64,000 bases of DNA, from the NCBI GenBank assembly GCA_963823555.1, contig CAWGMA010000002.1, forward strand, positions 1 to 64,000, read 5' to 3'. Within the stretch, counting starts at the first letter, position 1. Every line of letters begins with the position of its first letter. A program made the translations under genes and the position numbers. The stretch is from Candidatus Eiseniibacteriota bacterium. Lineage in GTDB: Bacteria > Eisenbacteria > RBG-16-71-46 > CAVPCR01. Shown one piece after another: positions 1 to 64,000 of the stretch. The notes below the pieces were generated by a model. That model saw only the letters and a program-made list of their open reading frames with translations, was not told the origin of the DNA and searched no databases.

Positions 1-300
1 CTGCTGATTTACTACAACATGAGCGGCCGCGGCGCCGATATTAACTGGTGGACCGTTAACCAGGAGGCCATACGTCGAGCCCTCCCAGAGTCCGCTCCGT
101 GCGCGAAGTGCGGGGCCCTACTCACGAGGCCTTCGCTGGCTTGGTCTGTCCACGCGTGTCCTCGCTGCCATCATCAGCAGGTCTTTGCTGAGGCCGAGTA
201 TAAACGTGCGCTAGCTCGAGAGATTCGGTCCGTCCTGAGGCGCGACCGTGTTAGACGCAAGCATTTCAGGTCGATGCTGCCAGAGATCGGTAATACCTGA
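1..300 (+). CDS. Cassette hypothetical protein with CxxC...CxxC zinc ribbon (frame open to window edge; ATG at 19)
   Basis: CAKC...CPRC motif; followed by attC 397-496. Confidence 0.55.
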   Translation: MLIYYNMSGRGADINWWTVNQEAIRRALPESAPCAKCGALLTRPSLAWSVHACPRCHHQQVFAEAEYKRALAREIRSVLRRDRVRRKHFRSMLPEIGNT

Positions 301-396
301 TAGGCGTATTGGACGACAGATGAGCCTACTGGTAAAAGGGATTTGGCGGCGCAGCCTGCAAGATACCAGGTGTGAGAATTTTTCCGCCTACCGGCT

Positions 397-496
397 GGCT
401 AACACGGGAATGCAGCCGTCGAGCGACGCACGTTGTTTTCGGGCGTCAGGCAAGAATAGTTCGCGCCGCTCGCGGCTGATTCCCAATCCGTTATGC
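397..496 (+). repeat. attC site
   Basis: GGCTAAC ACGGG AATGCAGC ... GCTGATT CCCAATCC GTTATGC. Confidence 0.9.
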
Positions 497-707
497 CGTC
501 AGAGTGCGCGCTCACGGCGAGAGCAGGAGGGTTGGCACCGGTGCCCCAGGGACACAGAAAGGAGGAGTTGCAGAACACCCATGGACTGCGGCGACGACAA
601 GGCTTTCAGGTCGCAGCGCAAGCACCCGATGTCTCGCCGTTGTCCAAGATCCCGAGAAGCAGTGATTCACGACGGACAACAAGGCAAGACGGAAAGGAGA
701 CGCTGTG

Positions 708-1529
708 ATGAAATGGTTCATGCCGCTGGCGCTAATCGTGATCCTGAGTCAACATTCGGCTTCAGCGCTGGCCCAGGGATTCGAGTTGATCTACTCATAT
801 CCTGCAGATGGCTCGGCTGTTTATCTTGATAGTTACATGATCGCACGAGAAGATCGTGTTGATTTCGATGGCGACGGGAATCCAGACATCTTCACACAGG
901 ATGGTGCGGTGATGGAGATTGTCACCGTCGACGACCCTTCGCACATCCCAGTTGTTCTGTGGTCGTACACTTTGGAAGGACCATTCGACGGTTTCGGATC
1001 GGAGGGCGCGGTCAACGTCACTCCTCATCCAGGGAAGGAGGTGATCGTGGATTGGTGGAGCTATTCTGGCGAAAGCAGCGTGCTCGTTCTGTCCAGCACT
1101 GGCGAAGTAATATGGAGCTTCCCCGATCGGTACATTCAAGACTTCGCTGATTTCGACGGCGACGGCCTTGATGAGTTGCTTCTCCAGGGGGCGGTAGCCG
1201 AGATATGGGATTACACGTCGACTGCTTCTTCCGTAAGTCAGCCCGACTCCAGTCGGCCCATGCGGCTGGCAGCTAACCCAAATCCATTCACCGCAGCCAC
1301 GGAGATTCGATTCGCGACCACCTTTCCCGGAACAGTCATCCTCGAGATCTTCGACTCTGCCGGACGCTTGATGTCCAGCAAGGACCTAGGCGCGCAGCAA
1401 CCCGGCGCGCACACGGTAGTTTGGAACGGCTTGGATGACCGAGGGCGATCAGTTGCGGCAGGGGTCTATCACTACAGATTGCGCTCCGGTGACTGGACAT
1501 CTTCGCGGAAAGTGGTTCTATTGCGATAA
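708..1529 (+). CDS. Secreted FG-GAP-like protein with C-terminal FlgD-Ig/T9SS-type domain (cassette)
   Basis: Signal peptide; DFDGDG motifs; C-terminal NPNPF...IFDSAGR...WNGLDDRG..VAAGVYHYRL...KVVLLR; RBS AAGGAGA upstream. Confidence 0.85.
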   Translation: MKWFMPLALIVILSQHSASALAQGFELIYSYPADGSAVYLDSYMIAREDRVDFDGDGNPDIFTQDGAVMEIVTVDDPSHIPVVLWSYTLEGPFDGFGSEGAVNVTPHPGKEVIVDWWSYSGESSVLVLSSTGEVIWSFPDRYIQDFADFDGDGLDELLLQGAVAEIWDYTSTASSVSQPDSSRPMRLAANPNPFTAATEIRFATTFPGTVILEIFDSAGRLMSSKDLGAQQPGAHTVVWNGLDDRGRSVAAGVYHYRLRSGDWTSSRKVVLLR

Positions 1530-1609
1530 GCGTGCCGAGTTGCGTTGGACTTCGCAGAAATGGAGTCCTCACGAGGTGCGGGTGTTGCGGAGCGGCAGTC
1601 TCAAGATGG

Positions 1610-1671
1610 GCATAACAAGGGCGTGCACCTGACAGCCGCTTCGCGTCTGCAGGTGACGCCCGGCGTTAGGT
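1610..1671 (+). repeat. attC site
   Basis: GCATAAC AAGGG CGTGCACC ... GGTGACG CCCGGC GTTAGGT. Confidence 0.93.
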
Positions 1672-1735
1672 GGCCACCAAACGAGCCGAACGGCGAACGC
1701 GTGGTGGGTCGTCAACCAGCAACGGAGGTCCGACA

Positions 1736-2560
1736 ATGAAGAACCTGTTACGTTCGGCCCTTAGCGGGCTAACCCTTCTCGGCTTGACTGTATCGACTGC
1801 CAGTGCGGGGTATGTGCTGGAATTCCAGACAGCTCCGGGGTTCGAAGTTCTGTTCATCCCAGACTTCCACGACTTCTTCGACTTTGATCGCTGGGATCTG
1901 GAAGGCGATGGAGTCGCGGAGATCGTTGTGGCGCATGCCGGCGACGACTTCCTAGTCATCTACGATGGTACTTCCAACGCGATCAAGTGGGCTTTTGACC
2001 GTTCCACCTTGGTGCCCCGCGATCAATTTCGCGGATTCTATGACGTTGACGGCGATGGTGTAAGGGAGGCGCTATTCGCTTCCAGTGATTCTCTCGGTCT
2101 TGTGCTCATAGATGTCGGCACGAGCACCGTCGAGTTCTCGCTCCCACCCGGGTATACGCTCAAAGCCGTGTACAACACGGACTCCGACAACTCCCAAGAA
2201 CTTCTTGTTGAGGTGAGCAATCGAGTTGAGCTGTGGGGTAATGGCCCGCCGGTCACAGCCGTGGAGCCGGCGTTGGATCAGAGGCGTCACTTCATGCTGG
2301 CAAACACACCGAACCCATTCGCCACATTGACGGAAATAGCATACACACTCCACGATGGCGGACGTGTTGACCTGAGCATCTACGACGTAGCCGGGCGGAT
2401 GGTGCGGGGGCTCGTTGATTCCCAGCAAGGGGCTGGTCGTCATGTAATCCAATGGGACGGACGAGACGCAGGAGGACGGCGCGTGGCATCAGGCACGTAT
2501 TTCTGTCGAATCAGGCAGTCGGGGAGGCAGCTCTCGGAGAAGGTGTTGGTGCTCCGATAG
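1736..2560 (+). CDS. Secreted FG-GAP-like protein with C-terminal FlgD-Ig/T9SS-type domain (cassette; same architecture as 708-1529)
   Basis: GGAGG RBS; signal peptide; DLEGDG/DVDGDG motifs; TPNPF...IYDVAGRMVR...WDGRDAGG..VASGTYF..KVLVLR. Confidence 0.87.
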   Translation: MKNLLRSALSGLTLLGLTVSTASAGYVLEFQTAPGFEVLFIPDFHDFFDFDRWDLEGDGVAEIVVAHAGDDFLVIYDGTSNAIKWAFDRSTLVPRDQFRGFYDVDGDGVREALFASSDSLGLVLIDVGTSTVEFSLPPGYTLKAVYNTDSDNSQELLVEVSNRVELWGNGPPVTAVEPALDQRRHFMLANTPNPFATLTEIAYTLHDGGRVDLSIYDVAGRMVRGLVDSQQGAGRHVIQWDGRDAGGRRVASGTYFCRIRQSGRQLSEKVLVLR

Positions 2561-2615
2561 CGGCCACGGACCTGCACCCCAAAAGTTGGACAGCCTGGAC
2601 CCCCGATTACTGTGA

Positions 2616-3509
2616 CTACTCCTCGCCTCGATGGCGCCGGACGTAGGCGATCGGCGTCAAGTTGCCGATCGAGGAGTGCCGACGCTTGGAATTGTAGTGA
2701 TGCATTCTCCTGCCTGCAAGCGTGACGAGTTGCTCGGGACTGGTCGCTTCTGCGAACAGCTCCCGGTTCTCGGTCTTGAATCGCCCGTTGAAGGACTCCA
2801 TCTCGGCGTTGTCGCGAGCGCCGCGCAGCGCGTACGACAGCCGCACCCGATCTTCGATCAGCAACCGCCGGACCCAGACGTCGCTCGTGTACACGGAGTC
2901 CCGGTCGTGGTGCACGATGATGCCCGCGATCGCGACACCCAGCCCACGCAGCGTACGACGAGCGCGGTTCCAGGCCTGCAGCGCGAGCGCTCGGTTGCGG
3001 CTGCGCCCCGTGGAGTGTCCCACAGCCAGCTTCGACCGGCTGTCCAGGATCGCCATGAGCCAGCCCTTGCCGCCGCCGTACACAAGCTCCGTGAAATCGG
3101 TCACGAGCACCTCGAACATCCCCGGCTCGTGATCGAGCGCCAGCAGCAGATTGGCGCGGTCGCCAGCGGCCGTGATCGCACCGCGAACCGCGCTCGTCCG
3201 CGGCGCCCGGGGCCGGCGGAGTGTCGCAAGCCCCCAGATTCGAGCCAGTTTCTGCACCACCTTGTGATTGACCGGGTACCCAACGCGCTCGCAGAGTTCG
3301 GCTGTCGACCGCCGGTACCCGTACTCCGGGAACGCCGAGGCGATCCGCAGCAGCGGTGCTTTCAGGGACGCGTGCTTTTCCTCGTACTGGAGCCGGCGTG
3401 CCTGGTAGTACCACGTCGATCGCGACAGATCCACGACCGACAGTGCGACACCCAGGTCCACGGACCGCTGGGCGTCGCGCACCAGTGCGGCCTTCTGCGA
3501 TGGACTCAT
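2616..3509 (-). CDS. IS3 transposase OrfB (rve/DDE integrase core)
   Basis: YGYRR, VTDFT, HHDRDSVY, DNAEMESFNGRFK, YNSKRRHSSIGNLTP motifs; ATGA overlap with orfA. Confidence 0.93.
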   Translation of the reverse strand: MSPSQKAALVRDAQRSVDLGVALSVVDLSRSTWYYQARRLQYEEKHASLKAPLLRIASAFPEYGYRRSTAELCERVGYPVNHKVVQKLARIWGLATLRRPRAPRTSAVRGAITAAGDRANLLLALDHEPGMFEVLVTDFTELVYGGGKGWLMAILDSRSKLAVGHSTGRSRNRALALQAWNRARRTLRGLGVAIAGIIVHHDRDSVYTSDVWVRRLLIEDRVRLSYALRGARDNAEMESFNGRFKTENRELFAEATSPEQLVTLAGRRMHHYNSKRRHSSIGNLTPIAYVRRHRGEE

Positions 3510-3790
3510 CCGGTCCGTCCCAAGAAGTTTTTTAAAAGAGCCAGCTCCACTTCCTTGCGCTCCAGAAGCTGCTCGAGCTCGGCGATCTGCTTCGCATGCT
3601 GCTCTGCCGGCGAACTGCTCTCGAACAGCTCGTGCCCGCGCCGTAGCACGGTCTCCTTCCACAGCGCCAGCGAATTGGGGTGCACCTGGTATGCGCGAGC
3701 GATCTCCGCGGCGGGCCGCTTGCCTTGGAGCAAATCGAGTACGGCCTTGAACTTCGCCTGGGACGTGAATTTCCGCCTGCCTCGTGGCAT
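3506..3790 (-). CDS. IS3 transposase OrfA (HTH)
   Basis: RRKFTSQAKFKAV..IARAYQVHPNSLALWK..coiled coil; TTTTAAAAAAC slippery site on - strand at 3527-3537. Confidence 0.92.
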   Translation of the reverse strand: MPRGRRKFTSQAKFKAVLDLLQGKRPAAEIARAYQVHPNSLALWKETVLRRGHELFESSSPAEQHAKQIAELEQLLERKEVELALLKNFLGRTG

Positions 3791-3893
3791 CGATCAACCT
3801 CCGGGTATGCCGGGTCACCCCTACGATGACCCGAACGCCTTCCGGGGGTCAATCCACACTCAGGCTATGTCCAAAAAACGGGGTTCATATCCC

Positions 3894-3953
3894 ACCTAAC
3901 CACGGCATGCAGCGGACGGCGCTGTGCGCCGCCGCTGATGCCGGGCGTTAGGC
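3894..3953 (+). repeat. attC site (60-bp dominant family)
   Basis: ACCTAAC CACGG CATGCAGC GGACGGCGCTGTGCGCCGCC GCTGATG CCGGGC GTTAGGC. Confidence 0.95.
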
Positions 3954-3970
3954 TTGAAAAGAGGAAAACT

Positions 3971-4990
3971 ATGGGATGGCTAAACAAGTTCTTTGGGAAA
4001 GAAGCCGCTCCTCAAGGGTCAAAAGCGGCAAACAATGTGTCTTTTGTCATACTCCAGGACGCTGTCGCGTTTATGACAGAAGCAACGAACTGGATTCGAG
4101 CCCAAAACACGCCTTCGGGTACTCTCATGTGGTTCGTTCTTCCTTCCGAGAAAAATCAGTGTTATCAGCCTTGCTTCGGCGTTCTTGCCGATCCCGCCCT
4201 TTTTAGCAAGCTCGACCGTGCAAAATCATTCGATATGGCGTTAGGTCCAACGGATTCGCCTTCAACATTCCAATGGGAAATTGTGGTCGCAGATCCTGAC
4301 AAACCCGGGAAATCGTTTAGTTTGGTCACGGTTCCACTCCGCATAGATGAGACTTCGCTGGCCAAACTGCAATTTCTATCAGAACAGGTGCGAGTGCATT
4401 ACCTTTTTTACGCTTCTAAGGAATCCTCGAATTTTGTATGGATGGAAATGCGCCCGGAATTCAACGAGCAGCTTCATGCCGTTTACTCTTCGCTAAAAAC
4501 CAAGCCACACGAGGCGGGAGATGTATCAGACAAAGGCTTGGCTAAGAATACACAAGTTGGCACACTACGACTTGGTGAAGCATCTATCGAATTGGCGGAT
4601 GGCACCGTCATCGCGCTAACCGACATTAAGGAAATCTCTGCTCCTGAAATTGTAATAGGCCAATCCAACCATCCTCTTACCAGCGCCATCAATTCAGAAC
4701 TGAAGGAAGGTCATGGCGTTGTATACCTCCTGTATATTACAAAGGATGGGGCCTCAACCAAGATCATTCCTACGGTGGATCGCTCAGCCGCTGTCGCGCT
4801 GGTCAAGCGAATAAAGGATGCCAAAGCCGCAGCCAATAGGCAGACGTCAGATAGAGTGATTGTGGGAGAGTGTACAAAGTGTCACCGTAAGCTTCGTGTT
4901 AAAGCACATGCCTTAAAGACAGAGATGGTTCTGACCTGTAAATGCGGGCAACAAAATAGAGTTCATACCACTGATGGACCAACCAAATAA
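3971..4990 (+). CDS. Hypothetical protein, AT-richer cassette, C-terminal zinc ribbon
   Basis: GAGG RBS; long ORF; CTKC...CKCG at C-terminus. Confidence 0.75.
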   Translation: MGWLNKFFGKEAAPQGSKAANNVSFVILQDAVAFMTEATNWIRAQNTPSGTLMWFVLPSEKNQCYQPCFGVLADPALFSKLDRAKSFDMALGPTDSPSTFQWEIVVADPDKPGKSFSLVTVPLRIDETSLAKLQFLSEQVRVHYLFYASKESSNFVWMEMRPEFNEQLHAVYSSLKTKPHEAGDVSDKGLAKNTQVGTLRLGEASIELADGTVIALTDIKEISAPEIVIGQSNHPLTSAINSELKEGHGVVYLLYITKDGASTKIIPTVDRSAAVALVKRIKDAKAAANRQTSDRVIVGECTKCHRKLRVKAHALKTEMVLTCKCGQQNRVHTTDGPTK

Positions 4991-5071
4991 GGAATATCGG
5001 GACAAAAAGTTGACCGTTAGCTGAAGCGCACATGCTCAACATCAAACAAATCATGAAAGTAGGATGAACAC

Positions 5072-6136
5072 ATGAAGCTGAAGGCAATGATCATCGTAAT
5101 CGCGTTCGCTGCGCTTTCACAAAGCGTCTGGGCACAGGGAACAGAGGCAGTGTTCTCCTACGACAAGGAGCGTATCACCGATGCCAAACCCTGGACCGAC
5201 AAGCAGTTCCAGAATGACCCCGAGGAGTTCCAGTTCGCCATCATCGGAGACCGCACCGGTGGCGCAAACGTGCAGGGAACCTTCGAGCGTGCCATGGCGC
5301 AACTCAATCTTCTTCAACCCGAGTTCGTAATCAACGTTGGCGACATCATCGAGGGGTATACGAAGGACAAGGCCGAGTTGCACGCCCAGTGGGAAGAGGC
5401 CGAAGGTATGACGTCGATGCTTGGGCTGCCTTTCTTCTACACTCGGGGCAACCATGATGTCAGTTATCCTGAGGCCCGTGAGGTTTGGAAGGAGCGGCAC
5501 GGCCCGGCTTACTATCACTTCGTCTACCGCAACACCCTGTTTATGGTTCTCGATAGCGAGGATGCCCCGCGCCTGGACCCACCTCCCGGCATGGAAGAGA
5601 ACATCAAGCTATACAACAGGCTGCAAACCGAGGACCCCAAGAAAGCGAAGCAGATGCTCGCGGAGTTCATGAAGGATGAGTCGGTTGTTGCCGGCCTTAC
5701 CAAGCCGGTCGAGTTTCCTGAAGAGCAGCTCGCGTGGATCAAGAAGACCCTGAAGAAAAACACCGACGTGCGGTGGACATTTGTCTTCACGCATGAGCCC
5801 TGCTGGGAAAACCCTTCCGAGAGCTTCAAGGCCGTTCAGGCCCTACTCAAGGAGAGGCGATTCACGTGGTTCGCAGGGCATTTGCATTACTACGATTATG
5901 ACGATATCGATGGACGCGAATACATCACCATGGGACCTGCGGGGGCTTCCTGGCATCACGATGGACCGGGCAATGTTGATCACCTCACTTGGGTGACAGT
6001 GACTGAAAATGGCCCAGAGATTGGAAACATCGCCCTGAAGGGCATCTTCGATCGAAAGGGTCTGGATCCTAGTCTATTTGGGGCCTATGACCGCAAAGGT
6101 GCGCAGACCAACGAGCCGAAGTCGAAGCAGGACTAG
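5072..6136 (+). CDS. Secreted calcineurin-like metallophosphoesterase (cassette)
   Basis: Signal peptide; IIGD, VGDII, GNHD, H, GHLH motifs. Confidence 0.9.
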   Translation: MKLKAMIIVIAFAALSQSVWAQGTEAVFSYDKERITDAKPWTDKQFQNDPEEFQFAIIGDRTGGANVQGTFERAMAQLNLLQPEFVINVGDIIEGYTKDKAELHAQWEEAEGMTSMLGLPFFYTRGNHDVSYPEAREVWKERHGPAYYHFVYRNTLFMVLDSEDAPRLDPPPGMEENIKLYNRLQTEDPKKAKQMLAEFMKDESVVAGLTKPVEFPEEQLAWIKKTLKKNTDVRWTFVFTHEPCWENPSESFKAVQALLKERRFTWFAGHLHYYDYDDIDGREYITMGPAGASWHHDGPGNVDHLTWVTVTENGPEIGNIALKGIFDRKGLDPSLFGAYDRKGAQTNEPKSKQD

Positions 6137-6144
6137 TCCGAATC

Positions 6145-6204
6145 AGCTAACAACAGCATGCAGCGGGCGGCGCTACGCGCCGCCGCTGATGCTGGTCGTT
6201 AGCT
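6145..6204 (+). repeat. attC site (60-bp dominant family)
   Basis: AGCTAAC AACAG CATGCAGC ... GCTGATG CTGGTC GTTAGCT. Confidence 0.95.
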
Positions 6205-6216
6205 GCGGTTAGGAGA

Positions 6217-7071
6217 ATGAAATTGTTTGAGCTTCTTCGCGAGGTCAATCGCCGACCCGAACCATTCTCGGCATACACCGCCCCTGAACTGTGGACCGAT
6301 CCTCATACATCCGAGAGAATGCTCGCCTACCACCTAGATGAAACCGTAGATGCCGCCTCGCGAAAACCCGAGTTCATGGACCGTTCTGCGCAGTGGATTG
6401 TGTCGCACTTCGGTCTAACTCCAGGAGCCAGGGTAGCAGACTTCGGATGCGGCCCCGGTCTTTATGCCCAGCGCCTCGCACGCGCAGGTGCTGTAGTCAC
6501 TGGAATCGACTTCTCCCGCAATTCCCTTAGGTATGCTGGTCACAAGGCTTCTCAAGAAGGCCTCGCAATCAAGTACATCTATGCGGACTACCTCGAGTTT
6601 GAGACCGATCAGCGATTCGATCTCATCATGATGATCATGTGCGATTTCTGTGCGCTCAGCCCCAGTCAGCGCTCAGTTCTGTTGCGTAAGATCCGCTCCA
6701 TGCTCGCCACAGGCGGGTCGCTTCTATTCGATATCTACTCATCACGTATGTTCGATGAGCGTGAAGAGACAGCAACATACGCACGAAATCTAATGGATGG
6801 CTTTTGGTCGTCCGCCGAGTACTTCGGGTTCCTAAATAGATTCAAGTACGAGAATGATCGGCTTGTGCTGGACAAATACACGATCGTTGAGAAGGAACGC
6901 ACGCACATGATGTACAACTGGTTTCAGTGCTTCGCGCCGCAAGAACTTGAGAAGGAGCTGGCTGCCTGCGGGCTTGATGTTACGGAGTACTGGGGGGATG
7001 TCGCTGGGAGTAGGTACGATCCCAATGCGACGGAGTTGGCTGTCGTTGCGAAGGTGGGCAAAGTCCCGTAA
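6217..7071 (+). CDS. Class I SAM-dependent methyltransferase (cassette)
   Basis: VADFGCGPGLY, VTGIDFS motifs; AGGAG RBS. Confidence 0.9.
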   Translation: MKLFELLREVNRRPEPFSAYTAPELWTDPHTSERMLAYHLDETVDAASRKPEFMDRSAQWIVSHFGLTPGARVADFGCGPGLYAQRLARAGAVVTGIDFSRNSLRYAGHKASQEGLAIKYIYADYLEFETDQRFDLIMMIMCDFCALSPSQRSVLLRKIRSMLATGGSLLFDIYSSRMFDEREETATYARNLMDGFWSSAEYFGFLNRFKYENDRLVLDKYTIVEKERTHMMYNWFQCFAPQELEKELAACGLDVTEYWGDVAGSRYDPNATELAVVAKVGKVP

Positions 7072-7098
7072 GAACGATGGCATGCCGACGAGTTGCGC

Positions 7099-7229
7099 AT
7101 CTAACTGCTGCATGAACCTGTCAGTCCGCCCTGTCACGACCCTGGCTCTTGAAGGTCGTCGGCCTGCATGCGACCCTCGCTTCGCCAGGGTCGCGCCAGG
7201 CCGCCCTGCAGGTTATGCAAGCGTTAGCC
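7099..7229 (+). repeat. attC site (long, 131 bp)
   Basis: ATCTAAC TGCTG CATGAACC ... GGTTATG CAAGC GTTAGCC. Confidence 0.9.
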
Positions 7230-7243
7230 AGTCAGATGGGCCC

Positions 7244-7272
7244 TTGGCTTGGCAGCCGGCCAATGGGAGAAT
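7244..7272 (+). promoter_or_regulatory. Putative sigma70 promoter of TA cassette (possibly leaderless transcript)
   Basis: TTGGCT-17nt-GAGAAT with TGn extension; antitoxin ATG lies 6 nt after the -10. Confidence 0.5.
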
Positions 7273-7278
7273 AGGGGC

Positions 7279-7494
7279 ATGAGCGAACCAGCCATCGACA
7301 TCAACAAACTCTCGCCGGATGAACGGCTCAAGTTGCTTGAGAAGCTGTGGGACAGCCTAGAGGACCAGGACGTACCGCTGACGGCCCGGCAGCGGGAGGA
7401 GTTGGACCGACGCCTCGACGATCTTGATCGGGACGGACCTCGTGGAATCCCATGGGATGAGGTTCTTCAGCGCCTCGAGCACGAGACTCCGTGA
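7279..7494 (+). CDS. Putative addiction-module antitoxin (TIGR02574-like)
   Basis: LSPDERLKLLEKLWDSL...QREELDRRL...GIPWDEV pattern; GTGA overlap with toxin. Confidence 0.88.
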   Translation: MSEPAIDINKLSPDERLKLLEKLWDSLEDQDVPLTARQREELDRRLDDLDRDGPRGIPWDEVLQRLEHETP

Positions 7495-7781
7495 AGGTCG
7501 TCGTTCGGCCGGCGGCCGCCGCAGACATTGAGGAGGCGTTCCGCTGGTACCGCGAGCGGGGCCCTGCCCTTGGTGAGGCGTTCCTCGAAGCCCTGCGTTC
7601 CACAATGGAGCGGGTTCTCGAGAACCCCAGGGCGTTCCCCGTTCTCCATCGCGACACGCGCCGAATTCGGGTGAGGCGGTTCCCCTACGGACTCTTCTAT
7701 CGGCTCTACAGCGACACAATTGTCGTGGTGGCATGTATGCATGGTCGTCGCGATCCACGCAGATGGCGGTCGAGGGGCTGA
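7491..7781 (+). CDS. RelE/ParE family toxin
   Basis: VRPAAAADIEEAFRWY...FPYGLFY...VVVACMHGRRDP. Confidence 0.9.
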   Translation: MKVVVRPAAAADIEEAFRWYRERGPALGEAFLEALRSTMERVLENPRAFPVLHRDTRRIRVRRFPYGLFYRLYSDTIVVVACMHGRRDPRRWRSRG

Positions 7782-7782
7782 T

Positions 7783-7881
7783 GGCTAACAGCAGGGTGAA
7801 CCTGACGGCCCGCCCGTCAGGGGCCTTGCGTGCGCAAGGCCCGCAGCGGGTTCGGCCCGCGGGTTACCCTGAGCGTTCGGC
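7783..7881 (+). repeat. attC site
   Basis: GGCTAAC AGCAG GGTGAACC ... GGTTACC CTGAGC GTTCGGC. Confidence 0.92.
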
Positions 7882-7917
7882 GGCGGATGACATGCGTGTA
7901 AACGAGGTGCCGGCGTC

Positions 7918-9264
7918 GTGAGAGGGCAGATTTTCAAGTACTGGAATCGCGTTCGCTCCGGCTTCTGGTTTCTTCCGACGGTCATGGCCGGCGTGGCCGT
8001 TGCGTTGGCCTTCGTGAGCGTCGCCATTTCCGAGCCGGTGGCGGAGTGGTTCACGCTCAACTTTGGCTGGACGTTCACCGGTGGAGCAGAAGGGGCGAGT
8101 GCCGTGTTGGGGATCATCGCCGGATCGATGATCACCATCGCCGGTGTGGTCTTCTCGATGACGTTGGTCGCCCTGTCGCTCGCCTCGTCCCAGCTGGGAC
8201 CCCGTCTGCTGCGCAGTTTCATGCGCGATTCCGCCACACAGGTGGTCCTCGGCACGTTCATCGCCACCTTCCTGTACTGCCTGCTCGTCCTCCGCACGGT
8301 CCGCCGTGAGGAGGAGGTCGCTTTCGTTCCGCACCTTTCGGTCACCCTCGGCGTTCTCCTCGCGGTGGCGAGCGTGGGGGTGTTGATCTACTTCATCCAT
8401 CACGTGTCTGTTTCCATCCAGGCCAACGAGATCGCCGCACGTATCGGTAGGGAATTGATCGAGGGAATCGACCGTCTGTTCCCGGAACACGTCGGTCGGG
8501 GAGCACCACGGATCCCGACGGAGCCACCCGAGGCGGGCTTCCTTGAGGCGTTCGACCAGGAGGCTCGACCGGTCGGCGCGAACGGGGACGGTTACCTCCA
8601 GTTCATCGACGGGGAGGCCTTGGTGGCGCTGGCAGCGGAAGAGGACTTGGTCGTTCGGCTGGAGCGAAGGCCCGGGAACTACGTCGTCGCCGGTTGTCCG
8701 CTGGCGCTGGTCTTGCCAGGAAGCCGAGTGACCGAGCGGCTGGCGGAGCAGGTGCGTTCCCTCTTCGTCCTGGGCCACCAGCGGACTGCCAACCAGGACA
8801 TCGAGTTCGCAGTGAACCAACTGGTGGAGATCGCGGTGCGGGCCCTCTCCCCAGGGCTGAACGACCCGTTCACGGCGATCACGTGTGTGGACCACTTGGG
8901 CTCCGCGTTGTGTCGTTTGGCGACACGAGACACGCCCTCGCCTTATCGCCATGACGTCCACAAGCAGCTTCGGATGATTGCCCCTGCCGATACGTTCCCG
9001 GACATCACGGATGCGGCATTCAACCAAATCCGACAATATGGCCGCTCCAGCGCGGCGGTGACCATCCGCCTGCTAGAAACGATCGCCGTGGTCGCGGGAT
9101 TCACACATCGGCCGGAAGACCGCGCGGCGCTCTTACGGCACGCTGAAATGATCGCCCGGGGGGCTCGCGAGGGACTACCCGAAGCCGAGGACCGCCGGGC
9201 GGTGGAAGAGTGCTGCCAGAAGGTAAGCCACTTGTGCAGCGAACCCGCAGGTTCTGGCCGCTGA
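7918..9264 (+). CDS. DUF2254-like membrane protein (cassette)
   Basis: N-terminal TM helices; ASSQLGPRLL and EIAVRALSPGLNDPFTA motifs. Confidence 0.88.
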   Translation: MRGQIFKYWNRVRSGFWFLPTVMAGVAVALAFVSVAISEPVAEWFTLNFGWTFTGGAEGASAVLGIIAGSMITIAGVVFSMTLVALSLASSQLGPRLLRSFMRDSATQVVLGTFIATFLYCLLVLRTVRREEEVAFVPHLSVTLGVLLAVASVGVLIYFIHHVSVSIQANEIAARIGRELIEGIDRLFPEHVGRGAPRIPTEPPEAGFLEAFDQEARPVGANGDGYLQFIDGEALVALAAEEDLVVRLERRPGNYVVAGCPLALVLPGSRVTERLAEQVRSLFVLGHQRTANQDIEFAVNQLVEIAVRALSPGLNDPFTAITCVDHLGSALCRLATRDTPSPYRHDVHKQLRMIAPADTFPDITDAAFNQIRQYGRSSAAVTIRLLETIAVVAGFTHRPEDRAALLRHAEMIARGAREGLPEAEDRRAVEECCQKVSHLCSEPAGSGR

Positions 9265-9348
9265 GACGCACGTACGCGCTGGCCGCAAACTTTGCGGGGG
9301 CATGGGTCGGATGTTGGTCTGAGCACCTTGACGGTCAGCGAAGAGGCC

Positions 9349-9408
9349 GCCGAACAACAGCATGCAGCGGACGGCGCTGCGCGCCGCCGCTGATGCTGAG
9401 CGTTAGAC
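9349..9408 (+). repeat. attC site (60-bp dominant family)
   Basis: GCCGAAC AACAG CATGCAGC GGACGGCGCTGCGCGCCGCC GCTGATG CTGAGC GTTAGAC. Confidence 0.95.
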
Positions 9409-9459
9409 GCACTGGCACGAGGGAAGGAAAACGACCAACCACAGCACGTCGAGGGTGCA

Positions 9460-10502
9460 ATGGCCGTCTGGCTAATCCGCGCCGGCTCGCACGGCGAGTA
9501 ACGAGCTGAGGTTCATCCAGGAGAGCCGGGTTTATGTGACCTGGGACGACCTCGACGTGCACCTCGGGAACCTCGCTGAGCGGAGCGAGCTTACGAAGGC
9601 AATGACGCAGCGGTACCCCGACACAAAGCCCAAGGCGATCGCGAACTGGGTGAGCCAAGTGTGGCCGTTCGCCCATGAGATCGCCAGGTCGGACTTGGTG
9701 GTCCTCCCACTGAAGACCCAGCGCGCGATTCAGATCGGCGAAGTCACAGGGGACTATCACTTCGAGCCCGACGGGCCAAACCCCTTCTTCCACTGGCGGC
9801 CGGTGAAATGGATCGCTGAAGCCGTGCCGCGCGCACACTTCGGGAAGGACCTCCTCAACACGTTCGGCGCGTTCATGACGATCTGCCGCGTCCAGCGGAA
9901 CAATGCTGAGGCGCGGCTCGCGGCCATGCGCGCGACCGGCTGGAAGCCCGAGTCTGTCGCGGCAGTTACGAAGGCCCCGGTCGCCGGCCCCGACGAAGCT
10001 GCGTCGGAGACGCGAGGACACCGACCTTGAAGAGGCCGGCGCGACCAGATCGCACAGCTGATCACCGCGCGGTTCAAGGGCCATGGACTCACGCGCTTGG
10101 TGGAGGGGATCCTCCAGGCTCAGGGTTACGTTACGTATCGCAGCCCCGAAGGCGCCGATGGCGGTGCGGAAATCCTCGCCGGGGCGGGTCCGCTGGGGTT
10201 TGGCGCTCCGCGCCTGTGCGTGGAGGTGAAATCGGAAGCTCTCCGATTGACCGGCCGACTGTGGACAAGCTACTGGCGCTGTCACCAAGTTCGGTGCACA
10301 AGAAGGCCTGTTCGTTTCCTGGGGTGGCTTCAAGACGAACGTTCAAACGGATCTCGCCGCGAGCTTCTTTCGTGTCAGGCTCTGGACGCAGAAGGAACTC
10401 CTTGAGGCACTCTTCGCGCACTACGACAATCTCGACGAGGACTTGAAGGCGGAGCTGCCGCTAAAGCGCATCTGGACCGTGGCCGCACAGGAGCAAGACT
10501 GA
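9460..10502 (+). pseudogene. mrr: Mrr-type restriction endonuclease, multiple frameshifts
   Basis: MAVWLIRAGSHGE start, then fragments in different frames (9536-10030, 10097-10240) with SPEGADGGAEILA..LCVEVKS, ending LPLKRIWTV..EQD*. Confidence 0.8.
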
Positions 10503-10522
10503 TCGCGCGGTCGCCGGGCTCG

Positions 10523-10582
10523 CGCTAACAGCCGCATGCAGCGGACGGCGCTGTGCGCCGCCGCTGATGCCCCACGTTATAC
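10523..10582 (+). repeat. attC site (60-bp dominant family)
   Basis: CGCTAAC AGCCG CATGCAGC ... GCTGATG CCCCAC GTTATAC. Confidence 0.93.
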
Positions 10583-10605
10583 GCAATTCAATCGAGGGTG
10601 AGCGC

Positions 10606-11085
10606 ATGCCGTACGTTGGCTTCCACGACCACTTTCCAGAGATCGCAAGGCGAGAAACGCGAACGGTTACCCTCCTCGCCTCGTCGCCGTTCAAGTTGCC
10701 GGCGGGGGAATATGCGCTCCTGGAGATGTATTGTGACGAGCCTGAGTGCGACTGCCGACGTGTGTTCTTCTACGTCGTCTCCTCTCGCAGCAAGTCCGCG
10801 GAAGCTGTCGTGGCCTACGGCTGGGAGCCGGCCGAGTTCTACGCGAAGTGGGCCCACGAGGACGATCCGGAGGTCGTTCACCAAGTGAAGGGCCCCATTC
10901 TCAACCTGGCGAGTCCGCAGTCCGGGCACGCTCCCGAGATCCTGCGGCTCATCGAGGAAGTCGTGCTTCAAGATCCGCAATACGTTGGGCGACTCAGGGC
11001 GCACTACGACATCTTCAGGCGCCGAATCGATGGAGACAAGAACTCCGCGGAAAGAAGTCCGAAGCGTGAAGGTGGCAGACAGTGA
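10606..11085 (+). CDS. Hypothetical Cys-motif protein (cassette)
   Basis: EMYCDEPECDCRRV motif; GAGGG RBS; fills the cassette. Confidence 0.78.
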   Translation: MPYVGFHDHFPEIARRETRTVTLLASSPFKLPAGEYALLEMYCDEPECDCRRVFFYVVSSRSKSAEAVVAYGWEPAEFYAKWAHEDDPEVVHQVKGPILNLASPQSGHAPEILRLIEEVVLQDPQYVGRLRAHYDIFRRRIDGDKNSAERSPKREGGRQ

Positions 11086-11086
11086 C

Positions 11087-11136
11087 GTATAACTACCGGC
11101 TGAACCCGACGCCCGCGGGTTAGCCGTGCGTTAGAC
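11087..11136 (+). repeat. Very short attC site (50 bp)
   Basis: GTATAAC TACCG GCTGAACC CGACGCCCGCG GGTTAGC CGTGC GTTAGAC. Confidence 0.8.
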
Positions 11137-11167
11137 CGCTCAGGAAGCACGGGAGAATGAGGATCGA

Positions 11168-11639
11168 GTGAAGACCGGAGTCGGCAGAAACGCCCCCTGC
11201 CCTTGTGGCAGTGGGCGGAAGTTCAAGGTGTGCTGCGGCCTCGCGTCACGCGGGCGAGGTGCCGACGAGTTCGAATCGCGCGGTCAAGGCGAAGACGATT
11301 CGGCGGGTCTTCCAGACGGTGGTTTTCGGTTCGAGCCGGGGGCCTACGGCGGTCCGGGCGGTTACTTTCCGTCTGTGGCGTGTCTCAAACGAAATGGGGA
11401 CGGTGATTGGAGGTACCATTTTGTCCTCGTCATCCCGGATGCGGTTCGAGAAGATGAAGATACGGCCACGCTTGATTCCGGCGAGCAGCTTCGAAGCGTT
11501 TCGAGGGCGGCCTGCTCCTGAGGCGGTCGCCTTGCGGCTGAGGGAATTCGGGTATGTCAGCGTCTCCAACTTTCGCGTCGTGGGAGAGGGTACTGAAAAC
11601 GATCCAGGCTTGTTATCGGGAGTCGATGGGCAGGACTGA
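11168..11639 (+). CDS. SEC-C motif protein, probable frameshift near 11490
   Basis: VGRNAPCPCGSGRKFKVCC; coding-like frame continues to 11639 in another frame. Confidence 0.72.
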
Positions 11640-11669
11640 TCGCCGTTACGCTGAGCGTTAGACGGCGCG

Positions 11670-12035
11670 ATGAAGATCACCGAAGAGCTCGTCGCGAACA
11701 CTCGCTCCTCGATTCGCGAGCACCTTGAGCTTCTGGCCGACCCGGAGGCCCAGCGTGACTACGAACGCAAGGTGCCTCTCGCTAACGTTCCCGCGGAACT
11801 CCTCTGCGGCTGGTTCGATGACTCCTATCATCCAGAGAGCCGGGCGTTCCAGGCGGCGTTCACTCCCCGAGAGCGTGATGCTCTCGCCGAGTTCAACGAT
11901 CTGTTCACTGCTGCTGCGGCCGAGCTTCCTGAGCCGTTGCCGCAACTCTGCGACCTCCAGGTCCATCCCGCATGGGGTCGGGTGATTACCGGTGCAGCAG
12001 ATGCACTTCACGGCCTGTCCGGGAGCGCCGTCTGA
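11670..12035 (+). CDS. Hypothetical protein (cassette)
   Basis: ORF fills the space between GTTAGAC 11657 and attC 12030. Confidence 0.75.
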   Translation: MKITEELVANTRSSIREHLELLADPEAQRDYERKVPLANVPAELLCGWFDDSYHPESRAFQAAFTPRERDALAEFNDLFTAAAAELPEPLPQLCDLQVHPAWGRVITGAADALHGLSGSAV

Positions 12036-12128
12036 CAAGCCGCTGCAGCCGACGGGCGCCGGGCGCGCGAGGGGTGGAAGCGGTAGCATGGGGGTCGCCG
12101 CTCGCGGCTGAGCGGCAATACGTTGGGC
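12030..12128 (+). repeat. attC site with variant R'' (GTCTGAC)
   Basis: GTCTGAC AAGCC GCTGCAGC ... GCTGAGC GGCAATAC GTTGGGC. Confidence 0.85.
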
Positions 12129-12145
12129 AGCCGAAGGTATGAGCC

Positions 12146-12938
12146 ATGGACATTTGGAAGTTCTACGACATCACCCACCGTGAGCACGTGGTGTGCAATC
12201 CCATGAGCGAGGAGAAGCTGGGGCGCCTGGTTGGTCTTCTCCGGCTTCCCACGGGTGCGCACGTGGTCGACATTGCCTGCGGAAAGGGTGAGTTCCTGAT
12301 TCGTCTTGCGGAAGCGTACGGCATCCGCGGAATCGGGGTAGATCTCTCGCCGATCTACACTGCCGACGCTCAGAAGCGGCTGGTGGTGCGGGCGCCCGAT
12401 GCAGAGATCACCTTCAGCGAAATGGACGGTGCTGATTTCAAGCCCGACAAACCACACAGCCTATGCTTTGGCATCCTGCCTCGGCGCCAGCTGGGTGTTC
12501 GGCGGGTACGCGGCGACACTGGAGGCGCTGAAGAGCATGGTCGAGCCCGGTGGCTGGGTCGTGGTTGGGGAGCCCTACTGGCTTCGGGAACCACCAGACG
12601 CGTACCTCGAGGCATCCGGGGTTGCTCAAGGCGACTTCGGGACACACTCCGGGAACGTCGAGGCGGGAGAGCTGAGGGGGCTTGATCTGGTTCACACGTT
12701 CGTGAGCTGCCGGGACGACTGGGACGAGTACGAAGGTCTGCAATGGTACGCGACGGACGCGTACGCCCGGTTTCATCCGGACGACCAAGATCTGCCCGAG
12801 CTCCTGGAGCGAGTCGCCAAGGAGAAGGCAACATACCTTCACTGGGGGCGCGATACCCTTGGATGGGCGATCTATGTCTTCAGGCAGGGTTCACCTCGGA
12901 ATTCAGGTTCGGCCGCCAGCACGTTAGACCGCGTCTAG
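12146..12938 (+). pseudogene. SAM-dependent methyltransferase with frameshift near 12460
   Basis: VVDIACGKGEF in first frame; ASCLGASWVFGG..PGGWVVVGEPYW..DDWDEYE..GRDTLGWA in second frame. Confidence 0.85.
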
Positions 12939-12958
12939 CAAGTTCAGTAGGCGATCAT

Positions 12959-14665
12959 ATGCACCGCAACACTCTGTTCGCCGTCGTATTCGTTCTCTCG
13001 CTGCTGGCATCGGGCTGCAAGCCGTCCGGTCCGGGAGTCGAGGCGGATGTGATCTACTCCGGTGGCCCTATCGTGACCGTGAACGACGCGCAGCCCGGCG
13101 CCGAGGCCCTGGCCGTCAAGGACGGGAGGATCCTGGCCGTCGGTGCGAAGGCCGAGGTCGAGAAGTCCCACAAAGGACAGACGACGGAGATGATCGACAT
13201 CGGTGGCCGGACGCTCGCGCCGGGGTTCGTCGACGGCCACATGCACGTGCTCGCCCTCGGGGCGCAGGCGGTCGGGGCCAACCTGCTCGCGCCCCCGGAC
13301 GGCGAGGTCGAGTCGGTCGACGACCTGGTGACCAAGCTCCGCGAGTTCGCGAACGGCCCCGACGTCGCGCGGACCGGCTGGATCTTCGGCACCGGCTACG
13401 ACGATGCCCTGCTGGGCCGGCACCCGAACCGCGACGACCTCGACAAGGTCTCGACCGAGGTCCCCGTGATCGCGATGCACATCTCGGGGCACTTCAGCGC
13501 GGTGAACAGCGCCGCTCTGCGGAAGATCGGCTACACTTCCGCGACGAAGGACCCCGAGGGCGGCGTCATCCGCCGGCGCAGGGGGAGCCGGGAGCCGCTC
13601 GGCGTCAACGAGGAGACCGCCCACTTCGCCTACCTCTTCCAGGCCCTGAGCCCGCCGAAGCCGGAGGACCAGGACTACTTCTTGCGGAAGGGCCTGGAAC
13701 TCGCCAAGAGCTTCGGCCACACGACGGCCAGCGAGGGGCGGCTCATGGCACCGCAGCACGAGGACCTCGTGTCCGCGTCGGAGCGCGGCCTTCTCGACAT
13801 CGACGTGATGGCGTACGTCGACTACACTGCGAAGGACGTGCTCGCGACTCCGTGGTTCGGCCGCAGCTACAAGGGGCGCTACCGCCTCGCCGGGCTCAAG
13901 ATCACCCTCGACGGCTCGCCGCAGGGGCGCACGGCGTGGCGCACGATCCCTTACCTCATCCCGCCGGATGGGCAGCAGCATGGCTACCGGGGCTACCCGT
14001 CCATCCCCGACACGGCGCTCGCCGCCTCTCTCGTCGAGGAGGCGTACCAGATGGGCTGGCCGGTGCACATCCACGCGAACGGCGACGCGGCGATCGACCA
14101 GATGATCGACGCGGTCCGGCCCGCGCATCAGAAGCACGGCCCCGGCGACCGCCGGCTCACCCTGATCCATGGCCAGTTCCTGCGGAAGGACCAGATCCCG
14201 GACCTCAGGGAGCTGCAGATCTTCCCGTCGCTCTTCCCCATGCACACGTTCTACTGGGGCGACTGGTACGACCAGATCATCGGTCCAGAGCTGGCACAGC
14301 AGATCTCGCCGATGCGCTCGGCGCTGAACGCCGGGATGGTCGCAACGAGCCACACCGACGCGCCGGTCGCGCTGCCGAACCTGATGCAGGTGATGTGGGC
14401 GACCGTCAACCGCACGTCGCGCAGCGGCAAGGTGATGGGCGCCGACGAAAGGATCACGCCGATCGAGGCGCTGAAGGCGATCACGCTCTGGGGCGCCTAC
14501 GAGCACTTCGAGGAGAAGTCGAAGGGCTCGCTCGAGCCTGGCAAGCTGGCCGATATGGTGATCCTCTCCGACAACCCGCTCACGATCGATCCGAAAAAGA
14601 TCAACACGATCGTCGTGCTGGAGACCATCAAGGAAGGGAAGACTGTCTACAAGCGAGAGCATTGA
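12959..14665 (+). CDS. Amidohydrolase 3 family (YtcJ-like) lipoprotein (cassette)
   Basis: LLASGC lipobox; PGFVDGHMH, DGSPQGRTA, HANGDAAID, HTDAPV, GSLEPGKLADMVIL. Confidence 0.93.
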   Translation: MHRNTLFAVVFVLSLLASGCKPSGPGVEADVIYSGGPIVTVNDAQPGAEALAVKDGRILAVGAKAEVEKSHKGQTTEMIDIGGRTLAPGFVDGHMHVLALGAQAVGANLLAPPDGEVESVDDLVTKLREFANGPDVARTGWIFGTGYDDALLGRHPNRDDLDKVSTEVPVIAMHISGHFSAVNSAALRKIGYTSATKDPEGGVIRRRRGSREPLGVNEETAHFAYLFQALSPPKPEDQDYFLRKGLELAKSFGHTTASEGRLMAPQHEDLVSASERGLLDIDVMAYVDYTAKDVLATPWFGRSYKGRYRLAGLKITLDGSPQGRTAWRTIPYLIPPDGQQHGYRGYPSIPDTALAASLVEEAYQMGWPVHIHANGDAAIDQMIDAVRPAHQKHGPGDRRLTLIHGQFLRKDQIPDLRELQIFPSLFPMHTFYWGDWYDQIIGPELAQQISPMRSALNAGMVATSHTDAPVALPNLMQVMWATVNRTSRSGKVMGADERITPIEALKAITLWGAYEHFEEKSKGSLEPGKLADMVILSDNPLTIDPKKINTIVVLETIKEGKTVYKREH

Positions 14666-14693
14666 GCCGATGCGGGCAGAACATGCGTACGTG

Positions 14694-14753
14694 GTCTAAC
14701 AACCGTTTGCAGCGGACGGCGCTGCGCGCCGCCGCTGATGCTGAGCGTTCGGC
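14694..14753 (+). repeat. attC site (60-bp dominant family)
   Basis: GTCTAAC AACCG TTTGCAGC ... GCTGATG CTGAGC GTTCGGC. Confidence 0.94.
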
Positions 14754-14795
14754 AGTGCTTACGGTAGACTTCCTTGGAGCAAAGCAGGTACGAGA

Positions 14796-15182
14796 ATGAC
14801 GAAGAGATTTTCAGCCTCCGTTCGAAGGCGCATGTACCTGTCGGACGAGGTCGAGGGCTGCGCGAGGTGCCCACAGTGCCGCGGCCGCCTCGAGCCGGAG
14901 CACCACAGCTACTGCGTGGCGGTTCGGAGTCAAGGTTCGATGGAGATGCTCATTGTTGGCAGCAGCAGTGGGCACTTCTGCAGCCGCTGTCCGCTGGTCG
15001 TCATTGACTCGAGAGCATTTCGCGACCTCGTGAGAGACGGCAGTACAACTACGGCAAGCGAGTTTGCGGTGCTTGGAATCCTCGATCTAGCATCAGTTCC
15101 GGAGGAAAAGCGGGGCCTACCGTTCGATGAACGGTCGAACCCCCTTCCTCTTGTCGCATTCCTGGATGATGCGAGTTCGTAG
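14796..15182 (+). CDS. Hypothetical zinc-ribbon protein (cassette)
   Basis: CPQC and CSRC pairs; fills the cassette. Confidence 0.72.
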   Translation: MTKRFSASVRRRMYLSDEVEGCARCPQCRGRLEPEHHSYCVAVRSQGSMEMLIVGSSSGHFCSRCPLVVIDSRAFRDLVRDGSTTTASEFAVLGILDLASVPEEKRGLPFDERSNPLPLVAFLDDASS

Positions 15183-15204
15183 GTGCTCGTAGCTCACAGA
15201 GCCT

Positions 15205-15299
15205 GCCGAACAACGGCATGCACCCGACGGCAGGCGGGACGGCCATCGGCGGCCCGCAGTGCCTCACGACGCCTGCCGCGGGTGATGACCCCGTTAGCT
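15205..15299 (+). repeat. attC site
   Basis: GCCGAAC AACGG CATGCACC ... GGTGATG ACCCC GTTAGCT. Confidence 0.9.
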
Positions 15300-15342
15300 G
15301 GACACCGCAACCGTTTCAGCAACTTGAGAGGCCGAAACCGGC

Positions 15343-16089
15343 GTGAACCTCAACGGCCTACTTGATCCACTGGCCGTCGCCCTCCTTGTGGTGACGGCGG
15401 TACTGTTTCCCTGGAGTGGCGTCTGGGAATACCGCCGGCTCGTTCGTTGGAATGCGAGTGAGCTCCCGGATGCGAGGGTGCGCCACTACAACTGGATCGC
15501 AGCGTGGGAGTGGGTCTCCGTGGCCGTTTTTCTCTTTTGGTGGTTTTGGACCGGACGCCAGGCAGCTACCTTGGGGCTCGTTCCGGATCCCTCAGGTTGG
15601 CAGTGGCTAGCCATCACCGTCGGGGTTGTCCTTTCCGCAATTCTCGTCCTGCAGATGATCAGCATCACGCGGAGTCCGGAATCGCTGTCGGTCGTGCGCG
15701 GCAAGCTCGGCGTCCTGGCGGATATGGTTCCCAGAAGCGAGAGAGAACAACGCGCCTTCACTCGGCTCTCTGTCACGGCGGGTGTGTGCGAGGAGATCCT
15801 GTATCGGGGACTCGTTCTGACCATCTTGGCCGAGGCCATCGGCACGTGGCCAGCGGTCTTGGTCTCATCCGCCGTCTTTGGACTCGGCCACATATACCAG
15901 GGCCCACTCGGTTTCGTGAGGACCACAGCGGTCGGACTCGCTCTCGCGCTACTTACAGTATTCAGTGGTTCCCTATTTACCGCCATCGTCGTCCACGTCG
16001 TCATGGACGTGACCAGCGGACGGATCATGGGAACGGCGATCAGACTTCCAGCGGACTCAGCGAGCGCGGGGGTCGGGCGTGAAGAGTGA
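15343..16089 (+). CDS. CPBP (CAAX/Abi) family intramembrane metalloprotease (cassette)
   Basis: EEILYRG, FGLGH, HVVMD motifs; multiple TM segments. Confidence 0.92.
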   Translation: MNLNGLLDPLAVALLVVTAVLFPWSGVWEYRRLVRWNASELPDARVRHYNWIAAWEWVSVAVFLFWWFWTGRQAATLGLVPDPSGWQWLAITVGVVLSAILVLQMISITRSPESLSVVRGKLGVLADMVPRSEREQRAFTRLSVTAGVCEEILYRGLVLTILAEAIGTWPAVLVSSAVFGLGHIYQGPLGFVRTTAVGLALALLTVFSGSLFTAIVVHVVMDVTSGRIMGTAIRLPADSASAGVGREE

Positions 16090-16119
16090 TAGCTCACGGG
16101 CGTGAAGAGTGATAGCTCA
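16074..16119 (+). repeat. Perfect 23-bp tandem duplication spanning the CPBP stop codon
   Basis: CGGGCGTGAAGAGTGATAGCTCA x2. Confidence 0.95.
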
Positions 16120-16159
16120 GTAGTACCTTCGCTTCGTTAGATATGGTATCCAGTTGTCC

Positions 16160-16257
16160 AGCTAACACGTAGTCTGCGATCAGGGATTCTCGGGCAGAGT
16201 CGCGTCGGATGGTCGGCGTGGCGGAAGACAGAGACTGAAGCCGATGTAGGGCTAGAC
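16160..16257 (+). repeat. Degenerate attC remnant
   Basis: R'' AGCTAAC matches GTTAGCT 15293; GCTAGAC 16251 resembles the R' expected for GTCTAAC 17843; interior poorly palindromic. Confidence 0.4.
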
Positions 16258-16272
16258 CCTGACTAACAAAGT

Positions 16273-17632
16273 GGCTCTTCCGGGAATCGTGTGGGTGAGT
16301 TCATCGGCTGACTTCCGCGGGTCGTGGGTATAGGTCGAGGTCCCCGAGATGGAAGAGGATCGCGTTGCGGAACCGAGTCCGATTGCGGTACCCGCGCGCC
16401 ATGGCCTTCAGTCGCTGGATCCTCGAGTTGATGGCCTCGGCCCCGGCGTTGGTGATGCGGAGCCGGAAGTAGTTGCAGATGCCGGTCCAGTGGCGAGCGA
16501 TGGTGTCGGCGACTTTCTTCATCGGCTCGAGACGACTCCGTCGCGCCCACAAGTACCACGCGCCAAAGTGCCGGCGGATGACCCGCAGGTAGCGCAGGCC
16601 GTAGATGTGCATGAAGTGCTCCTTGAGCGCCCAGGCGCGTCCGGTCTTGAGGTCGCTTCGCCGCAGGAGACGGGAGAACCGGCGCCACCCAGCCGGCGAG
16701 AAGCGGTTCGGATGGCGGAGCCAGTCATCCTTGGTGCCCTTGAGCAGATCGCTCCCTTCGACCGTCAGGACGCGGTTCTCCGCCCGGCGCACCAGATCGA
16801 CGGCGTGGTTGAGATGAGACGCGACGTGGTACTTGTCGAAGACGATCTTCTTCGCGGCATCCGGCACGTGCGCCTTGGTCGAGTCGATGTAGGGTGGCCA
16901 CATGTCCATGGCGATCCCTTCGATGGCAGCGAGTTGCGCCGGCGAAAGGCGGTTCCAGAACCCCTCGAGACTGCCCTTGCTGCGATCGTCGGCCACGTAG
17001 AGAACCCGCGGCCGAGCGAGGTCCGTGACCAGCGTGACGTACTCATGCCGGCGCTGGAAGGAAGTCTCATCGATCCCGAGGAAAGGCACGGGCTCAAGGC
17101 GGCGCCGGGCCAGGCCACGACGAACCGCCCGCTCCTGAATGCCGGCCGCTTCGTCCCAGCTCAGATGCAACCGCTCGGCGACGGCCGCGATCGGCGCCTG
17201 GCGCATCCAGTCGATCGCCACCGCTTCGAACAACGCGGTGAAGCGCGAGTTGTCCTCCGCCCACGGCACGCGGAGCTGCCGGATGCCATGCGTGGGGCAG
17301 TCGAGGCGCGGCACTCGAGCGTGAAGCATCGTCCGGTACTGGAAGGTGTCGAGGTGGCGCCAGACACGATCCCGATGATCGTGGATGGGGGCGCGCTCCT
17401 GGCAATCGGGACAAGCCCACTGCTGCTTGGGCGGCAGCGCGACCCAGACGTGGACCTCGCCCTCTTCCAGTCGCAGTTCCACCTTCTCGACTCCCCAGGG
17501 TGGGGTCAAACCCAGCAGCGTGGCGTACAGACTCTTGTCGTCCATGACCGGTCCTCCCGTGGGCACCTGCCCGCCCCGAAGGTAGCACCGGTCAGCTCAG
17601 CTCGTTTCACCCACACGAAAGCCGGAAGAGCC
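16273..17632 (-). mobile_element. ISL3-family insertion sequence (no target duplication seen)
   Basis: IRs GGCTCTTCCGG...CCGGAAGAGCC; flanks AACAAAGT and TCTTTCTT differ. Confidence 0.93.
16301..17545 (-). CDS. ISL3 transposase
   Basis: CPDC zinc finger, WRHLD, GIDETSF, MDMWPPY, FDKYHV, TNAGAEAINSRIQ..ARGYRN. Confidence 0.95.
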   Translation of the reverse strand: MDDKSLYATLLGLTPPWGVEKVELRLEEGEVHVWVALPPKQQWACPDCQERAPIHDHRDRVWRHLDTFQYRTMLHARVPRLDCPTHGIRQLRVPWAEDNSRFTALFEAVAIDWMRQAPIAAVAERLHLSWDEAAGIQERAVRRGLARRRLEPVPFLGIDETSFQRRHEYVTLVTDLARPRVLYVADDRSKGSLEGFWNRLSPAQLAAIEGIAMDMWPPYIDSTKAHVPDAAKKIVFDKYHVASHLNHAVDLVRRAENRVLTVEGSDLLKGTKDDWLRHPNRFSPAGWRRFSRLLRRSDLKTGRAWALKEHFMHIYGLRYLRVIRRHFGAWYLWARRSRLEPMKKVADTIARHWTGICNYFRLRITNAGAEAINSRIQRLKAMARGYRNRTRFRNAILFHLGDLDLYPRPAEVSR

Positions 17633-17830
17633 TCTTTCTTCGGCCTGCACGAGGTTTCGACCTGGCTCGGCAACGCGAGTTCCGATCCTGTTCTCGCTAG
17701 ATGGACGGACGAAACGGAAGCGACTGCGAACCGGCGATACGAGATGTTGGTTCCCGACGACAATCACCTAGTCGATCAGTTCGAAGCGATCCTCCATGAG
17801 CGGCCTGATTCATTCGCTCCGATTCAGTAG
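17633..17830 (+). pseudogene. 3' remnant of a cassette ORF truncated by ISL3
   Basis: Open frame from the IS end to a stop at 17830, just before the attC. Confidence 0.45.
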
Positions 17831-17842
17831 CGTGGGTGAGCC

Positions 17843-17944
17843 GTCTAACAGCCCGCTTCACGCGTCGAGCGGCGCGCGAGCGCCGGGCGAGTGCGGTAGG
17901 CTGAGGTCAGCCGCTCGCAGGTGAGCGCAACCGGAGCGCTAGGC
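17843..17944 (+). repeat. attC site with damaged right end (R' GCTAGGC)
   Basis: GTCTAAC AGCCC GCTTCACG...GGTGAGC GCAACCGGAGC GCTAGGC. Confidence 0.7.
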
Positions 17945-18138
17945 AGTAACACAACTGGAAATGGACACACTTGCTCTGAAGATATAGGCTCTTCCAGCTT
18001 TCGGCAAACCCCAGTCGCAACTGAGCTTTGTTCGTTGGGGGGGGACGGGCGGTCAATGTGACGGAATCAAGCAACGAGGGACCGTGCGTGCGTGGTGGGC
18101 AGTGAAACGAATCGGTCAGATTAGAGAGGTCAGTTCAC

Positions 18139-19539
18139 ATGCTGCTGACAATTGCGACCACACATCGCCCAGCGACAGAGCTGGGATACCTTCTTGCCAA
18201 GCACCCGGACAAGTGCCAGACGTTTTCGCTGGCCTACGGGAAGGCTCACGTCTTCTATCCCGAGGCGACCGAGGAACGATGCACGGCAGCACTCCTGTTG
18301 GACTTCGACCCGGTCGGCCTGGTTCGAGGCCGCCGCTGGGGGCAAGACTCCCAGGGAACCCTCGCCCACTACGTCAACGATCGGCCCTACGCCGCTTCCT
18401 CGTTCCTGAGCGTTGCCATCTCTCAAGTCTTCGGCTCTGCGATGAAGGGAGTCGCGAAGGGCCGGGAAGACCTGGCCGACACCCCGCTGCCGCTCGATGT
18501 GCGTCTGTCCGCCGTTCCAAGTCGTGGAGGTGAGCACCTTCTCCGTGGGCTGTTTGAGCCCCTTGGGTACCAGGTGGAAGCCAAACCCATTCCCCTCGAT
18601 GAGGCCTTCCCCGAGTGGGGCGAGGGCAACTGCTTCGAGCTGAGGCTCCAGGCGAATGCTCGTATCGCCGACCTGCTGACCCATCTCTACGTACTCATTC
18701 CAGTGCTCGACGACCAGAAGCACTACTGGGTGGGCGATGATGAAGTCGACAAGCTCCTCCAAAAAGGCGGGGAATGGCTGCGGCCGCACCCCATGCGCGA
18801 GCAGATCATGCTCCGCTACCTGAAGCACCGACGGAGCCTGTTTCGGGATGCGCTCGAGCGCCTCATGGCAGGTGACGATCCGGAACCTGAGGAGCACGAA
18901 GCCGAGAAGGAGCAGGAGGAAGAAGCCCTCGAACGCACCATCAGCCTGAACGACCAGCGCCTTGGCGCCGTCCTCGCGGTGCTGAGAGACGCGGGGGCCA
19001 CCCGCGTCCTGGATCTCGGCTGCGGCGAGGGAAAGCTTGTCGGCACCCTCCTCAAGGAGCAATCCATCGTCAGGGTCGTGGGTGTCGATGTCTCCATGAG
19101 ATCCCTGGAACGGGCTCGCGACCGTCTGAAGCTCGATCGAATGCCCGAGATGTGGCGCAAGAAGGTGGACCTCTTTCAAGGGTCCCTCACGTATCGGGAC
19201 AGCCGCTTCTCGGACTGTGATGCCGCCTGTGCCATCGAGGTCATCGAGCACATCGACGCATCTCGCCTCAACGCTTTCGAACGGGTCTTGTTCGAGTTTT
19301 CGAAGCCACCGACCGTGGTGCTCACAACCCCGAACGTCGAATACAACGTTCGCTTCGAGTCGTTGCCGGAGCGCCGACTCCGGCATCGGGACCACCGGTT
19401 CGAGTGGACCCGTCAGGAGTTCCAATCCTGGTGTGCCGGCGTCGCCGAGCACCATGGCTACGGCGTGCGCTTCTTGCCGATCGGAACTGAAGACGCCGAG
19501 GTCGGCTCTCCAACGCAGATGGCAGTGTTTCAGCGATGA
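18139..19539 (+). CDS. hen1: Hen1 RNA 3'-terminal ribose 2'-O-methyltransferase
   Basis: LGYLLAKHPDK, YVNDRPY, YVLIPVLDDQKHYWVG, VLDLGCGEG, EVIEH, HRDHRFEWTR. Confidence 0.97.
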   Translation: MLLTIATTHRPATELGYLLAKHPDKCQTFSLAYGKAHVFYPEATEERCTAALLLDFDPVGLVRGRRWGQDSQGTLAHYVNDRPYAASSFLSVAISQVFGSAMKGVAKGREDLADTPLPLDVRLSAVPSRGGEHLLRGLFEPLGYQVEAKPIPLDEAFPEWGEGNCFELRLQANARIADLLTHLYVLIPVLDDQKHYWVGDDEVDKLLQKGGEWLRPHPMREQIMLRYLKHRRSLFRDALERLMAGDDPEPEEHEAEKEQEEEALERTISLNDQRLGAVLAVLRDAGATRVLDLGCGEGKLVGTLLKEQSIVRVVGVDVSMRSLERARDRLKLDRMPEMWRKKVDLFQGSLTYRDSRFSDCDAACAIEVIEHIDASRLNAFERVLFEFSKPPTVVLTTPNVEYNVRFESLPERRLRHRDHRFEWTRQEFQSWCAGVAEHHGYGVRFLPIGTEDAEVGSPTQMAVFQR

Positions 19540-22085
19540 AGATCGAACTACCAGAGCTGTCGCTGGTTGCGCTCATCGGCGCGTCTGGAAGCGGGAAGTC
19601 GATGTTCGCGAGGACACACTTCAAGCCAACCGAGGTGCTTTCGTCCGACTACTGCCGTGGACTGGTCTCCGATGACGAAAACAGTCAGAGTGCAACCAAC
19701 GACGCATTTGACGTTCTGTACTACATCGCGGCAAAGCGCCTGGCTGCCGGCCGCCTGACCGTCATCGACGCGACCAACGTCCAGGCAGAGGCGCGCAAGC
19801 CGATTGTGAAGCTGGCGCGCGAGCACGACGTGCTCCCAGTCGCGATCGTGTTGAACCTCCCAGGAAAGCTATGTCAGGAACGCAACCAGGACAGAGCCGA
19901 CCGGCAGTTCGGCCCTCACGTTACCCGCCAACAGGCACAACAACTGCGCAACTCGCTTCGGTCGCTTAAACGTGAGGGCTTCCGTTACATCACTGTCCTT
20001 AGCTCGCCCGAGGAAGTGGAGGCAGCCGAAGTTGTTCGCAATCCGCTCTGGAATAACAAGCGCCACGAGACGGGGCCATTCGACATCATTGGTGACGTTC
20101 ATGGCTGCTTTGACGAGAGCATTGCTCTTCTGCGCAAACTCGGATACGAAGTTCACGATGATGAGGCGGCGCCCACGGCGAGGCACCCAGAAAGCCGGAA
20201 AGTGCTCTTCGTGGGCGACCTCGTGGATCGTGGCCCCAAGTCCCCTGCCGTTCTGCGTCTCGTGATGGCAATGGTGCGCGAAGGAACCGCTCTCTGCGTC
20301 CCGGGCAATCACGACATCAGGCTGAAGCGAAAGCTGGAGGGTCGAGACGTGCGGCTCACTCACGGCCTCGCGGAGACCATGGAGCAACTTGAGCAAGAGC
20401 CGGCCGAGTTCATCGAGGAGGTGAAGTCCTTCATCGACGGCCTCGTAAGTCATTATGTGCTGGACGACGGCAAGCTGGTGGTTGCACACGCGGGAATGAA
20501 GACGTCTTTTCAGGGGCGCGCGTCGGCTCGCGTGCGAGAGTTCGCGCTGTACGGCGAGAGCACCGGTGAGACAGACGAGTACGGCCTTCCTGTTCGTTAC
20601 AACTGGGCAGCCGACTATCGGGGACGGGCGCGTGTGGTCTACGGCCACACGCCCGTGCCAAGCGCCGAGTGGCTCAACAAGACCATCTGCATAGACACGG
20701 GATGCGTCTTCGGAGGAGCGTTGACCGCGCTGCGCTATCCAGAAAACGAGTTGGCGTCGGTCGCTGCGGCCAAGATGTACTACGAGCCGGTGAAGCCGCC
20801 GGAGGGCGCTTCGACTGAGGCGGCGGAGCGGCCGCATGACGACGTTCTCGATATAGGCGATGTCCAAGGGAAGCGGACTGTTTCCACCCGCGTCCGCGGC
20901 ACAGTGGCAGTGCGCGAGGAAAACGCAGCCGCGGCGCTCGAGGTAATGAGCCGTTTCGCTACCGATCCTCGCTGGCTCATTTACCTGCCGCCCACGATGT
21001 CGCCCTCGGATACGCGAAAGGATGGGCCGACGCTCGAGCACCCCGACGAGAGCTTCCGGTACTTCCGGGCCAATGGCGTCCCGAAGGTGGTGTGTCAAGA
21101 GAAGCACATGGGCTCGCGAGCAGTGGCCGTCGTGTGTCGCGATGAGGGCGAGGCTGCCAAGCGCTTCGGCATCCGAGGTCACGGCAGCGGAGCCCTCTAC
21201 ACACGGACAGGGAGGCCGTTCTTTGACGCGAACGGCACGCTGGAGTCTGACTTCCTCAATCGCCTCCGCACCGCGCTGACGAACGCCAATTTCTGGGAGA
21301 AGTTCGAGTCCGACTGGTTCTGCCTCGACGCGGAGCTCATGCCTTGGTCTGCGAAGGCTCAAGAGTTGCTGCGGTCCCAGTATGCCCCCGTTGGGGCGGC
21401 CTCTCGGGCCAGTATGACCGCCGCGCTGGCGGCTCTCCGACTCGCAGCATCCCGTGTCGCGGAGATGGACGGTCTCGTTGATCGCTACGCGGCCCGTCAA
21501 CTGTGCGTCGAGAAGTACACGGACGCATACCGGCGCTACTGCTGGCCGGTCTCCAGCGTCGACGACCTCAAGTTCGCGCCGTTTCACCTGCTCGCGTCCG
21601 AAGGGCGCGTCCATGCCGACCGCGATCATGTCTGGCACATGAACACTCTCGCCGAGCTTTGCGAAGTGGATACGCAACTGCTTCACAAGACGGCATTCAA
21701 AGTTGTCGACCTCACCAGCGCGGAGAGCCAAGCCAGCGGCGTCGCTTGGTGGGAAGAGCTCACCGAGGGTGGGGGCGAGGGTATGGTTGTGAAGCCTATC
21801 GAGTGGCTCATGCGGGGGAAGAAAGGGCTGGTTCAGCCTGCGGTAAAGTGCCGCGGCAAGGAGTACCTGCGTATCATCTATGGGCCGGAGTACACTCTGG
21901 ATGAGCACATCGAACGGCTGCGTGCGCGAGGGCTTGGCCCCAAGCGATCTTTGGCGCTTCGCGAGTTTGCTCTTGGGCTCGAGGCACTACATCGCTTCGT
22001 TGAACGGGAACCGCTGTATCGAGTGCATGAGTGTGTCTTTGGGGTTCTTGCATTGGAAAGCGAGCCCGTGGATCCAAGACTATGA
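19536..22085 (+). CDS. pnkp: Pnkp polynucleotide kinase-phosphatase-ligase
   Basis: GASGSGKS P-loop; GDVHG, GDLVDRGP, GNHD, GHTP phosphoesterase; EKHMGSR and EGMVVKP ligase motifs; ATGA coupling to hen1. Confidence 0.97.
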   Translation: MKIELPELSLVALIGASGSGKSMFARTHFKPTEVLSSDYCRGLVSDDENSQSATNDAFDVLYYIAAKRLAAGRLTVIDATNVQAEARKPIVKLAREHDVLPVAIVLNLPGKLCQERNQDRADRQFGPHVTRQQAQQLRNSLRSLKREGFRYITVLSSPEEVEAAEVVRNPLWNNKRHETGPFDIIGDVHGCFDESIALLRKLGYEVHDDEAAPTARHPESRKVLFVGDLVDRGPKSPAVLRLVMAMVREGTALCVPGNHDIRLKRKLEGRDVRLTHGLAETMEQLEQEPAEFIEEVKSFIDGLVSHYVLDDGKLVVAHAGMKTSFQGRASARVREFALYGESTGETDEYGLPVRYNWAADYRGRARVVYGHTPVPSAEWLNKTICIDTGCVFGGALTALRYPENELASVAAAKMYYEPVKPPEGASTEAAERPHDDVLDIGDVQGKRTVSTRVRGTVAVREENAAAALEVMSRFATDPRWLIYLPPTMSPSDTRKDGPTLEHPDESFRYFRANGVPKVVCQEKHMGSRAVAVVCRDEGEAAKRFGIRGHGSGALYTRTGRPFFDANGTLESDFLNRLRTALTNANFWEKFESDWFCLDAELMPWSAKAQELLRSQYAPVGAASRASMTAALAALRLAASRVAEMDGLVDRYAARQLCVEKYTDAYRRYCWPVSSVDDLKFAPFHLLASEGRVHADRDHVWHMNTLAELCEVDTQLLHKTAFKVVDLTSAESQASGVAWWEELTEGGGEGMVVKPIEWLMRGKKGLVQPAVKCRGKEYLRIIYGPEYTLDEHIERLRARGLGPKRSLALREFALGLEALHRFVEREPLYRVHECVFGVLALESEPVDPRL

Positions 22086-22097
22086 GCACGCGCCCCC

Positions 22098-22161
22098 CCC
22101 CTACAACCGGTTGCAGCTGACGGTCCGCTACGCGGCCCGCAGCTGAAGCAGAGCGTTAGGT
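22098..22161 (+). repeat. attC site with damaged R'' (CCCCTAC)
   Basis: CCCCTAC AACCG GTTGCAGC ... GCTGAAG CAGAGC GTTAGGT. Confidence 0.85.
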
Positions 22162-22212
22162 GGCACACAAGATCCGAATCGATCGATAGGCGAATTGAGC
22201 AGGAAGACCTCG

Positions 22213-22797
22213 ATGGCAACTCCTCGGTTCCTTGACGCTCTGGGGTACGCCGTACAACTCCATGCTGCCGACGTTCGGAAGGGCACGTCTGTTCCGTACG
22301 CAGCCCACTTGCTCGGAGTGTGCGCTCTTGTCCTCGTGGACGGCGGGACGGAGGACGAAGCCATCGCTGCTCTGCTTCACGATGCCCTCGAGGATCACCC
22401 TTCTGAAACCAGCAGGGAGACCATTGCCGAGCGCTTCGGCGGTGACGTCCTGGCCATCGTAGAGGCCTGTACTGACACACCGCGCGAGTACACGGGAGGG
22501 GTACAGCCCCCCTGGCGCCAGCGAAAGGCGGCATACCTTGAACACTTGCTCCAGATGGGACCAGGAGGTCTCCGAGTCTCTCTGGCGGACAAGCTAGACA
22601 ACGCGCAGGCAATCCTCGCCGACTATCGGCTGCGAGGTGATTCTCTGTGGTCGCGATTCAACGCTGGGAAGCACGATCAGCTGTGGTACTTCCGTTCGTT
22701 GGTCCACTACTTCCGCAGAGCCGGTGCTGCTGGATTCCTCGTTGAGGAGTGTGACCGCACTGTTTCTGAACTAGAACAGTTGGCTGGGGCCACCTAA
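22213..22797 (+). CDS. HD-domain hydrolase, Mesh1/small alarmone hydrolase-like (cassette)
   Basis: RKGTSVPYAAHL, AALLHDALED, VSLADKLDN. Confidence 0.88.
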   Translation: MATPRFLDALGYAVQLHAADVRKGTSVPYAAHLLGVCALVLVDGGTEDEAIAALLHDALEDHPSETSRETIAERFGGDVLAIVEACTDTPREYTGGVQPPWRQRKAAYLEHLLQMGPGGLRVSLADKLDNAQAILADYRLRGDSLWSRFNAGKHDQLWYFRSLVHYFRRAGAAGFLVEECDRTVSELEQLAGAT

Positions 22798-22888
22798 CAT
22801 CCCCATTGAGCTGACGGCGGGGCCACCTTCTTTGGCGCCGTCAGCTGCTCCGGCTGGCGCCCGCCGCAGCTCATGCGGCACGTTAGGC
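22792..22888 (+). repeat. attC site
   Basis: ACCTAAC ATCCC CATTGAGC ... GCTCATG CGGCAC GTTAGGC; R'' contains the ORF stop. Confidence 0.93.
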
Positions 22889-22915
22889 GACATAAACTAA
22901 TAGGGGGAATTCAAG

Positions 22916-23359
22916 ATGAAAACCATTCTATCTGCCAGCATTGTTCTTCTATGTTTTTCCTCAACCGTAATAGGCAGTGAGCACCTGACTATTTCAGCAG
23001 GGATAGTCCAGAAGGCCAAGAGTGAATGTGCCAGTTTTGAGGGTGGCAAATTCAATGCGACGGAACAGGCAATCACATTGCATGACTTCACGGGTGATGG
23101 TCGGCCAGAGGAGATTGTAGACGCATCCCAGTTCTCCTGCTCAACATCAGCTTCCATGTGGGGCGGCTCCGGTGGAACGTTTTTGTGGGTGATCGTGGAT
23201 GGAAAAGTGCACGAGTATCTTGCACACAAATGGCGAGTTGTCGATGTAGATGGACAGAAGATCCTCTTGCTTGCAGTACATTCCTCTGAGTGCAGCGATA
23301 CTATCGGGCCTTGCTACCGAGCACTGGTTTGGAGCGATGGATTCAGGACAATACGCTGA
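22916..23359 (+). CDS. Secreted hypothetical protein, AT-richer cassette
   Basis: Signal peptide; DFTGDGRPE motif; GGGGGA RBS. Confidence 0.8.
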   Translation: MKTILSASIVLLCFSSTVIGSEHLTISAGIVQKAKSECASFEGGKFNATEQAITLHDFTGDGRPEEIVDASQFSCSTSASMWGGSGGTFLWVIVDGKVHEYLAHKWRVVDVDGQKILLLAVHSSECSDTIGPCYRALVWSDGFRTIR

Positions 23360-23397
23360 AACTATTCCAACAATCTCTGATAAGAGCCTGATTTATC

Positions 23398-23456
23398 GCC
23401 TAACCATTCATTTCACACGGACTCGCTAAAGCTCGCCGGTGAATTCCGCGTTAGGC
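23398..23456 (+). repeat. attC site (59 bp, AT-richer type)
   Basis: GCCTAAC CATTC ATTTCACA CGGACTCGCTAAAGCTCGCC GGTGAAT TCCGC GTTAGGC. Confidence 0.92.
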
Positions 23457-23473
23457 AGCAGAAGGACGACACG

Positions 23474-23851
23474 GTGCGTGAGCACGGCTACGATCCGGTC
23501 ATGGAGCGGCGCCTCTTCTCGGTGGCGATCGGATCTCCGTCTGAACTCCCGAGCGAGCTCCGCCTGCCCGCAGGAAACTTCGCCTGCCTGCTTGCCTGGG
23601 ATGCTCGCGGCGTGTCGGCCGATGCGCTCTCCTCGCTCGTTGAAGCGCTTCTACGCGCCGGCGCGTTCTACTTCGTCTGCTGGGGTCCCGATTGCGAACG
23701 GATCCACGACATCATCGACCAGCTGGCGTCGGACCCGAACAACGCCCTCGGGCTACCCGAGAACAGTTGCATCATGACCACCTGGCACGATTCTGAGCCC
23801 TTGCGGCATGCGCTCTGGTTCTTCCTGGTCAACTCGTGCCCCGATGAGCAC
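23474..23851 (+). pseudogene. Hypothetical cassette ORF truncated by an IS3-like end
   Basis: YFVCWGPDCERIHDIID..IMTTWHD ORF runs into an IS-like IR at 23852. Confidence 0.65.
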
Positions 23852-24345
23852 GGCAGCTTCCCCCATCCTTTGGACAGTTTTCCGGTCTTCTTAAGGTGTA
23901 GACCGCTGGGTGCGTGAGCCGCCGGGGTTGCCCGGGCACCGTGCCCGGATCCGCCGTCGGCTCGGGTTTCGTCCCCTCCGCGGGGACCGTCGGAAAATCG
24001 ACTTCCATAGAGGCTCCAGGAGCCACGTTCTCGGGTCGACCCGACCCGTAGTATCCCCCCCTTACTTGTGGGCGCGACGGAGTCGTCTCGAGCCGATGAA
24101 GAAAGTCGCCGACACCATCGCTCGCCACTGGACCGGCATCTGCAACTACTTCCGGCTCCGCATCACCAACGCCGGGGCCGAGGCCATCAACTCGAGGATC
24201 CAGCGACTGAAGGCCATGGCGCGCGGGTACCGCAATCGGACTCGGTTCCGCAACGCGATCCTCTTCCATCTCGGGGACCTCGACCTATACCCACGACCCG
24301 CGGAAGTCAGCCGATGAACTCACCCACACGATTCCCGGAAGAGCC
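23852..24345. mobile_element. Nest of IS fragments: IS3-like end, unknown segment, and 3' end of a second ISL3 copy
   Basis: 23852 GG..CCCCA..TTGGACAG matches the IS3 IR register; 24063-24345 matches the reverse complement of ISL3 16273-16555, including the IR CCGGAAGAGCC. Confidence 0.82.
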
Positions 24346-24369
24346 ATCTTGTAAGAGAGGACTCTGAGA

Positions 24370-25254
24370 ATGGCAGAGATTACACGAAGGCGTTCCGGCG
24401 AACTTGTGCGCGGTGTCTTTCAGATCCTCGCGAACCAAGATGACGTCATTCCTGCCAAAGAGGTTCTCAGGCGACTTGAAGAACTCGTACCGCCAACGGA
24501 GTTCGAAGCAAGCACGTATCCGAATCGCCCAACCGTGCGACGGTACGAGAAAATAGTGCGGTTCTCCACCATCGGCACGGTGAAGGCTGGGTGGCTGATC
24601 AAGAACAAGGGCGCATGGTCGCTCAGTGATGAAGGGCGTGTGGCCTTTGACAAGTTCAGGGATCCGGAGGCCTTCTATCGCGAGGCTGGAAGACTTTACC
24701 GCGAGTGGAAGGCCGACCAGCCGACCGACGAGGCCGATGCGGAGGAAGAGGGATCCGGTCAGGCAACCACGACTCTGGAGGAGGCGGAAGAATCCGCCTG
24801 GTCGGAAATCGAGACATTTCTCGAAAAGATGAGCCCCTACGACTTCCAGGACCTGGTCGCAGGCCTCCTGCGCGGCATGGGCTACTTCGTGGAGTGGGTG
24901 TCACCCCCAGGTCCGGACAAGGGGATCGACGTTGTGGCCCACGTGGACCCGCTTGGTGTAAAGGGCCCTCGAATCAAGGTGCAAGTGAAGCGTAAGGCAG
25001 ACAAGGTGGCTGTGGACGGCGTGCGCGGTTTTATGGCGCTCCTCGGAGACTCGGACATAGGCCTGTTCGTCAACATGGGGGGGTTCACGCGCGACGCGGA
25101 GGAGGAAGCCCGACGGCAAGAAAAGAGACGCATTATGCTCGTGGACCTCAAACGGCTATTCGATCTTTGGACGGAGCACTACGACCGAATCCCAGAAACC
25201 CAGAGGCGTCTGCTCCCCTTGCGCCCAGTCTACTATCTCGCACCGGACGATTAG
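24370..25254 (+). CDS. mrr: Mrr-type (type IV) restriction endonuclease
   Basis: N-terminal Mrr_N-like wHTH; SPYDFQDLVAGLLRGMGY, GPDKGIDVVA, IKVQVKR, GGFTRDA. Confidence 0.92.
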   Translation: MAEITRRRSGELVRGVFQILANQDDVIPAKEVLRRLEELVPPTEFEASTYPNRPTVRRYEKIVRFSTIGTVKAGWLIKNKGAWSLSDEGRVAFDKFRDPEAFYREAGRLYREWKADQPTDEADAEEEGSGQATTTLEEAEESAWSEIETFLEKMSPYDFQDLVAGLLRGMGYFVEWVSPPGPDKGIDVVAHVDPLGVKGPRIKVQVKRKADKVAVDGVRGFMALLGDSDIGLFVNMGGFTRDAEEEARRQEKRRIMLVDLKRLFDLWTEHYDRIPETQRRLLPLRPVYYLAPDD

Positions 25255-25264
25255 AGGAACGCGG

Positions 25265-25328
25265 GGCTAACAACAGCATGCAGCGGACGGCCCGCTGCGC
25301 GGCCCGCCGCTGAACCGGAGCGTTGGGC
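25265..25328 (+). repeat. attC site (64 bp)
   Basis: GGCTAAC AACAG CATGCAGC ... GCTGAAC CGGAGC GTTGGGC. Confidence 0.94.
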
Positions 25329-25378
25329 GGACACCACAACCCATCCGCCGTCACGAAGTGGGCCCGAAAGGCACGAAC

Positions 25379-27112
25379 ATGAATTCCAAACCGTTCAAGC
25401 ACTCTCCTGATCGAACCCCTATGAAGTTCTACGACACTCGGAACCTCAAGGGAGATCTCTCTGGAGGAGTGGTGGCCGGGATCATCGCGCTGCCATTGGC
25501 GCTGGCCTTTGGCGTTCAATCTGGTCTCGGCGCGGCAGCGGGACTCTATGGTGCCATCGCGGTAGGCGTCTTGGCTGCAGCGCTGGGCGGAACCGCCACA
25601 CAGGCTTCAGGACCAACGGGACCGATGACGGTGGTATCAGCCTCCATCGTGGCCATGGGCATCGCGAGGGCGGGCAGTATCGAGGCAGGAATGGGCATCA
25701 TCCTGCTGGCCTTCATGCTCGGCGGTTTGATTCAGATCGCCCTCGGCTTCCTGGGAGTGGGAAAGTACATCCGCTACTTTCCCTACCCGGTGATCTCGGG
25801 TTTCATGAGCGGCGTTGGACTGATCATCATCACGCTGCAAGTCTGGCCCTTCTTAGGGTCGGCGTCGCCCAAGACCACGCTGGGTGTCTTCACGCAAATC
25901 AGCACACCCCTCAGCCAGATCAATTGGGGAGCCGTTCTGCTGGGCGGGATCACGGTGGCCGTTTACTACCTCTTTCCACGACTGACAAAGGCGGTGCCGT
26001 CGGTCCTCGTTGCGCTGCTGGCGGGCACCTTGGTGTCGCGGGTTACCGGATTCGACGTGCCGATCATTGGCGCCATCCCCACCGGACTACCCGCCCTGCA
26101 GGTGGGCATCATCTTCGCCGCCGTCCCGGAGCATCTGCTGTTTGTCATTGGGTCTGGGATCACGCTGGCTTTGCTGGGTTCGATTGATTCGCTACTCACC
26201 TCGGTCATCGCCGACAACGTGACCAAGACCAAGCACGACAGTCGGCGCGAACTCATCGGGCAAGGCATCGGTAACACCGTCGCGGCAATCTTTGGCGGCA
26301 TCCCTGGAGCCGGGGCGACCAAGGGCACCGTGGTGAACATCACGGCCGGTGGCAAGACGCGCCTGTCCGGCGTGGTCCATGGCTTACTGCTGCTCGCGGT
26401 CCTGCTTGGGGCGGGCCAGTTCGCCGCCTACATCCCGTTGAGCGTGCTGGCGGGGCTGCTCATTCCCGTCGGCTTTGCCATCATCGACTACAAGGGTCTC
26501 AGGCACCTCCGCGATGTGCCGCGCGCGGATGCGGTAGTCTTGCTCGTGGTGCTCGGCATCACCGTGTTTGGCAATCTGATCCACGCAGTGGGCATCGGGA
26601 TCGTCTTGGCCAGCGTCCTGTTCATGAAGAAGGCCAGTGACCTTGCGGAAACGAAATCATCGGTCGAACCCTTGAAAGAGGACCCGTGGGAAGACGAGGC
26701 AGAGCTCTATGCCAGGTACAAGGATCGCATCTTCGTGAAGCATCTCTACGGTCCGCTGTTCTTCGGATTCACCGCCCGCTTCCAAGAACTGGCGTCGGCC
26801 CTGAGTCCAGACATCCGGGCACTGATCATTCGGATGGAGCGCGTCCCCTACATCGATCAATCGGGGCTCTACGCTTTGGAGGATGCCATTCTCCCTCTCC
26901 GGCAGCGTAACGTCATTGTGTTACTGACAGGCGTTCAATCGCAGCCGAACGACATGCTCCGCAAGATCAACATCGTGCCCGACTTGATCCCCGAGGAGTG
27001 CCTCTGCCGGGGAACGGATCCTTGCATGAAGTGGTTGGCGGGAGAGCTAGAGGCGAGGTCGCCCGCGGCTCAGTCCTCCGCCCAACCGCAGGAACCATCC
27101 ACGTCTCTCTAG
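25379..27112 (+). CDS. sulP: SulP/SLC26 anion (probably bicarbonate) transporter with STAS domain
   Basis: LKGDLSGGVVAGIIALPLALAFG, GPTGPM, RELIGQGIGN, GPLFFG, PYIDQSG; start may be 25421. Confidence 0.94.
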   Translation: MNSKPFKHSPDRTPMKFYDTRNLKGDLSGGVVAGIIALPLALAFGVQSGLGAAAGLYGAIAVGVLAAALGGTATQASGPTGPMTVVSASIVAMGIARAGSIEAGMGIILLAFMLGGLIQIALGFLGVGKYIRYFPYPVISGFMSGVGLIIITLQVWPFLGSASPKTTLGVFTQISTPLSQINWGAVLLGGITVAVYYLFPRLTKAVPSVLVALLAGTLVSRVTGFDVPIIGAIPTGLPALQVGIIFAAVPEHLLFVIGSGITLALLGSIDSLLTSVIADNVTKTKHDSRRELIGQGIGNTVAAIFGGIPGAGATKGTVVNITAGGKTRLSGVVHGLLLLAVLLGAGQFAAYIPLSVLAGLLIPVGFAIIDYKGLRHLRDVPRADAVVLLVVLGITVFGNLIHAVGIGIVLASVLFMKKASDLAETKSSVEPLKEDPWEDEAELYARYKDRIFVKHLYGPLFFGFTARFQELASALSPDIRALIIRMERVPYIDQSGLYALEDAILPLRQRNVIVLLTGVQSQPNDMLRKINIVPDLIPEECLCRGTDPCMKWLAGELEARSPAAQSSAQPQEPSTSL

Positions 27113-27133
27113 ATTCTTAACCCGGAGGAACCC

Positions 27134-27820
27134 ATGAAATCGAAAGACAGAATTCTGAACACACAAGTCGATGGTCTGGTGGAAGCGGTACTCACCCAGG
27201 AAGAACAGGCGGCGCTGACGCCTGACCGCGTGATTGAACTCCTGAAGGAAGGCAATGCCCGCTTCTCCAGTGGGGAGGTGACGTTGCGGAATCACAAAGA
27301 GCAAGTCCGCAAGGCGGCCACCGGTCAGTTTCCCAAAGCAATCGTGCTCTCCTGCGTCGATTCACGAGTCCCAGTAGAAGACGTTTTCGACCGCGGCATC
27401 GGCGACATGTTCGTGGCTCGTGTGGCTGGCAACTTCGTGAACTCCGACATTCTCGGCAGCATGGAATTCGCGTGCAAGGTCTCAGGCGCAAAGCTAGTTC
27501 TGGTGATGGGCCATGAGCACTGCGGAGCAGTGAAGGGCGCGATCGATCAGGTCGAGTTGGGCAACATCACCGACATGCTGACGAAGATTCAGCCTGCCGT
27601 GGCCAGCTTCAACGACTACGGCGCAGAGCGGAGTAGCGCGAACCCCGATTTTGTTCATCTGGTGGCGGAGAAAAACGTACAACTCAACCTGGATCGAATC
27701 CGGAAAGAAAGCCCCATCCTTCGTGAGATGGAAGCCACCGGCGAGATCAAGATCGTGGGCGCGATGTACAACATGGACTCCGGCGAGGTGGTGTTCATGG
27801 ACGCGTCGCTTCACCACTAA
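27134..27820 (+). CDS. Beta-class carbonic anhydrase
   Basis: LKEGNARF, SCVDSRV, RVAGN, GHEHCGAV. Confidence 0.95.
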   Translation: MKSKDRILNTQVDGLVEAVLTQEEQAALTPDRVIELLKEGNARFSSGEVTLRNHKEQVRKAATGQFPKAIVLSCVDSRVPVEDVFDRGIGDMFVARVAGNFVNSDILGSMEFACKVSGAKLVLVMGHEHCGAVKGAIDQVELGNITDMLTKIQPAVASFNDYGAERSSANPDFVHLVAEKNVQLNLDRIRKESPILREMEATGEIKIVGAMYNMDSGEVVFMDASLHH

Positions 27821-27866
27821 GAGGGCATCCAAGTGGGAGCACGCATACTGCTCGGTGCGTGAAGCC

Positions 27867-27934
27867 GCCCAACAACCGGTTGCAGCGGACGGTCCGCTGC
27901 GCGGCCCGCCGCTGAACCGGAGTGAGTGCTAGCC
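27867..27934 (+). repeat. attC site with damaged right end, abutting IS256 fragment
   Basis: GCCCAAC AACCG GTTGCAGC ... GCTGAAC CGGAGTGAGT GCTAGCC. Confidence 0.8.
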
Positions 27935-28016
27935 TTCGTTGAAAAGTAGACGGCTCCAGGTAGGATGTGCCGGTTCGCTTCCAAACGATCGGTACACCCA
28001 GAACCAGGAGCCGGTG

Positions 28017-28472
28017 ATGAGAAGAGTAGTCCGGAAGAAGGCTGGACGGAAGTCCCAAGTGTCGGTGGCGGCTGAGGCGGCGATCTTGGATCTCGACGCG
28101 CGTGTCGCCATGATCCAGGCGTTGATCCCCCTCGGCCTGGAGAAGATCGGAGAAGAGCTCAAGGGATCGGTCGAGGAGCTGGTCGGGCCGCGGTACCAGC
28201 GGACCGGAGAAGATCGGCGCTACTACCGCTGGGGATCGGGACAGGGATCGGTATACTTGGCGGACCAGAAGGTTCGGGTGCGGGTACCTCGCGTGCGGGA
28301 CGTTCACGCGAACGAGGAGATTCGATTGCCGGTCTACGGGCGGTTGCAGGAGCCGCACGCAGGAGATCGGCAGCTGCTCGGGCGACTGCTGCGCGGGTTG
28401 GGATGCCGGAACTACGCCGAGACGGCGGCGCTGGTGCCCGAGGTGTTCGGCCTCTCGGCTTCGACGGTGTCA
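28017..28472 (+). pseudogene. IS256-family transposase, N-terminal fragment
   Basis: IQALIPLGL..LVGPRYQR..RWGSGQGSVYLADQKVRVRVPRVR..GLGCRNY..FGLSASTVS, then similarity ends. Confidence 0.85.
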
Positions 28473-28551
28473 TCTTCCTTCGCATTCTGCGGCACAGTTG
28501 CTGAAACCAGACCAGCAAGCCTCGTGCCGCCCAGTGATGCAGGTGATTCGG

Positions 28552-28617
28552 GCATAACGAGGCGTTGGAGCGGCTCGGGTCTGCTGCGCCCCCCCCCGCT
28601 CAACGCCGGCGTTAGGG
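28552..28617 (+). repeat. attC site
   Basis: GCATAAC GAGGC GTTGGAGC ... GCTCAAC GCCGGC GTTAGGG. Confidence 0.88.
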
Positions 28618-28791
28618 GCTGCCAAGGGTCACCGACTGTCTTTACGATACCTTATAGCTTCGGCGTGAAAGGTAGATTTCGAAGTCTGCTGCTTTTCGTG
28701 AGGCGGTTCCAGATGAATAGGGGCTTCATCCTGACCACAGTCTAGCTCGGAACCATCGCCGCGACCCTCGCTCGCTCAACGGAGGGATCTC

Positions 28792-29694
28792 ATGACGCAG
28801 TATCGTTGGTTCGTGCTTCACTTGCTTGCCTTCTCCACCATCGTGAGACCAGTCTCTCTGAACGGCGCGCAGGGCGCTCCGGCGTACGCGGGAGACCCCA
28901 TGATTCTGCCGTTCACTACCGGGGCCCGTGGCCATGTCTTCGTCGATGTGATTGTGAACGGCGACCGGCGGGTGCCGTTTGTTCTCGATACGGGTGCCGG
29001 CCGAACCATGCTCAATCAGGCCCGCCTTGACAGCCTCGGGATCGCTCAGCGAGCGAGCACCGACACCGTGCAGGGAGCGCATGGGAAGTTCGCGATGGGT
29101 CTCGCCGACGTGGAGTCCCTCGCGCTCGGTGGGGTCGCGCTGGGGGCGCTCGAGCTTGGGACGATGGACCTGACTGGTGTCGAGTCCGGCGGCTCGCCGG
29201 TCTTCGGCGTCATCGGCTACGACGTGCTGTCTAGATTCGACGTCCTGCTGGATTTCGAGCAGCAGACGATCGCTCTCCATCCGCGCGCCGGGAGCCTGGA
29301 CGCATGCGCCGTGTGCGCGGGCGCAATGACGGTTTCCTTCGATCTGGCCGAGGATACAATCATCCGATTCGAGGTCACTATCAACGGCCAGCCGATCGCT
29401 GCGCTTCTCGACACGGGATCCGCTCGCAGCGGCATGAACCACCTCGCCGCCAAGGCCATCGGCGTCCAGCTGCCTCCGACGCCACCCGGGGGTCACGGTC
29501 CGGCCCTGCAGGTCGACGCGGTCAAAATGGGCGGGGAGGTCCTTGCCCGCAAGCTGATCGTCGGCGTCGTGGATCTACCCGTGTTCACCGCCGTGGGGGT
29601 CGCCGACGGGCCTGCGATGCTGGTGGGAACCCGGGCGCTCGTCGGGCGGCGGGTCGGGATCTCCTACGGGGTGGAGCGACTATCCATCAGGTAA
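28792..29694 (+). CDS. Secreted double-domain retropepsin-like aspartyl protease (cassette)
   Basis: FVLDTGA and ALLDTGS catalytic motifs; GVIGYDVL. Confidence 0.9.
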   Translation: MTQYRWFVLHLLAFSTIVRPVSLNGAQGAPAYAGDPMILPFTTGARGHVFVDVIVNGDRRVPFVLDTGAGRTMLNQARLDSLGIAQRASTDTVQGAHGKFAMGLADVESLALGGVALGALELGTMDLTGVESGGSPVFGVIGYDVLSRFDVLLDFEQQTIALHPRAGSLDACAVCAGAMTVSFDLAEDTIIRFEVTINGQPIAALLDTGSARSGMNHLAAKAIGVQLPPTPPGGHGPALQVDAVKMGGEVLARKLIVGVVDLPVFTAVGVADGPAMLVGTRALVGRRVGISYGVERLSIR

Positions 29695-29783
29695 CTCATG
29701 CGCGGGGTGGCGGCGCGAGGGGACAAACGAGAGAAGCTCGGCCTCCCGCTTGCCCTAGCGCCTGAACCAGCCGTTAGCAAGCC

Positions 29784-30188
29784 ATGAGCTATTTTGCCGA
29801 CCTTACGCCGTACACCTACACGATGACCATCGAGGGAACTGTACTCAACGTGGGATGGCTCGACTCCCGGCATCCCTTCCCTCGCGGTGACACCACCGCG
29901 GAGTTCCGCCACGCCCTGCATCGCCTCTGCCAACGCCCGGTGTTGCTGACTCGCGGAGCTCACCACTGCCAGTTCTGCCCGCAGGAAGACATGCGTGTGT
30001 GGCCTCCCACTCATCCGGAGCGCGTCGGCAATGGTGAGATTCGCGTCAAGGGCGCCGACGGAATCTGGTATGCGGCCCCGACGATGGTCAACCACTACGT
30101 TGTGGAGCATCAGTATCTGCCGCCGAACGCGTTCGTGCAGGCCGTCCTGTTAGTGGCAGCAGTTGCGGGCCCGGGTGATGCTCGCTAA
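29784..30188 (+). CDS. Hypothetical protein (cassette)
   Basis: YFADLTPY..NVGWLD..RGAHHCQFC..GNGEIRV..YAAPTMVNHYV; stop lies in the R'' box. Confidence 0.82.
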   Translation: MSYFADLTPYTYTMTIEGTVLNVGWLDSRHPFPRGDTTAEFRHALHRLCQRPVLLTRGAHHCQFCPQEDMRVWPPTHPERVGNGEIRVKGADGIWYAAPTMVNHYVVEHQYLPPNAFVQAVLLVAAVAGPGDAR

Positions 30189-30281
30189 CCCGCGGCTGCA
30201 GCCGACGAGCGGCGGCGACCCCGCCTGCCCGCCTGGTACCCTCTTGGCTGCCGCCGGCCGCTGGGCGGCAGGACGTTAGAC
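30183..30281 (+). repeat. attC site
   Basis: CGCTAAC CCGCG GCTGCAGC ... GCTGGGC GGCAGGAC GTTAGAC. Confidence 0.85.
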
Positions 30282-30351
30282 CGATTTCGCAGGACGCTCC
30301 GCGAGTCGACTTGCGGGTTTGCGAAGCTCATTTCACAAGAGTAATTTTGCC

Positions 30352-31398
30352 GTGACCGCTTTGGACACATCGGTGCTCTCGACACGGCTGGATGCGGTGG
30401 TCGCCGAGACGGATTTCTGGGGAGCGATCCAAGTGACCGTCGCGGGGAGCATCCTGTACGAACGCGCCGCTGGATACTCGGATCGCGCTCATGAGATACC
30501 GAACACCCGAGACACGAGCTTCGCAGTCGCGAGTGGGACGAAAGCCTTCACTGCCTTGGCGGCGATGTCGCTCGTGCAGGAGGGAATGCTTGGGCTCGAC
30601 GATCAGGTCCGCGGTTCGTTCGGTCCAGCGGGGGGCCTCGTAGCGCCCGGTGTGACGATCCGGCACCTGCTCGCACACACGTCAGGACTCGGAGACTACC
30701 TGGACGAAGAGCAGATCACGGACAACGACGAGTACGTTTTGGACGTTCCTGTCCACCATCTGACGAGTCCGTTGGAGTTCATGCCTCTCCTACGTGGCCG
30801 GCCGGCGAAGTCGCCGCCGGGTGCGAGGTTCGAGTATTGCAACTCCGGCTACGTGCTGCTCGCGTTGGTCATCGATCACGTCGCCGGCTGCAGTTACTAC
30901 GACGCCGTGCAGCAGAGGGTCTTCGGGCCCGCAGGGATGGAGCACACGGCGTTCCCCCGACTGGACGAGCTGCCGGGGTCCGCAGCGATCGGATACTTGC
31001 CGAGTCGCGGTTGGCGAACGAACCATCTGCACCTGCCCGTTCGGGGTGGAGGTGATGGCGGTGCCTACTCCACGCTGGACGACATCAGTCGATTCTGGAG
31101 CGAACTCTACTCTGGAACGATCGTGACTGCCGAAGCAGTCCGTGAAATGACGCACCCTCACCACGCGCCATCGGAGGCATCCCGTGGCTACGGGCTCGGT
31201 TTCTGGCTTGCGCGCGACGGTCGCACAGTTCAGCTCGAGGGAGCCGATGCCGGAATCTCGTTTCGCTCTGGGTTCGCGCCGGCAACCCGTGTCTCGTACA
31301 CGGTCGTCTCAAACACAACCTCCGGTGCCTGGCCCGTCGTGAAGGAGCTGGAATCTCTGCTCGGAGCGGTCACGCCGGAGAGAGACGTTTCGAGATGA
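30352..31398 (+). CDS. Serine hydrolase, beta-lactamase/transpeptidase-like family (last recognisable cassette)
   Basis: SGTK (SxxK), LLAHTSG, YCN (YxN); followed by lone R'' GTCTAAC 31403-31409. Confidence 0.9.
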   Translation: MTALDTSVLSTRLDAVVAETDFWGAIQVTVAGSILYERAAGYSDRAHEIPNTRDTSFAVASGTKAFTALAAMSLVQEGMLGLDDQVRGSFGPAGGLVAPGVTIRHLLAHTSGLGDYLDEEQITDNDEYVLDVPVHHLTSPLEFMPLLRGRPAKSPPGARFEYCNSGYVLLALVIDHVAGCSYYDAVQQRVFGPAGMEHTAFPRLDELPGSAAIGYLPSRGWRTNHLHLPVRGGGDGGAYSTLDDISRFWSELYSGTIVTAEAVREMTHPHHAPSEASRGYGLGFWLARDGRTVQLEGADAGISFRSGFAPATRVSYTVVSNTTSGAWPVVKELESLLGAVTPERDVSR

Positions 31399-31929
31399 CG
31401 CGGTCTAACTGCCGGGGTTCTTCTCCTCGAGGCTTCTGGCTCTACTGCTGGCCGGCCTGATCCTCGGGTTTCTGCAGCCGACAGCGGCATGGCGTTGGGC
31501 TGTGCTGCTCGCGCTGGGTTGCCTGCCATGGCCGTCGTTGGCAACCTGCTTCGCGTGCGTACACCCGAGTCGATCCGCTTGGATCCGCGCATTGCTTTGG
31601 TAGCCTTGGGGTTCGCGGCGGTCGGTTGCTACGGCGGCCTTGTGGTTCGCCGGACTTTCGCGCGGATCACAGGCAGGGGTTGGCAAAACCACCCATGGAC
31701 TTTGACACCTACCGCCGCAGGTTCTTCATCCGTCCGCAGCCCCAGCCGCGCCTTGCTTTCGCGGGTCTCCACAACGCGACCCGTTATCTTGCCAACTCCG
31801 CGACCCGTTTCGAACGCACATGTTGATCGTCCGCCCCCTCGACTCAGTGGCGGCTGTGTACCGCCGCTCCCGCAAGGAGATGGTCGCTGCGCGCTCGTCG
31901 AAGCCGGTCAGCGCGCACGCTACGTCTAC

Positions 31930-32454
31930 ATGATGATGATTGAAACCAAGCGGCTCTTGCTGCGCCGGATGTCTATAGAGGACATTGATGATCTGCTGCT
32001 CATCTTCACTGATCCCAAGGTCATGGCGTCCTTTGACGATCAGCTGTTTGATCGCTCCATGATGGAGCAGTGGATCCGCCGTAACCTCGATCATCAAGAC
32101 CAGCATGGATACGGTCTGTTTTCCGTGCTCTTGCGTGGTGCGAGAACCGTTATTGGCGACTGCGGTCTAGAGCACATGACAGTCGACGGAATGCCAGAAC
32201 TCGAACTTGGATACGATTTCCGCAGCGACCATTGGAATCGAGGTCTGGCGACCGAGGCGGCGCTTGCGGTGCGCGACTTCGCGTTCAAGGAGCTTGGCAT
32301 GCCTCGCCTCGTAAGCCTCATTCGATCCTCGAACGCGGCATCTTGTCGCGTAGCGGAAAAGATAGGAATGTCGAGGGAGCGAGAGGTCGCGCGAGCGGGC
32401 CATGAGTATTGGATCTATTCCATATCGAGGAGCGAGTCCAGCTTTCTTCGGTGA
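31930..32454 (+). CDS. GNAT acetyltransferase (RimJ/RimL-like)
   Basis: ETKRLLLR, IGDCGL, ELGY, WNRGLATEAA, NAASCRVAEKIGM. Confidence 0.92.
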   Translation: MMMIETKRLLLRRMSIEDIDDLLLIFTDPKVMASFDDQLFDRSMMEQWIRRNLDHQDQHGYGLFSVLLRGARTVIGDCGLEHMTVDGMPELELGYDFRSDHWNRGLATEAALAVRDFAFKELGMPRLVSLIRSSNAASCRVAEKIGMSREREVARAGHEYWIYSISRSESSFLR

Positions 32455-32499
32455 GGGCTGGAACCCCGAGGCGTTGGTGCTGGCCCAGGAGGACCATCG

Positions 32500-34164
32500 A
32501 TGAAGCGTCTCTTTTCATTCCGCTGGCTGATCGCTTGTTTGCCGCTGCTGTTCGCATCGATATCCCTTGCCGAGCCGGTTCGCCTCTCCGATCTCGAGCG
32601 GCAGTTCCAAGCGCTCCAGCTGGCGGCGGTGAACGCGTACACGCAAGGGGACTACCATGCCTCGGTCGCGGCTTACGATGAGATCCTGGACACAGTAGGT
32701 ATCGAGCTCTTTCCGGAACAGGCGCCGGGGATTCTCTACAACCTCGCGTGCAGCGCCGCCCTCGCAGGAGAGCCCGAGAAGGCGATCCGTGCCCTCCAGG
32801 CCGCCGTGGACGCAGGCTGGCGAAACGCGGAACACCTCGCGCGGGACACGGACCTCGATAGTATCCGAAGCGCGCCCGAGTTCCAGGAGATCGCGATCCG
32901 CATGGAGCGTGACGCAGCGCTCGAAGAGAAGATGTGGGCAGGTCCGGCGCTCCAGACGCCGTACAGGGAGGACATCCCGGTGGCAGAGAAGGTGGCGGGG
33001 CTGGCCCGAATCTGGATGGAAGCGAAGTTCGCTTTCGCATTCTTCGACCAGGTGCCTGAACTTGACTGGGACGCGGAGTACCTCGCCTCCATCCCGGAAG
33101 TGATGGCGACCCGGTCGACCCGGGAGTACTACGAGATCCTCGGAAGACTCGTGGCCAAGCTCCGGGACGGTCATACGAACATCACCTACCCCGTGGAACT
33201 CCACGAAAAGGTGTACGCGAAGCCCCCGGTCCGCACGGCCCTGATCGAGGGTCGCGTCCTCGTCACCGGGATCGTCAATCCCGCAGTCACCTCGGTGGAA
33301 GTGGGCGAGGAGGTGGTCTCGATCGACGAGACCCCGGTGAAGGAGTACGCGGAGACCCGCATCCGCCCCTATGTCTGTGCCTCGACCCCACAGGACAGCG
33401 ACAACCGGACCTACGACTACGAGCTTCTCACCGGAGACCGGGACGTTCCCGTCACGCTGGGACTTCGGGATAGGAACGGAGAAGAGAGAACCGTTCGGAT
33501 CGATCGCGGGCTGGAGTGGATCCATGATGCGCCGCTCGTCGAATCACGTATTTTGGACGGGGGGATCGGTTATCTGGCCATCCATTCCTTCTCCAGCGAG
33601 TCTCCCATCGATTCCCTCGTCGAGACCGCGATGGGCGAGCTGCGGAGTGCGCATGGTCTCGTAATCGACATTCGCGACAACGGGGGCGGGAGCAGCGGAT
33701 GGTGGGTGATGGAATACCTCGTTGCCGAGTATGAGCTCACCACGTGGGCCACGCGCGATTATCGTCCCGCCTTTCGGGCTTGGGGCCGCCAGCAAACATG
33801 GTATCGGAGTCGTCCGTCCTCCCGGCCCGGGTTCGATCCGCCAAAGCGCTTCGATGGTCCCGTCGTGCTCTTGACCAGCCCGCGCACTTTCTCGGCGGCC
33901 GAGGACTTCGCTGCCGTCTTCCGCTGGTCGCGCCGGGGGAAGATCGTCGGCGAGGCGACCGCTGGGAGCACCGGCCAGCCTCTCTTCTTCCGCCTCCCCG
34001 GAGGAGGCTCGGCCCGGATATGCACGAAACGCGACACCTATCCGGACGGATCGGAGTTCGTCGGATACGGAGTTCAGCCGGATGTGGAAGTGCACCGCAC
34101 GGTGGAAGGCTATCGGAGCGGGAGAGACGAGATACTGGAGGCGGCTCTCGCCGTGCTGCGGTAG
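32500..34164 (+). CDS. Secreted S41-family peptidase with N-terminal TPR-like region
   Basis: YNLACSAALAG TPR; LRDGHT; IDIRDNGGG; TFSAAEDF; GVQPDV. Confidence 0.92.
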   Translation: MKRLFSFRWLIACLPLLFASISLAEPVRLSDLERQFQALQLAAVNAYTQGDYHASVAAYDEILDTVGIELFPEQAPGILYNLACSAALAGEPEKAIRALQAAVDAGWRNAEHLARDTDLDSIRSAPEFQEIAIRMERDAALEEKMWAGPALQTPYREDIPVAEKVAGLARIWMEAKFAFAFFDQVPELDWDAEYLASIPEVMATRSTREYYEILGRLVAKLRDGHTNITYPVELHEKVYAKPPVRTALIEGRVLVTGIVNPAVTSVEVGEEVVSIDETPVKEYAETRIRPYVCASTPQDSDNRTYDYELLTGDRDVPVTLGLRDRNGEERTVRIDRGLEWIHDAPLVESRILDGGIGYLAIHSFSSESPIDSLVETAMGELRSAHGLVIDIRDNGGGSSGWWVMEYLVAEYELTTWATRDYRPAFRAWGRQQTWYRSRPSSRPGFDPPKRFDGPVVLLTSPRTFSAAEDFAAVFRWSRRGKIVGEATAGSTGQPLFFRLPGGGSARICTKRDTYPDGSEFVGYGVQPDVEVHRTVEGYRSGRDEILEAALAVLR

Positions 34165-34292
34165 CATGGAACCGGGCTCATCTCGCGCGGCTATGCCACC
34201 ATCATCGCCTCCCGGATCAAGCCGGCGGCCGCCCATGGCAGTCGGATCCTCTGCTCGGCCACAGCTCTTGGGAGAAGGGAACATTGTCGAAG

Positions 34293-34676
34293 ATGGCACA
34301 ATCCATACGCACCATTCGACCAAGCGAACGTAAGACCCTGCCCTGCCCTCCGGACTTTCCTTTCGTTCGGCAGGAGATGTTCGGTGACGATCACGTCTGG
34401 TTGGGAATGGTCACCACCGAGCCGGGAGGCGCGTCACCATGGCACCATCATGGCAAGCACGAGACCTACGTCTTCCTCCTCGAGGGAGAGGCTACTGTCG
34501 AGTTCGGTGCGGGTGGGACCGGCCGTCTACACGCGACAGCAGATGGGTCGCTACACATCATTCCACCGGGGCTGCCTCACCGGGAGATCAACACGGGCAC
34601 AACACCTAACCGGATGCTTGTCGTGAGGGTCGGCGAGGGGCCGGCAGTTGTCCCCCTCGACGGTCCCCCCAAGTGA
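34293..34676 (+). CDS. Cupin-domain protein
   Basis: WHHHGKHETYVFLLEG, IPPGLPHRE. Confidence 0.88.
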   Translation: MAQSIRTIRPSERKTLPCPPDFPFVRQEMFGDDHVWLGMVTTEPGGASPWHHHGKHETYVFLLEGEATVEFGAGGTGRLHATADGSLHIIPPGLPHREINTGTTPNRMLVVRVGEGPAVVPLDGPPK

Positions 34677-34829
34677 GGGCGGGGTCGCCCAAAGCAGTCG
34701 TTGCGGCCATGTTCGTGGCTGCTGCCGGGATGCGGTGACAGACTGGGCGGCCTCGAAGCGATTTGAGCCGCTGCAGGCGCCGACGACGGGCAGGTAACGG
34801 GACGGGGCGTCGGCAAGGAGGAGCGAGAC

Positions 34830-35225
34830 GTGGCCGTGCGTATTGTCAGGCTTGGTAGTCCCCGCGTGCCAGATGAAGGCGTGCGCATCGGCACGGTCCG
34901 CCGTCCACCACGCGGGGTGCCCAAGGCCGAATTCGCCGCGCAGAACTGGTACGATATCTGGCTCCCCAACCTGGCGCCGAGCCCGGAGACCATGAAGCTC
35001 GGCCAGGCAGCCACGACGCCCGCCCAGCGGGCTGCGTTCACCAGGAAGTACCGTGCGGAAATGACCGCTCCCGACAACAGCCACGTCATCGAGCTTCTGG
35101 CCACGCTGTCTCGCCAAAGCGACTTCTCGGTCGGTTGCTACTGCGAGAACGAGGCGCGCTGTCATCGATCGATCCTGCGCGATCTCCTGCTGGAGAAGGG
35201 GGCCGAGCTGAAGGGTGATGACTAG
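34830..35225 (+). CDS. DUF488-like protein
   Basis: RIGTVRRPPRGVPK, WLPNLAPS, YRAEM, CYCENEARCHRSIL. Confidence 0.88.
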   Translation: MAVRIVRLGSPRVPDEGVRIGTVRRPPRGVPKAEFAAQNWYDIWLPNLAPSPETMKLGQAATTPAQRAAFTRKYRAEMTAPDNSHVIELLATLSRQSDFSVGCYCENEARCHRSILRDLLLEKGAELKGDD

Positions 35226-35319
35226 CGAGGAGCTCGCCGAAGGAAGCCAGGACACTAGGCTACGTCCCGCTCTGCGGCGCTCCACTTCCGGCACGCTGTC
35301 TCGAGACAGCGCCCCAGCG

Positions 35320-36231
35320 ATGACTACGGCCCGCGAATACGATCCAGACAGCGATTTCCTTCGCGTCCGTGATTTCCTTTCGATCACCTACCAGGCCTTC
35401 GGGAGACCGCTCAACTGGCGGATCGAACGCTGGAACTGGGCCCGATATCATCCCGGCATGTTCGAGGGTGAGTCAGCAAGGAAGATCGAGTTCTGGGAGC
35501 AGGCGGTCCGCATCTGGGAGACCGGAGCGCAGGAGATCGTGGGGGTCGTGAACGTCGAGTCTCCCCAGTACGGAAGAGCGTACCTCCAACGCCATCCAGG
35601 TCACACCACCCTGCTGGGAGAGATGCTGGACTATGCGGAGGGAGCGCTGACCGATAGAGAGAATGGCGTCCTGCGCTGCTCCGCCTATGTCTACGACGAG
35701 CACTTCCAGGCATTGCTCCGGAGTCGGGGCTATCGCCAGCAACTCGAGCACCCCGAGTATGATTCGGAGTTCATGATCGAAGGACTCCCGGAAGTGACCC
35801 TGCCCCGTGGATACGCCGTGCAATCCATGGCGGAGGGAGGCGACATGGCCCTCCGATGCAAGGTCCAGGGGCTGGGGTTCGATCATCCCGATCCAGCGGA
35901 CTGGACGACGGTGTCGGCGTACCGGCGCGTGCAAGCGGCACCCGACTACCGTGAGGATCTCGATCTTTTTGTCCGGGGTCCGGATGGCGATTATGTGTCC
36001 TGCGGTATCCTGTGGCTCGACGAACGCAACCGCCTGGGGATCTGCGAGCCGATGTGCACGCACCCGAGTTACCGGCGCATGGGCTTCGGTCGCGCCGTCA
36101 TGATGGAAGGCGTCCGACGGGTAGCGGCCCTCGGTGCGCTGAGAGTCCAGGTCGGTTCGGGACAGCGGTTCTATGAAGCGATTGGCTTCGAGAGGAAGTA
36201 CAGGAGTTATCGCTGGACCAGGAACTGCTAG
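35320..36231 (+). CDS. GNAT acetyltransferase
   Basis: EPMCTHPSYRRMGFGRA, FYEAIGF. Confidence 0.85.
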   Translation: MTTAREYDPDSDFLRVRDFLSITYQAFGRPLNWRIERWNWARYHPGMFEGESARKIEFWEQAVRIWETGAQEIVGVVNVESPQYGRAYLQRHPGHTTLLGEMLDYAEGALTDRENGVLRCSAYVYDEHFQALLRSRGYRQQLEHPEYDSEFMIEGLPEVTLPRGYAVQSMAEGGDMALRCKVQGLGFDHPDPADWTTVSAYRRVQAAPDYREDLDLFVRGPDGDYVSCGILWLDERNRLGICEPMCTHPSYRRMGFGRAVMMEGVRRVAALGALRVQVGSGQRFYEAIGFERKYRSYRWTRNC

Positions 36232-36249
36232 CTTTCGGAGGGGCACGAC

Positions 36250-37092
36250 ATGAGACTGCCGCTCGCCGGGCTCTTGCTTGTCCTGTCATTGGTGTCGAGT
36301 GGCGACCTCCACGGACAGGATGCCTCAGGTCGGTTTCAGATCGAATCGCGTGCGGTCGGTGTCGCCTATGATATCGAGGTGGTGACCCCGGCAGAGAGCT
36401 CTGCCGTAGCGAAGTATCCCGTGGCCTACTGCATGGACTGGTATATCCTTGACGACTATCTCAAGTCCCTGCCCGGGCTGATGGCCCTTGGCCGCCTGGT
36501 GGAGCCCTACATCCTCGTGGGAATCGCCCAGGGTTCGACGACCGAGGACTGGGCTGCGGCGCGAACGAGGGACTTCACGCCGGTTCATCCCGCAGACGAA
36601 TATTCCAGGAGTCACATGTATCCACCCGCCCTCGATGCGACCGGGGGTGCGCAGAAGTTCGTCGCGTTCCTCGAGAGTGAGCTCATCCCGCAGATCGAAT
36701 CGAGGTATCCTGCCGATCCCTCTCGCCGGTGTTTTGTCGGCTATTCACTGGGCAGCCTGCTGGGCGTCTATGTCATGACCGAGCGCACCGGTTTGTTCCA
36801 GGACTACATACTGGGAAGTCCTTCGCTGTGGTTCAACGATTACTACCTGTCCTCCATGCTAGAGGAGGGACCGGCGGACCGCCTTGCAGCCATCGAGAAG
36901 GTCTACGTCAGCGTCGGTGAAGAGGAGTCCTGGGAAATGCTGAAGAGCTTCGACCTCATGCGCTCCGCGCTCACCCGGACCGCAGGCGGAGGTCCGGAGA
37001 TCAAGGCGGAGATCATCGACGCGGCAGGACATGTCGGCGCCATGCCGATCTCCCTCTACAATGGATTTCGCTTCATCTTTCAGAACGACTGA
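36250..37092 (+). CDS. Secreted alpha/beta hydrolase (IroE/BesA-like esterase)
   Basis: RTRDFTP, GGAQKF..ELIP, GYSLG, GSPSLW. Confidence 0.9.
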   Translation: MRLPLAGLLLVLSLVSSGDLHGQDASGRFQIESRAVGVAYDIEVVTPAESSAVAKYPVAYCMDWYILDDYLKSLPGLMALGRLVEPYILVGIAQGSTTEDWAAARTRDFTPVHPADEYSRSHMYPPALDATGGAQKFVAFLESELIPQIESRYPADPSRRCFVGYSLGSLLGVYVMTERTGLFQDYILGSPSLWFNDYYLSSMLEEGPADRLAAIEKVYVSVGEEESWEMLKSFDLMRSALTRTAGGGPEIKAEIIDAAGHVGAMPISLYNGFRFIFQND

Positions 37093-37113
37093 GGTCGAGG
37101 GGGGCACGAGCAC

Positions 37114-37518
37114 ATGGATGAAAAGAAGCAAGTGTCCGCTTGTCTGGAGCGGATCGTCCAGGCCGGGATGGCTGGCAAGACCGACGCCCTCCCTTCGCTC
37201 CTCCACGATGACGTGGTCATGGCGTTCCCCGGCTTCAGTGGCCGGGCGCAGGGGAAGGCCGCCATGCTCGGCGGGTTCGAAGACTTCGTCGCGAACGCCA
37301 TCGTACAGGCTCACGAGGAGCTGGATGAGCAGGTGGATGTGATCGATGACCTGGCAGTGGGGAGCTATCGCTTCGACATCACCTACTCCCGGGGCGGCGC
37401 CAGTCACCGCAGCACGGGGCGCGACCTCTGGGTGTTCCGCAAGTCCGGAGATCGCTGGCAGGCCGTATGGCGGACCATGCTGGAGCTGGTTGATGAGGAG
37501 TTGCCAGCACAGCTCTAG
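37114..37518 (+). CDS. NTF2/SnoaL-like (DUF4440) protein
   Basis: LLHDDVVM, GRDLWVF..WQAVWR. Confidence 0.82.
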   Translation: MDEKKQVSACLERIVQAGMAGKTDALPSLLHDDVVMAFPGFSGRAQGKAAMLGGFEDFVANAIVQAHEELDEQVDVIDDLAVGSYRFDITYSRGGASHRSTGRDLWVFRKSGDRWQAVWRTMLELVDEELPAQL

Positions 37519-37553
37519 GTCGTACAGCTCGACTTGCAGAGAGTGGAGGTTGG

Positions 37554-38552
37554 ATGAGAGCGCGGACACTGGGGACGACCGGTATCTCGATCTCGCGCGT
37601 GATCCTCGGCTGCGGTACCTTCGGCGGCATCGGCGGAGCCCGGGATCTGATCGGGCGCGGCCTCGACCGTGAGGCGGCGTTCGCCACGATGGACGAAGCG
37701 GTCGCTCTCGGTATCGACGTCTTCGACACCGCGGAACGCTATGCCGACGGTGAAAGCGAGCGAGCCATGGGGGAATGGCTCCACAGCCGCCCGGAAACAG
37801 TGACCTCCCGGGTCCGCGTCGCCACCAAGGTGGCGCCGCCGAAGGCCGACGGCGCCGATGGGGTCCCGTTCGATCGCGACTACATCGAGCGCAAGCTGGC
37901 GGTGAGCCTCGAGCGTCTGGGGCTCGACCGAGTTGCCTTCTACCTCTCCCACGCGCCGGACGAGGTGACGCCCATCGAGAAGACGGTGGAAGGCTTTGCT
38001 GCCGTGGTCGAATCCGGACGCGCGGCCCACATCGGGTGCTGCAATGTCGATGTCGCTCAGCTCCTCGAGGCGCTGGAGGCAGCGGATCGGCTCGGAGTCC
38101 GGGGCTTCGAGTGGGTGCAGAACGGCTACAGCCTGCTGTCACCCGATGACGAGCGAGAAGTCCGGGCCGTGTGCCGGGAGCGAGGTCTCGGCTTCACGCC
38201 CTTCTCGCCCCTGGCCGGTGGGGTGTTGACGGGAAAGTACCGGCGCGGCGAGTCTTTCCCGGAGGGGACGCGCATGGCGCTGCGGCCGGAAGGACATGCC
38301 GCCCTCATGACCGACGCGGTGCATGATGCGCTCGACCGGCTTCGGGGTGCGGCGGCGGCCCGTGGTGTGAGTCCCGGGGCCCTCGCCCTCGCCTGGGTGC
38401 TCTCGCATCCGGACTGCACCGCGCCGGTCGTGGGGCCCTCGCGCCGGGCGCCGCATCTCGGGCATGTGGCCGAAGCCCTCGCCGTGGAGCTGACCGCGGA
38501 CGACCGCGAGCAACTCACCCGATGGTTCGCGAAGGCGCAGGGCGTCGTGTGA
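37554..38552 (+). CDS. Aldo/keto reductase
   Basis: FDTAERY, VATKV, SLERLG, QNGYSLL, FSPLAGGVLTGKY. Confidence 0.94.
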   Translation: MRARTLGTTGISISRVILGCGTFGGIGGARDLIGRGLDREAAFATMDEAVALGIDVFDTAERYADGESERAMGEWLHSRPETVTSRVRVATKVAPPKADGADGVPFDRDYIERKLAVSLERLGLDRVAFYLSHAPDEVTPIEKTVEGFAAVVESGRAAHIGCCNVDVAQLLEALEAADRLGVRGFEWVQNGYSLLSPDDEREVRAVCRERGLGFTPFSPLAGGVLTGKYRRGESFPEGTRMALRPEGHAALMTDAVHDALDRLRGAAAARGVSPGALALAWVLSHPDCTAPVVGPSRRAPHLGHVAEALAVELTADDREQLTRWFAKAQGVV

Positions 38553-38604
38553 TCGTGCCGATCCCGCCACCATCCACCAAGCGCAGAGGAACTGGCGAAA
38601 CTCG

Positions 38605-39417
38605 ATGACTCGACATAGGACCCGAGGGTGGCTGCTCCTGGGAGTAGGACTCGCGGCGGGCGCGGTTCTGGCCTCCGGGCCGGCAAGTCTTACCGCACTA
38701 GCTGTGGAGACGGGATTTCTGGATCGCACCGCGACCGTGGCCGGCGGCACCTATCGATACCAGGTGTATGTGCCGGCCGCATATCCCACGGCCGAGGCGT
38801 GGCCCGTCATCCTGTTCCTCCATGGAAGCGGGGAATGCGGTAGCGACGGACTGGCGCCGACGACCGTCGGGATCGCGCCGGCGATCAGGCGATCACCCTC
38901 GCGTTACCCCGCCATCGTCGTCTTTCCCCAGGCGCCGGCCGACTCCAGCTGGGCCGGGATACCCGGGGAGATGGCCCTCGCCGCGCTGGACCGCACGCTC
39001 GCCGAGTTTCACGCCGATTCCACTCGCGTCTACCTGGTCGGTCTATCCATGGGCGGCAACGGTGCCTGGCACCTGGCGTATCGTCATCCTGAGCGGTTCG
39101 CTGCGCTGGCTGTCATCTGCGGCTACGTGACCCCGCCCGTGACCCTCTCGAACCGCAAGTCCGCCGTGCCCGCGGAGGATGGCGAGCCGCTCGTCGCGGT
39201 CGCGGGGCGGCTGGGCCGAATGCCGACCTGGATCTTCCACGGCGAGGTGGATTCGGTGGTTCCGGTGGAGGCGTCGCGCCAGGTGGCTCAGGCCCTCGAG
39301 CGCGACGGCGGTGATGTGCGGTACAGCGAGTTTCCGGGGATCGACCACGGGGTCTGGGATGCGGTGTTCTCGTCGCCGAGCTTCGTCGAGTGGCTGTTCG
39401 CCCAGCGGCGGCCCTAG
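38605..39417 (+). CDS. Secreted esterase/peptidase (alpha/beta hydrolase)
   Basis: ILFLHGSGE, GLSMGG, WIFHGEVDSVV, DHGVW. Confidence 0.9.
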   Translation: MTRHRTRGWLLLGVGLAAGAVLASGPASLTALAVETGFLDRTATVAGGTYRYQVYVPAAYPTAEAWPVILFLHGSGECGSDGLAPTTVGIAPAIRRSPSRYPAIVVFPQAPADSSWAGIPGEMALAALDRTLAEFHADSTRVYLVGLSMGGNGAWHLAYRHPERFAALAVICGYVTPPVTLSNRKSAVPAEDGEPLVAVAGRLGRMPTWIFHGEVDSVVPVEASRQVAQALERDGGDVRYSEFPGIDHGVWDAVFSSPSFVEWLFAQRRP

Positions 39418-39471
39418 GCCGAGTCGACTCGGGCGCGTCGCGGCACTGCTGGCAGAGGAGGTTGCAGGCTG

Positions 39472-40114
39472 ATGCTATCGGCACGGGACGCACTGGGACG
39501 CTTGCGAGAGGGAAACAGCCGTTTCGCGTCGGGTGTGCGGAGCCTCGACACGCTCATGAGCCAGACGCGGCGCGAGGAGTTCGTCGCCGGCCAGAAACCG
39601 TTCGCTGTGGTTGTCGGCTGCTCCGACTCGCGCGTTCCCGTGGAGATGATCTTCGACCAGGGCCTCGGCGACCTGTTCGTGATCCGGGTGGCAGGTAACA
39701 TCGTCGCGCCCTCGCAGATCGGCAGCGTGGAGTTCGCTGCGGAGCGCTTCGGCACCCGTCTCGTCGTAGTCCTCGGGCACACCCTGTGCGGAGCGATCGA
39801 GGCCACGCTGGAGGAGCTTCAACGACCGACGGAGAACCAGTCGCGGAACCTGCGCTTCGATCGTCGATCGCATCCGACCCTCGGTCGAGGGCCTGCTGGC
39901 GACCGAGCTCAGGAGAGACCAGGAGGCCCTGGCGCGAGAGGCGGTGCGAGCCAACGTCCGCGTGTCTGCAAACCAGCTGAGACATGGGTCTGAAGTGCTG
40001 GAGCAACTGATCCGGGACGATGGCCTTCTAGTCGTTGGGGCGGAATATGCGCTCGACACGGGGCTGGTCGACTTCTTTGATGCCATGCACCCGTCCGGCC
40101 AGCGTGGGATGTGA
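39472..40114 (+). pseudogene. Beta-class carbonic anhydrase with a 1-bp frameshift near 39857
   Basis: GCSDSRV, RVAGN, GHTLCGA; removing one base restores SIVDRIRP..AVRANV..VVGAEY. Confidence 0.88.
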
Positions 40115-40176
40115 CGCACGAACTGGGTCATGCCGGCGGAAGGCGGCAAGCGGATCCAGCTCACGAGCCACCCCTG

Positions 40177-41874
40177 CTACTTGGCTGCCGGCGCCTCCGC
40201 CTTCGAGGCGTCGAAGACGTGCACGGTGCGCGTCGGGAAGGCGAAGGCCGTGCCCGCATCCTCCACGACCTGCATGAAGCCGAGCAGCACTTCCTGGCGG
40301 CACTGCTGGAAGTCGGCCCAGGTCGGCACCTGGAACCAGGCCATGATCTCGATGTCGAGCGAGCTGGCGCCGAACTCCTTGAACTTGATTACCATGGAAT
40401 CGGGCCAGATCTTCGGGTGTTCGCGGAGCACGCGCTCGAATCCTTCGAGCACTTGCTGCATCTGAGCATGCGTCGTGCCGTACTCGACGCCGATCGTGGT
40501 GGCGAGGCGCATGCGGTCGCGAGCGGTGTAGGACTCGAGCCGCATATCGGCGACCTTCCCGTTCGGGATCGAGATCAGGGTGCGGTCGAGGGTCCGGAAT
40601 CGCGTCGAGCGGAGGCCGATATCCTCGACCGTGCCGACGAAGTCCTCCACCTTGACGAAATCGCCGACGCGGAACGGGCGGTCGGCGGCGAGGGAGATCG
40701 AGCCGAAGAGATTCTCGATGGTCTTCTGCGCGCCGAAGGCGAACGCGAAGCCGCCGATGCCGAGGCCGGCGAGAAGCGTGTTCACCGGGTAGCCGAGCTC
40801 CGCAAGCATCGCCACGATTCCGGAGGCGGCCACGAAGCCCTTGGCGAGATTGCGGCCCACGGTGAGCACGCTGCGAGCCGAGGCGCTCTGGGCGGCCCAC
40901 GGTGTGGCGAGCAGAGCATCCCAGACGACATCGACGACGCGCCACAACAGGAAGAAGACGATGACGACGCCTGTCGCCCCGAGCAGCGAGCGCACGAACG
41001 CCTCGGCCGGCTCGTAAAGATCCAGCAAGGGTAGTAGCGCATAGGCGGCGACCAGCATCCACACGAGAGTGAGCGGTGCCGCCGAACGGTCGAGCAGGTG
41101 GTCGTCCCAGGTGGCGCGGGTGTGGGCGAAGGCGCGGCCCAGGACATTGCGCGTGATCCAGCCGAGCAGGCGCCCCACCGCCCACGCGACGAGGAGGAGG
41201 AGCGGCAGCGCCAGCCATTGCCACCACAGCAGGTCGCGGGGTCCGGGGCGCAGCAGAAGCTCGGGCATCCACTCGTGCAACCAGTGATCCGGGAGATCGC
41301 CATACCAATGATCGATGCGCCCGACGGTGCTCCGGGAGAAGGCCCAGTAGCTGCCTTGATCGTCGTGTGTCTTGACGAGTCGCACCGTTTCGTTGCGCTT
41401 GCCGGAAGGGATCGTTCCGATCTGCTCGACATGGGCCGGCAGGTCATCGTCGTGAGACCCGTCGGGGTCGGCCGAGATGGTATCGAGATCGATCCACAGG
41501 TACCGGTCCAGGACCGCCTTGAGCCGCATGGCAAGCTCAGCCGCCTCGCCAGCGCGCGCCGGGGGCACCTGCAGGTAGCGCGTGGCCTCCGCATAGTGGC
41601 CGTCGCGCGTGAGCTCGAGGTAGGCCTGCACCGAGGCGCGTGGCGAGTCGCTGGCGACCTCCGCCGGTCCTTCATCCACGGGTTCCGGTGGCGGAGGGGT
41701 CTCGACCGGCGTGGGTAGCTGCGCCAGGGCGGGGCGAGCGAGGAGGCCGGATGTGGCGGTGAGGCCGGTGGCGACCGACCCGGCGGCGACGAGCAGGACG
41801 AGCAGGGTCTGGACGATCCGCGGGCTTGGCCCGAGCGGCGCCCCGCCTTCGCCGCTGGAGTGTCTCTTCATCAT
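40177..41874 (-). CDS. mscS: Small-conductance mechanosensitive channel (MscS family) with periplasmic N-terminus
   Basis: LAGLGIGG, PFRVGDFV, GTVEDIGLRSTR, IPNG, FAFPTRT. Confidence 0.93.
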   Translation of the reverse strand: MMKRHSSGEGGAPLGPSPRIVQTLLVLLVAAGSVATGLTATSGLLARPALAQLPTPVETPPPPEPVDEGPAEVASDSPRASVQAYLELTRDGHYAEATRYLQVPPARAGEAAELAMRLKAVLDRYLWIDLDTISADPDGSHDDDLPAHVEQIGTIPSGKRNETVRLVKTHDDQGSYWAFSRSTVGRIDHWYGDLPDHWLHEWMPELLLRPGPRDLLWWQWLALPLLLLVAWAVGRLLGWITRNVLGRAFAHTRATWDDHLLDRSAAPLTLVWMLVAAYALLPLLDLYEPAEAFVRSLLGATGVVIVFFLLWRVVDVVWDALLATPWAAQSASARSVLTVGRNLAKGFVAASGIVAMLAELGYPVNTLLAGLGIGGFAFAFGAQKTIENLFGSISLAADRPFRVGDFVKVEDFVGTVEDIGLRSTRFRTLDRTLISIPNGKVADMRLESYTARDRMRLATTIGVEYGTTHAQMQQVLEGFERVLREHPKIWPDSMVIKFKEFGASSLDIEIMAWFQVPTWADFQQCRQEVLLGFMQVVEDAGTAFAFPTRTVHVFDASKAEAPAAK

Positions 41875-41909
41875 CACGGGGCCGAGTAGACAACCCCGGA
41901 GCGCGAGGG

Positions 41910-42944
41910 TCAAGTCCCGCGTCGCCTCGCGATGACCGTCGTTTCTTCAACGTGGAATCGCACCGGAAGGAAGCGCTCCGCGACCCGCATGTTGGTCTCC
42001 GTGTGCGGCGTGATCTCGCTCGTGCGCACGCGACCGCCGAGGAGTCCGAGAAAGGGTACGATCTGATCCGCCAGATGGCGATCCACCGCCGCCCCGCTCG
42101 CCCACTCCGCCTCGAGCCTGGACGCCGCCTCCCGACCCACTCGCTCCGCCGGCTTGCCCCGGGCTCCGATCGCGGACGCGCCGAGTACCGTCGCCGTGGT
42201 GGTGAGCCTGGCCAGGATGGACGTGCCCGGGTTCCGCATGCGGACGTAGGACAGCCGCGGCGCGATCGGCCCCCAGGCCGGGTCGGCGGCGGCGACGAAG
42301 CCATCGACCTGGCGCTCCGCGACGCGCGCGCGCGCCAGCGTCTCATCGGCGAGGCTGAGGATGTCAAGGCGCTGCGGTGTCCCCTGCTCGAGAAGCTCGA
42401 TCGGCGTGGCGGGTCGGGCGTCCCACGGGGTCACGTCGACGCGCACCTCGCCGCCGCCCTTGGGATGGACGCCGTGCTTGATGATGCTCATGCGCACGTC
42501 CATTCCCAGGCGCGAGAGATGAACGAGCAGGACGGTCTCGAGATAGGCTGCGAGCGGGCTCCACGAGACATCGGTGCCGCCGGTCACCGTGATCTCGACC
42601 GGCCCCGGGGCGTGGAGCGCGATCGGGATCGCGGCCTGCAGGACGAGGGTCGCCGCACCCGCCGTGCCGACGGCGATGTGGAAGCGGCCGCTGGCGATGG
42701 CCGAGGGCCGGAAGAGAAGCTCGGTCGAGCCCGGCTTCGCCCCTTCAACCGATGCGGCGGCGAGCTGGCGTGCGGCTTCGACCGCGGCCAGGTGCTGGGC
42801 GGCCAGCCCCGGGTTCGCCCGCCGCGCACGGATCTTCGTCAGGTGGCAGGCGCGGCCGGTGATGGCGGAGAGCGCGACGGAGGTGCGCACGACCTGTCCC
42901 CCACCCTCGCCCTGGCTGCCATCGATCGCGATGATCTCGCTCAT
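41910..42944 (-). CDS. rtcA: RNA 3'-terminal phosphate cyclase
   Basis: IDGSQGEGGGQVVR, PGLAAQH, GGTDV, PKGGG, VDRHLADQ, HTETN. Confidence 0.96.
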   Translation of the reverse strand: MSEIIAIDGSQGEGGGQVVRTSVALSAITGRACHLTKIRARRANPGLAAQHLAAVEAARQLAAASVEGAKPGSTELLFRPSAIASGRFHIAVGTAGAATLVLQAAIPIALHAPGPVEITVTGGTDVSWSPLAAYLETVLLVHLSRLGMDVRMSIIKHGVHPKGGGEVRVDVTPWDARPATPIELLEQGTPQRLDILSLADETLARARVAERQVDGFVAAADPAWGPIAPRLSYVRMRNPGTSILARLTTTATVLGASAIGARGKPAERVGREAASRLEAEWASGAAVDRHLADQIVPFLGLLGGRVRTSEITPHTETNMRVAERFLPVRFHVEETTVIARRRGT

Positions 42945-42972
42945 CGCGGTGACTCCCCCTCCGGCGAGCTCG

Positions 42973-44847
42973 CTAGCGTGTGCGAATGACCTGGCCGCGC
43001 GCGAGTGCACGCAAGTCGCTGCCCTCGAGGCGGATGAAGTAGGCGCCGGGGGGCACCCGATGGCCGGCCGAATCCCGTCCATCCCAGCGCGCATCTTGCG
43101 CCCCCGCTTCCGGGATCAGGAGGCGCACCATGCGGCCCGCCGGGTCGTAGATCCCGATCCGCGCCGCGCCGTCGGCGGGCGGCGGGCCAGCGTTCCAGGT
43201 GATGGTCGTCTCGCTCGCGAAGGGATTCGGACTCGCGCTCAGCTCGAGCGGGCGGGCCAGGGGAGCCGCCGGATCGAGCGCGATCGCCGCCGCGTCGCCG
43301 ACGATGGCGAAAGACGAGGGAGTGATGGTGAGCGCGGTCTCCGTCCCTGCCGCCAGGGTGTAGCGCAGGCGGCAATCCGCGGAGACCGTGAACGGGACGG
43401 TCCACTGCCACCGGCCGCTGTCCGGCAAACCGCTGGCGATCATCGTCCATGGCCCACCGGCGCCCGAGGTCGAGAGCTCGAGCGTGACCGTGGCCGGTGT
43501 GCTGCCAGGGACCGAGCTCGTCCAGTCGATGAAGGCCACGGCCCCCGCGCGGAGTGTTGCCGCGGGCCGCGGTTGCATGGCATGGATCGCGAGGGTGGTG
43601 GGTGGCGTCGCCTCCCTGTAGAGATGGAAGCGGTTGACATAGACGAACGGCCCGCCTTCCTGGGCGATGACGGCGATGTCGGGGAACCCGTTATGATCGG
43701 TATCCCCGCCGGTGCGGAGCGCAGTGTGATAGCCGGGCGTGGGCGAGTTGAGAGCAGCGGATTGCGTCCAGTTGCCGGACCCATCGCCAGTCCAGATGGT
43801 GAGCTGCCCGTCCCCGAACGCGACGAGGTCCATGGCACCATCGAGGTCCATATCGAATAGTTGCGTGGCCTCGTAGTTTCCCGAGGCCGGGAGTCCGGTG
43901 CCGGCGGCGGCCCAGGTGCCCGGACCCGTCCATCGCCAGACCTCGACCCCGCCCTGGCTCGTGGCGAACGCGAGATCGGCGCGGCCATCGGCGTCGATAT
44001 CGCCCAGGCTCGGGCCGCGGCGGCCGACGCTGCCGGCAGGTGGCAGGTTGCCGTCTCCCGCCGTGAAGCCGCCGCTCCCATCCCCCAGGTAAACGGTCTG
44101 GTTCTGGTGCGCGACCGCGATGTCGGGATAGCCGTCGCCGTTGACGTCGCCTGTGGTCAGGTCCTGCCTCGAGTTGCCCCCGACGAAACCGAAGCTCTGG
44201 AGCCAGGTGCCATCTCCCTGGTTCAAATAGACGTGCACGCCGGCACAGCAGCCGAACGAGTTGGCGGCCACATCGAGATCCCCATCGGCGTCGAAGTCGG
44301 CGAGATCGGTGCCGAACATGCCCCAGGTCTCGCCGTGGGTGGCGAGGCCGTCATCCCAGGGCGTCCATGCCGTGCCCGTGCCATCGCCCAGCGCGACCTC
44401 CAGCAGCTGATCCCCGAAGTCCACGCCCGAGTAGTTGTGGTGCATGCCGTAGGCGGCATCCAGATGGCCGTCGCCGTTCACATCGCCGAGCGCCACCCCG
44501 CCGTAGCCGAAGTTGCCGGTCTGGACGACGCTCCAGTTGCCGGCTCCATCCCCGAACCACACCATGATTCCGTGCTCCTGGGTGTTCACGTAGGGCGAAC
44601 CGTGATCGCCGATCGAGATCAGATCCAGTTTGCCGTCGGCGTTCACATCCGCCATCTCCACCTCGGTCCGCCCGCCATCGAGCGCGGGCGTCCCCAGTCC
44701 GGTCGACGACTCGACATAGGTGAGAGCGGCGACGGGTGGAGTTGCGGGTGGTGCTGCGGTGATGATGACGGCGAGGGTGGTAAGGAGTGGGAAGAAGAAG
44801 GGGTGAGGTGAGGGGGTCGGGATGGACGGCGAGGGCTGCTGCTTCAT
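42973..44847 (-). CDS. Secreted FG-GAP repeat protein with C-terminal FlgD-Ig/T9SS-type domain
   Basis: Repeated GDVNGDG motifs; C-terminal SPNPF..IYDPAGRMVR..WDGRDSAG..VPPGAYF. Confidence 0.9.
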   Translation of the reverse strand: MKQQPSPSIPTPSPHPFFFPLLTTLAVIITAAPPATPPVAALTYVESSTGLGTPALDGGRTEVEMADVNADGKLDLISIGDHGSPYVNTQEHGIMVWFGDGAGNWSVVQTGNFGYGGVALGDVNGDGHLDAAYGMHHNYSGVDFGDQLLEVALGDGTGTAWTPWDDGLATHGETWGMFGTDLADFDADGDLDVAANSFGCCAGVHVYLNQGDGTWLQSFGFVGGNSRQDLTTGDVNGDGYPDIAVAHQNQTVYLGDGSGGFTAGDGNLPPAGSVGRRGPSLGDIDADGRADLAFATSQGGVEVWRWTGPGTWAAAGTGLPASGNYEATQLFDMDLDGAMDLVAFGDGQLTIWTGDGSGNWTQSAALNSPTPGYHTALRTGGDTDHNGFPDIAVIAQEGGPFVYVNRFHLYREATPPTTLAIHAMQPRPAATLRAGAVAFIDWTSSVPGSTPATVTLELSTSGAGGPWTMIASGLPDSGRWQWTVPFTVSADCRLRYTLAAGTETALTITPSSFAIVGDAAAIALDPAAPLARPLELSASPNPFASETTITWNAGPPPADGAARIGIYDPAGRMVRLLIPEAGAQDARWDGRDSAGHRVPPGAYFIRLEGSDLRALARGQVIRTR

Positions 44848-44988
44848 GGGATCACCTCGGACAGGATCGTGGGTGGGTCGCGGTGCGCGAGCTCCGACGC
44901 CGGAATCGGCCCATCCATGATCGCAGCCCCGGGCGGTATCGGGGAGCCCGACTTGCGACCGCGTCTTTTTTCGATCGGCGGGGATCTT

Positions 44989-45030
44989 TCCAGTTGACTG
45001 GAGGTACTCATTAGTATAGTCTTCTGAGTA
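44989..45030 (+). promoter_or_regulatory. Putative sigma70 promoter overlapped by two palindromes, upstream of the HNH gene
   Basis: TTGACT (44994)-17nt-TAGTCT (45017); TCCAGT-TG-ACTGGA 44989-45002; TACTCA-N14-TGAGTA 45005-45030. Confidence 0.6.
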
Positions 45031-45218
45031 TTGATGGGGCCCGCCCCTCGCCCACCCCGCGAGAGCCCCAGGCGCACCGAGCCAGATCCCGGCCAGATTG
45101 GCCGACCCCACCATAAGCCGTTTTCTTGAATGGGCTTGACGCTCCGGCCGGACCCTTCGGGTCGGGCTCCGGGGAGCTCGAGCCGGCGCCGTGGTTGCCG
45201 CCAGCCGCTGGGGACCGC

Positions 45219-47531
45219 ATGGGTCGATCTCATCGCCGCCCGCTGGATGCGAGGTCGCCGCTCGTTGATCGCCGGTTGTGCCGGCTGTTCATGAGCCGCG
45301 CGGCGCGCGGCCGCTTCGGGCCACGTCTTGCGCCGCGCATCGATCGGGCCCTCTGGCAATTGGTCGGAGTCCAGCACGCGCTCGACCTGTCCCTGGGACG
45401 CGCCCTCCGCCGGCTCAGGGAGCGCTCGGGGTATTCGGGGCTCGGCTTCGTCCTCTGGACCGACTACGTGCGCGAGCGTGTCGGGATTCCGCAGCGCACG
45501 TGCCAGGAGGTGATGCGACTGGCGAGAGGATGCGATGACGTGCCCGAGCTCGGCGCGGCTCTGGAGCATGGCGAGCTGTCCAAGAGCAAGGTGCTGGCTC
45601 TCCTGGGGATCCTCGACGCCGGATCTTCGATCGAAGATCGTGCTCGATGGGTCCGGCGTGCTCGCGAGATGACCGTGCGGGAGCTCGTGCGTGCGGTGAG
45701 AGCGGAGAGGACCGAGAGAACCCAGAGAACCGAGAGCGGAGGCACTGCGGGCGACAGAGACCGAGCCATGCCGACCGAGGACGGAAGCGACGCGTGCGAT
45801 GAAGGGATGCGCGGGGGAATGCTCACGATTCGCTGTCCGGCCCGCACCGTCACCCTGGCCCGCATGGGGTTCGAGCTCGTCGAGAGGCTTCACGGCCAGC
45901 GGTTGCCCCGCTTTCGCAGCCTCGAGTTCATGATCGCGGATTGGTTCAGCGCCATGGGCTGGCCGGGCGAGATGGAAGAGGATGGCGCATCGGCTGGCAT
46001 GGAGGAAATCCAGCGGGAGCGCCATCGCCTGCCTGCGACAGCGGAGAAGCCAGAGGACGCTCTCCCGGGGAGCCGCGAACGCGTCGAGGCGGCATGCCGG
46101 GAGGCAGCCGCCGGATGGGCCTATCTCTCATGGCAGCGCGAACCGGAATCCCTGGACCCCGCCCTCGATGCCAGCCACTCCGAGGACCCCTTTGCCCTGG
46201 ACGCGGCCGTGATGCGGATGAGCATGCTGGCGCGGCGCGTTCGCGTGCTGCTCGGTCAGGTCCTCGCGGCGATGTCGGCGCTCGATGGGTGGCGGCTCCT
46301 TGGGTTTGCCTCCTTCGATCACTACTGCCGCGAGCGAATCGGGCTCGAGCCGCGCTCGGTGGCCCGTTTCATGCGCTTCGCCCGCGCTCTGGATGCCCAC
46401 CCCGCGCTCGGGGAAGCCCATCTCTCCGGGGCGCTCAGCTACTTGCAGGTGCTGATCCTCATTCCGATCGTGCGTCGGGGTACGGCAGAGGCCTGGGCCG
46501 AGTGGGCGGCGCGGAAAACCTGCCTCGCGACGGCCAAGGCCGTGGATACGGCTCTCATGTCGGAGCTGAGCGGCGCGGGTCCCGAGGAGATGGCGGGCTG
46601 GGCCGATCTCCTGCGCCAGGCTGGGGAGAGCGAGGAATCGGCTGGCATCGTTCCGACGGCGATGACAATGTCCGCGCCTCGGCCGGCGGCCGCGTCGCCT
46701 CGGCCGGCGGCCGCATCGCCTCGGCCGGCGGCCGCATCGCCCCCGCTGGTCGGATCGCCCCCGCTGGTCGGATCGCCCCCGCTGGGCGCCGCTCTACCTC
46801 CACCCGCCGACTTCTCGGACCCGGTGATCGTCGGCCTCCGACCCGGCACGCCACTCCTGCGCGCCGACTGCATGACCTGCTGCTTCCGCATTCGCATCTT
46901 CTGTCCGGAGGATCTGAGGTCCTTCGTGCGCGCCGGCTTCCAATCCTGTCGCGATGCTTCGGGCCGCCCGCTGCCCGCGTGGCGCGCGCTCGAGCTATTC
47001 GTCCTGAACCTGCTCGATCATCTCGACGATCCGGAGTTCGAACGCCTGGCCGTCGCATTTCCCGTGCTCGAACGGGACGGCTGGCAGTGCCAGGTTCCGG
47101 GGTGCACCGGTCGGGGCGTCCTGCACTCCCACCACATCCGCTACAGGAGCCACGGCGGCTCCGACGCCGAGTTCAACCGCATCACACTGTGCGCCCCTCA
47201 TCACCGCCAGCACATTCACGAGTGCCGGACGGTATCGGTCGCGGGAGTGGCGCCCAAGGGGCTCGAGTGGCAGATCGGGCGCCGCGCGGGGATGGAACCG
47301 CTGCTGCGCTTTCGGGGCGAGACGCTGATCCCACCGCCGGCACCGGTGGCGAACGAGCCGTCGCTCGTGCGCGATGCGGTGCGACATACGCTGCCCGCAT
47401 GGCCTCGGCGGTCGAGGGCAGGCAGCTACCAGGTCATGCGGGAGTGGGCTGCCCGCAGCGGCCCACAGCGGCTTGTCCGCCTCAGGCCGCGGCCTTCTCT
47501 AGCCTCGACATCACGTAGTCAGCCGCCTTGA
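45219..47531 (+). CDS. Large HNH endonuclease with duplicated DUF222-like N-terminal domain (start uncertain)
   Basis: Two LG..L..GF....YxRERxG repeats; RDGWQCQVPGC..HSHHIRYRSHGG..NRITLCAPHH. Confidence 0.88.
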   Translation: MGRSHRRPLDARSPLVDRRLCRLFMSRAARGRFGPRLAPRIDRALWQLVGVQHALDLSLGRALRRLRERSGYSGLGFVLWTDYVRERVGIPQRTCQEVMRLARGCDDVPELGAALEHGELSKSKVLALLGILDAGSSIEDRARWVRRAREMTVRELVRAVRAERTERTQRTESGGTAGDRDRAMPTEDGSDACDEGMRGGMLTIRCPARTVTLARMGFELVERLHGQRLPRFRSLEFMIADWFSAMGWPGEMEEDGASAGMEEIQRERHRLPATAEKPEDALPGSRERVEAACREAAAGWAYLSWQREPESLDPALDASHSEDPFALDAAVMRMSMLARRVRVLLGQVLAAMSALDGWRLLGFASFDHYCRERIGLEPRSVARFMRFARALDAHPALGEAHLSGALSYLQVLILIPIVRRGTAEAWAEWAARKTCLATAKAVDTALMSELSGAGPEEMAGWADLLRQAGESEESAGIVPTAMTMSAPRPAAASPRPAAASPRPAAASPPLVGSPPLVGSPPLGAALPPPADFSDPVIVGLRPGTPLLRADCMTCCFRIRIFCPEDLRSFVRAGFQSCRDASGRPLPAWRALELFVLNLLDHLDDPEFERLAVAFPVLERDGWQCQVPGCTGRGVLHSHHIRYRSHGGSDAEFNRITLCAPHHRQHIHECRTVSVAGVAPKGLEWQIGRRAGMEPLLRFRGETLIPPPAPVANEPSLVRDAVRHTLPAWPRRSRAGSYQVMREWAARSGPQRLVRLRPRPSLASTSRSQPP
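46675..46785 (+). repeat. In-frame tandem repeats (3x21 bp then about 2.7x18 bp) in the HNH gene
   Basis: CGCCTCGGCCGGCGGCCGC(G/A)T x3; CGCCCCCGCTGGTCGGAT x2 plus a partial copy. Confidence 0.93.
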
Positions 47532-47934
47532 GCGGCATCTTGACACGGACCGACGATTCGCCGTCATCCACCTCCACGAGGAGATGCCGGCCCTTCTTAC
47601 GCACCTTGACCCTCTCGTCATCCGAGTCGACGCTCACGATCACGAAGTCGGGGCAGCGGGAGATCTCGGCGATGAATGCGCGCGCGACGGGGGCCGCCTC
47701 GTTGATCTCGTCGACCGCTTCACGCAGGACCTCATCCGGAACGAACGGCATGACCAGCATCACAACAGCCGCCGGCATCTGGATCGACAGGTCGACGTCG
47801 TCGTCATGGATCTTCACCGAGAGCAGGCCGAAGCTCGCCACCGTGTACGTGATCCAGATCGATGAACCCACGAGCAGGGCCAGAACGCATGTGATGGCGA
47901 GCGTCGTCTTGTTGCGAAAGTCAGGTCGTCGCAT
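47482..47934 (-). CDS. Hypothetical membrane-anchored protein
   Basis: N-terminal TM; GGGAGG RBS; similar C-terminal beta-rich pattern to the upstream gene. Confidence 0.8.
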   Translation of the reverse strand: MRRPDFRNKTTLAITCVLALLVGSSIWITYTVASFGLLSVKIHDDDVDLSIQMPAAVVMLVMPFVPDEVLREAVDEINEAAPVARAFIAEISRCPDFVIVSVDSDDERVKVRKKGRHLLVEVDDGESSVRVKMPLKAADYVMSRLEKAAA

Positions 47935-47952
47935 GATCAGACCTCCCGGGTA

Positions 47953-48582
47953 CTACTCGGCTTCAGGCTTCCTGTCGAGCCAGATGCGCACCCTCGCGTC
48001 GTCGCTGTCCACGGCTACGAGCTCGCCCTCGCCGTGATCCTCCAGCGTCTTCACCGCGGCCGCGAGATCGACGTCACCCGATCCCTTCTCGTGCGCCGCG
48101 ATGAAGGCATCCACCAGCTTCAGGGGAAGGCGGATCCGGACCTTCTCGTCGCCATCCTCCGCCTTGATGAGCAGGTTCTTCCCGGAGCGGGCGACCTCGA
48201 TCTCCTCGCCGTCGGCTTCGACCCGGATGAACTGGCCTTCCTTGGCTTCCTTGAGGGCCTCGAGGACCCCACGGAGCTTGGCCATCTCCAGATCGTGATC
48301 ATCGATGCGCACCTTGCCCTGGCACACGTTCCCCTCATCGATGAGCGGGAGGATCGCCTGGGCGAGGGCGAGGGGGACCGTGACGCGGACGTGCTCCCCA
48401 TGCCCATCCGATTCGTCCACCGCGACATGAAGCCAGAGGTCGTTCGAACTGGCTGCCAGAGTGGCCCTTGAGCCCGCGAGCAGGGCCAGGGATATGAGGA
48501 TGAGGCCGGCCGCCAGGGTTCGGATCGCAGTCAGAAACCGTGGTCGGGGCACGCTGATCGGAGGAGGGGGCGAGAGGAGCAT
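47953..48582 (-). CDS. Hypothetical exported protein
   Basis: GAGGTG RBS; signal-like segment; WLHVAVDE..VRVTVPL..KVRIRLPL. Confidence 0.8.
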   Translation of the reverse strand: MLLSPPPPISVPRPRFLTAIRTLAAGLILISLALLAGSRATLAASSNDLWLHVAVDESDGHGEHVRVTVPLALAQAILPLIDEGNVCQGKVRIDDHDLEMAKLRGVLEALKEAKEGQFIRVEADGEEIEVARSGKNLLIKAEDGDEKVRIRLPLKLVDAFIAAHEKGSGDVDLAAAVKTLEDHGEGELVAVDSDDARVRIWLDRKPEAE

Positions 48583-48659
48583 GGTCGCACCTCGGGGCTG
48601 GGGAGACGCCAACAACGGGCCGCCGGTAACGGCGTGCCATCCAGGTTCGTAGCAGGAAC

Positions 48660-48686
48660 TACGAGCAGGGGCCGGAACGGGTTGCA
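48660..48686 (-). promoter_or_regulatory. Possible ECF-sigma promoter
   Basis: - strand TGCAAC-17nt-CGTA about 80 bp upstream of the ATG at 48582. Confidence 0.4.
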
Positions 48687-48714
48687 ACCCCGGCCGCGGG
48701 GCAGGTCAGGCGGT

Positions 48715-48846
48715 CCGCCCGGCTTCCACCGCCCGCCGCCCGGCTTCCACCGCCCGCCGCCCGGCTTCCTACCGGAGCCACCCAGCCGGGTCCACCGCCC
48801 ACCCCCCGGCTTCCTACCGGAGCCACCCAGCCGGGTCCACCGCCCG
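48715..48846. repeat. Tandem repeats (2x21 bp plus 2x45 bp) duplicating the envC 3' end
   Basis: CCGCCCGGCTTCCACCGCCCG x2; CCCGGCTTCCTACCGGAGCCACCCAGCCGGGTCCACCGCCC x2. Confidence 0.92.
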
Positions 48847-50127
48847 CGACCCTTGCCGCACCTCGAAATGGAGCATCGGTCCCTTGAGCGATCCGGTGTC
48901 GCCGACCGTCCCGACCACCGCTCCTCCGGCCAGGGTCTGTCCCGTCGTCACCCCCACATCGGCAAGGTGGGCGTACAGCGTGTAGTACCCCCCCCCGTGA
49001 TTCAGGATCACGCAGTTTCCGTATCCCGTGAGCCAGTCGCGGTAGTCGACCTTGCCGTCCGCCACGGCGCGCACGGGCGTGCCGGCCGCGGCGGCGATGT
49101 CGATGCCATTGTTGCGGGTCGAGGTCCCGAACTTGGGATGGGTGTGGGGGCCAAATCCTTCGAGGACCTTGCCCTGGACCGGCCACGGTAGGTTGCCGCG
49201 GGCATGGGCGAAGGGTCCCGAAGGCGGGATGAACTCGGGCGCCGTCTTGCGGCGGGCCTCCAGCTGGCGAATGATGGACTCGAGCCGCTCCTGCGCGGCC
49301 TTGAGCTCGCGCGCCGCCTGCTCGTGAGTCTCGCGCTTCTTCCGCAGATCCGAGATCTGCGACTCGCGCTCCTTCTTGAGGCCCGACAGGCGGTTCTGCT
49401 CTCGCTGCTTCTCCTTCCCGATCTGCTGGATCTCGGTCTGGTTCCGCTCGACTTCGCTGCGGTCGGCAACCAGCGTCCGCCGCGTCGAGTCGATCGTTTC
49501 CATCAGCTTGCGCTCCTCGTCCGCGAGCCGGGTCATGAGGTAGACGCGGTCCGCGAGATCGGGGATCGATTCGGCGGAGAAGACGACTTCGATCCAGCTC
49601 GGTTGCCCGGTCTTGTAGATCTCCCGCACACGATGGGCGAGACGCCTGTTGGCGCGTTCGAGTTCGCTCTCCCGGGCACCGATGTCGAGTTCGAGCTGGC
49701 CGAGCCGGCGAGTGATGGCATTTTCCTGCTGTGACAGCTTCTTCAGATAGGCCTTCGTCGTGGCCAGACGCTTGTCGGCCGACTGGATTTCGGAGAGCAC
49801 CTTCTTCTCGCGCCCGCGGAGCCGCTCGGCCTCGGCGCTCTCGCGCTCGATCTGCAGCTTGAGCTCGAGGAGTTCCTGGCGCCGCCTGGCGATATCGGCC
49901 GCGGTCTCGGCGCTGGAGGTGTCCGCTGCGGCCTCGGTGCTCGTCGGTGGCGGCGCGGGCGCCTTCTTCGGCTCATCGGCCGCCTTCTTGGTCTGGCTGG
50001 AGCTCTTCTTGGGTGCGGCGCGGCCGCGATCGGCCAGGGTTCCCGGAGCGGGGGCAAGCGACAGCGCGAGGGCGAGGGCGGCCGCCGTCACGATCAACCG
50101 CGCGAGCTGTGTGGACCGCCATCTCAA
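48814..50127 (-). CDS. envC: EnvC-like murein hydrolase activator (coiled coil plus M23 domain)
   Basis: Long coiled coil; LPWPVQG, NNGIDI, YAHL, LHFEVR; TTG overlapping the ftsX stop. Confidence 0.9.
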   Translation of the reverse strand: MRWRSTQLARLIVTAAALALALSLAPAPGTLADRGRAAPKKSSSQTKKAADEPKKAPAPPPTSTEAAADTSSAETAADIARRRQELLELKLQIERESAEAERLRGREKKVLSEIQSADKRLATTKAYLKKLSQQENAITRRLGQLELDIGARESELERANRRLAHRVREIYKTGQPSWIEVVFSAESIPDLADRVYLMTRLADEERKLMETIDSTRRTLVADRSEVERNQTEIQQIGKEKQREQNRLSGLKKERESQISDLRKKRETHEQAARELKAAQERLESIIRQLEARRKTAPEFIPPSGPFAHARGNLPWPVQGKVLEGFGPHTHPKFGTSTRNNGIDIAAAAGTPVRAVADGKVDYRDWLTGYGNCVILNHGGGYYTLYAHLADVGVTTGQTLAGGAVVGTVGDTGSLKGPMLHFEVRQGSRAVDPAGWLR

Positions 50128-51002
50128 GCCGAGCTCCGGATGACATCGCCCAGCGACCACATGGCGCCAAGCATGCCAAGGAGCACGGCGAAGGCGAAGA
50201 AGCCGACGATTTCGTTCGCCGTCAGGAAATGCACCTCGACGCCGATCAACCGCGTCGAGAAGTTGGCGACCAGGAGTCGCAGCACGAGGAGGGTGCCCCC
50301 GGCGGCAACGAGAGCCTGCGCCACGCCCTCGACCAGGAAGGGCATCCGAATGTACGTCCCCGTGGCCCCGACCACGCTCATGATCTCGATCATCTCGCGG
50401 CGTGCGAGCACGGTGAGCCGGATCGTCGAGTGCACGGCGAAGGCGACCGCGAGACCGACCAGGATGGCGGTCGCGAGCTCGGCGAGACGGAGAGTGAGAA
50501 GCGCGGCATCGAGGCGCGCGATCCAGTCGCCGCCGAAGCGGACATCCTCGACGCCGGCGATCTCGGCGGCCGCGCTCGCGATCTCCTTCATCCGGGTTGC
50601 CGTCGCGACTCCGGAAGCCAGCTCGAGGCGGAAGCAGGCAGGAAGCGGGTTGAAGCCGAGCGCTTCCACCAGGTCGTAGCGCCCGATGTCGGCGCGAAAT
50701 GCCTCGAGCGCCTCCTCCTTGGAAACGAATCGGGTCCCGGAGACTCCCGCGATGGCGCGGAGCCCGCTCTCGATCTCGGCGCGCTGGCCCTCGCTCGTGT
50801 CCTCGGCGAGGTAGACATCGATGACGCGCCGGCTATCGAGTGAGCGGGCGCTGCGTTCGATGTTGGACGTGATGAGGAGGGTGATGGCGAACACGAGTAG
50901 CGAAGCCGAGATCGAGACGATCGCGGCGATCGTGAGCGCAGGGTGCCGGCGGGCCGACGACAACCCCTCGCGCGCCAGGTACAGGAACGCGCGCGGGCTC
51001 AT
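50124..51002 (-). CDS. ftsX: Cell-division permease FtsX
   Basis: FVSKEEAL, NPLP, TIRLTVLARREMIEIM..VGAT..IRMPFLVEG. Confidence 0.94.
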   Translation of the reverse strand: MSPRAFLYLAREGLSSARRHPALTIAAIVSISASLLVFAITLLITSNIERSARSLDSRRVIDVYLAEDTSEGQRAEIESGLRAIAGVSGTRFVSKEEALEAFRADIGRYDLVEALGFNPLPACFRLELASGVATATRMKEIASAAAEIAGVEDVRFGGDWIARLDAALLTLRLAELATAILVGLAVAFAVHSTIRLTVLARREMIEIMSVVGATGTYIRMPFLVEGVAQALVAAGGTLLVLRLLVANFSTRLIGVEVHFLTANEIVGFFAFAVLLGMLGAMWSLGDVIRSSA

Positions 51003-51772
51003 GGCTCGGTCCCCGTCCCGTGCGGGATCAGACGCCGCACCGCCCTCGGACTCGGGACCATGGTCGACTCCGGCGGTGGCAACGAGCCGGCGCCCGGCTG
51101 ATGCGTGGCCGGTGCCAGCTCGCGCAGCGAGCCGCTGACAATATGGAACAGGCGGTCGCGTCTGGGATCGGCGCGGGTGTTGATGTGAGTGGCCACGATC
51201 ACGCCGGTCCCGGCCAGATGGATCTCGCGGAGCAGCGCAAATAGCACATCGCCCGCGGGTGGGTCGAGGTTGCGGGTCGGCTCGTCGGCCAGCAGGTAGA
51301 GCGGATCGTTGACCAGGGCGCGTGCCAGGGCGGCCCGCTGCTGCTCGCCACCCGAGAGCTCGAGCGGGCGGGCATGACGGCGATGGGCCAGCCCGACCCG
51401 ATGCAGCGCCCGCATCGTGCGCTCCTTGATCTCGCGTGGATCGTCGACCCCGGTGATGCGCAGCGGGAAGGCCACGTTGTCGAAGACGGTGCGGTCCTTG
51501 AGCAGCTTGAAGTCCTGGTAGATGACGCCGAGCTGGCGGCGGAGGCGCGGGACGTCCCGGCGCTTGAGCTTCGAGCTGCTGATCGACTCGACGATGATCT
51601 CGCCCTGGTCGGGGCGGATCTCGAAGGAGATCGAGCGTAGAAAGCTCGACTTCCCCGCCCCGCTGGGGCCGGTCAAGATCACGAACTCGCCGCGGTCGAT
51701 GCTCACGCAGACGTCATCGAGAGCGATATGACCGCCGGGATAGGTCTTGGTGACGTGGGCGAAGTGGATCAT
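50999..51772 (-). CDS. ftsE: Cell-division ATP-binding protein FtsE
   Basis: GPSGAGKS, QDFKLL, LSGGEQQR, LADEPT. Confidence 0.94.
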   Translation of the reverse strand: MIHFAHVTKTYPGGHIALDDVCVSIDRGEFVILTGPSGAGKSSFLRSISFEIRPDQGEIIVESISSSKLKRRDVPRLRRQLGVIYQDFKLLKDRTVFDNVAFPLRITGVDDPREIKERTMRALHRVGLAHRRHARPLELSGGEQQRAALARALVNDPLYLLADEPTRNLDPPAGDVLFALLREIHLAGTGVIVATHINTRADPRRDRLFHIVSGSLRELAPATHQPGAGSLPPPESTMVPSPRAVRRLIPHGTGTEP

Positions 51773-53034
51773 TTCTGGCGCCGGGGGGCGCCGGCATCGC
51801 CTCCACGCTTCCAGTGCCAGTCGATGCGGCCCTGCGGCAACCGGCTGGCCATGCGTCCCGCCGTCCGGATCGCCGCCACCATGCTTTCCTCGCTGGCCAC
51901 GCCTTTCCAGGCGATGTCGGGCGCCGTGCCGTGTTCGACCGAAGTGCGGAGGAATGGAATGCCGAGGCTCAGGTTGACGACCTTGCCACGCCCGAGCGTG
52001 CGCACCGGAGCCAGCCCCTGATCGTGGTACATGGCGATGACGACATCGAACTCCTCGTTCACCGCGCGCATGAACACGGTGTCGCCGGAGAAGGGTCCGT
52101 GCACGTCGATGCCCGATTCCTTGGCCCGTTCGACGGCCGGTTTGATGCGATCCCGCTCCTCGGTGCCGATGTGTCCCGCCTCGCCACAATGCGGGTTGAG
52201 TCCGGATACGGCGATGCGTGGCTGGCGCCGGGCGAAGAACTTCTGCATGGCGATCTGGGTGAGCTCGATGACGTCGAGGACGCGCGCCTTGGTCACCGAG
52301 CGCGATACCCGGTTGAGAGGCAGGTGAGTGGTGACAGTGGTGACTCGGAGGCGCGGCGAGATGAACATCGGGACGCAGCGCTTGGCCTCGCACAGGTTGC
52401 CCAGGAACTCGGTGTGACCCGCGAAGGCGATACCGAGATCGAGGAACGCCTCCTTGGAGATGGGCGCTGTCGTGATCGCGCGCACCTTGCCGTCGAGCGC
52501 GAGCTTGGCGGCGTGGCGCACCGTCGATGCGGCGGCGCGGCCGGTGGTCGCCGAGTGCGAGCCCGGGACGACGCGCTTGAGATCGGCGCCGAAGGCCTCG
52601 ACCAGATAGAGCACCGACGGGTCGAACTCCGCCGGTGCATCCTCGATCGAGATCGAGCGTATGCGCATGTGGGTGGCGAAGCGGCGGCAGGCCTCTCCCA
52701 TGATCTCACGCCCGCCGACGACCACCGGGCGACAGTCCTTGAAGCACTCCCCCGAGTGAATGGCCTTGACGACCACCTCGGGACCGATGCCGGCCGGGTC
52801 GCCCATGGTGACCGCGACCAGGGGCGGCGGCTCGCGACGGGGACGGACGACGAGGCTCGGTTCGGGCTCGACCTCGAGGATCGACTTCGTCTCCTTGGCT
52901 GCCGTCTCCCGGGGCGGCTTGGTGGCCGTGCCCGATCCACTGCCGGGCGCGGCGCTGAGAGCGCGGGGTGGCGCGTGGAGCGCCCGTTCCCCCGCCGCCG
53001 ACTTGGTTGATCTGAGCCGCCGTCTGTCAGCCAT
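51769..53034 (-). CDS. pdxA: 4-hydroxythreonine-4-phosphate dehydrogenase PdxA (N-terminal extension)
   Basis: TMGDPAGIGPE, TAPISK, GHTEFL, NPHCGE, MYHDQGL, RTSVEHGTA. Confidence 0.95.
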   Translation of the reverse strand: MADRRRLRSTKSAAGERALHAPPRALSAAPGSGSGTATKPPRETAAKETKSILEVEPEPSLVVRPRREPPPLVAVTMGDPAGIGPEVVVKAIHSGECFKDCRPVVVGGREIMGEACRRFATHMRIRSISIEDAPAEFDPSVLYLVEAFGADLKRVVPGSHSATTGRAAASTVRHAAKLALDGKVRAITTAPISKEAFLDLGIAFAGHTEFLGNLCEAKRCVPMFISPRLRVTTVTTHLPLNRVSRSVTKARVLDVIELTQIAMQKFFARRQPRIAVSGLNPHCGEAGHIGTEERDRIKPAVERAKESGIDVHGPFSGDTVFMRAVNEEFDVVIAMYHDQGLAPVRTLGRGKVVNLSLGIPFLRTSVEHGTAPDIAWKGVASEESMVAAIRTAGRMASRLPQGRIDWHWKRGGDAGAPRRQK

Positions 53035-53713
53035 CGTGAGTCATCTCGTAGGAGGGCGCCACCGATGGATCCGGCGCAGCGTGCGGTTCCATCGGACGCT
53101 GCCGGAGGAAATCGCGTAGCGACTTCATGTGCTCCCACATGACTCGCTTCTTGCTCGGATCGCGCAGCAGGAAGGCCGGATGGTAGAGCACCATGAACTG
53201 GATACCAGGGTAGCGTTTGAGGGTGAAGAAGCGGCCTGCTTCTTCCTCCATGGTAAACTCCCCGCGCGCCGGATCGATCCACTTGAGCGCCACTGCGCCG
53301 AGAAGCAGCACGACCCGCGGCCCTACGAGCTCGAGCTGTCGCTCCAGGTAGGGCAGACAGGCCTCGGCCTCGGCGGCGCTCGGCGAGCGGTCGATGGCCG
53401 GCTTGCACTTGACGACGTTCACGATGAGGGCGTCGCGATTCGAGTCGAGGCCGATGGCAGACAGGATCTTGTCGAGCATGTCCCCGGCGCGGCCGACGAA
53501 GGCGAGTCCGGTCGCATCTTCATTCTCGCCCGGTCGCTCGGAAATGATGAGGAGATCCGCCGCCGGATTGCCGCGATCGACGACGATCGCGGCGCGGCTG
53601 TCGGCGAGCTCGCAGCGGCGGCAGTTGTAGGCGCGGAGGCGGTCTCTGAACTCGGTGTAGGTTGGCGCTGCCAGGATGGCGTTGCGTTCCTGATCGAAGA
53701 TGTCGATCTGCAT
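53027..53713 (-). CDS. udg: Uracil-DNA glycosylase family 4
   Basis: CRRCEL, ERPGENED..AFVGRAG, NVVKCKP, YHPAFLLR. Confidence 0.93.
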   Translation of the reverse strand: MQIDIFDQERNAILAAPTYTEFRDRLRAYNCRRCELADSRAAIVVDRGNPAADLLIISERPGENEDATGLAFVGRAGDMLDKILSAIGLDSNRDALIVNVVKCKPAIDRSPSAAEAEACLPYLERQLELVGPRVVLLLGAVALKWIDPARGEFTMEEEAGRFFTLKRYPGIQFMVLYHPAFLLRDPSKKRVMWEHMKSLRDFLRQRPMEPHAAPDPSVAPSYEMTHDG

Positions 53714-53797
53714 CGGCGCCCTCGCCTTCTCACCAGGAGATCGTCAAGCCGGGTTCAGCGGGCAGCCAAACGATTGTGGGACTGGAGTCTAGGCGCT

Positions 53798-55510
53798 GTG
53801 ATCAGGGGTGTCAATCGAGAGCAGGCGTTCGAGAGCCGACAACCGCATGGGCCTCGGGTTCACGTCGTGCTCGGGATGCTCGTCTTTCTGACCGCCGGTT
53901 GCGCACGGAAGCCGGTGCAAGATCCCATTCTCTCGCGACCGGCCATCTCGTGGCATGAGACGGCCCGGCTCGCGTTCACGGCGCGGGGTCGGGTCTGGGT
54001 GGCGGAGCGTGAGGTGCGAGGCCCTCACGGCGGCATCTGGCGGGCACGTCCGGTACCGGGCGGGGTACGCCAGGACCGCCCGGTGTGGACCCGAGACGGT
54101 GCGCTCCTGCTCTCGGTGTGGTTCTCCGCCGAGGAAGAAGCGGATCTGGCGACCTTCGCGGGGGGGCGGCTCGAGCGCCTGACTCGGACCCCTGCCGGCG
54201 AGCTTCTCGACGATGCCACGGACGATGGACGCGTTCTATTCGAACGTGAAGGCATGCTCGTCGAGACCGGAGGGGGAAGCGTCGAACGCGTGCTCGGGCG
54301 CGGGCGGGCCGGTCGCTACACGCCGGATGGCCGTCACATCCTCTTCGTCCGCGGGAACGAGCATGAACCGCTCGGCGTCTGGCGCCAGGGATATGCGGGA
54401 GGCGATGACTCCGAGATCTTCCTCCTCGATGTGGCCACGGGCGCCGTCACCCGGATCACCGACAGCCCGGACAATGACGAATGCCCGATCCCGCTCGATG
54501 ATGCCGGGAAGCGCTTCCTCGTCTGTCGGGAGCGGGAGAGTCCATATCGACCGTGGCTGGTCTCGGCCGTGAGCTCGCGGATTCACCGCGTGCACCGCTT
54601 CCCCATGCCCGACGGACCATGGCCTATTCTCTTCCCCACGCTCTGCCGCACCCCGGAGGACCGTCTCGAGCTGTGGGTGGAGGCCGATGGGCGACTCTTC
54701 CATGCCATGGGAACGATCGCCGATACCGGGCTGGCCTTCGCTCCTGCGGAGCCCGTGCGTATCGAGCTCCAGTCGGATGCGGTCTCGCCTGCGCCCCAGG
54801 GAGCGGCGCTCTTCGATGAGGTGGCTTCCCACCTCGCGGCGGGCGAGCTCACGCGAGAGCCCTGGCGAGGCATCTCGGAAGGGGAGCGTCGCCGCTTCCG
54901 GACCGAACTCCAGCAGATCATGGATCCGCAGGCGCGGGTCGATCTCTTGAACCGGCTCCTCGGACGGCTGGCCCTGCCCGGGCTCTGCCTGACCGCAGAG
55001 GGGATGCCGGCCGCCACCGCGTCGATCGCCCCGCGGTGGGTCTTGCCGGATGCCATCCTCGCTCACGCCCTCGAATCCCACGGGATCGCCTACTTGACGG
55101 CGGCCGCCTTGCCTCCGGCGCTGGCCGCCCACCCCGTGCTCGACCTGCGCGGTGCGGACCGCCTCCCGGAACCCCCCGACTCGCTGGCCGCGAAGCTCTG
55201 CGCCCGCCAGCCGCTCATCCTGCTCCTCGACGGAACAACTGATGGCGAGGCGGAGATTCTTGCGGATCGCCTCGCCGCCCGTCGCTGCGCCCGGCTCGTC
55301 GGCCGGCCGACGGCAGGGACGTTCATGATCACCGAATCGCGGCCGCTCGTCGCCGGCGGAACGCTGGTCCTCCCGGTGCGGAAAGTGGAGCGGCAATCGG
55401 GAGGCAGCGGATCTGCGGGAGTGATCCCCCGATTCTTCGTGCCATCCGACCCCGATCCCACGCGTGAGAGATGGCTCGAGATCATTCTCGAGGCTCTGGA
55501 AAGTGCGTGA
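53798..55510 (+). CDS. Lipoprotein with TolB/PD40-like propeller and degenerate S41 (tricorn-like) C-terminus
   Basis: LTAGC lipobox; YTPDGRHILF, GYAGGDDSEIF; VLDLRG, LVGRPTAG, GVIP; start uncertain. Confidence 0.7.
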   Translation: MIRGVNREQAFESRQPHGPRVHVVLGMLVFLTAGCARKPVQDPILSRPAISWHETARLAFTARGRVWVAEREVRGPHGGIWRARPVPGGVRQDRPVWTRDGALLLSVWFSAEEEADLATFAGGRLERLTRTPAGELLDDATDDGRVLFEREGMLVETGGGSVERVLGRGRAGRYTPDGRHILFVRGNEHEPLGVWRQGYAGGDDSEIFLLDVATGAVTRITDSPDNDECPIPLDDAGKRFLVCRERESPYRPWLVSAVSSRIHRVHRFPMPDGPWPILFPTLCRTPEDRLELWVEADGRLFHAMGTIADTGLAFAPAEPVRIELQSDAVSPAPQGAALFDEVASHLAAGELTREPWRGISEGERRRFRTELQQIMDPQARVDLLNRLLGRLALPGLCLTAEGMPAATASIAPRWVLPDAILAHALESHGIAYLTAAALPPALAAHPVLDLRGADRLPEPPDSLAAKLCARQPLILLLDGTTDGEAEILADRLAARRCARLVGRPTAGTFMITESRPLVAGGTLVLPVRKVERQSGGSGSAGVIPRFFVPSDPDPTRERWLEIILEALESA

Positions 55511-55529
55511 TGATGGTGAGGGCGCCGTC

Positions 55530-56303
55530 TCACCATGATGTCGCGGTGAGGCCGGGTAGGGTCATGAGCTCGCTGCCTTCGAGCAGCCGGTTGTAGAGGC
55601 GGAAGTCATCGATGGCCGCGCCCGGCGCCCCGAGGCCGAATACCTTGGGGAGTCCGGGCATCTCGAAGGCGCTGGCGGTTTCAGTGGTGCTCGGCCGCCC
55701 CGCCACGAACACCACGACCGTGCCCGCCGGAGCGTCCCAGCCCAGCGCGACATGCATCCAGGATCCGTCGTCGGGGATGGGCGCCGCGGCCCGGCGGCGG
55801 GTGCCGGCCCGGTCATCGAAGGCGGCGCGCACCTGGCGCGGGCGGCCGCCCACCGCGACTTCCAGGTTGAGCGGCGCATCCGAGCTCAGGACATGCACCA
55901 TGGTCGTGTCCACCTCCGAGGCTGCCGGCGCCGTGGCTGCCGGCGCCGTGTCGGCCGCAGCGGGTGCCGGCTCGAGCCTGACCCACAGCATGATGGTCCC
56001 GGTTGCCGGCGTGCGGCCGCGCAGCATGAGCCACGACAGGCGCGAGACATGGAGCGTGCCGACATGACGGCGCCCCGCCTCGGGAGTGCCCGCCGCGCCC
56101 GCCGCGCCGGCCATGAAGACCGGTCTTCCCTCCGCCTCCCCGCGCACCGCGCCGAGTGCGCGCACATCGGCCACCGATCCGTCGAGGGGGACGTGGATCA
56201 TGAGGCCGGGAGGTGAATCGGCGGCCGCGGCCGCCGAGGCGATGCCGGCCGCCAGGAGCAGCCACCGGCACAGCGATCTCGCGGGCAGAGCGCGCCGGGT
56301 CAT
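55530..56303 (-). CDS. Exported LamG/concanavalin-like jellyroll protein
   Basis: GTIMLWV, WMHVALGWD, IDDFRLYNRLL. Confidence 0.8.
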   Translation of the reverse strand: MTRRALPARSLCRWLLLAAGIASAAAAADSPPGLMIHVPLDGSVADVRALGAVRGEAEGRPVFMAGAAGAAGTPEAGRRHVGTLHVSRLSWLMLRGRTPATGTIMLWVRLEPAPAAADTAPAATAPAASEVDTTMVHVLSSDAPLNLEVAVGGRPRQVRAAFDDRAGTRRRAAAPIPDDGSWMHVALGWDAPAGTVVVFVAGRPSTTETASAFEMPGLPKVFGLGAPGAAIDDFRLYNRLLEGSELMTLPGLTATSW

Positions 56304-57016
56304 GGGGTGGTTGCTTCCTTCCATCCCCTCAGGTCGAACTCGATGTGGATGTCCTCGGCCACGTTGACCAGACCCGCCACCTTGATGCGTCTCAGGTTGA
56401 AGGCGCGATGCCGGATCGTGAACTCCCCGCTGGCGCGCATCTGCTGGTGATCCAGGTCGACGGTCAGAGGCACGGTGATCTCGCGCGATACGCCGTGGAG
56501 CGTGAGCTCGGCGGTCAGCGTTCCGCGATGGGCCTGCGGTGCGGGTGCGGACGCCTCGGGAACGAAGCGGATGCCGCGCAGGGTGATCAGCGGGAAGCGA
56601 GCTGTCTCGAGGACCTTCTCCTTCATGTCTTTCTCGATCCTGGCCCGCGTGGCCTCGTCCTGGTTGGGGTCGATCACGCGCATTCCCGCCGTCTCGACCT
56701 CGATGCCGAGGGCGAAGCGGGTGGCATCCTCCGCGTCCACTGCCAGCTCTCCATCGAGACCCGTTATGGCGATCGAGTGCTCGTGACCGGCGAAACCGAG
56801 GAGGCCGGAGGCAGTGGCATGAGCCTCGACCCGGCTCGAATCGGCCCGCAGGCGATAGGTGATCATCACTGCCGGGGCCGGAGCGGGGTCCGGTCCCGCC
56901 GAGACCGGTGACCAGGCGACCGCGCTGGCAACGGCTGCGAACGCCCCGAGCGACACGGTTGCGATCACCCGGGACCGGGTATCCTGGACGCGTTGGCGGA
57001 CGAGCAAGAAGCTCAC
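56300..57016 (-). CDS. YceI-family lipid/polyisoprenoid-binding protein
   Basis: VLETARFPLI, LTLHGVSREITV. Confidence 0.87.
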   Translation of the reverse strand: MSFLLVRQRVQDTRSRVIATVSLGAFAAVASAVAWSPVSAGPDPAPAPAVMITYRLRADSSRVEAHATASGLLGFAGHEHSIAITGLDGELAVDAEDATRFALGIEVETAGMRVIDPNQDEATRARIEKDMKEKVLETARFPLITLRGIRFVPEASAPAPQAHRGTLTAELTLHGVSREITVPLTVDLDHQQMRASGEFTIRHRAFNLRRIKVAGLVNVAEDIHIEFDLRGWKEATTP

Positions 57017-57141
57017 CTCGAAATGGGAATGGTCGAGTGGCGCTGTCTTTCATTCTAGAAGATCCGGGGAAGGCGTCATCTCTGCTATTGTCGATCGCGT
57101 TCCCCCTCTCCCCCCGATTTCACGATGGAAGGAGAGCCGTC

Positions 57142-58092
57142 TTGGCCGCAGTGCACCCGGGCTCCGCTGGCAGGGCCGGCGCGGTCGCGCGGGCTCTGCT
57201 TTTCGCGGAGCTCCGTCTCTTTCTCGACCACCTGCGGTTGCCCTTCCAGCTTCTCCTGGCCCCCATCTTCATGCTCGGTGCCCTCCTCGGCGCGGGTCGT
57301 CCGACGCTCGAGCTGGGGCTGGCCTTCCTCGCGGTTCATGCCGGTATCTACGGCGGAATGACGGCGTTCAATAGCGTCTACGACCGCGATCGCGGGCCCA
57401 TCGGATTCATGAAACACCCGCGCCCCGCCGGCCGCTTTGTGCGCGATGCCGCGATCCTGACCCAGCTCGCCGCCGTCCTCGTGCTCGCCGCCCTGCGGCC
57501 GGTTGCAGCGATTCCAGCGCTCGCGCTGGTTGCCATGGGGATTGCCTACTCGCATCCGCGCTGGCGATGGAAGTCCCACCTGGGTGCCAGCCTGTTCGCA
57601 GTCGGGGTCGGGCAGGGCATGATCGCCTTCGCCATCGGCTTTCTGGCTGCCGGTGCCCCTCTCGCCCGGCTCCTCGAGCCGCCGACCCTCGGGGCGGCTG
57701 TGGGCTCGAGCATTGTCACCCTCGGCCTCTACCCGGTGACCCAGCTCTATCAGCTCGACGAGGATCGTGCGCGCGGCGATCGCACCTTGCCCCTCGCTCT
57801 CGGCTGGCGTCGAGCGCTCGTCGTATCGGCGCTGCTCCTGGCGGCGGGCGTCGGCATCCTCCTCTTGTCCCTTGCCGGCCGCATCGCACCCATCTGGTTT
57901 GGCCTCCTGCCGGCCGGCGTGGTCGTCCTCTGGATGCTCCTCGTCCTCTGGGCTCGGCGCTTCGAATCGCTCGATGCCTACCGCAATCATGACTGGGCGA
58001 TGGGGCTCGGGCTCATCGCCTCCGCGGCGTTCTGGATCCTGATCGCGAGCGAGTGGATGCGGAGCGCGGGAGCCCAGGTCCATGCCCGCTGA
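57142..58092 (+). CDS. UbiA-family prenyltransferase
   Basis: FNSVYDRD, YSHP..WK, YQLDEDRARGDRTL; multi-TM; TTG start after AAGGAGA. Confidence 0.88.
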   Translation: MAAVHPGSAGRAGAVARALLFAELRLFLDHLRLPFQLLLAPIFMLGALLGAGRPTLELGLAFLAVHAGIYGGMTAFNSVYDRDRGPIGFMKHPRPAGRFVRDAAILTQLAAVLVLAALRPVAAIPALALVAMGIAYSHPRWRWKSHLGASLFAVGVGQGMIAFAIGFLAAGAPLARLLEPPTLGAAVGSSIVTLGLYPVTQLYQLDEDRARGDRTLPLALGWRRALVVSALLLAAGVGILLLSLAGRIAPIWFGLLPAGVVVLWMLLVLWARRFESLDAYRNHDWAMGLGLIASAAFWILIASEWMRSAGAQVHAR

Positions 58093-59311
58093 CGGCGCCG
58101 CCCTCGCCCCAGCTGCCGTGCCGCCACGGTCCCGCCGGCGCGAGTCCAGGAGCGCCATCTGGGCGATCGGCACCGCCGTTCCGGGAACGCGGGTGCCGCA
58201 GGACGAGCTCGTCGAGTTCATGAAGCGCGCCCACCGCGCCGCCCGGGCTCCAGGCGACCCCGGCGGAGCCGGCGAGCATCTGGCCCGGCGGCTTGATGTG
58301 CTCTACCGGCGGAGCGGCATCCGCGCTCGCCACAGCTGTCTGGCCGACTACGGCCGCTCGCCGGAGGCGTTCACCTTCTACCCGCGCCACTGGCGGGGCG
58401 CCATGCCGTCCACCGCGCGGCGCATGGAGGTCTACCGCGAGGCCGCGCTGCCCCTGGCGCGCGCCGCGACGACGGTCGCCCTGGGCCGGGTTCCGGGGTT
58501 CGATCCCGCCCTCATCACTCATCTCATCGTCACCAGCTGCACCGGCTTCTACTCCCCGGGACTGGATGTCGAGCTGGCGCTGGATCTGGGTTTGTCCCCG
58601 AACGTCGTCCGCACGCTCGTCGGCTTTCAGGGCTGTCACGCGGGGGTGTCGAGCTTGCGTCTGGCCGATGCTATTTCCTGCGCTGACCCGCAATCCATTG
58701 TGCTCGTGGTCTGCATCGAGCTCTGTACCCTCCACTTCCAGATCGAGCCCAGCGCGGACAACCTGCTCGCCAACTCGCTGTTCGCGGATGGTGCCGCCGC
58801 GGCGCTCGTGGGCGCGGCTCCGGGCGTGGCGGGAGGAATCGACGGCCCGGCGGCGCGGCCCGCCGGACAGCCTTGCCTGGCGATCGAGCGCGGCGGGTCG
58901 TGGCTCGCCGCCGGAACGCGCGAGGAGATGGTGTGGACGATCGGGAATCGGGGCTTCCAGATGGGGCTCTCCGCCCTCGTCCCCCGCCTCCTTGGCCACA
59001 ACGTGGCAGGCTTTCTCGAGCAGGCGCTCGCCATGGCGCCACGCGAGATCACCGGCCTCGACTTCTGGGCGATCCATCCCGGCGGGCCGGCGATCCTCGA
59101 CCAGGTCGAGCGCGCGCTCGACATCGATCCCGCCCTTCTCGCCCCGTCGCGCGCTGTGCTGCGCGACTGCGGCAACATGTCCTCGCCCACCATCCTCTTC
59201 GTGCTCGAGCGCATCTGGACCGGCGCCGGCAGCCCGGGCCGCGGCCTCGCCCTCGCCTTCGGTCCCGGTCTCACCCTCGAGGCGATCGTCCTCGAGTGGT
59301 GCGCAGGGTGA
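58082..59311 (+). CDS. Type III polyketide synthase
   Basis: GFQGCHAG (Cys), ELCTLHF, LFADGAAA, WAIHPGG (His), GNMSS (Asn), FGPGLTLE. Confidence 0.96.
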   Translation: MPADGAALAPAAVPPRSRRRESRSAIWAIGTAVPGTRVPQDELVEFMKRAHRAARAPGDPGGAGEHLARRLDVLYRRSGIRARHSCLADYGRSPEAFTFYPRHWRGAMPSTARRMEVYREAALPLARAATTVALGRVPGFDPALITHLIVTSCTGFYSPGLDVELALDLGLSPNVVRTLVGFQGCHAGVSSLRLADAISCADPQSIVLVVCIELCTLHFQIEPSADNLLANSLFADGAAAALVGAAPGVAGGIDGPAARPAGQPCLAIERGGSWLAAGTREEMVWTIGNRGFQMGLSALVPRLLGHNVAGFLEQALAMAPREITGLDFWAIHPGGPAILDQVERALDIDPALLAPSRAVLRDCGNMSSPTILFVLERIWTGAGSPGRGLALAFGPGLTLEAIVLEWCAG

Positions 59312-59323
59312 GGAGTGCCGGCG

Positions 59324-60115
59324 ATGGAGCGGAAGAGAGTCGATCTCGCCGAGCGCGCCGATGAACCCGAGCTCATGGACGACTGCGCGCTCACCGGGCC
59401 CGAGGTTCGGCAGGCGCTCCGGGAGATCGGCCACGTGAACCGCTTTCTCGGCGGGTCGGCGTCGACGCTCGCCCTTCTCGCCCCTCGCCTCGAGGGCCGG
59501 CGGTCGCCGCTCCGCATCCTCGACATCGGCACCGGCGGGGGCGACATCCCGGTGGCGATCGCCCGCCATGCGCGCCGGGCGGGAGCTCCGGTGCAGATCA
59601 CCGCCGTCGACCTCGGCCGGGATGCCTGCCGCCATGCCCGGCACCTCGCCCGCGATTATCCGGAGATCGAGATCTGCCGCGGCGATGTCTTCCGGCTGCC
59701 GTTCGCGCCCCGGAGCTTCGACCTCGCCCACTGCGCCATGTTCCTGCATCACTTCACCCAGGACGAGATCGTCCGCATCCTCCACGTTCTCTCCGCTCTC
59801 GTGCGCGAGGCCATCTTGATCAACGATCTCCACCGGCATGCCCTGGCCTACCATTCGATCCGGGCCCTCACCCGGCTCCTCTCCGCCAGCCGGCTCGTGC
59901 GGAACGACGCGCCGCTGTCGGTGCGCCGCGGCTTTCGCGCCGCCGACCTCGATGACATCCTGGCGCGCTCTGGATTCGCGCGCTTCCGCTATCGCTGGCG
60001 CTGGGCTTTCCGCTACCTGTGCGAGGTCGAGATCGGGGAGCCCGCCGCCCCCGTCGATCCCGGCGGCGCTCGGCGCGGCTCCACCCTCGGGGCGCCGGTC
60101 CTGGTGGATCGATGA
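59324..60115 (+). CDS. SAM-dependent methyltransferase (PKS-associated type)
   Basis: EPELMDD, VNRFLGG, LDIGTGGGD, FLHHF, INDLHR, DAPLSVRRGF. Confidence 0.92.
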   Translation: MERKRVDLAERADEPELMDDCALTGPEVRQALREIGHVNRFLGGSASTLALLAPRLEGRRSPLRILDIGTGGGDIPVAIARHARRAGAPVQITAVDLGRDACRHARHLARDYPEIEICRGDVFRLPFAPRSFDLAHCAMFLHHFTQDEIVRILHVLSALVREAILINDLHRHALAYHSIRALTRLLSASRLVRNDAPLSVRRGFRAADLDDILARSGFARFRYRWRWAFRYLCEVEIGEPAAPVDPGGARRGSTLGAPVLVDR

Positions 60116-61302
60116 CGGCGCCGGCGAGCGCCGACCACGACGTCGCGGTGATCGGCTTCGGACCGGCGGGCGGCGCCCTGGCCGTCCAGCTCGGCCGACT
60201 GGGATTCCGCGCCGTGGTCGTGGACGAGCGGCGCATCCCTCACGACAAGCTCTGCGGCGAGTTCCTCTCGACCGAGGCCGTCGCTCGCCTCGCCGAGCTC
60301 GGTCTCTGGGCTTCGATCCGTGCTCGCACCCGACCGCCGACGATCCAGAGTGTGCGCCTGGCGGCTCCCGGGGTCGACCTGTCGCATCCGCTGAGCGAGC
60401 CCGGCATCGGCTTGAGCCGGATGGCGCTCGATGGCGCGCTCCATGACGCCGCGACCGCGGCCGGCGTCGAGATCCGACCGCGCTGGCGGGCGACGCGGTG
60501 CGTCGAATCGGGATCCGGTGGTTTCTCGATCGACGGTATCAAGGAGAGCGGCGAGCGGGATTCGATCCGCGCCCGGATCGTCGTCGGCGCCTATGGCAAG
60601 GGCGCTCGACTGGGAACCGCCGCGGATCGCACTCGCGCCGATGCCGACCGTGCGCGCTACATCGCCTGGAAGGCGCACCATGAAGGCGAGGGGCCTCAGG
60701 CCTCGGTCGAGCTCCATTTCTTCTCGGGCGGTTACTGCGGGGTCGCGCCGATCGAGGCCGGGCTCTACAACGTGTGCGGGATCGCGACGCGAAAGGCCTT
60801 TCTCCGAGCGGGCGGGACCCTGACGGCGCTCGTCGGCGCGGCGTGCGCCGAGAACCCCGCGCTCGCCTCCCGTCTCGCCGGCCTCGAGCGCTCTGCCGCC
60901 GATCTCGCCGCCGCCCACATGTCCTTCCGCCGCCGCCGCCCGGTGGCGGGACGGCTTCTCCTCGCCGGAGACGCCGCGGCCATGATCGCGCCATTGTGCG
61001 GGGATGGCATCGGTATGGCGCTGTCATCGGCGGCCATCGCCTCGTCCTGGGTTGCTGCAGCGCTCTCGGGGCGGATCGGCAACGAGGAGATGCTCGCTGG
61101 TTATGCCGCAAGCTGGCGTCGCGCCTTCAATCGGCCGCTCGCCATCGCGGCCGGGCTCCAGCGCATGCTCCTCGACACGCGGCACGCGACCATCATGCTC
61201 AATCTGGGCCGCGCCTGGCCCCCGCTCGTGGACTGGCTCGTGCGCTCGACGCGCGACACGGTGCTCGCCCGCAACCTCGCCGATCTCGCTGGCGCCGGCT
61301 AG
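60112..61302 (+). CDS. FAD-dependent oxidoreductase (geranylgeranyl reductase/monooxygenase-like)
   Basis: VIGFGPAGG, KLCGEFLS, GDAAAMIAPLCGDGIGMAL. Confidence 0.92.
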   Translation: MTAPASADHDVAVIGFGPAGGALAVQLGRLGFRAVVVDERRIPHDKLCGEFLSTEAVARLAELGLWASIRARTRPPTIQSVRLAAPGVDLSHPLSEPGIGLSRMALDGALHDAATAAGVEIRPRWRATRCVESGSGGFSIDGIKESGERDSIRARIVVGAYGKGARLGTAADRTRADADRARYIAWKAHHEGEGPQASVELHFFSGGYCGVAPIEAGLYNVCGIATRKAFLRAGGTLTALVGAACAENPALASRLAGLERSAADLAAAHMSFRRRRPVAGRLLLAGDAAAMIAPLCGDGIGMALSSAAIASSWVAAALSGRIGNEEMLAGYAASWRRAFNRPLAIAAGLQRMLLDTRHATIMLNLGRAWPPLVDWLVRSTRDTVLARNLADLAGAG

Positions 61303-61835
61303 CGCCGGCCCGAAGGCCGGCGCCGCGCCGTGAGCGGCTTTCGCTTCGCCTTGGGCTCCGATTCGGGTGCGGTCTGCCGCTTGCTCTTTCCTGTGCCCGC
61401 GCGCTGACGCTGATTCCCGCTCGTACCGGGACGCGGCTTCTTCTCGGCGAGCAGCTGCGAAGCCCGCTGCGGCTCGTCGACACGCAGGTAGAGGGTAGCC
61501 AGCCGCCCCGCTTGCCCGGCGCTACCGTAGGCGTAGTGGATATTGATGTCCTGATCGGCGAGCTGGCGCGCGAGGCGGAGGAGACCCGCGGGACGGTTGG
61601 CCAGCTTCACAGCCACGACATCGGTGCGAGTGACGAGAAAGCCCCGGTCGGCGAGGATATCCACGGCCCGCTCCGCATCCTCGGTCACGATGCGGACGAT
61701 ACCGTGTTCCGTCTCTCCATAAGCCGAGAAGCCCTCGATGTTGATGTTATGGGAGCTGAGCGCGTCACAGAGGCGTGTGAGGACGCCCGGGCGGTTCTCG
61801 ATGACGACCGAGAGCTGAGTCTTGACCCGAATCAT
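61299..61835 (-). CDS. ACT-domain protein
   Basis: QLSVVIENRPGVL..NINI; second repeat NRPAGL..DINIHYAY. Confidence 0.9.
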   Translation of the reverse strand: MIRVKTQLSVVIENRPGVLTRLCDALSSHNINIEGFSAYGETEHGIVRIVTEDAERAVDILADRGFLVTRTDVVAVKLANRPAGLLRLARQLADQDINIHYAYGSAGQAGRLATLYLRVDEPQRASQLLAEKKPRPGTSGNQRQRAGTGKSKRQTAPESEPKAKRKPLTARRRPSGRR

Positions 61836-62079
61836 GAATCCCTCCATGAGGAGCGCGCCGGAAGAGCAGGTCCGGATCGATCGCATGCTTCTCATGCGGC
61901 GCTCGCGCTCCGCGGCACGAGGAGCAGTGTACCGCACGCGGGAAGGGTCTGCTCGCCCAGGTGAACGCGTTCGCGGGCGACGGCGATGATTCCCGGTCTG
62001 GCCCGCGCCGCGCGATGCTAGGATGTCCGGAGCGAAGGGAACCGGTGTGTCGCACGTTCCTCCTTGAAGAGAGGTGATC

Positions 62080-62967
62080 ATGCATCGATTCGGCTCTGGC
62101 CCGGGAATGCTGATGGCGACCCTGATCATGGCAGCGGCCGCGGCGTGGGTCGCATCCGGTTGCGGGGGCGGGAAGACCCCGGAGACTGGTTCTTCCGATG
62201 AGGCGGCACCGGCACCTGGCGCCGCGGCATCCTTCGATGCCGCGGGATCCGATCCCCAGGCCATCGCCGTCGCCGATCGCGTGCTCGACGCCATGGGGGG
62301 TGCTGAGGCCTGGGCCGGCACCCGCGCTCTCGTCTTCACCTTCGCCGTGGCCCGCGGCGATACCGAGCTCACCCGCCGCACACACCACTGGGATCGGGCG
62401 CGGGGCTGGCACCGGGTCGAGGGTGTCGATCATGCGCAACGGTCCTTCGTCATCATCCACGATCTCGCCGACTCGACTGCGAGCCTGGCCGTCATCGACG
62501 GTCAGCCGGTCGAGGAGGCTGCCGAACGACGCAGACTGAAAGCGGCCGCCCATGCCATGTGGGTGAACGACACCTACTGGCTCCTCATGCCCTACAAGCT
62601 CAAGGATCCTGGTGTCCACCTCGCCTATGTGGATGTGGAGAGCTTCGACGGTCGCACCATGGACGTGATCCAGGTGAGCTTCGATCAGGTCGGCCTCACC
62701 CCCGGCGATCACTACTGGGCCTATGTGAACCAGGAGACCGGGCTCATGGAGCGCTGGGCCTTCCGTCTGGAGAGCATGCCCCCCGATGCGCCGCCGAAGG
62801 CGTTCCGCTGGATCAACTGGCAACGCTACGGCAAGATCCTGCTCTCGGATGCGAAGACCGCGGTCGAGGGCAATCAGCGCATCTTCTTCCCTGATCTCGC
62901 TGTGTTCGATGAACTGCCGGAGTCGGTGTTCACGTCGACCGCGGCCGTCTCCGTGCCGGCGCTGTAG
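62080..62967 (+). CDS. Hypothetical lipoprotein
   Basis: GAGGTG RBS; VASGC lipobox; AMGGAEAW, WVNDTYWLLMPYKLKDPGV, VGLTPGD. Confidence 0.85.
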   Translation: MHRFGSGPGMLMATLIMAAAAAWVASGCGGGKTPETGSSDEAAPAPGAAASFDAAGSDPQAIAVADRVLDAMGGAEAWAGTRALVFTFAVARGDTELTRRTHHWDRARGWHRVEGVDHAQRSFVIIHDLADSTASLAVIDGQPVEEAAERRRLKAAAHAMWVNDTYWLLMPYKLKDPGVHLAYVDVESFDGRTMDVIQVSFDQVGLTPGDHYWAYVNQETGLMERWAFRLESMPPDAPPKAFRWINWQRYGKILLSDAKTAVEGNQRIFFPDLAVFDELPESVFTSTAAVSVPAL

Positions 62968-62992
62968 AGACGCGGCAGCGGTCCGCGCGAGC

Positions 62993-63703
62993 TCATGCCG
63001 GCACGGTCTCGATCAGCTCGATCGAGCGCGTGCGCCCGTCCCAGAAGATGGGCAGGTGCCGGATCGCCGTCACGAACCCCCGCTCCGCGAGTGCTGCGAC
63101 GAAGGCGCCGGCGTAGGGGCGTCCGGCGTCGGCCACGATCGCCCGCCCGCCGGGACCGAGAAGGCCGGGGATGAGCGCGGCGAGCGGCGGTACGCTTCGC
63201 GCCTCGTAGAGCACATCGGCGGCGATGACGAGATCGAAGCCGCCGGGCCAGGACGCGTCGCGCCAGTCGAGGCATTGCGTCCGGATCCGGAGGCCGTTGC
63301 GGGCGGCGTTCTCGCGGGCGAAGCGCAACGCCTCCTCCTCGTAGTCGGTGACGAGCACGTCGGCCCCGGCGCGAGCCGCCGCCAGTCCCGCGAGCCCGAC
63401 GCCGGCGCCGAGCTCGATCACCCGGAAGCGGGCGAGGTCGAGGCTGAGAAGATGGCGTCCCAGCGCGACCGAGGCCGGCCAGATGTCGCTCCAGTAGGGG
63501 ATGCGCTCGTCCTTGGCGAACTCCTCCGGGTCGATCGCCGCCATGATCGCCGTCGGGTCCGCCGGGTGCATGATGTCGAGGCACACGGACCCGAGCGCGA
63601 CCCGCCGGAGCCGAGCCGTCCCCCGAGGAGTAGGGGGGTGGGCGGCAGCGCCGGCGGCGTCCGGATCCAGCGGGGGGAGATGGGTATTCGACGGTTCGTT
63701 CAT
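62993..63703 (-). CDS. Methyltransf_16-type (protein lysine) methyltransferase
   Basis: IPYWSDIWPAS, VIELGAGVGL, TDY, AADVLYE. Confidence 0.9.
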   Translation of the reverse strand: MNEPSNTHLPPLDPDAAGAAAHPPTPRGTARLRRVALGSVCLDIMHPADPTAIMAAIDPEEFAKDERIPYWSDIWPASVALGRHLLSLDLARFRVIELGAGVGLAGLAAARAGADVLVTDYEEEALRFARENAARNGLRIRTQCLDWRDASWPGGFDLVIAADVLYEARSVPPLAALIPGLLGPGGRAIVADAGRPYAGAFVAALAERGFVTAIRHLPIFWDGRTRSIELIETVPA

Positions 63704-63757
63704 GGCAGCATCGGAGAGGCCGGCAAGGCGACCATGATACAGTCTTCTCGATTGACC

Positions 63758-64000
63758 ATGAATGCCGCGCCACGTCCGGGTCGTCCCGGATTCATTCCGC
63801 CGCTTCCGGCGATGGCTCTCCTCCTGGCCGCTGTCGGCTGGCCGGCGCTGTGCGGGGCCGGATGGCTGGCGCTGCTGGCGGCCGGTCTGCCCGTTCCAGC
63901 CGCCGCCGAGATCGACTTCCCCCGTGCCCGCCACGATTTTGTCTCCGGGCGAGCGACCTATGATCTTACCGCCATCGACTTCGATGAGGATGGCGATCTG
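63758..64000 (+). CDS. 5' part of a secreted FG-GAP protein (runs off window; apparent frameshift near 63955)
   Basis: Signal-like N-terminus; AIDFDEDGDL in a shifted frame at the window end. Confidence 0.5.
   Translation, partial: MNAAPRPGRPGFIPPLPAMALLLAAVGWPALCGAGWLALLAAGLPVPAAAEIDFPRARHDFVSGRATYDLTAIDFDEDGDL

What the first reader, a model, noticed from the sequence alone, without database searches (positions are those of the whole stretch)
1..31409. More than 31 kb of integron cassette array with a resident attC family in a probable candidate-phylum host
Seen: about 19 intact or near-intact attC sites and about 25 cassettes, all + strand, with 13 exact R'/R'' matches. Five attC sites (3894, 6145, 9349, 10523, 14694) share a near-identical 60-bp core, and three (22098, 25265, 27867) share a 64-bp variant. 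Known: homogeneous attC families mark sedentary chromosomal integrons such as the Vibrio VCR arrays. Inference: this is the distal end of a large sedentary integron in an Eisenbacteria/Latescibacterota-like lineage, where, as far as I know, such arrays are little described.
Basis: partly seen in the sequence, partly recalled or inferred. Interest (0 to 1): 0.8.

Follow-up and report, generated by a model that had tools for sequence, protein, structure and literature searches.

The report
Integron array with own antiterminator gene
The window holds a real 31-kb row of integron gene cassettes in an uncultured, likely Eisenbacteria-type bacterium; its start most likely lies on a neighbouring contig, where an extra NusG-type gene sits ahead of the integrase and likely helps RNA polymerase read far into the array, a part I did not find described for integrons.

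Summary
The array is real: 19 full attC sites plus one cut by an IS, about 25 cassettes, all on the + strand. It is most likely the distal part of a chromosomal integron whose platform lies on contig C3 (GC skew, dnaA and synteny; no sequence overlap). That platform reads promoter, NusG paralog, conserved ~60-nt element, intact intI, attI, cassettes, all on one strand. The 'resident attC family' is not supported: mean identity is 56%, and the 60-bp type occurs across the phylum and in other phyla. The new point is the NusG paralog. Its 8 close genomic copies (4 of 206 genomes, probably one origin) lie ahead of intI (4), an integrase-less attI array (1), decayed cassettes (1) or a non-IntI recombinase (2; one heads 22 hairpin sites). 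Distant paralogs often head polysaccharide genes instead. Likely role: antitermination through the array (untested, about 50%). The scan noted integrase-less attI copies and non-IntI arrays before on other DNA; I found no note or paper on the NusG link.

The parts
1..31409 (+). Cassette array, about 25-26 cassettes, GC 0.612 against 0.692 at 42-64 kb. Likely the distal part of the integron whose platform is off-window on C3 (minus strand): promoter-like site at 17111, NusG paralog 17003-16293, element about 16220-16170, intI 16100-15024, attI crossover 14795, 6 attC at 14284-8567
397..496 (+). attC, 100 bp
705..1529 (+). cassette: protein with C-terminal FlgD Ig-like domain (likely secreted)
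1610..1671 (+). attC, 62 bp
1670..2560 (+). cassette: second FlgD Ig-like protein
2568..3892 (-). insertion sequence (rve and HTH_21 domains; 99.8% copy at C2:712600-713924), inserted just before the attC
3894..3953 (+). attC, 60-bp type
3971..6136 (+). two cassettes: unknown protein, then metallophosphoesterase; only the R' junction (5016) is left between them
6145..6204 (+). attC, 60-bp type
6217..7071 (+). cassette: SAM methyltransferase
7099..7229 (+). attC, 131 bp
7249..7781 (+). cassette: addiction-module antitoxin plus ParE toxin; 98% copy is cassette 2 behind attI on C3
7783..7881 (+). attC, 99 bp
7918..9264 (+). cassette: DUF2254 membrane protein
9349..9408 (+). attC, 60-bp type
9536..10446 (+). 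cassette: PDC-S02 (Mrr-like) defence candidate, in pieces
10523..10582 (+). attC, 60-bp type
10567..11085 (+). cassette: unknown protein; 99% copy is the first cassette at attI on C3
11087..11136 (+). attC, 50 bp; internally shortened against the 101-bp C3 copy
11168..12035 (+). two cassettes: SEC-C motif protein and unknown protein; R' junction only at 11657
12030..12128 (+). attC, 99 bp
12146..14665 (+). two cassettes: frameshifted methyltransferase, then amidohydrolase; R' junction only at 12923
14694..14753 (+). attC, 60-bp type
15205..15299 (+). attC, 95 bp, closing an unknown-protein cassette (14796-15182)
15343..16089 (+). cassette: CAAX protease family; R' junction only at 16136
16263..17646 (-). 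ISL3 element
17843..17944 (+). degenerate attC (GCT core, fold z -0.7)
18139..22085 (+). cassette: Hen1 plus Pnkp RNA-repair pair
22098..22161 (+). attC, 64-bp type, damaged R''
22195..22797 (+). cassette: HD-domain protein
22792..22888 (+). attC, 97 bp
23398..23456 (+). attC, 59 bp, closing an unknown-protein cassette (22916-23359)
23474..25254 (+). DUF7684 gene cut by IS remnants (23851-24355), then an Mrr / PDC-S02 nuclease
25265..25328 (+). attC, 64-bp type
25358..27820 (+). cassette: SulP transporter plus carbonic anhydrase
27867..27922 (+). attC, 64-bp type; right core replaced by an IS fragment (27916-28471, 99.6% copy at C3:645799)
28552..28617 (+). attC, 66 bp
28792..30188 (+). two cassettes: aspartyl protease and DUF7919; R' junction only at 29773
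30183..30281 (+). attC, 99 bp; last full site
30319..31409 (+). last recognisable cassette: serine hydrolase of the beta-lactamase family, followed by a lone R'' at 31403
31489..40000 (+). co-oriented accessory genes without attC (GNAT, S41 peptidase, cupin, DUF488, esterases, aldo-keto reductase, carbonic anhydrase), GC 0.643; possibly decayed cassettes
   Evidence: the decay reading is inference

Best explanation
The window is a real integron cassette array, most likely the distal part of a chromosomal integron whose platform on contig C3 reads promoter-like site, NusG paralog, conserved element, intI, attI, cassettes on one strand, and the NusG paralog likely acts as the array's own antiterminator. 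Shown in sequence: the attC sites, an intact IntI, attI geometry, gene order, and cassettes shared between C3 and the window. Inferred (about 85%): the join of reversed C3 to C2. Inferred from integron biology: IntI excises cassettes at folded attC bottom strands and inserts them at attI. Inferred and untested (about 50%): transcription starts ahead of the NusG paralog; the protein is loaded onto RNA polymerase at the element after its gene; the polymerase then resists termination (Rho is present) across intI, attI and poorly translated cassettes, so cassettes far from the promoter would still be expressed. The same IntI likely also serves a second, integrase-less attI beside tRNA-Trp at the end of C1.
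For: Join: dnaA lies at C3:94920 at the skew switch. The order reversed C3, C2, C1, reversed C4 gives arms of 2.33 and 2.30 Mb. In G001 the homologues of C3:57.6-29.4 kb run on, after 3.7 kb, into those of C2:42 kb. IntI: the only match over the TIGR02249 cut-off, 462.9 bits, aligned to VchIntIA over its whole length including the insertion. NusG paralog: Pfam NusG, NusG/RfaH fold. All 8 close genomic copies lie at cassette platforms: ahead of intI in G000, G001, G010, G070, ahead of an integrase-less attI with cassettes, ahead of cassette-like genes with decayed attC, or convergent with a non-IntI recombinase. Metagenome locus L162 also has it ahead of intI. Control: of the 80 metagenome loci only L162 has an IntI-like hit and none an attC call; 14 of 32 scanned downstream genes are polysaccharide or nucleotide-sugar families. 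A TTG-17/18-TAnnnT site precedes the gene in 9 of 11 loci (shuffles: mean 0.33, max 2) and is absent from all 8 regions between the gene or intI and attI. The downstream element is in 9 of 9 close loci with enough sequence. NusG paralogs such as LoaP, TaA and UpxY lie next to long operons they activate (PMC7819879); LoaP needs an RNA hairpin (PMC12691694); cassettes lower the mRNA of those behind them (PMC11511950).
Against: There is no sequence overlap at the join: the C3 array ends in a truncated hsdM and a probably foreign 7-kb tail. No RNA data were obtained. The NusG add-on is rare: 4 of 206 genomes, against 62 with IntI over the cut-off. Its IntI partners fall in one weakly supported group, so it is probably one origin, and G034 in that group lacks it yet has an array. 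The non-IntI array has its own promoter-like site, so read-through from the NusG promoter is not needed there. The C1 satellite attI has neither the gene nor the element. Close relative L164 (49%) shows no clear integron link, and L161 is too short to tell. The element's pairing shows no significant covariation (65 of 500 shuffles). The array has no excess of intrinsic terminators. PMC11511950 leans to mRNA stability rather than termination as the cause of polarity. The promoter pattern was set by eye on 5 of the 11 loci, and the element pattern on the loci it then matched.
Confidence: 0.55

Rival explanations
1. The array and platform are as described, but the NusG paralog is a passenger or controls only the recombinase gene (helping intI transcription, or damping the convergent non-IntI recombinase by antisense read-through). 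Cassettes are expressed as in ordinary integrons.
For: Most integrons of the phylum lack it (4 of 62). There is probably one origin. 6 of 8 close copies adjoin a recombinase gene. The non-IntI array has its own promoter-like site.
Against: Two copies in G001 have kept gene, promoter-like site and element with no recombinase beside them, one directly ahead of an attI. What most copies share is a co-oriented array downstream, whichever way the recombinase points (the G001 non-IntI copy ends at a contig break, so its array is not seen).
Confidence: 0.3
2. The window's array is headed by the integrase-less attI beside tRNA-Trp at the end of C1 (a CALIN with its own attI), and IntI from C3 serves it in trans.
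For: C1 ends in an outward-pointing array: 205 bp at 83% identity to the post-intI platform, attI crossover at C1:2299769, two attC sites, then a truncated hsdM.
Against: Skew is negative at the end of C1 and positive on C2, which would need an origin at the junction and an arm of 0.8 Mb; dnaA is on C3. G001 synteny links C3 to C2.
Confidence: 0.1
3. One reading: a Vibrio-like sedentary integron that makes its own cassettes, marked by a resident attC family.
For: This genome has 8 copies of the 60-bp core, the most among 206 genomes. The array is chromosomal, has more than 10 attC sites and has the leading-strand orientation.
Against: Mean identity is 0.56. The core is widespread. G001 mostly uses a different 96-101-bp type and has its platform at another locus.
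Confidence: 0.05

Closest known systems
Chromosomal integrons with intI transcribed towards attI (Treponema type; Wu et al. 2013, PMC3607928; 'inverted integrase' group in Cury et al. 2016, PMC4889954)
   Same: IntI with its insertion, attI downstream of intI, co-oriented cassettes bounded by attC
   Different: A NusG paralog and a conserved element sit between the promoter-like site and intI; the genome also has a second attI without intI
Sedentary chromosomal integrons (Vibrio VCR arrays; Loot et al. 2017, PMC5371416; threshold of more than 10 attC in PMC9024848)
   Same: Chromosomal, at least 25 attC sites in all, bottom strands on the leading-strand template (inferred), toxin-antitoxin and defence-type cassettes
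   Different: Heterogeneous attC sites; locus not conserved within the genus; co-oriented intI
Specialised NusG paralogs LoaP, UpxY, TaA, RfaH, ActX (PMC7819879, PMC12691694)
   Same: NGN plus KOW fold, separate from housekeeping NusG, encoded at the head of a long co-oriented gene run, with a conserved cis element nearby
   Different: The apparent target is a shuffled cassette array, not a fixed operon. The element follows the gene rather than lying in the leader ahead of it. Activity is untested
CALIN (Cury et al. 2016, PMC4889954)
   Same: On its contig alone the window looks like a large CALIN; the C1 satellite is an integrase-less array
   Different: The window's array most likely has its intI across an assembly gap; the satellite keeps an attI copy

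Membership tests
Integron | IntI tyrosine recombinase with catalytic residues and the integron-specific insertion | tested here: met
   TIGR02249 462.9 bits against a cut-off of 265; full-length alignment to 2a3v; R176, K201, H307, R310, H333, Y342 motifs read from the sequence. The gene is on C3, not in the window
Integron | attC sites with R and L boxes, an extrahelical base and a folding bottom strand | tested here: met
   tested with my own models, not IntegronFinder's
Integron | attI site at the head of the array | tested here: met
   GTT crossover at C3:14795 with an inverted 7-mer five bases upstream; the first cassette joins exactly there, as shown by its copy at window 10573; similar sites in four relatives. 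Sequence evidence only
Integron | Pc promoter driving the cassettes | tested here: inconclusive
   No sigma-70-like match between intI and attI; the only match is ahead of the NusG paralog
Integron | IntI-mediated excision and insertion | not testable with these tools
   Two cassettes shared at 98-99% between the attI-proximal and distal parts suggest recent shuffling
Sedentary chromosomal integron | Chromosomal, more than 10 attC sites | tested here: met
   C2 is 726 kb, C3 carries dnaA; 19-20 attC in the window plus 6 on C3
Sedentary chromosomal integron | Homogeneous resident attC family | tested here: not met
   Mean identity 0.56, 7% of pairs at 80% or more; core widespread
Sedentary chromosomal integron | Same locus kept in related species | tested here: not met
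   G001's platform lies between homologues of C3:187.7 kb and 185.1 kb, not at this site; one relative tested
Sedentary chromosomal integron | attC bottom strands on the leading-strand template | tested here: met
   The array reads away from dnaA with positive skew on its top strand; 25 of 30 SCIs are so (PMC5371416)
Co-oriented (inverted-integrase) integron | intI transcribed towards attI and the cassettes | tested here: met
   the same in all 9 of 19 relatives in which attC was seen near intI and in G070
Specialised NusG paralog antiterminator | NGN and KOW domains, distinct from housekeeping NusG | tested here: met
   Pfam NusG; model pLDDT 78 matching NusG/RfaH; a separate distant NusG at C3:539936 beside a tRNA cluster, taken as the housekeeping gene
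Specialised NusG paralog antiterminator | Cis recruitment element (DNA or RNA) | tested here: inconclusive
   Conserved motif in 9 of 9 close loci; no Rfam match; covariation not significant
Specialised NusG paralog antiterminator | Raises read-through of its target operon | not testable with these tools
   No RNA data for this organism
CALIN | attC cluster with no neighbouring intI | tested here: not met
   True only of contig C2 taken alone; skew and synteny put intI about 8 kb plus an unknown gap upstream

The most novel reading that the evidence does not exclude
A lineage of integrons has recruited a dedicated processive antiterminator. A promoter, NusG paralog and loading element form a portable module that lets RNA polymerase run through a whole cassette array, so distal cassettes are expressed without being shuffled to attI. 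The same module has been bolted onto two different recombinase systems (IntI, and an insertion-less recombinase with a DUF1802 tail) and onto integrase-less attI platforms.
Probability: 0.4. Interest if true: 0.88.

Novelty: new variant of a known kind. Interest (0 to 1): 0.66.

Why it matters
In the standard model only cassettes near Pc are expressed, and the first cassettes lower the mRNA of those behind them (PMC11511950). A platform-encoded antiterminator would change what a large array is: an expressed library rather than a silent store. It would also give a direct handle on whether polarity in arrays comes from termination or from decay. If the antiterminator reading fails, what remains is a near-complete picture of integrons in a phylum where 62 of 206 genomes carry IntI and for which my one search found no integron paper.

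Tried and rejected
My first reading, that the end of C1 joins the window, was dropped after skew, dnaA and synteny. No contig-end overlap was found. Public runs held at most 0.16 of the words of the C1 end; four were laid and covered only tRNA-Trp, attC and hsdM pieces from other organisms, with almost no depth on the satellite attI, so they say nothing about the join, expression or habitat. Rfam gave nothing for the window or the element. The element model R2 found only the sites it was built from and missed the G001 non-IntI copy that the regex finds. Ribozyme and riboswitch readings of the element came from memory and found no Rfam support. The consensus scan found no Pc near either attI and no terminator excess. 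The first metagenome scan with the single NusG protein found nothing. The viral scan and 48 genomes of other lineages gave only distant paralogs. About 46 proteins at 50% identity or more exist, but no context could be had. The NusG tree was the quick version and rooted on a very long branch; I use it only as a hint. The fold of the non-IntI recombinase's tail was unusable (pLDDT 42), so no fold search was run on it. The 60-bp core had no exact match in viral contigs. PMC8618304 gave no relevant passage. Two C3 or C1 cassette ORFs were dropped from the family scans because my coordinates held stops, so they are unannotated.
Full report
Observation. The window is G000:C2:1-64000 of a 4.62-Mb, four-contig genome. 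It holds 19 full attC sites at 397-30281, one site at 27867 whose right core was replaced by an IS fragment, and a lone R'' at 31403, all on +. My weight-matrix scan gave 1 hit in 20 shuffles of the first 32 kb. A matrix trained on 27 sites from other genomes found 17 sites on C2, 6 on C3, 1 on C1 and none on C4 (those sites were first picked with my matrix). The covariance model R1, built from 17 window sites, gave 25 matches genome-wide in the same three places (only 150 candidates were scored). R'' complements the preceding junction exactly in 12 of 20 cases and within one mismatch in 18 of 20, against 1.4 by chance. Cassettes include ParE toxin-antitoxin, two Mrr/PDC-S02 nucleases (one broken), Hen1-Pnkp, SulP with carbonic anhydrase, FlgD-Ig proteins, hydrolases and unknowns.

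The 'resident family' does not. Eighteen sites average 0.56 identity and 7% of pairs reach 80%. The 60-bp core is in 32 of 206 phylum genomes, with 8 copies here and 1 in the same-genus genome G001, and in 5 of 50 IntI-bearing genomes of other lineages. G001 mostly uses a 96-101-bp type.

Where the array starts. One IntI passes the TIGR02249 cut-off, at C3:16100-15024 on the minus strand. It aligns to VchIntIA throughout, insertion included. About 230 bp after its stop comes attI (crossover at C3:14795), then six attC sites on the same strand as intI, then a truncated hsdM near C3:7.1 kb. Beyond that lies a 7-kb tail with a frameshifted second aroC, while the intact aroC is on C4, so the tail is likely foreign. 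The first two cassettes recur in the window at 99% and 98%. No overlap joins C3 to C2. Three lines point to that join. dnaA lies at C3:94920, where GC skew switches. The order reversed C3, C2, C1, reversed C4 gives replication arms of 2.33 and 2.30 Mb. In G001 the homologues of C3:57.6-29.4 kb continue, after 3.7 kb, into those of window 42 kb. The array therefore reads away from the origin, with attC bottom strands on the leading-strand template, as in 25 of 30 sedentary integrons (PMC5371416, passages). G001's own platform sits at another chromosomal site. Co-oriented intI is known from Treponema (PMC3607928, passages; PMC4889954, passages). It is the rule in this phylum where I could see it: all 9 of 19 relatives with attC near intI, and G070. 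IntI passes the cut-off in 62 of 206 phylum genomes. The host is probably Eisenbacteria-like: the closest named IntI loci are MAGs titled Ca. Eisenbacteria (L056 81%, L069 73%), and L056 also has the NusG paralog ahead of intI.

A second attI. At C1:2299577-2299780, just upstream of and divergent from tRNA-Trp, lies an 83% copy of the 205 bp that follow intI, with no integrase gene, followed by two attC cassettes and an hsdM cut off at the contig end. G001 also has an integrase-less attI (local alignment score 227, shuffle maximum 155) and shares cassette sequence between its arrays. One IntI likely serves several docking sites. Earlier notes of this scan report such sites in other genomes; my search found no paper on them.

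The NusG paralog. Directly upstream of intI, on the same strand, is a NusG-family gene (C3:17003-16293; Pfam NusG). Its model (pLDDT 78) matches NusG and RfaH structures, and its best sequence match in the PDB is 8f5g, titled 'NusG-RNA complex' (that this is a LoaP is my recollection). A profile finds it in 5 of 206 phylum genomes. The G003 copy is distant and precedes what I read as a Wzc-like polysaccharide gene (not Pfam-tested). The other 8 copies, in G000, G001, G010 and G070, all lie at cassette platforms. Four are ahead of intI, attI and an array (G010's intI has an internal stop). One is ahead of the integrase-less attI. One is ahead of cassette-like genes with decayed attC. Two are convergent with a recombinase that lacks the IntI insertion. 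Among 80 metagenome loci three are close: L162 has intI downstream, L161 ends too soon, and L164 shows no clear link. No other locus has an IntI-like or attC hit, and 14 of 32 downstream genes scanned are polysaccharide or nucleotide-sugar families (the 32 include L164).

Signals around it. A TTG-17/18-TAnnnT site precedes the gene in 9 of 11 loci, against a shuffle mean of 0.33. I saw it by eye in 5 loci first; it then held in 4 of the other 6. None of 8 regions between the gene or intI and attI has one. In phylum loci without the paralog, such a site lies upstream of intI in 6 of 15 and downstream in 2 of 15, so the upstream promoter may generally double as Pc in this layout. Some 60-150 nt after the stop comes a conserved element: a short stem, GGTA, a GC-rich hairpin, GAA-GGG and a GNA-loop hairpin. 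A pattern made from these loci matches 9 of 9 close loci with enough sequence. It matches 1 of 67 loci under 48% identity, and that one is G010's intI-linked copy. Its pairing is 92% kept but covariation is not significant (65 of 500 shuffles), and Rfam has no match. The GGTAG core recalls RfaH's ops site and the GGTA/GAA loop recalls a bulged-G motif; both likenesses are from memory.

Mechanism. [quoted passage not shown] LoaP needs a small RNA hairpin (PMC12691694, passages). In integrons, cassettes lower downstream mRNA according to how well they are translated; the authors name termination or instability and lean to the latter (PMC11511950, passages). The genome has Rho, and the array has no excess of intrinsic terminators. 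I therefore propose that the paralog is loaded at the element and protects the transcript from Rho-type termination through intI, attI and the cassettes. This is inference from gene context alone. Against it: the add-on is rare. Its four IntI partners fall in one weakly supported group that also holds G034, which lacks the gene, so it is probably a single origin. The non-IntI array has a promoter-like site of its own. The C1 satellite lacks the module.

The second system, in passing. At C3:409.2-410.9 kb a tyrosine recombinase without the IntI insertion, with a DUF1802-like tail (both copies match, best E 7e-7; Atlas lead 0.88), heads 22 related ~160-bp sites over C3:411.5-432.9 kb. They begin and end like attC and fold as single strands (z -2.9 and -2.8), but their right-hand spacer is 9 bases by my reading, and my attC models missed them. 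G001 has the same gene pair at a contig end (67%). The scan noted insertion-less arrays on other DNA before.

What is known. Searches for integron with NusG and antitermination, with NusG paralog, RfaH and ops and with Eisenbacteria returned no papers. The scan's notes had nothing for the NusG link by words or by sequence. The library lacks most subscription papers, and I read passages only, no supplements. Verdict: a real integron array and a new member of the co-oriented type, with a platform part not found described. New variant; interest 0.66.

Noticed in passing
G000 C3:409235-432854 (L148:11235-20000, L241): Second integron-like system: a tyrosine recombinase without the IntI insertion, with a DUF1802-like tail, heads 22 homogeneous ~160-bp hairpin sites; five of the first eight units are copies of one ~330-bp unit without a long ORF, others look like secreted proteins. 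A NusG paralog lies on its other side; G001 has the same pair at a contig end.
   Followed up: partly
G000 C1:2299577-2304102 (L028:15475-20000): Integrase-less attI copy (83%) upstream of tRNA-Trp with two attC cassettes, a short ISL3-end element and an hsdM cut at the contig end; by inference on the lagging-strand template. G001's contig C6 ends one base past the same tRNA-Trp.
   Followed up: partly
L136:9680-10400 (G001 C1, about 241.7-242.4 kb): A G001 cassette array starts in a tandem repeat of about 8 copies of ~60 bp whose last copy ends in a GTT junction: possibly insertion at a secondary site.
   Followed up: no
L030:12500-17100 and L034:8500-10700: G001 and G034 arrays hold many near-identical short (about 280-320 bp) cassettes, repeated in tandem and between arrays.
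   Followed up: no
window 18139-22085: The Hen1-Pnkp RNA-repair pair is carried as one 4.2-kb cassette; both of its bounding attC sites are damaged.
   Followed up: no
window 25358-27820 and 39472-39993: SulP plus carbonic anhydrase in one cassette, and a second carbonic anhydrase in the attC-less tail.
   Followed up: no
window 11087-11136 against C3:14184-14284: The same cassette has a 50-bp attC in the window and a 101-bp attC at attI: the variable stem was deleted in the distal copy.
   Followed up: no
G000 C3:1-7000; C4:1-9414 against C2:713925-723326: Assembly oddities: a probably foreign, frameshift-rich tail with a second aroC on C3, and a 9.4-kb segment shared at 98.6% by C4 and C2. 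Both the C3 and C1 arrays break off inside hsdM genes.
   Followed up: partly
L039, L040, L041 (G003): G003 has three intI/attI platform copies (75-96% alike) with partial intI genes, and further arrays without intI.
   Followed up: no
G000 C1:203953-204996: A second, more distant Rho-like gene (477 bits, under the cut-off) besides rho on C3.
   Followed up: no
window 45126-47531 (-): An 801-aa ORF with what reads like a C-terminal HNH motif and 18-21-bp internal repeats; not scanned.
   Followed up: no
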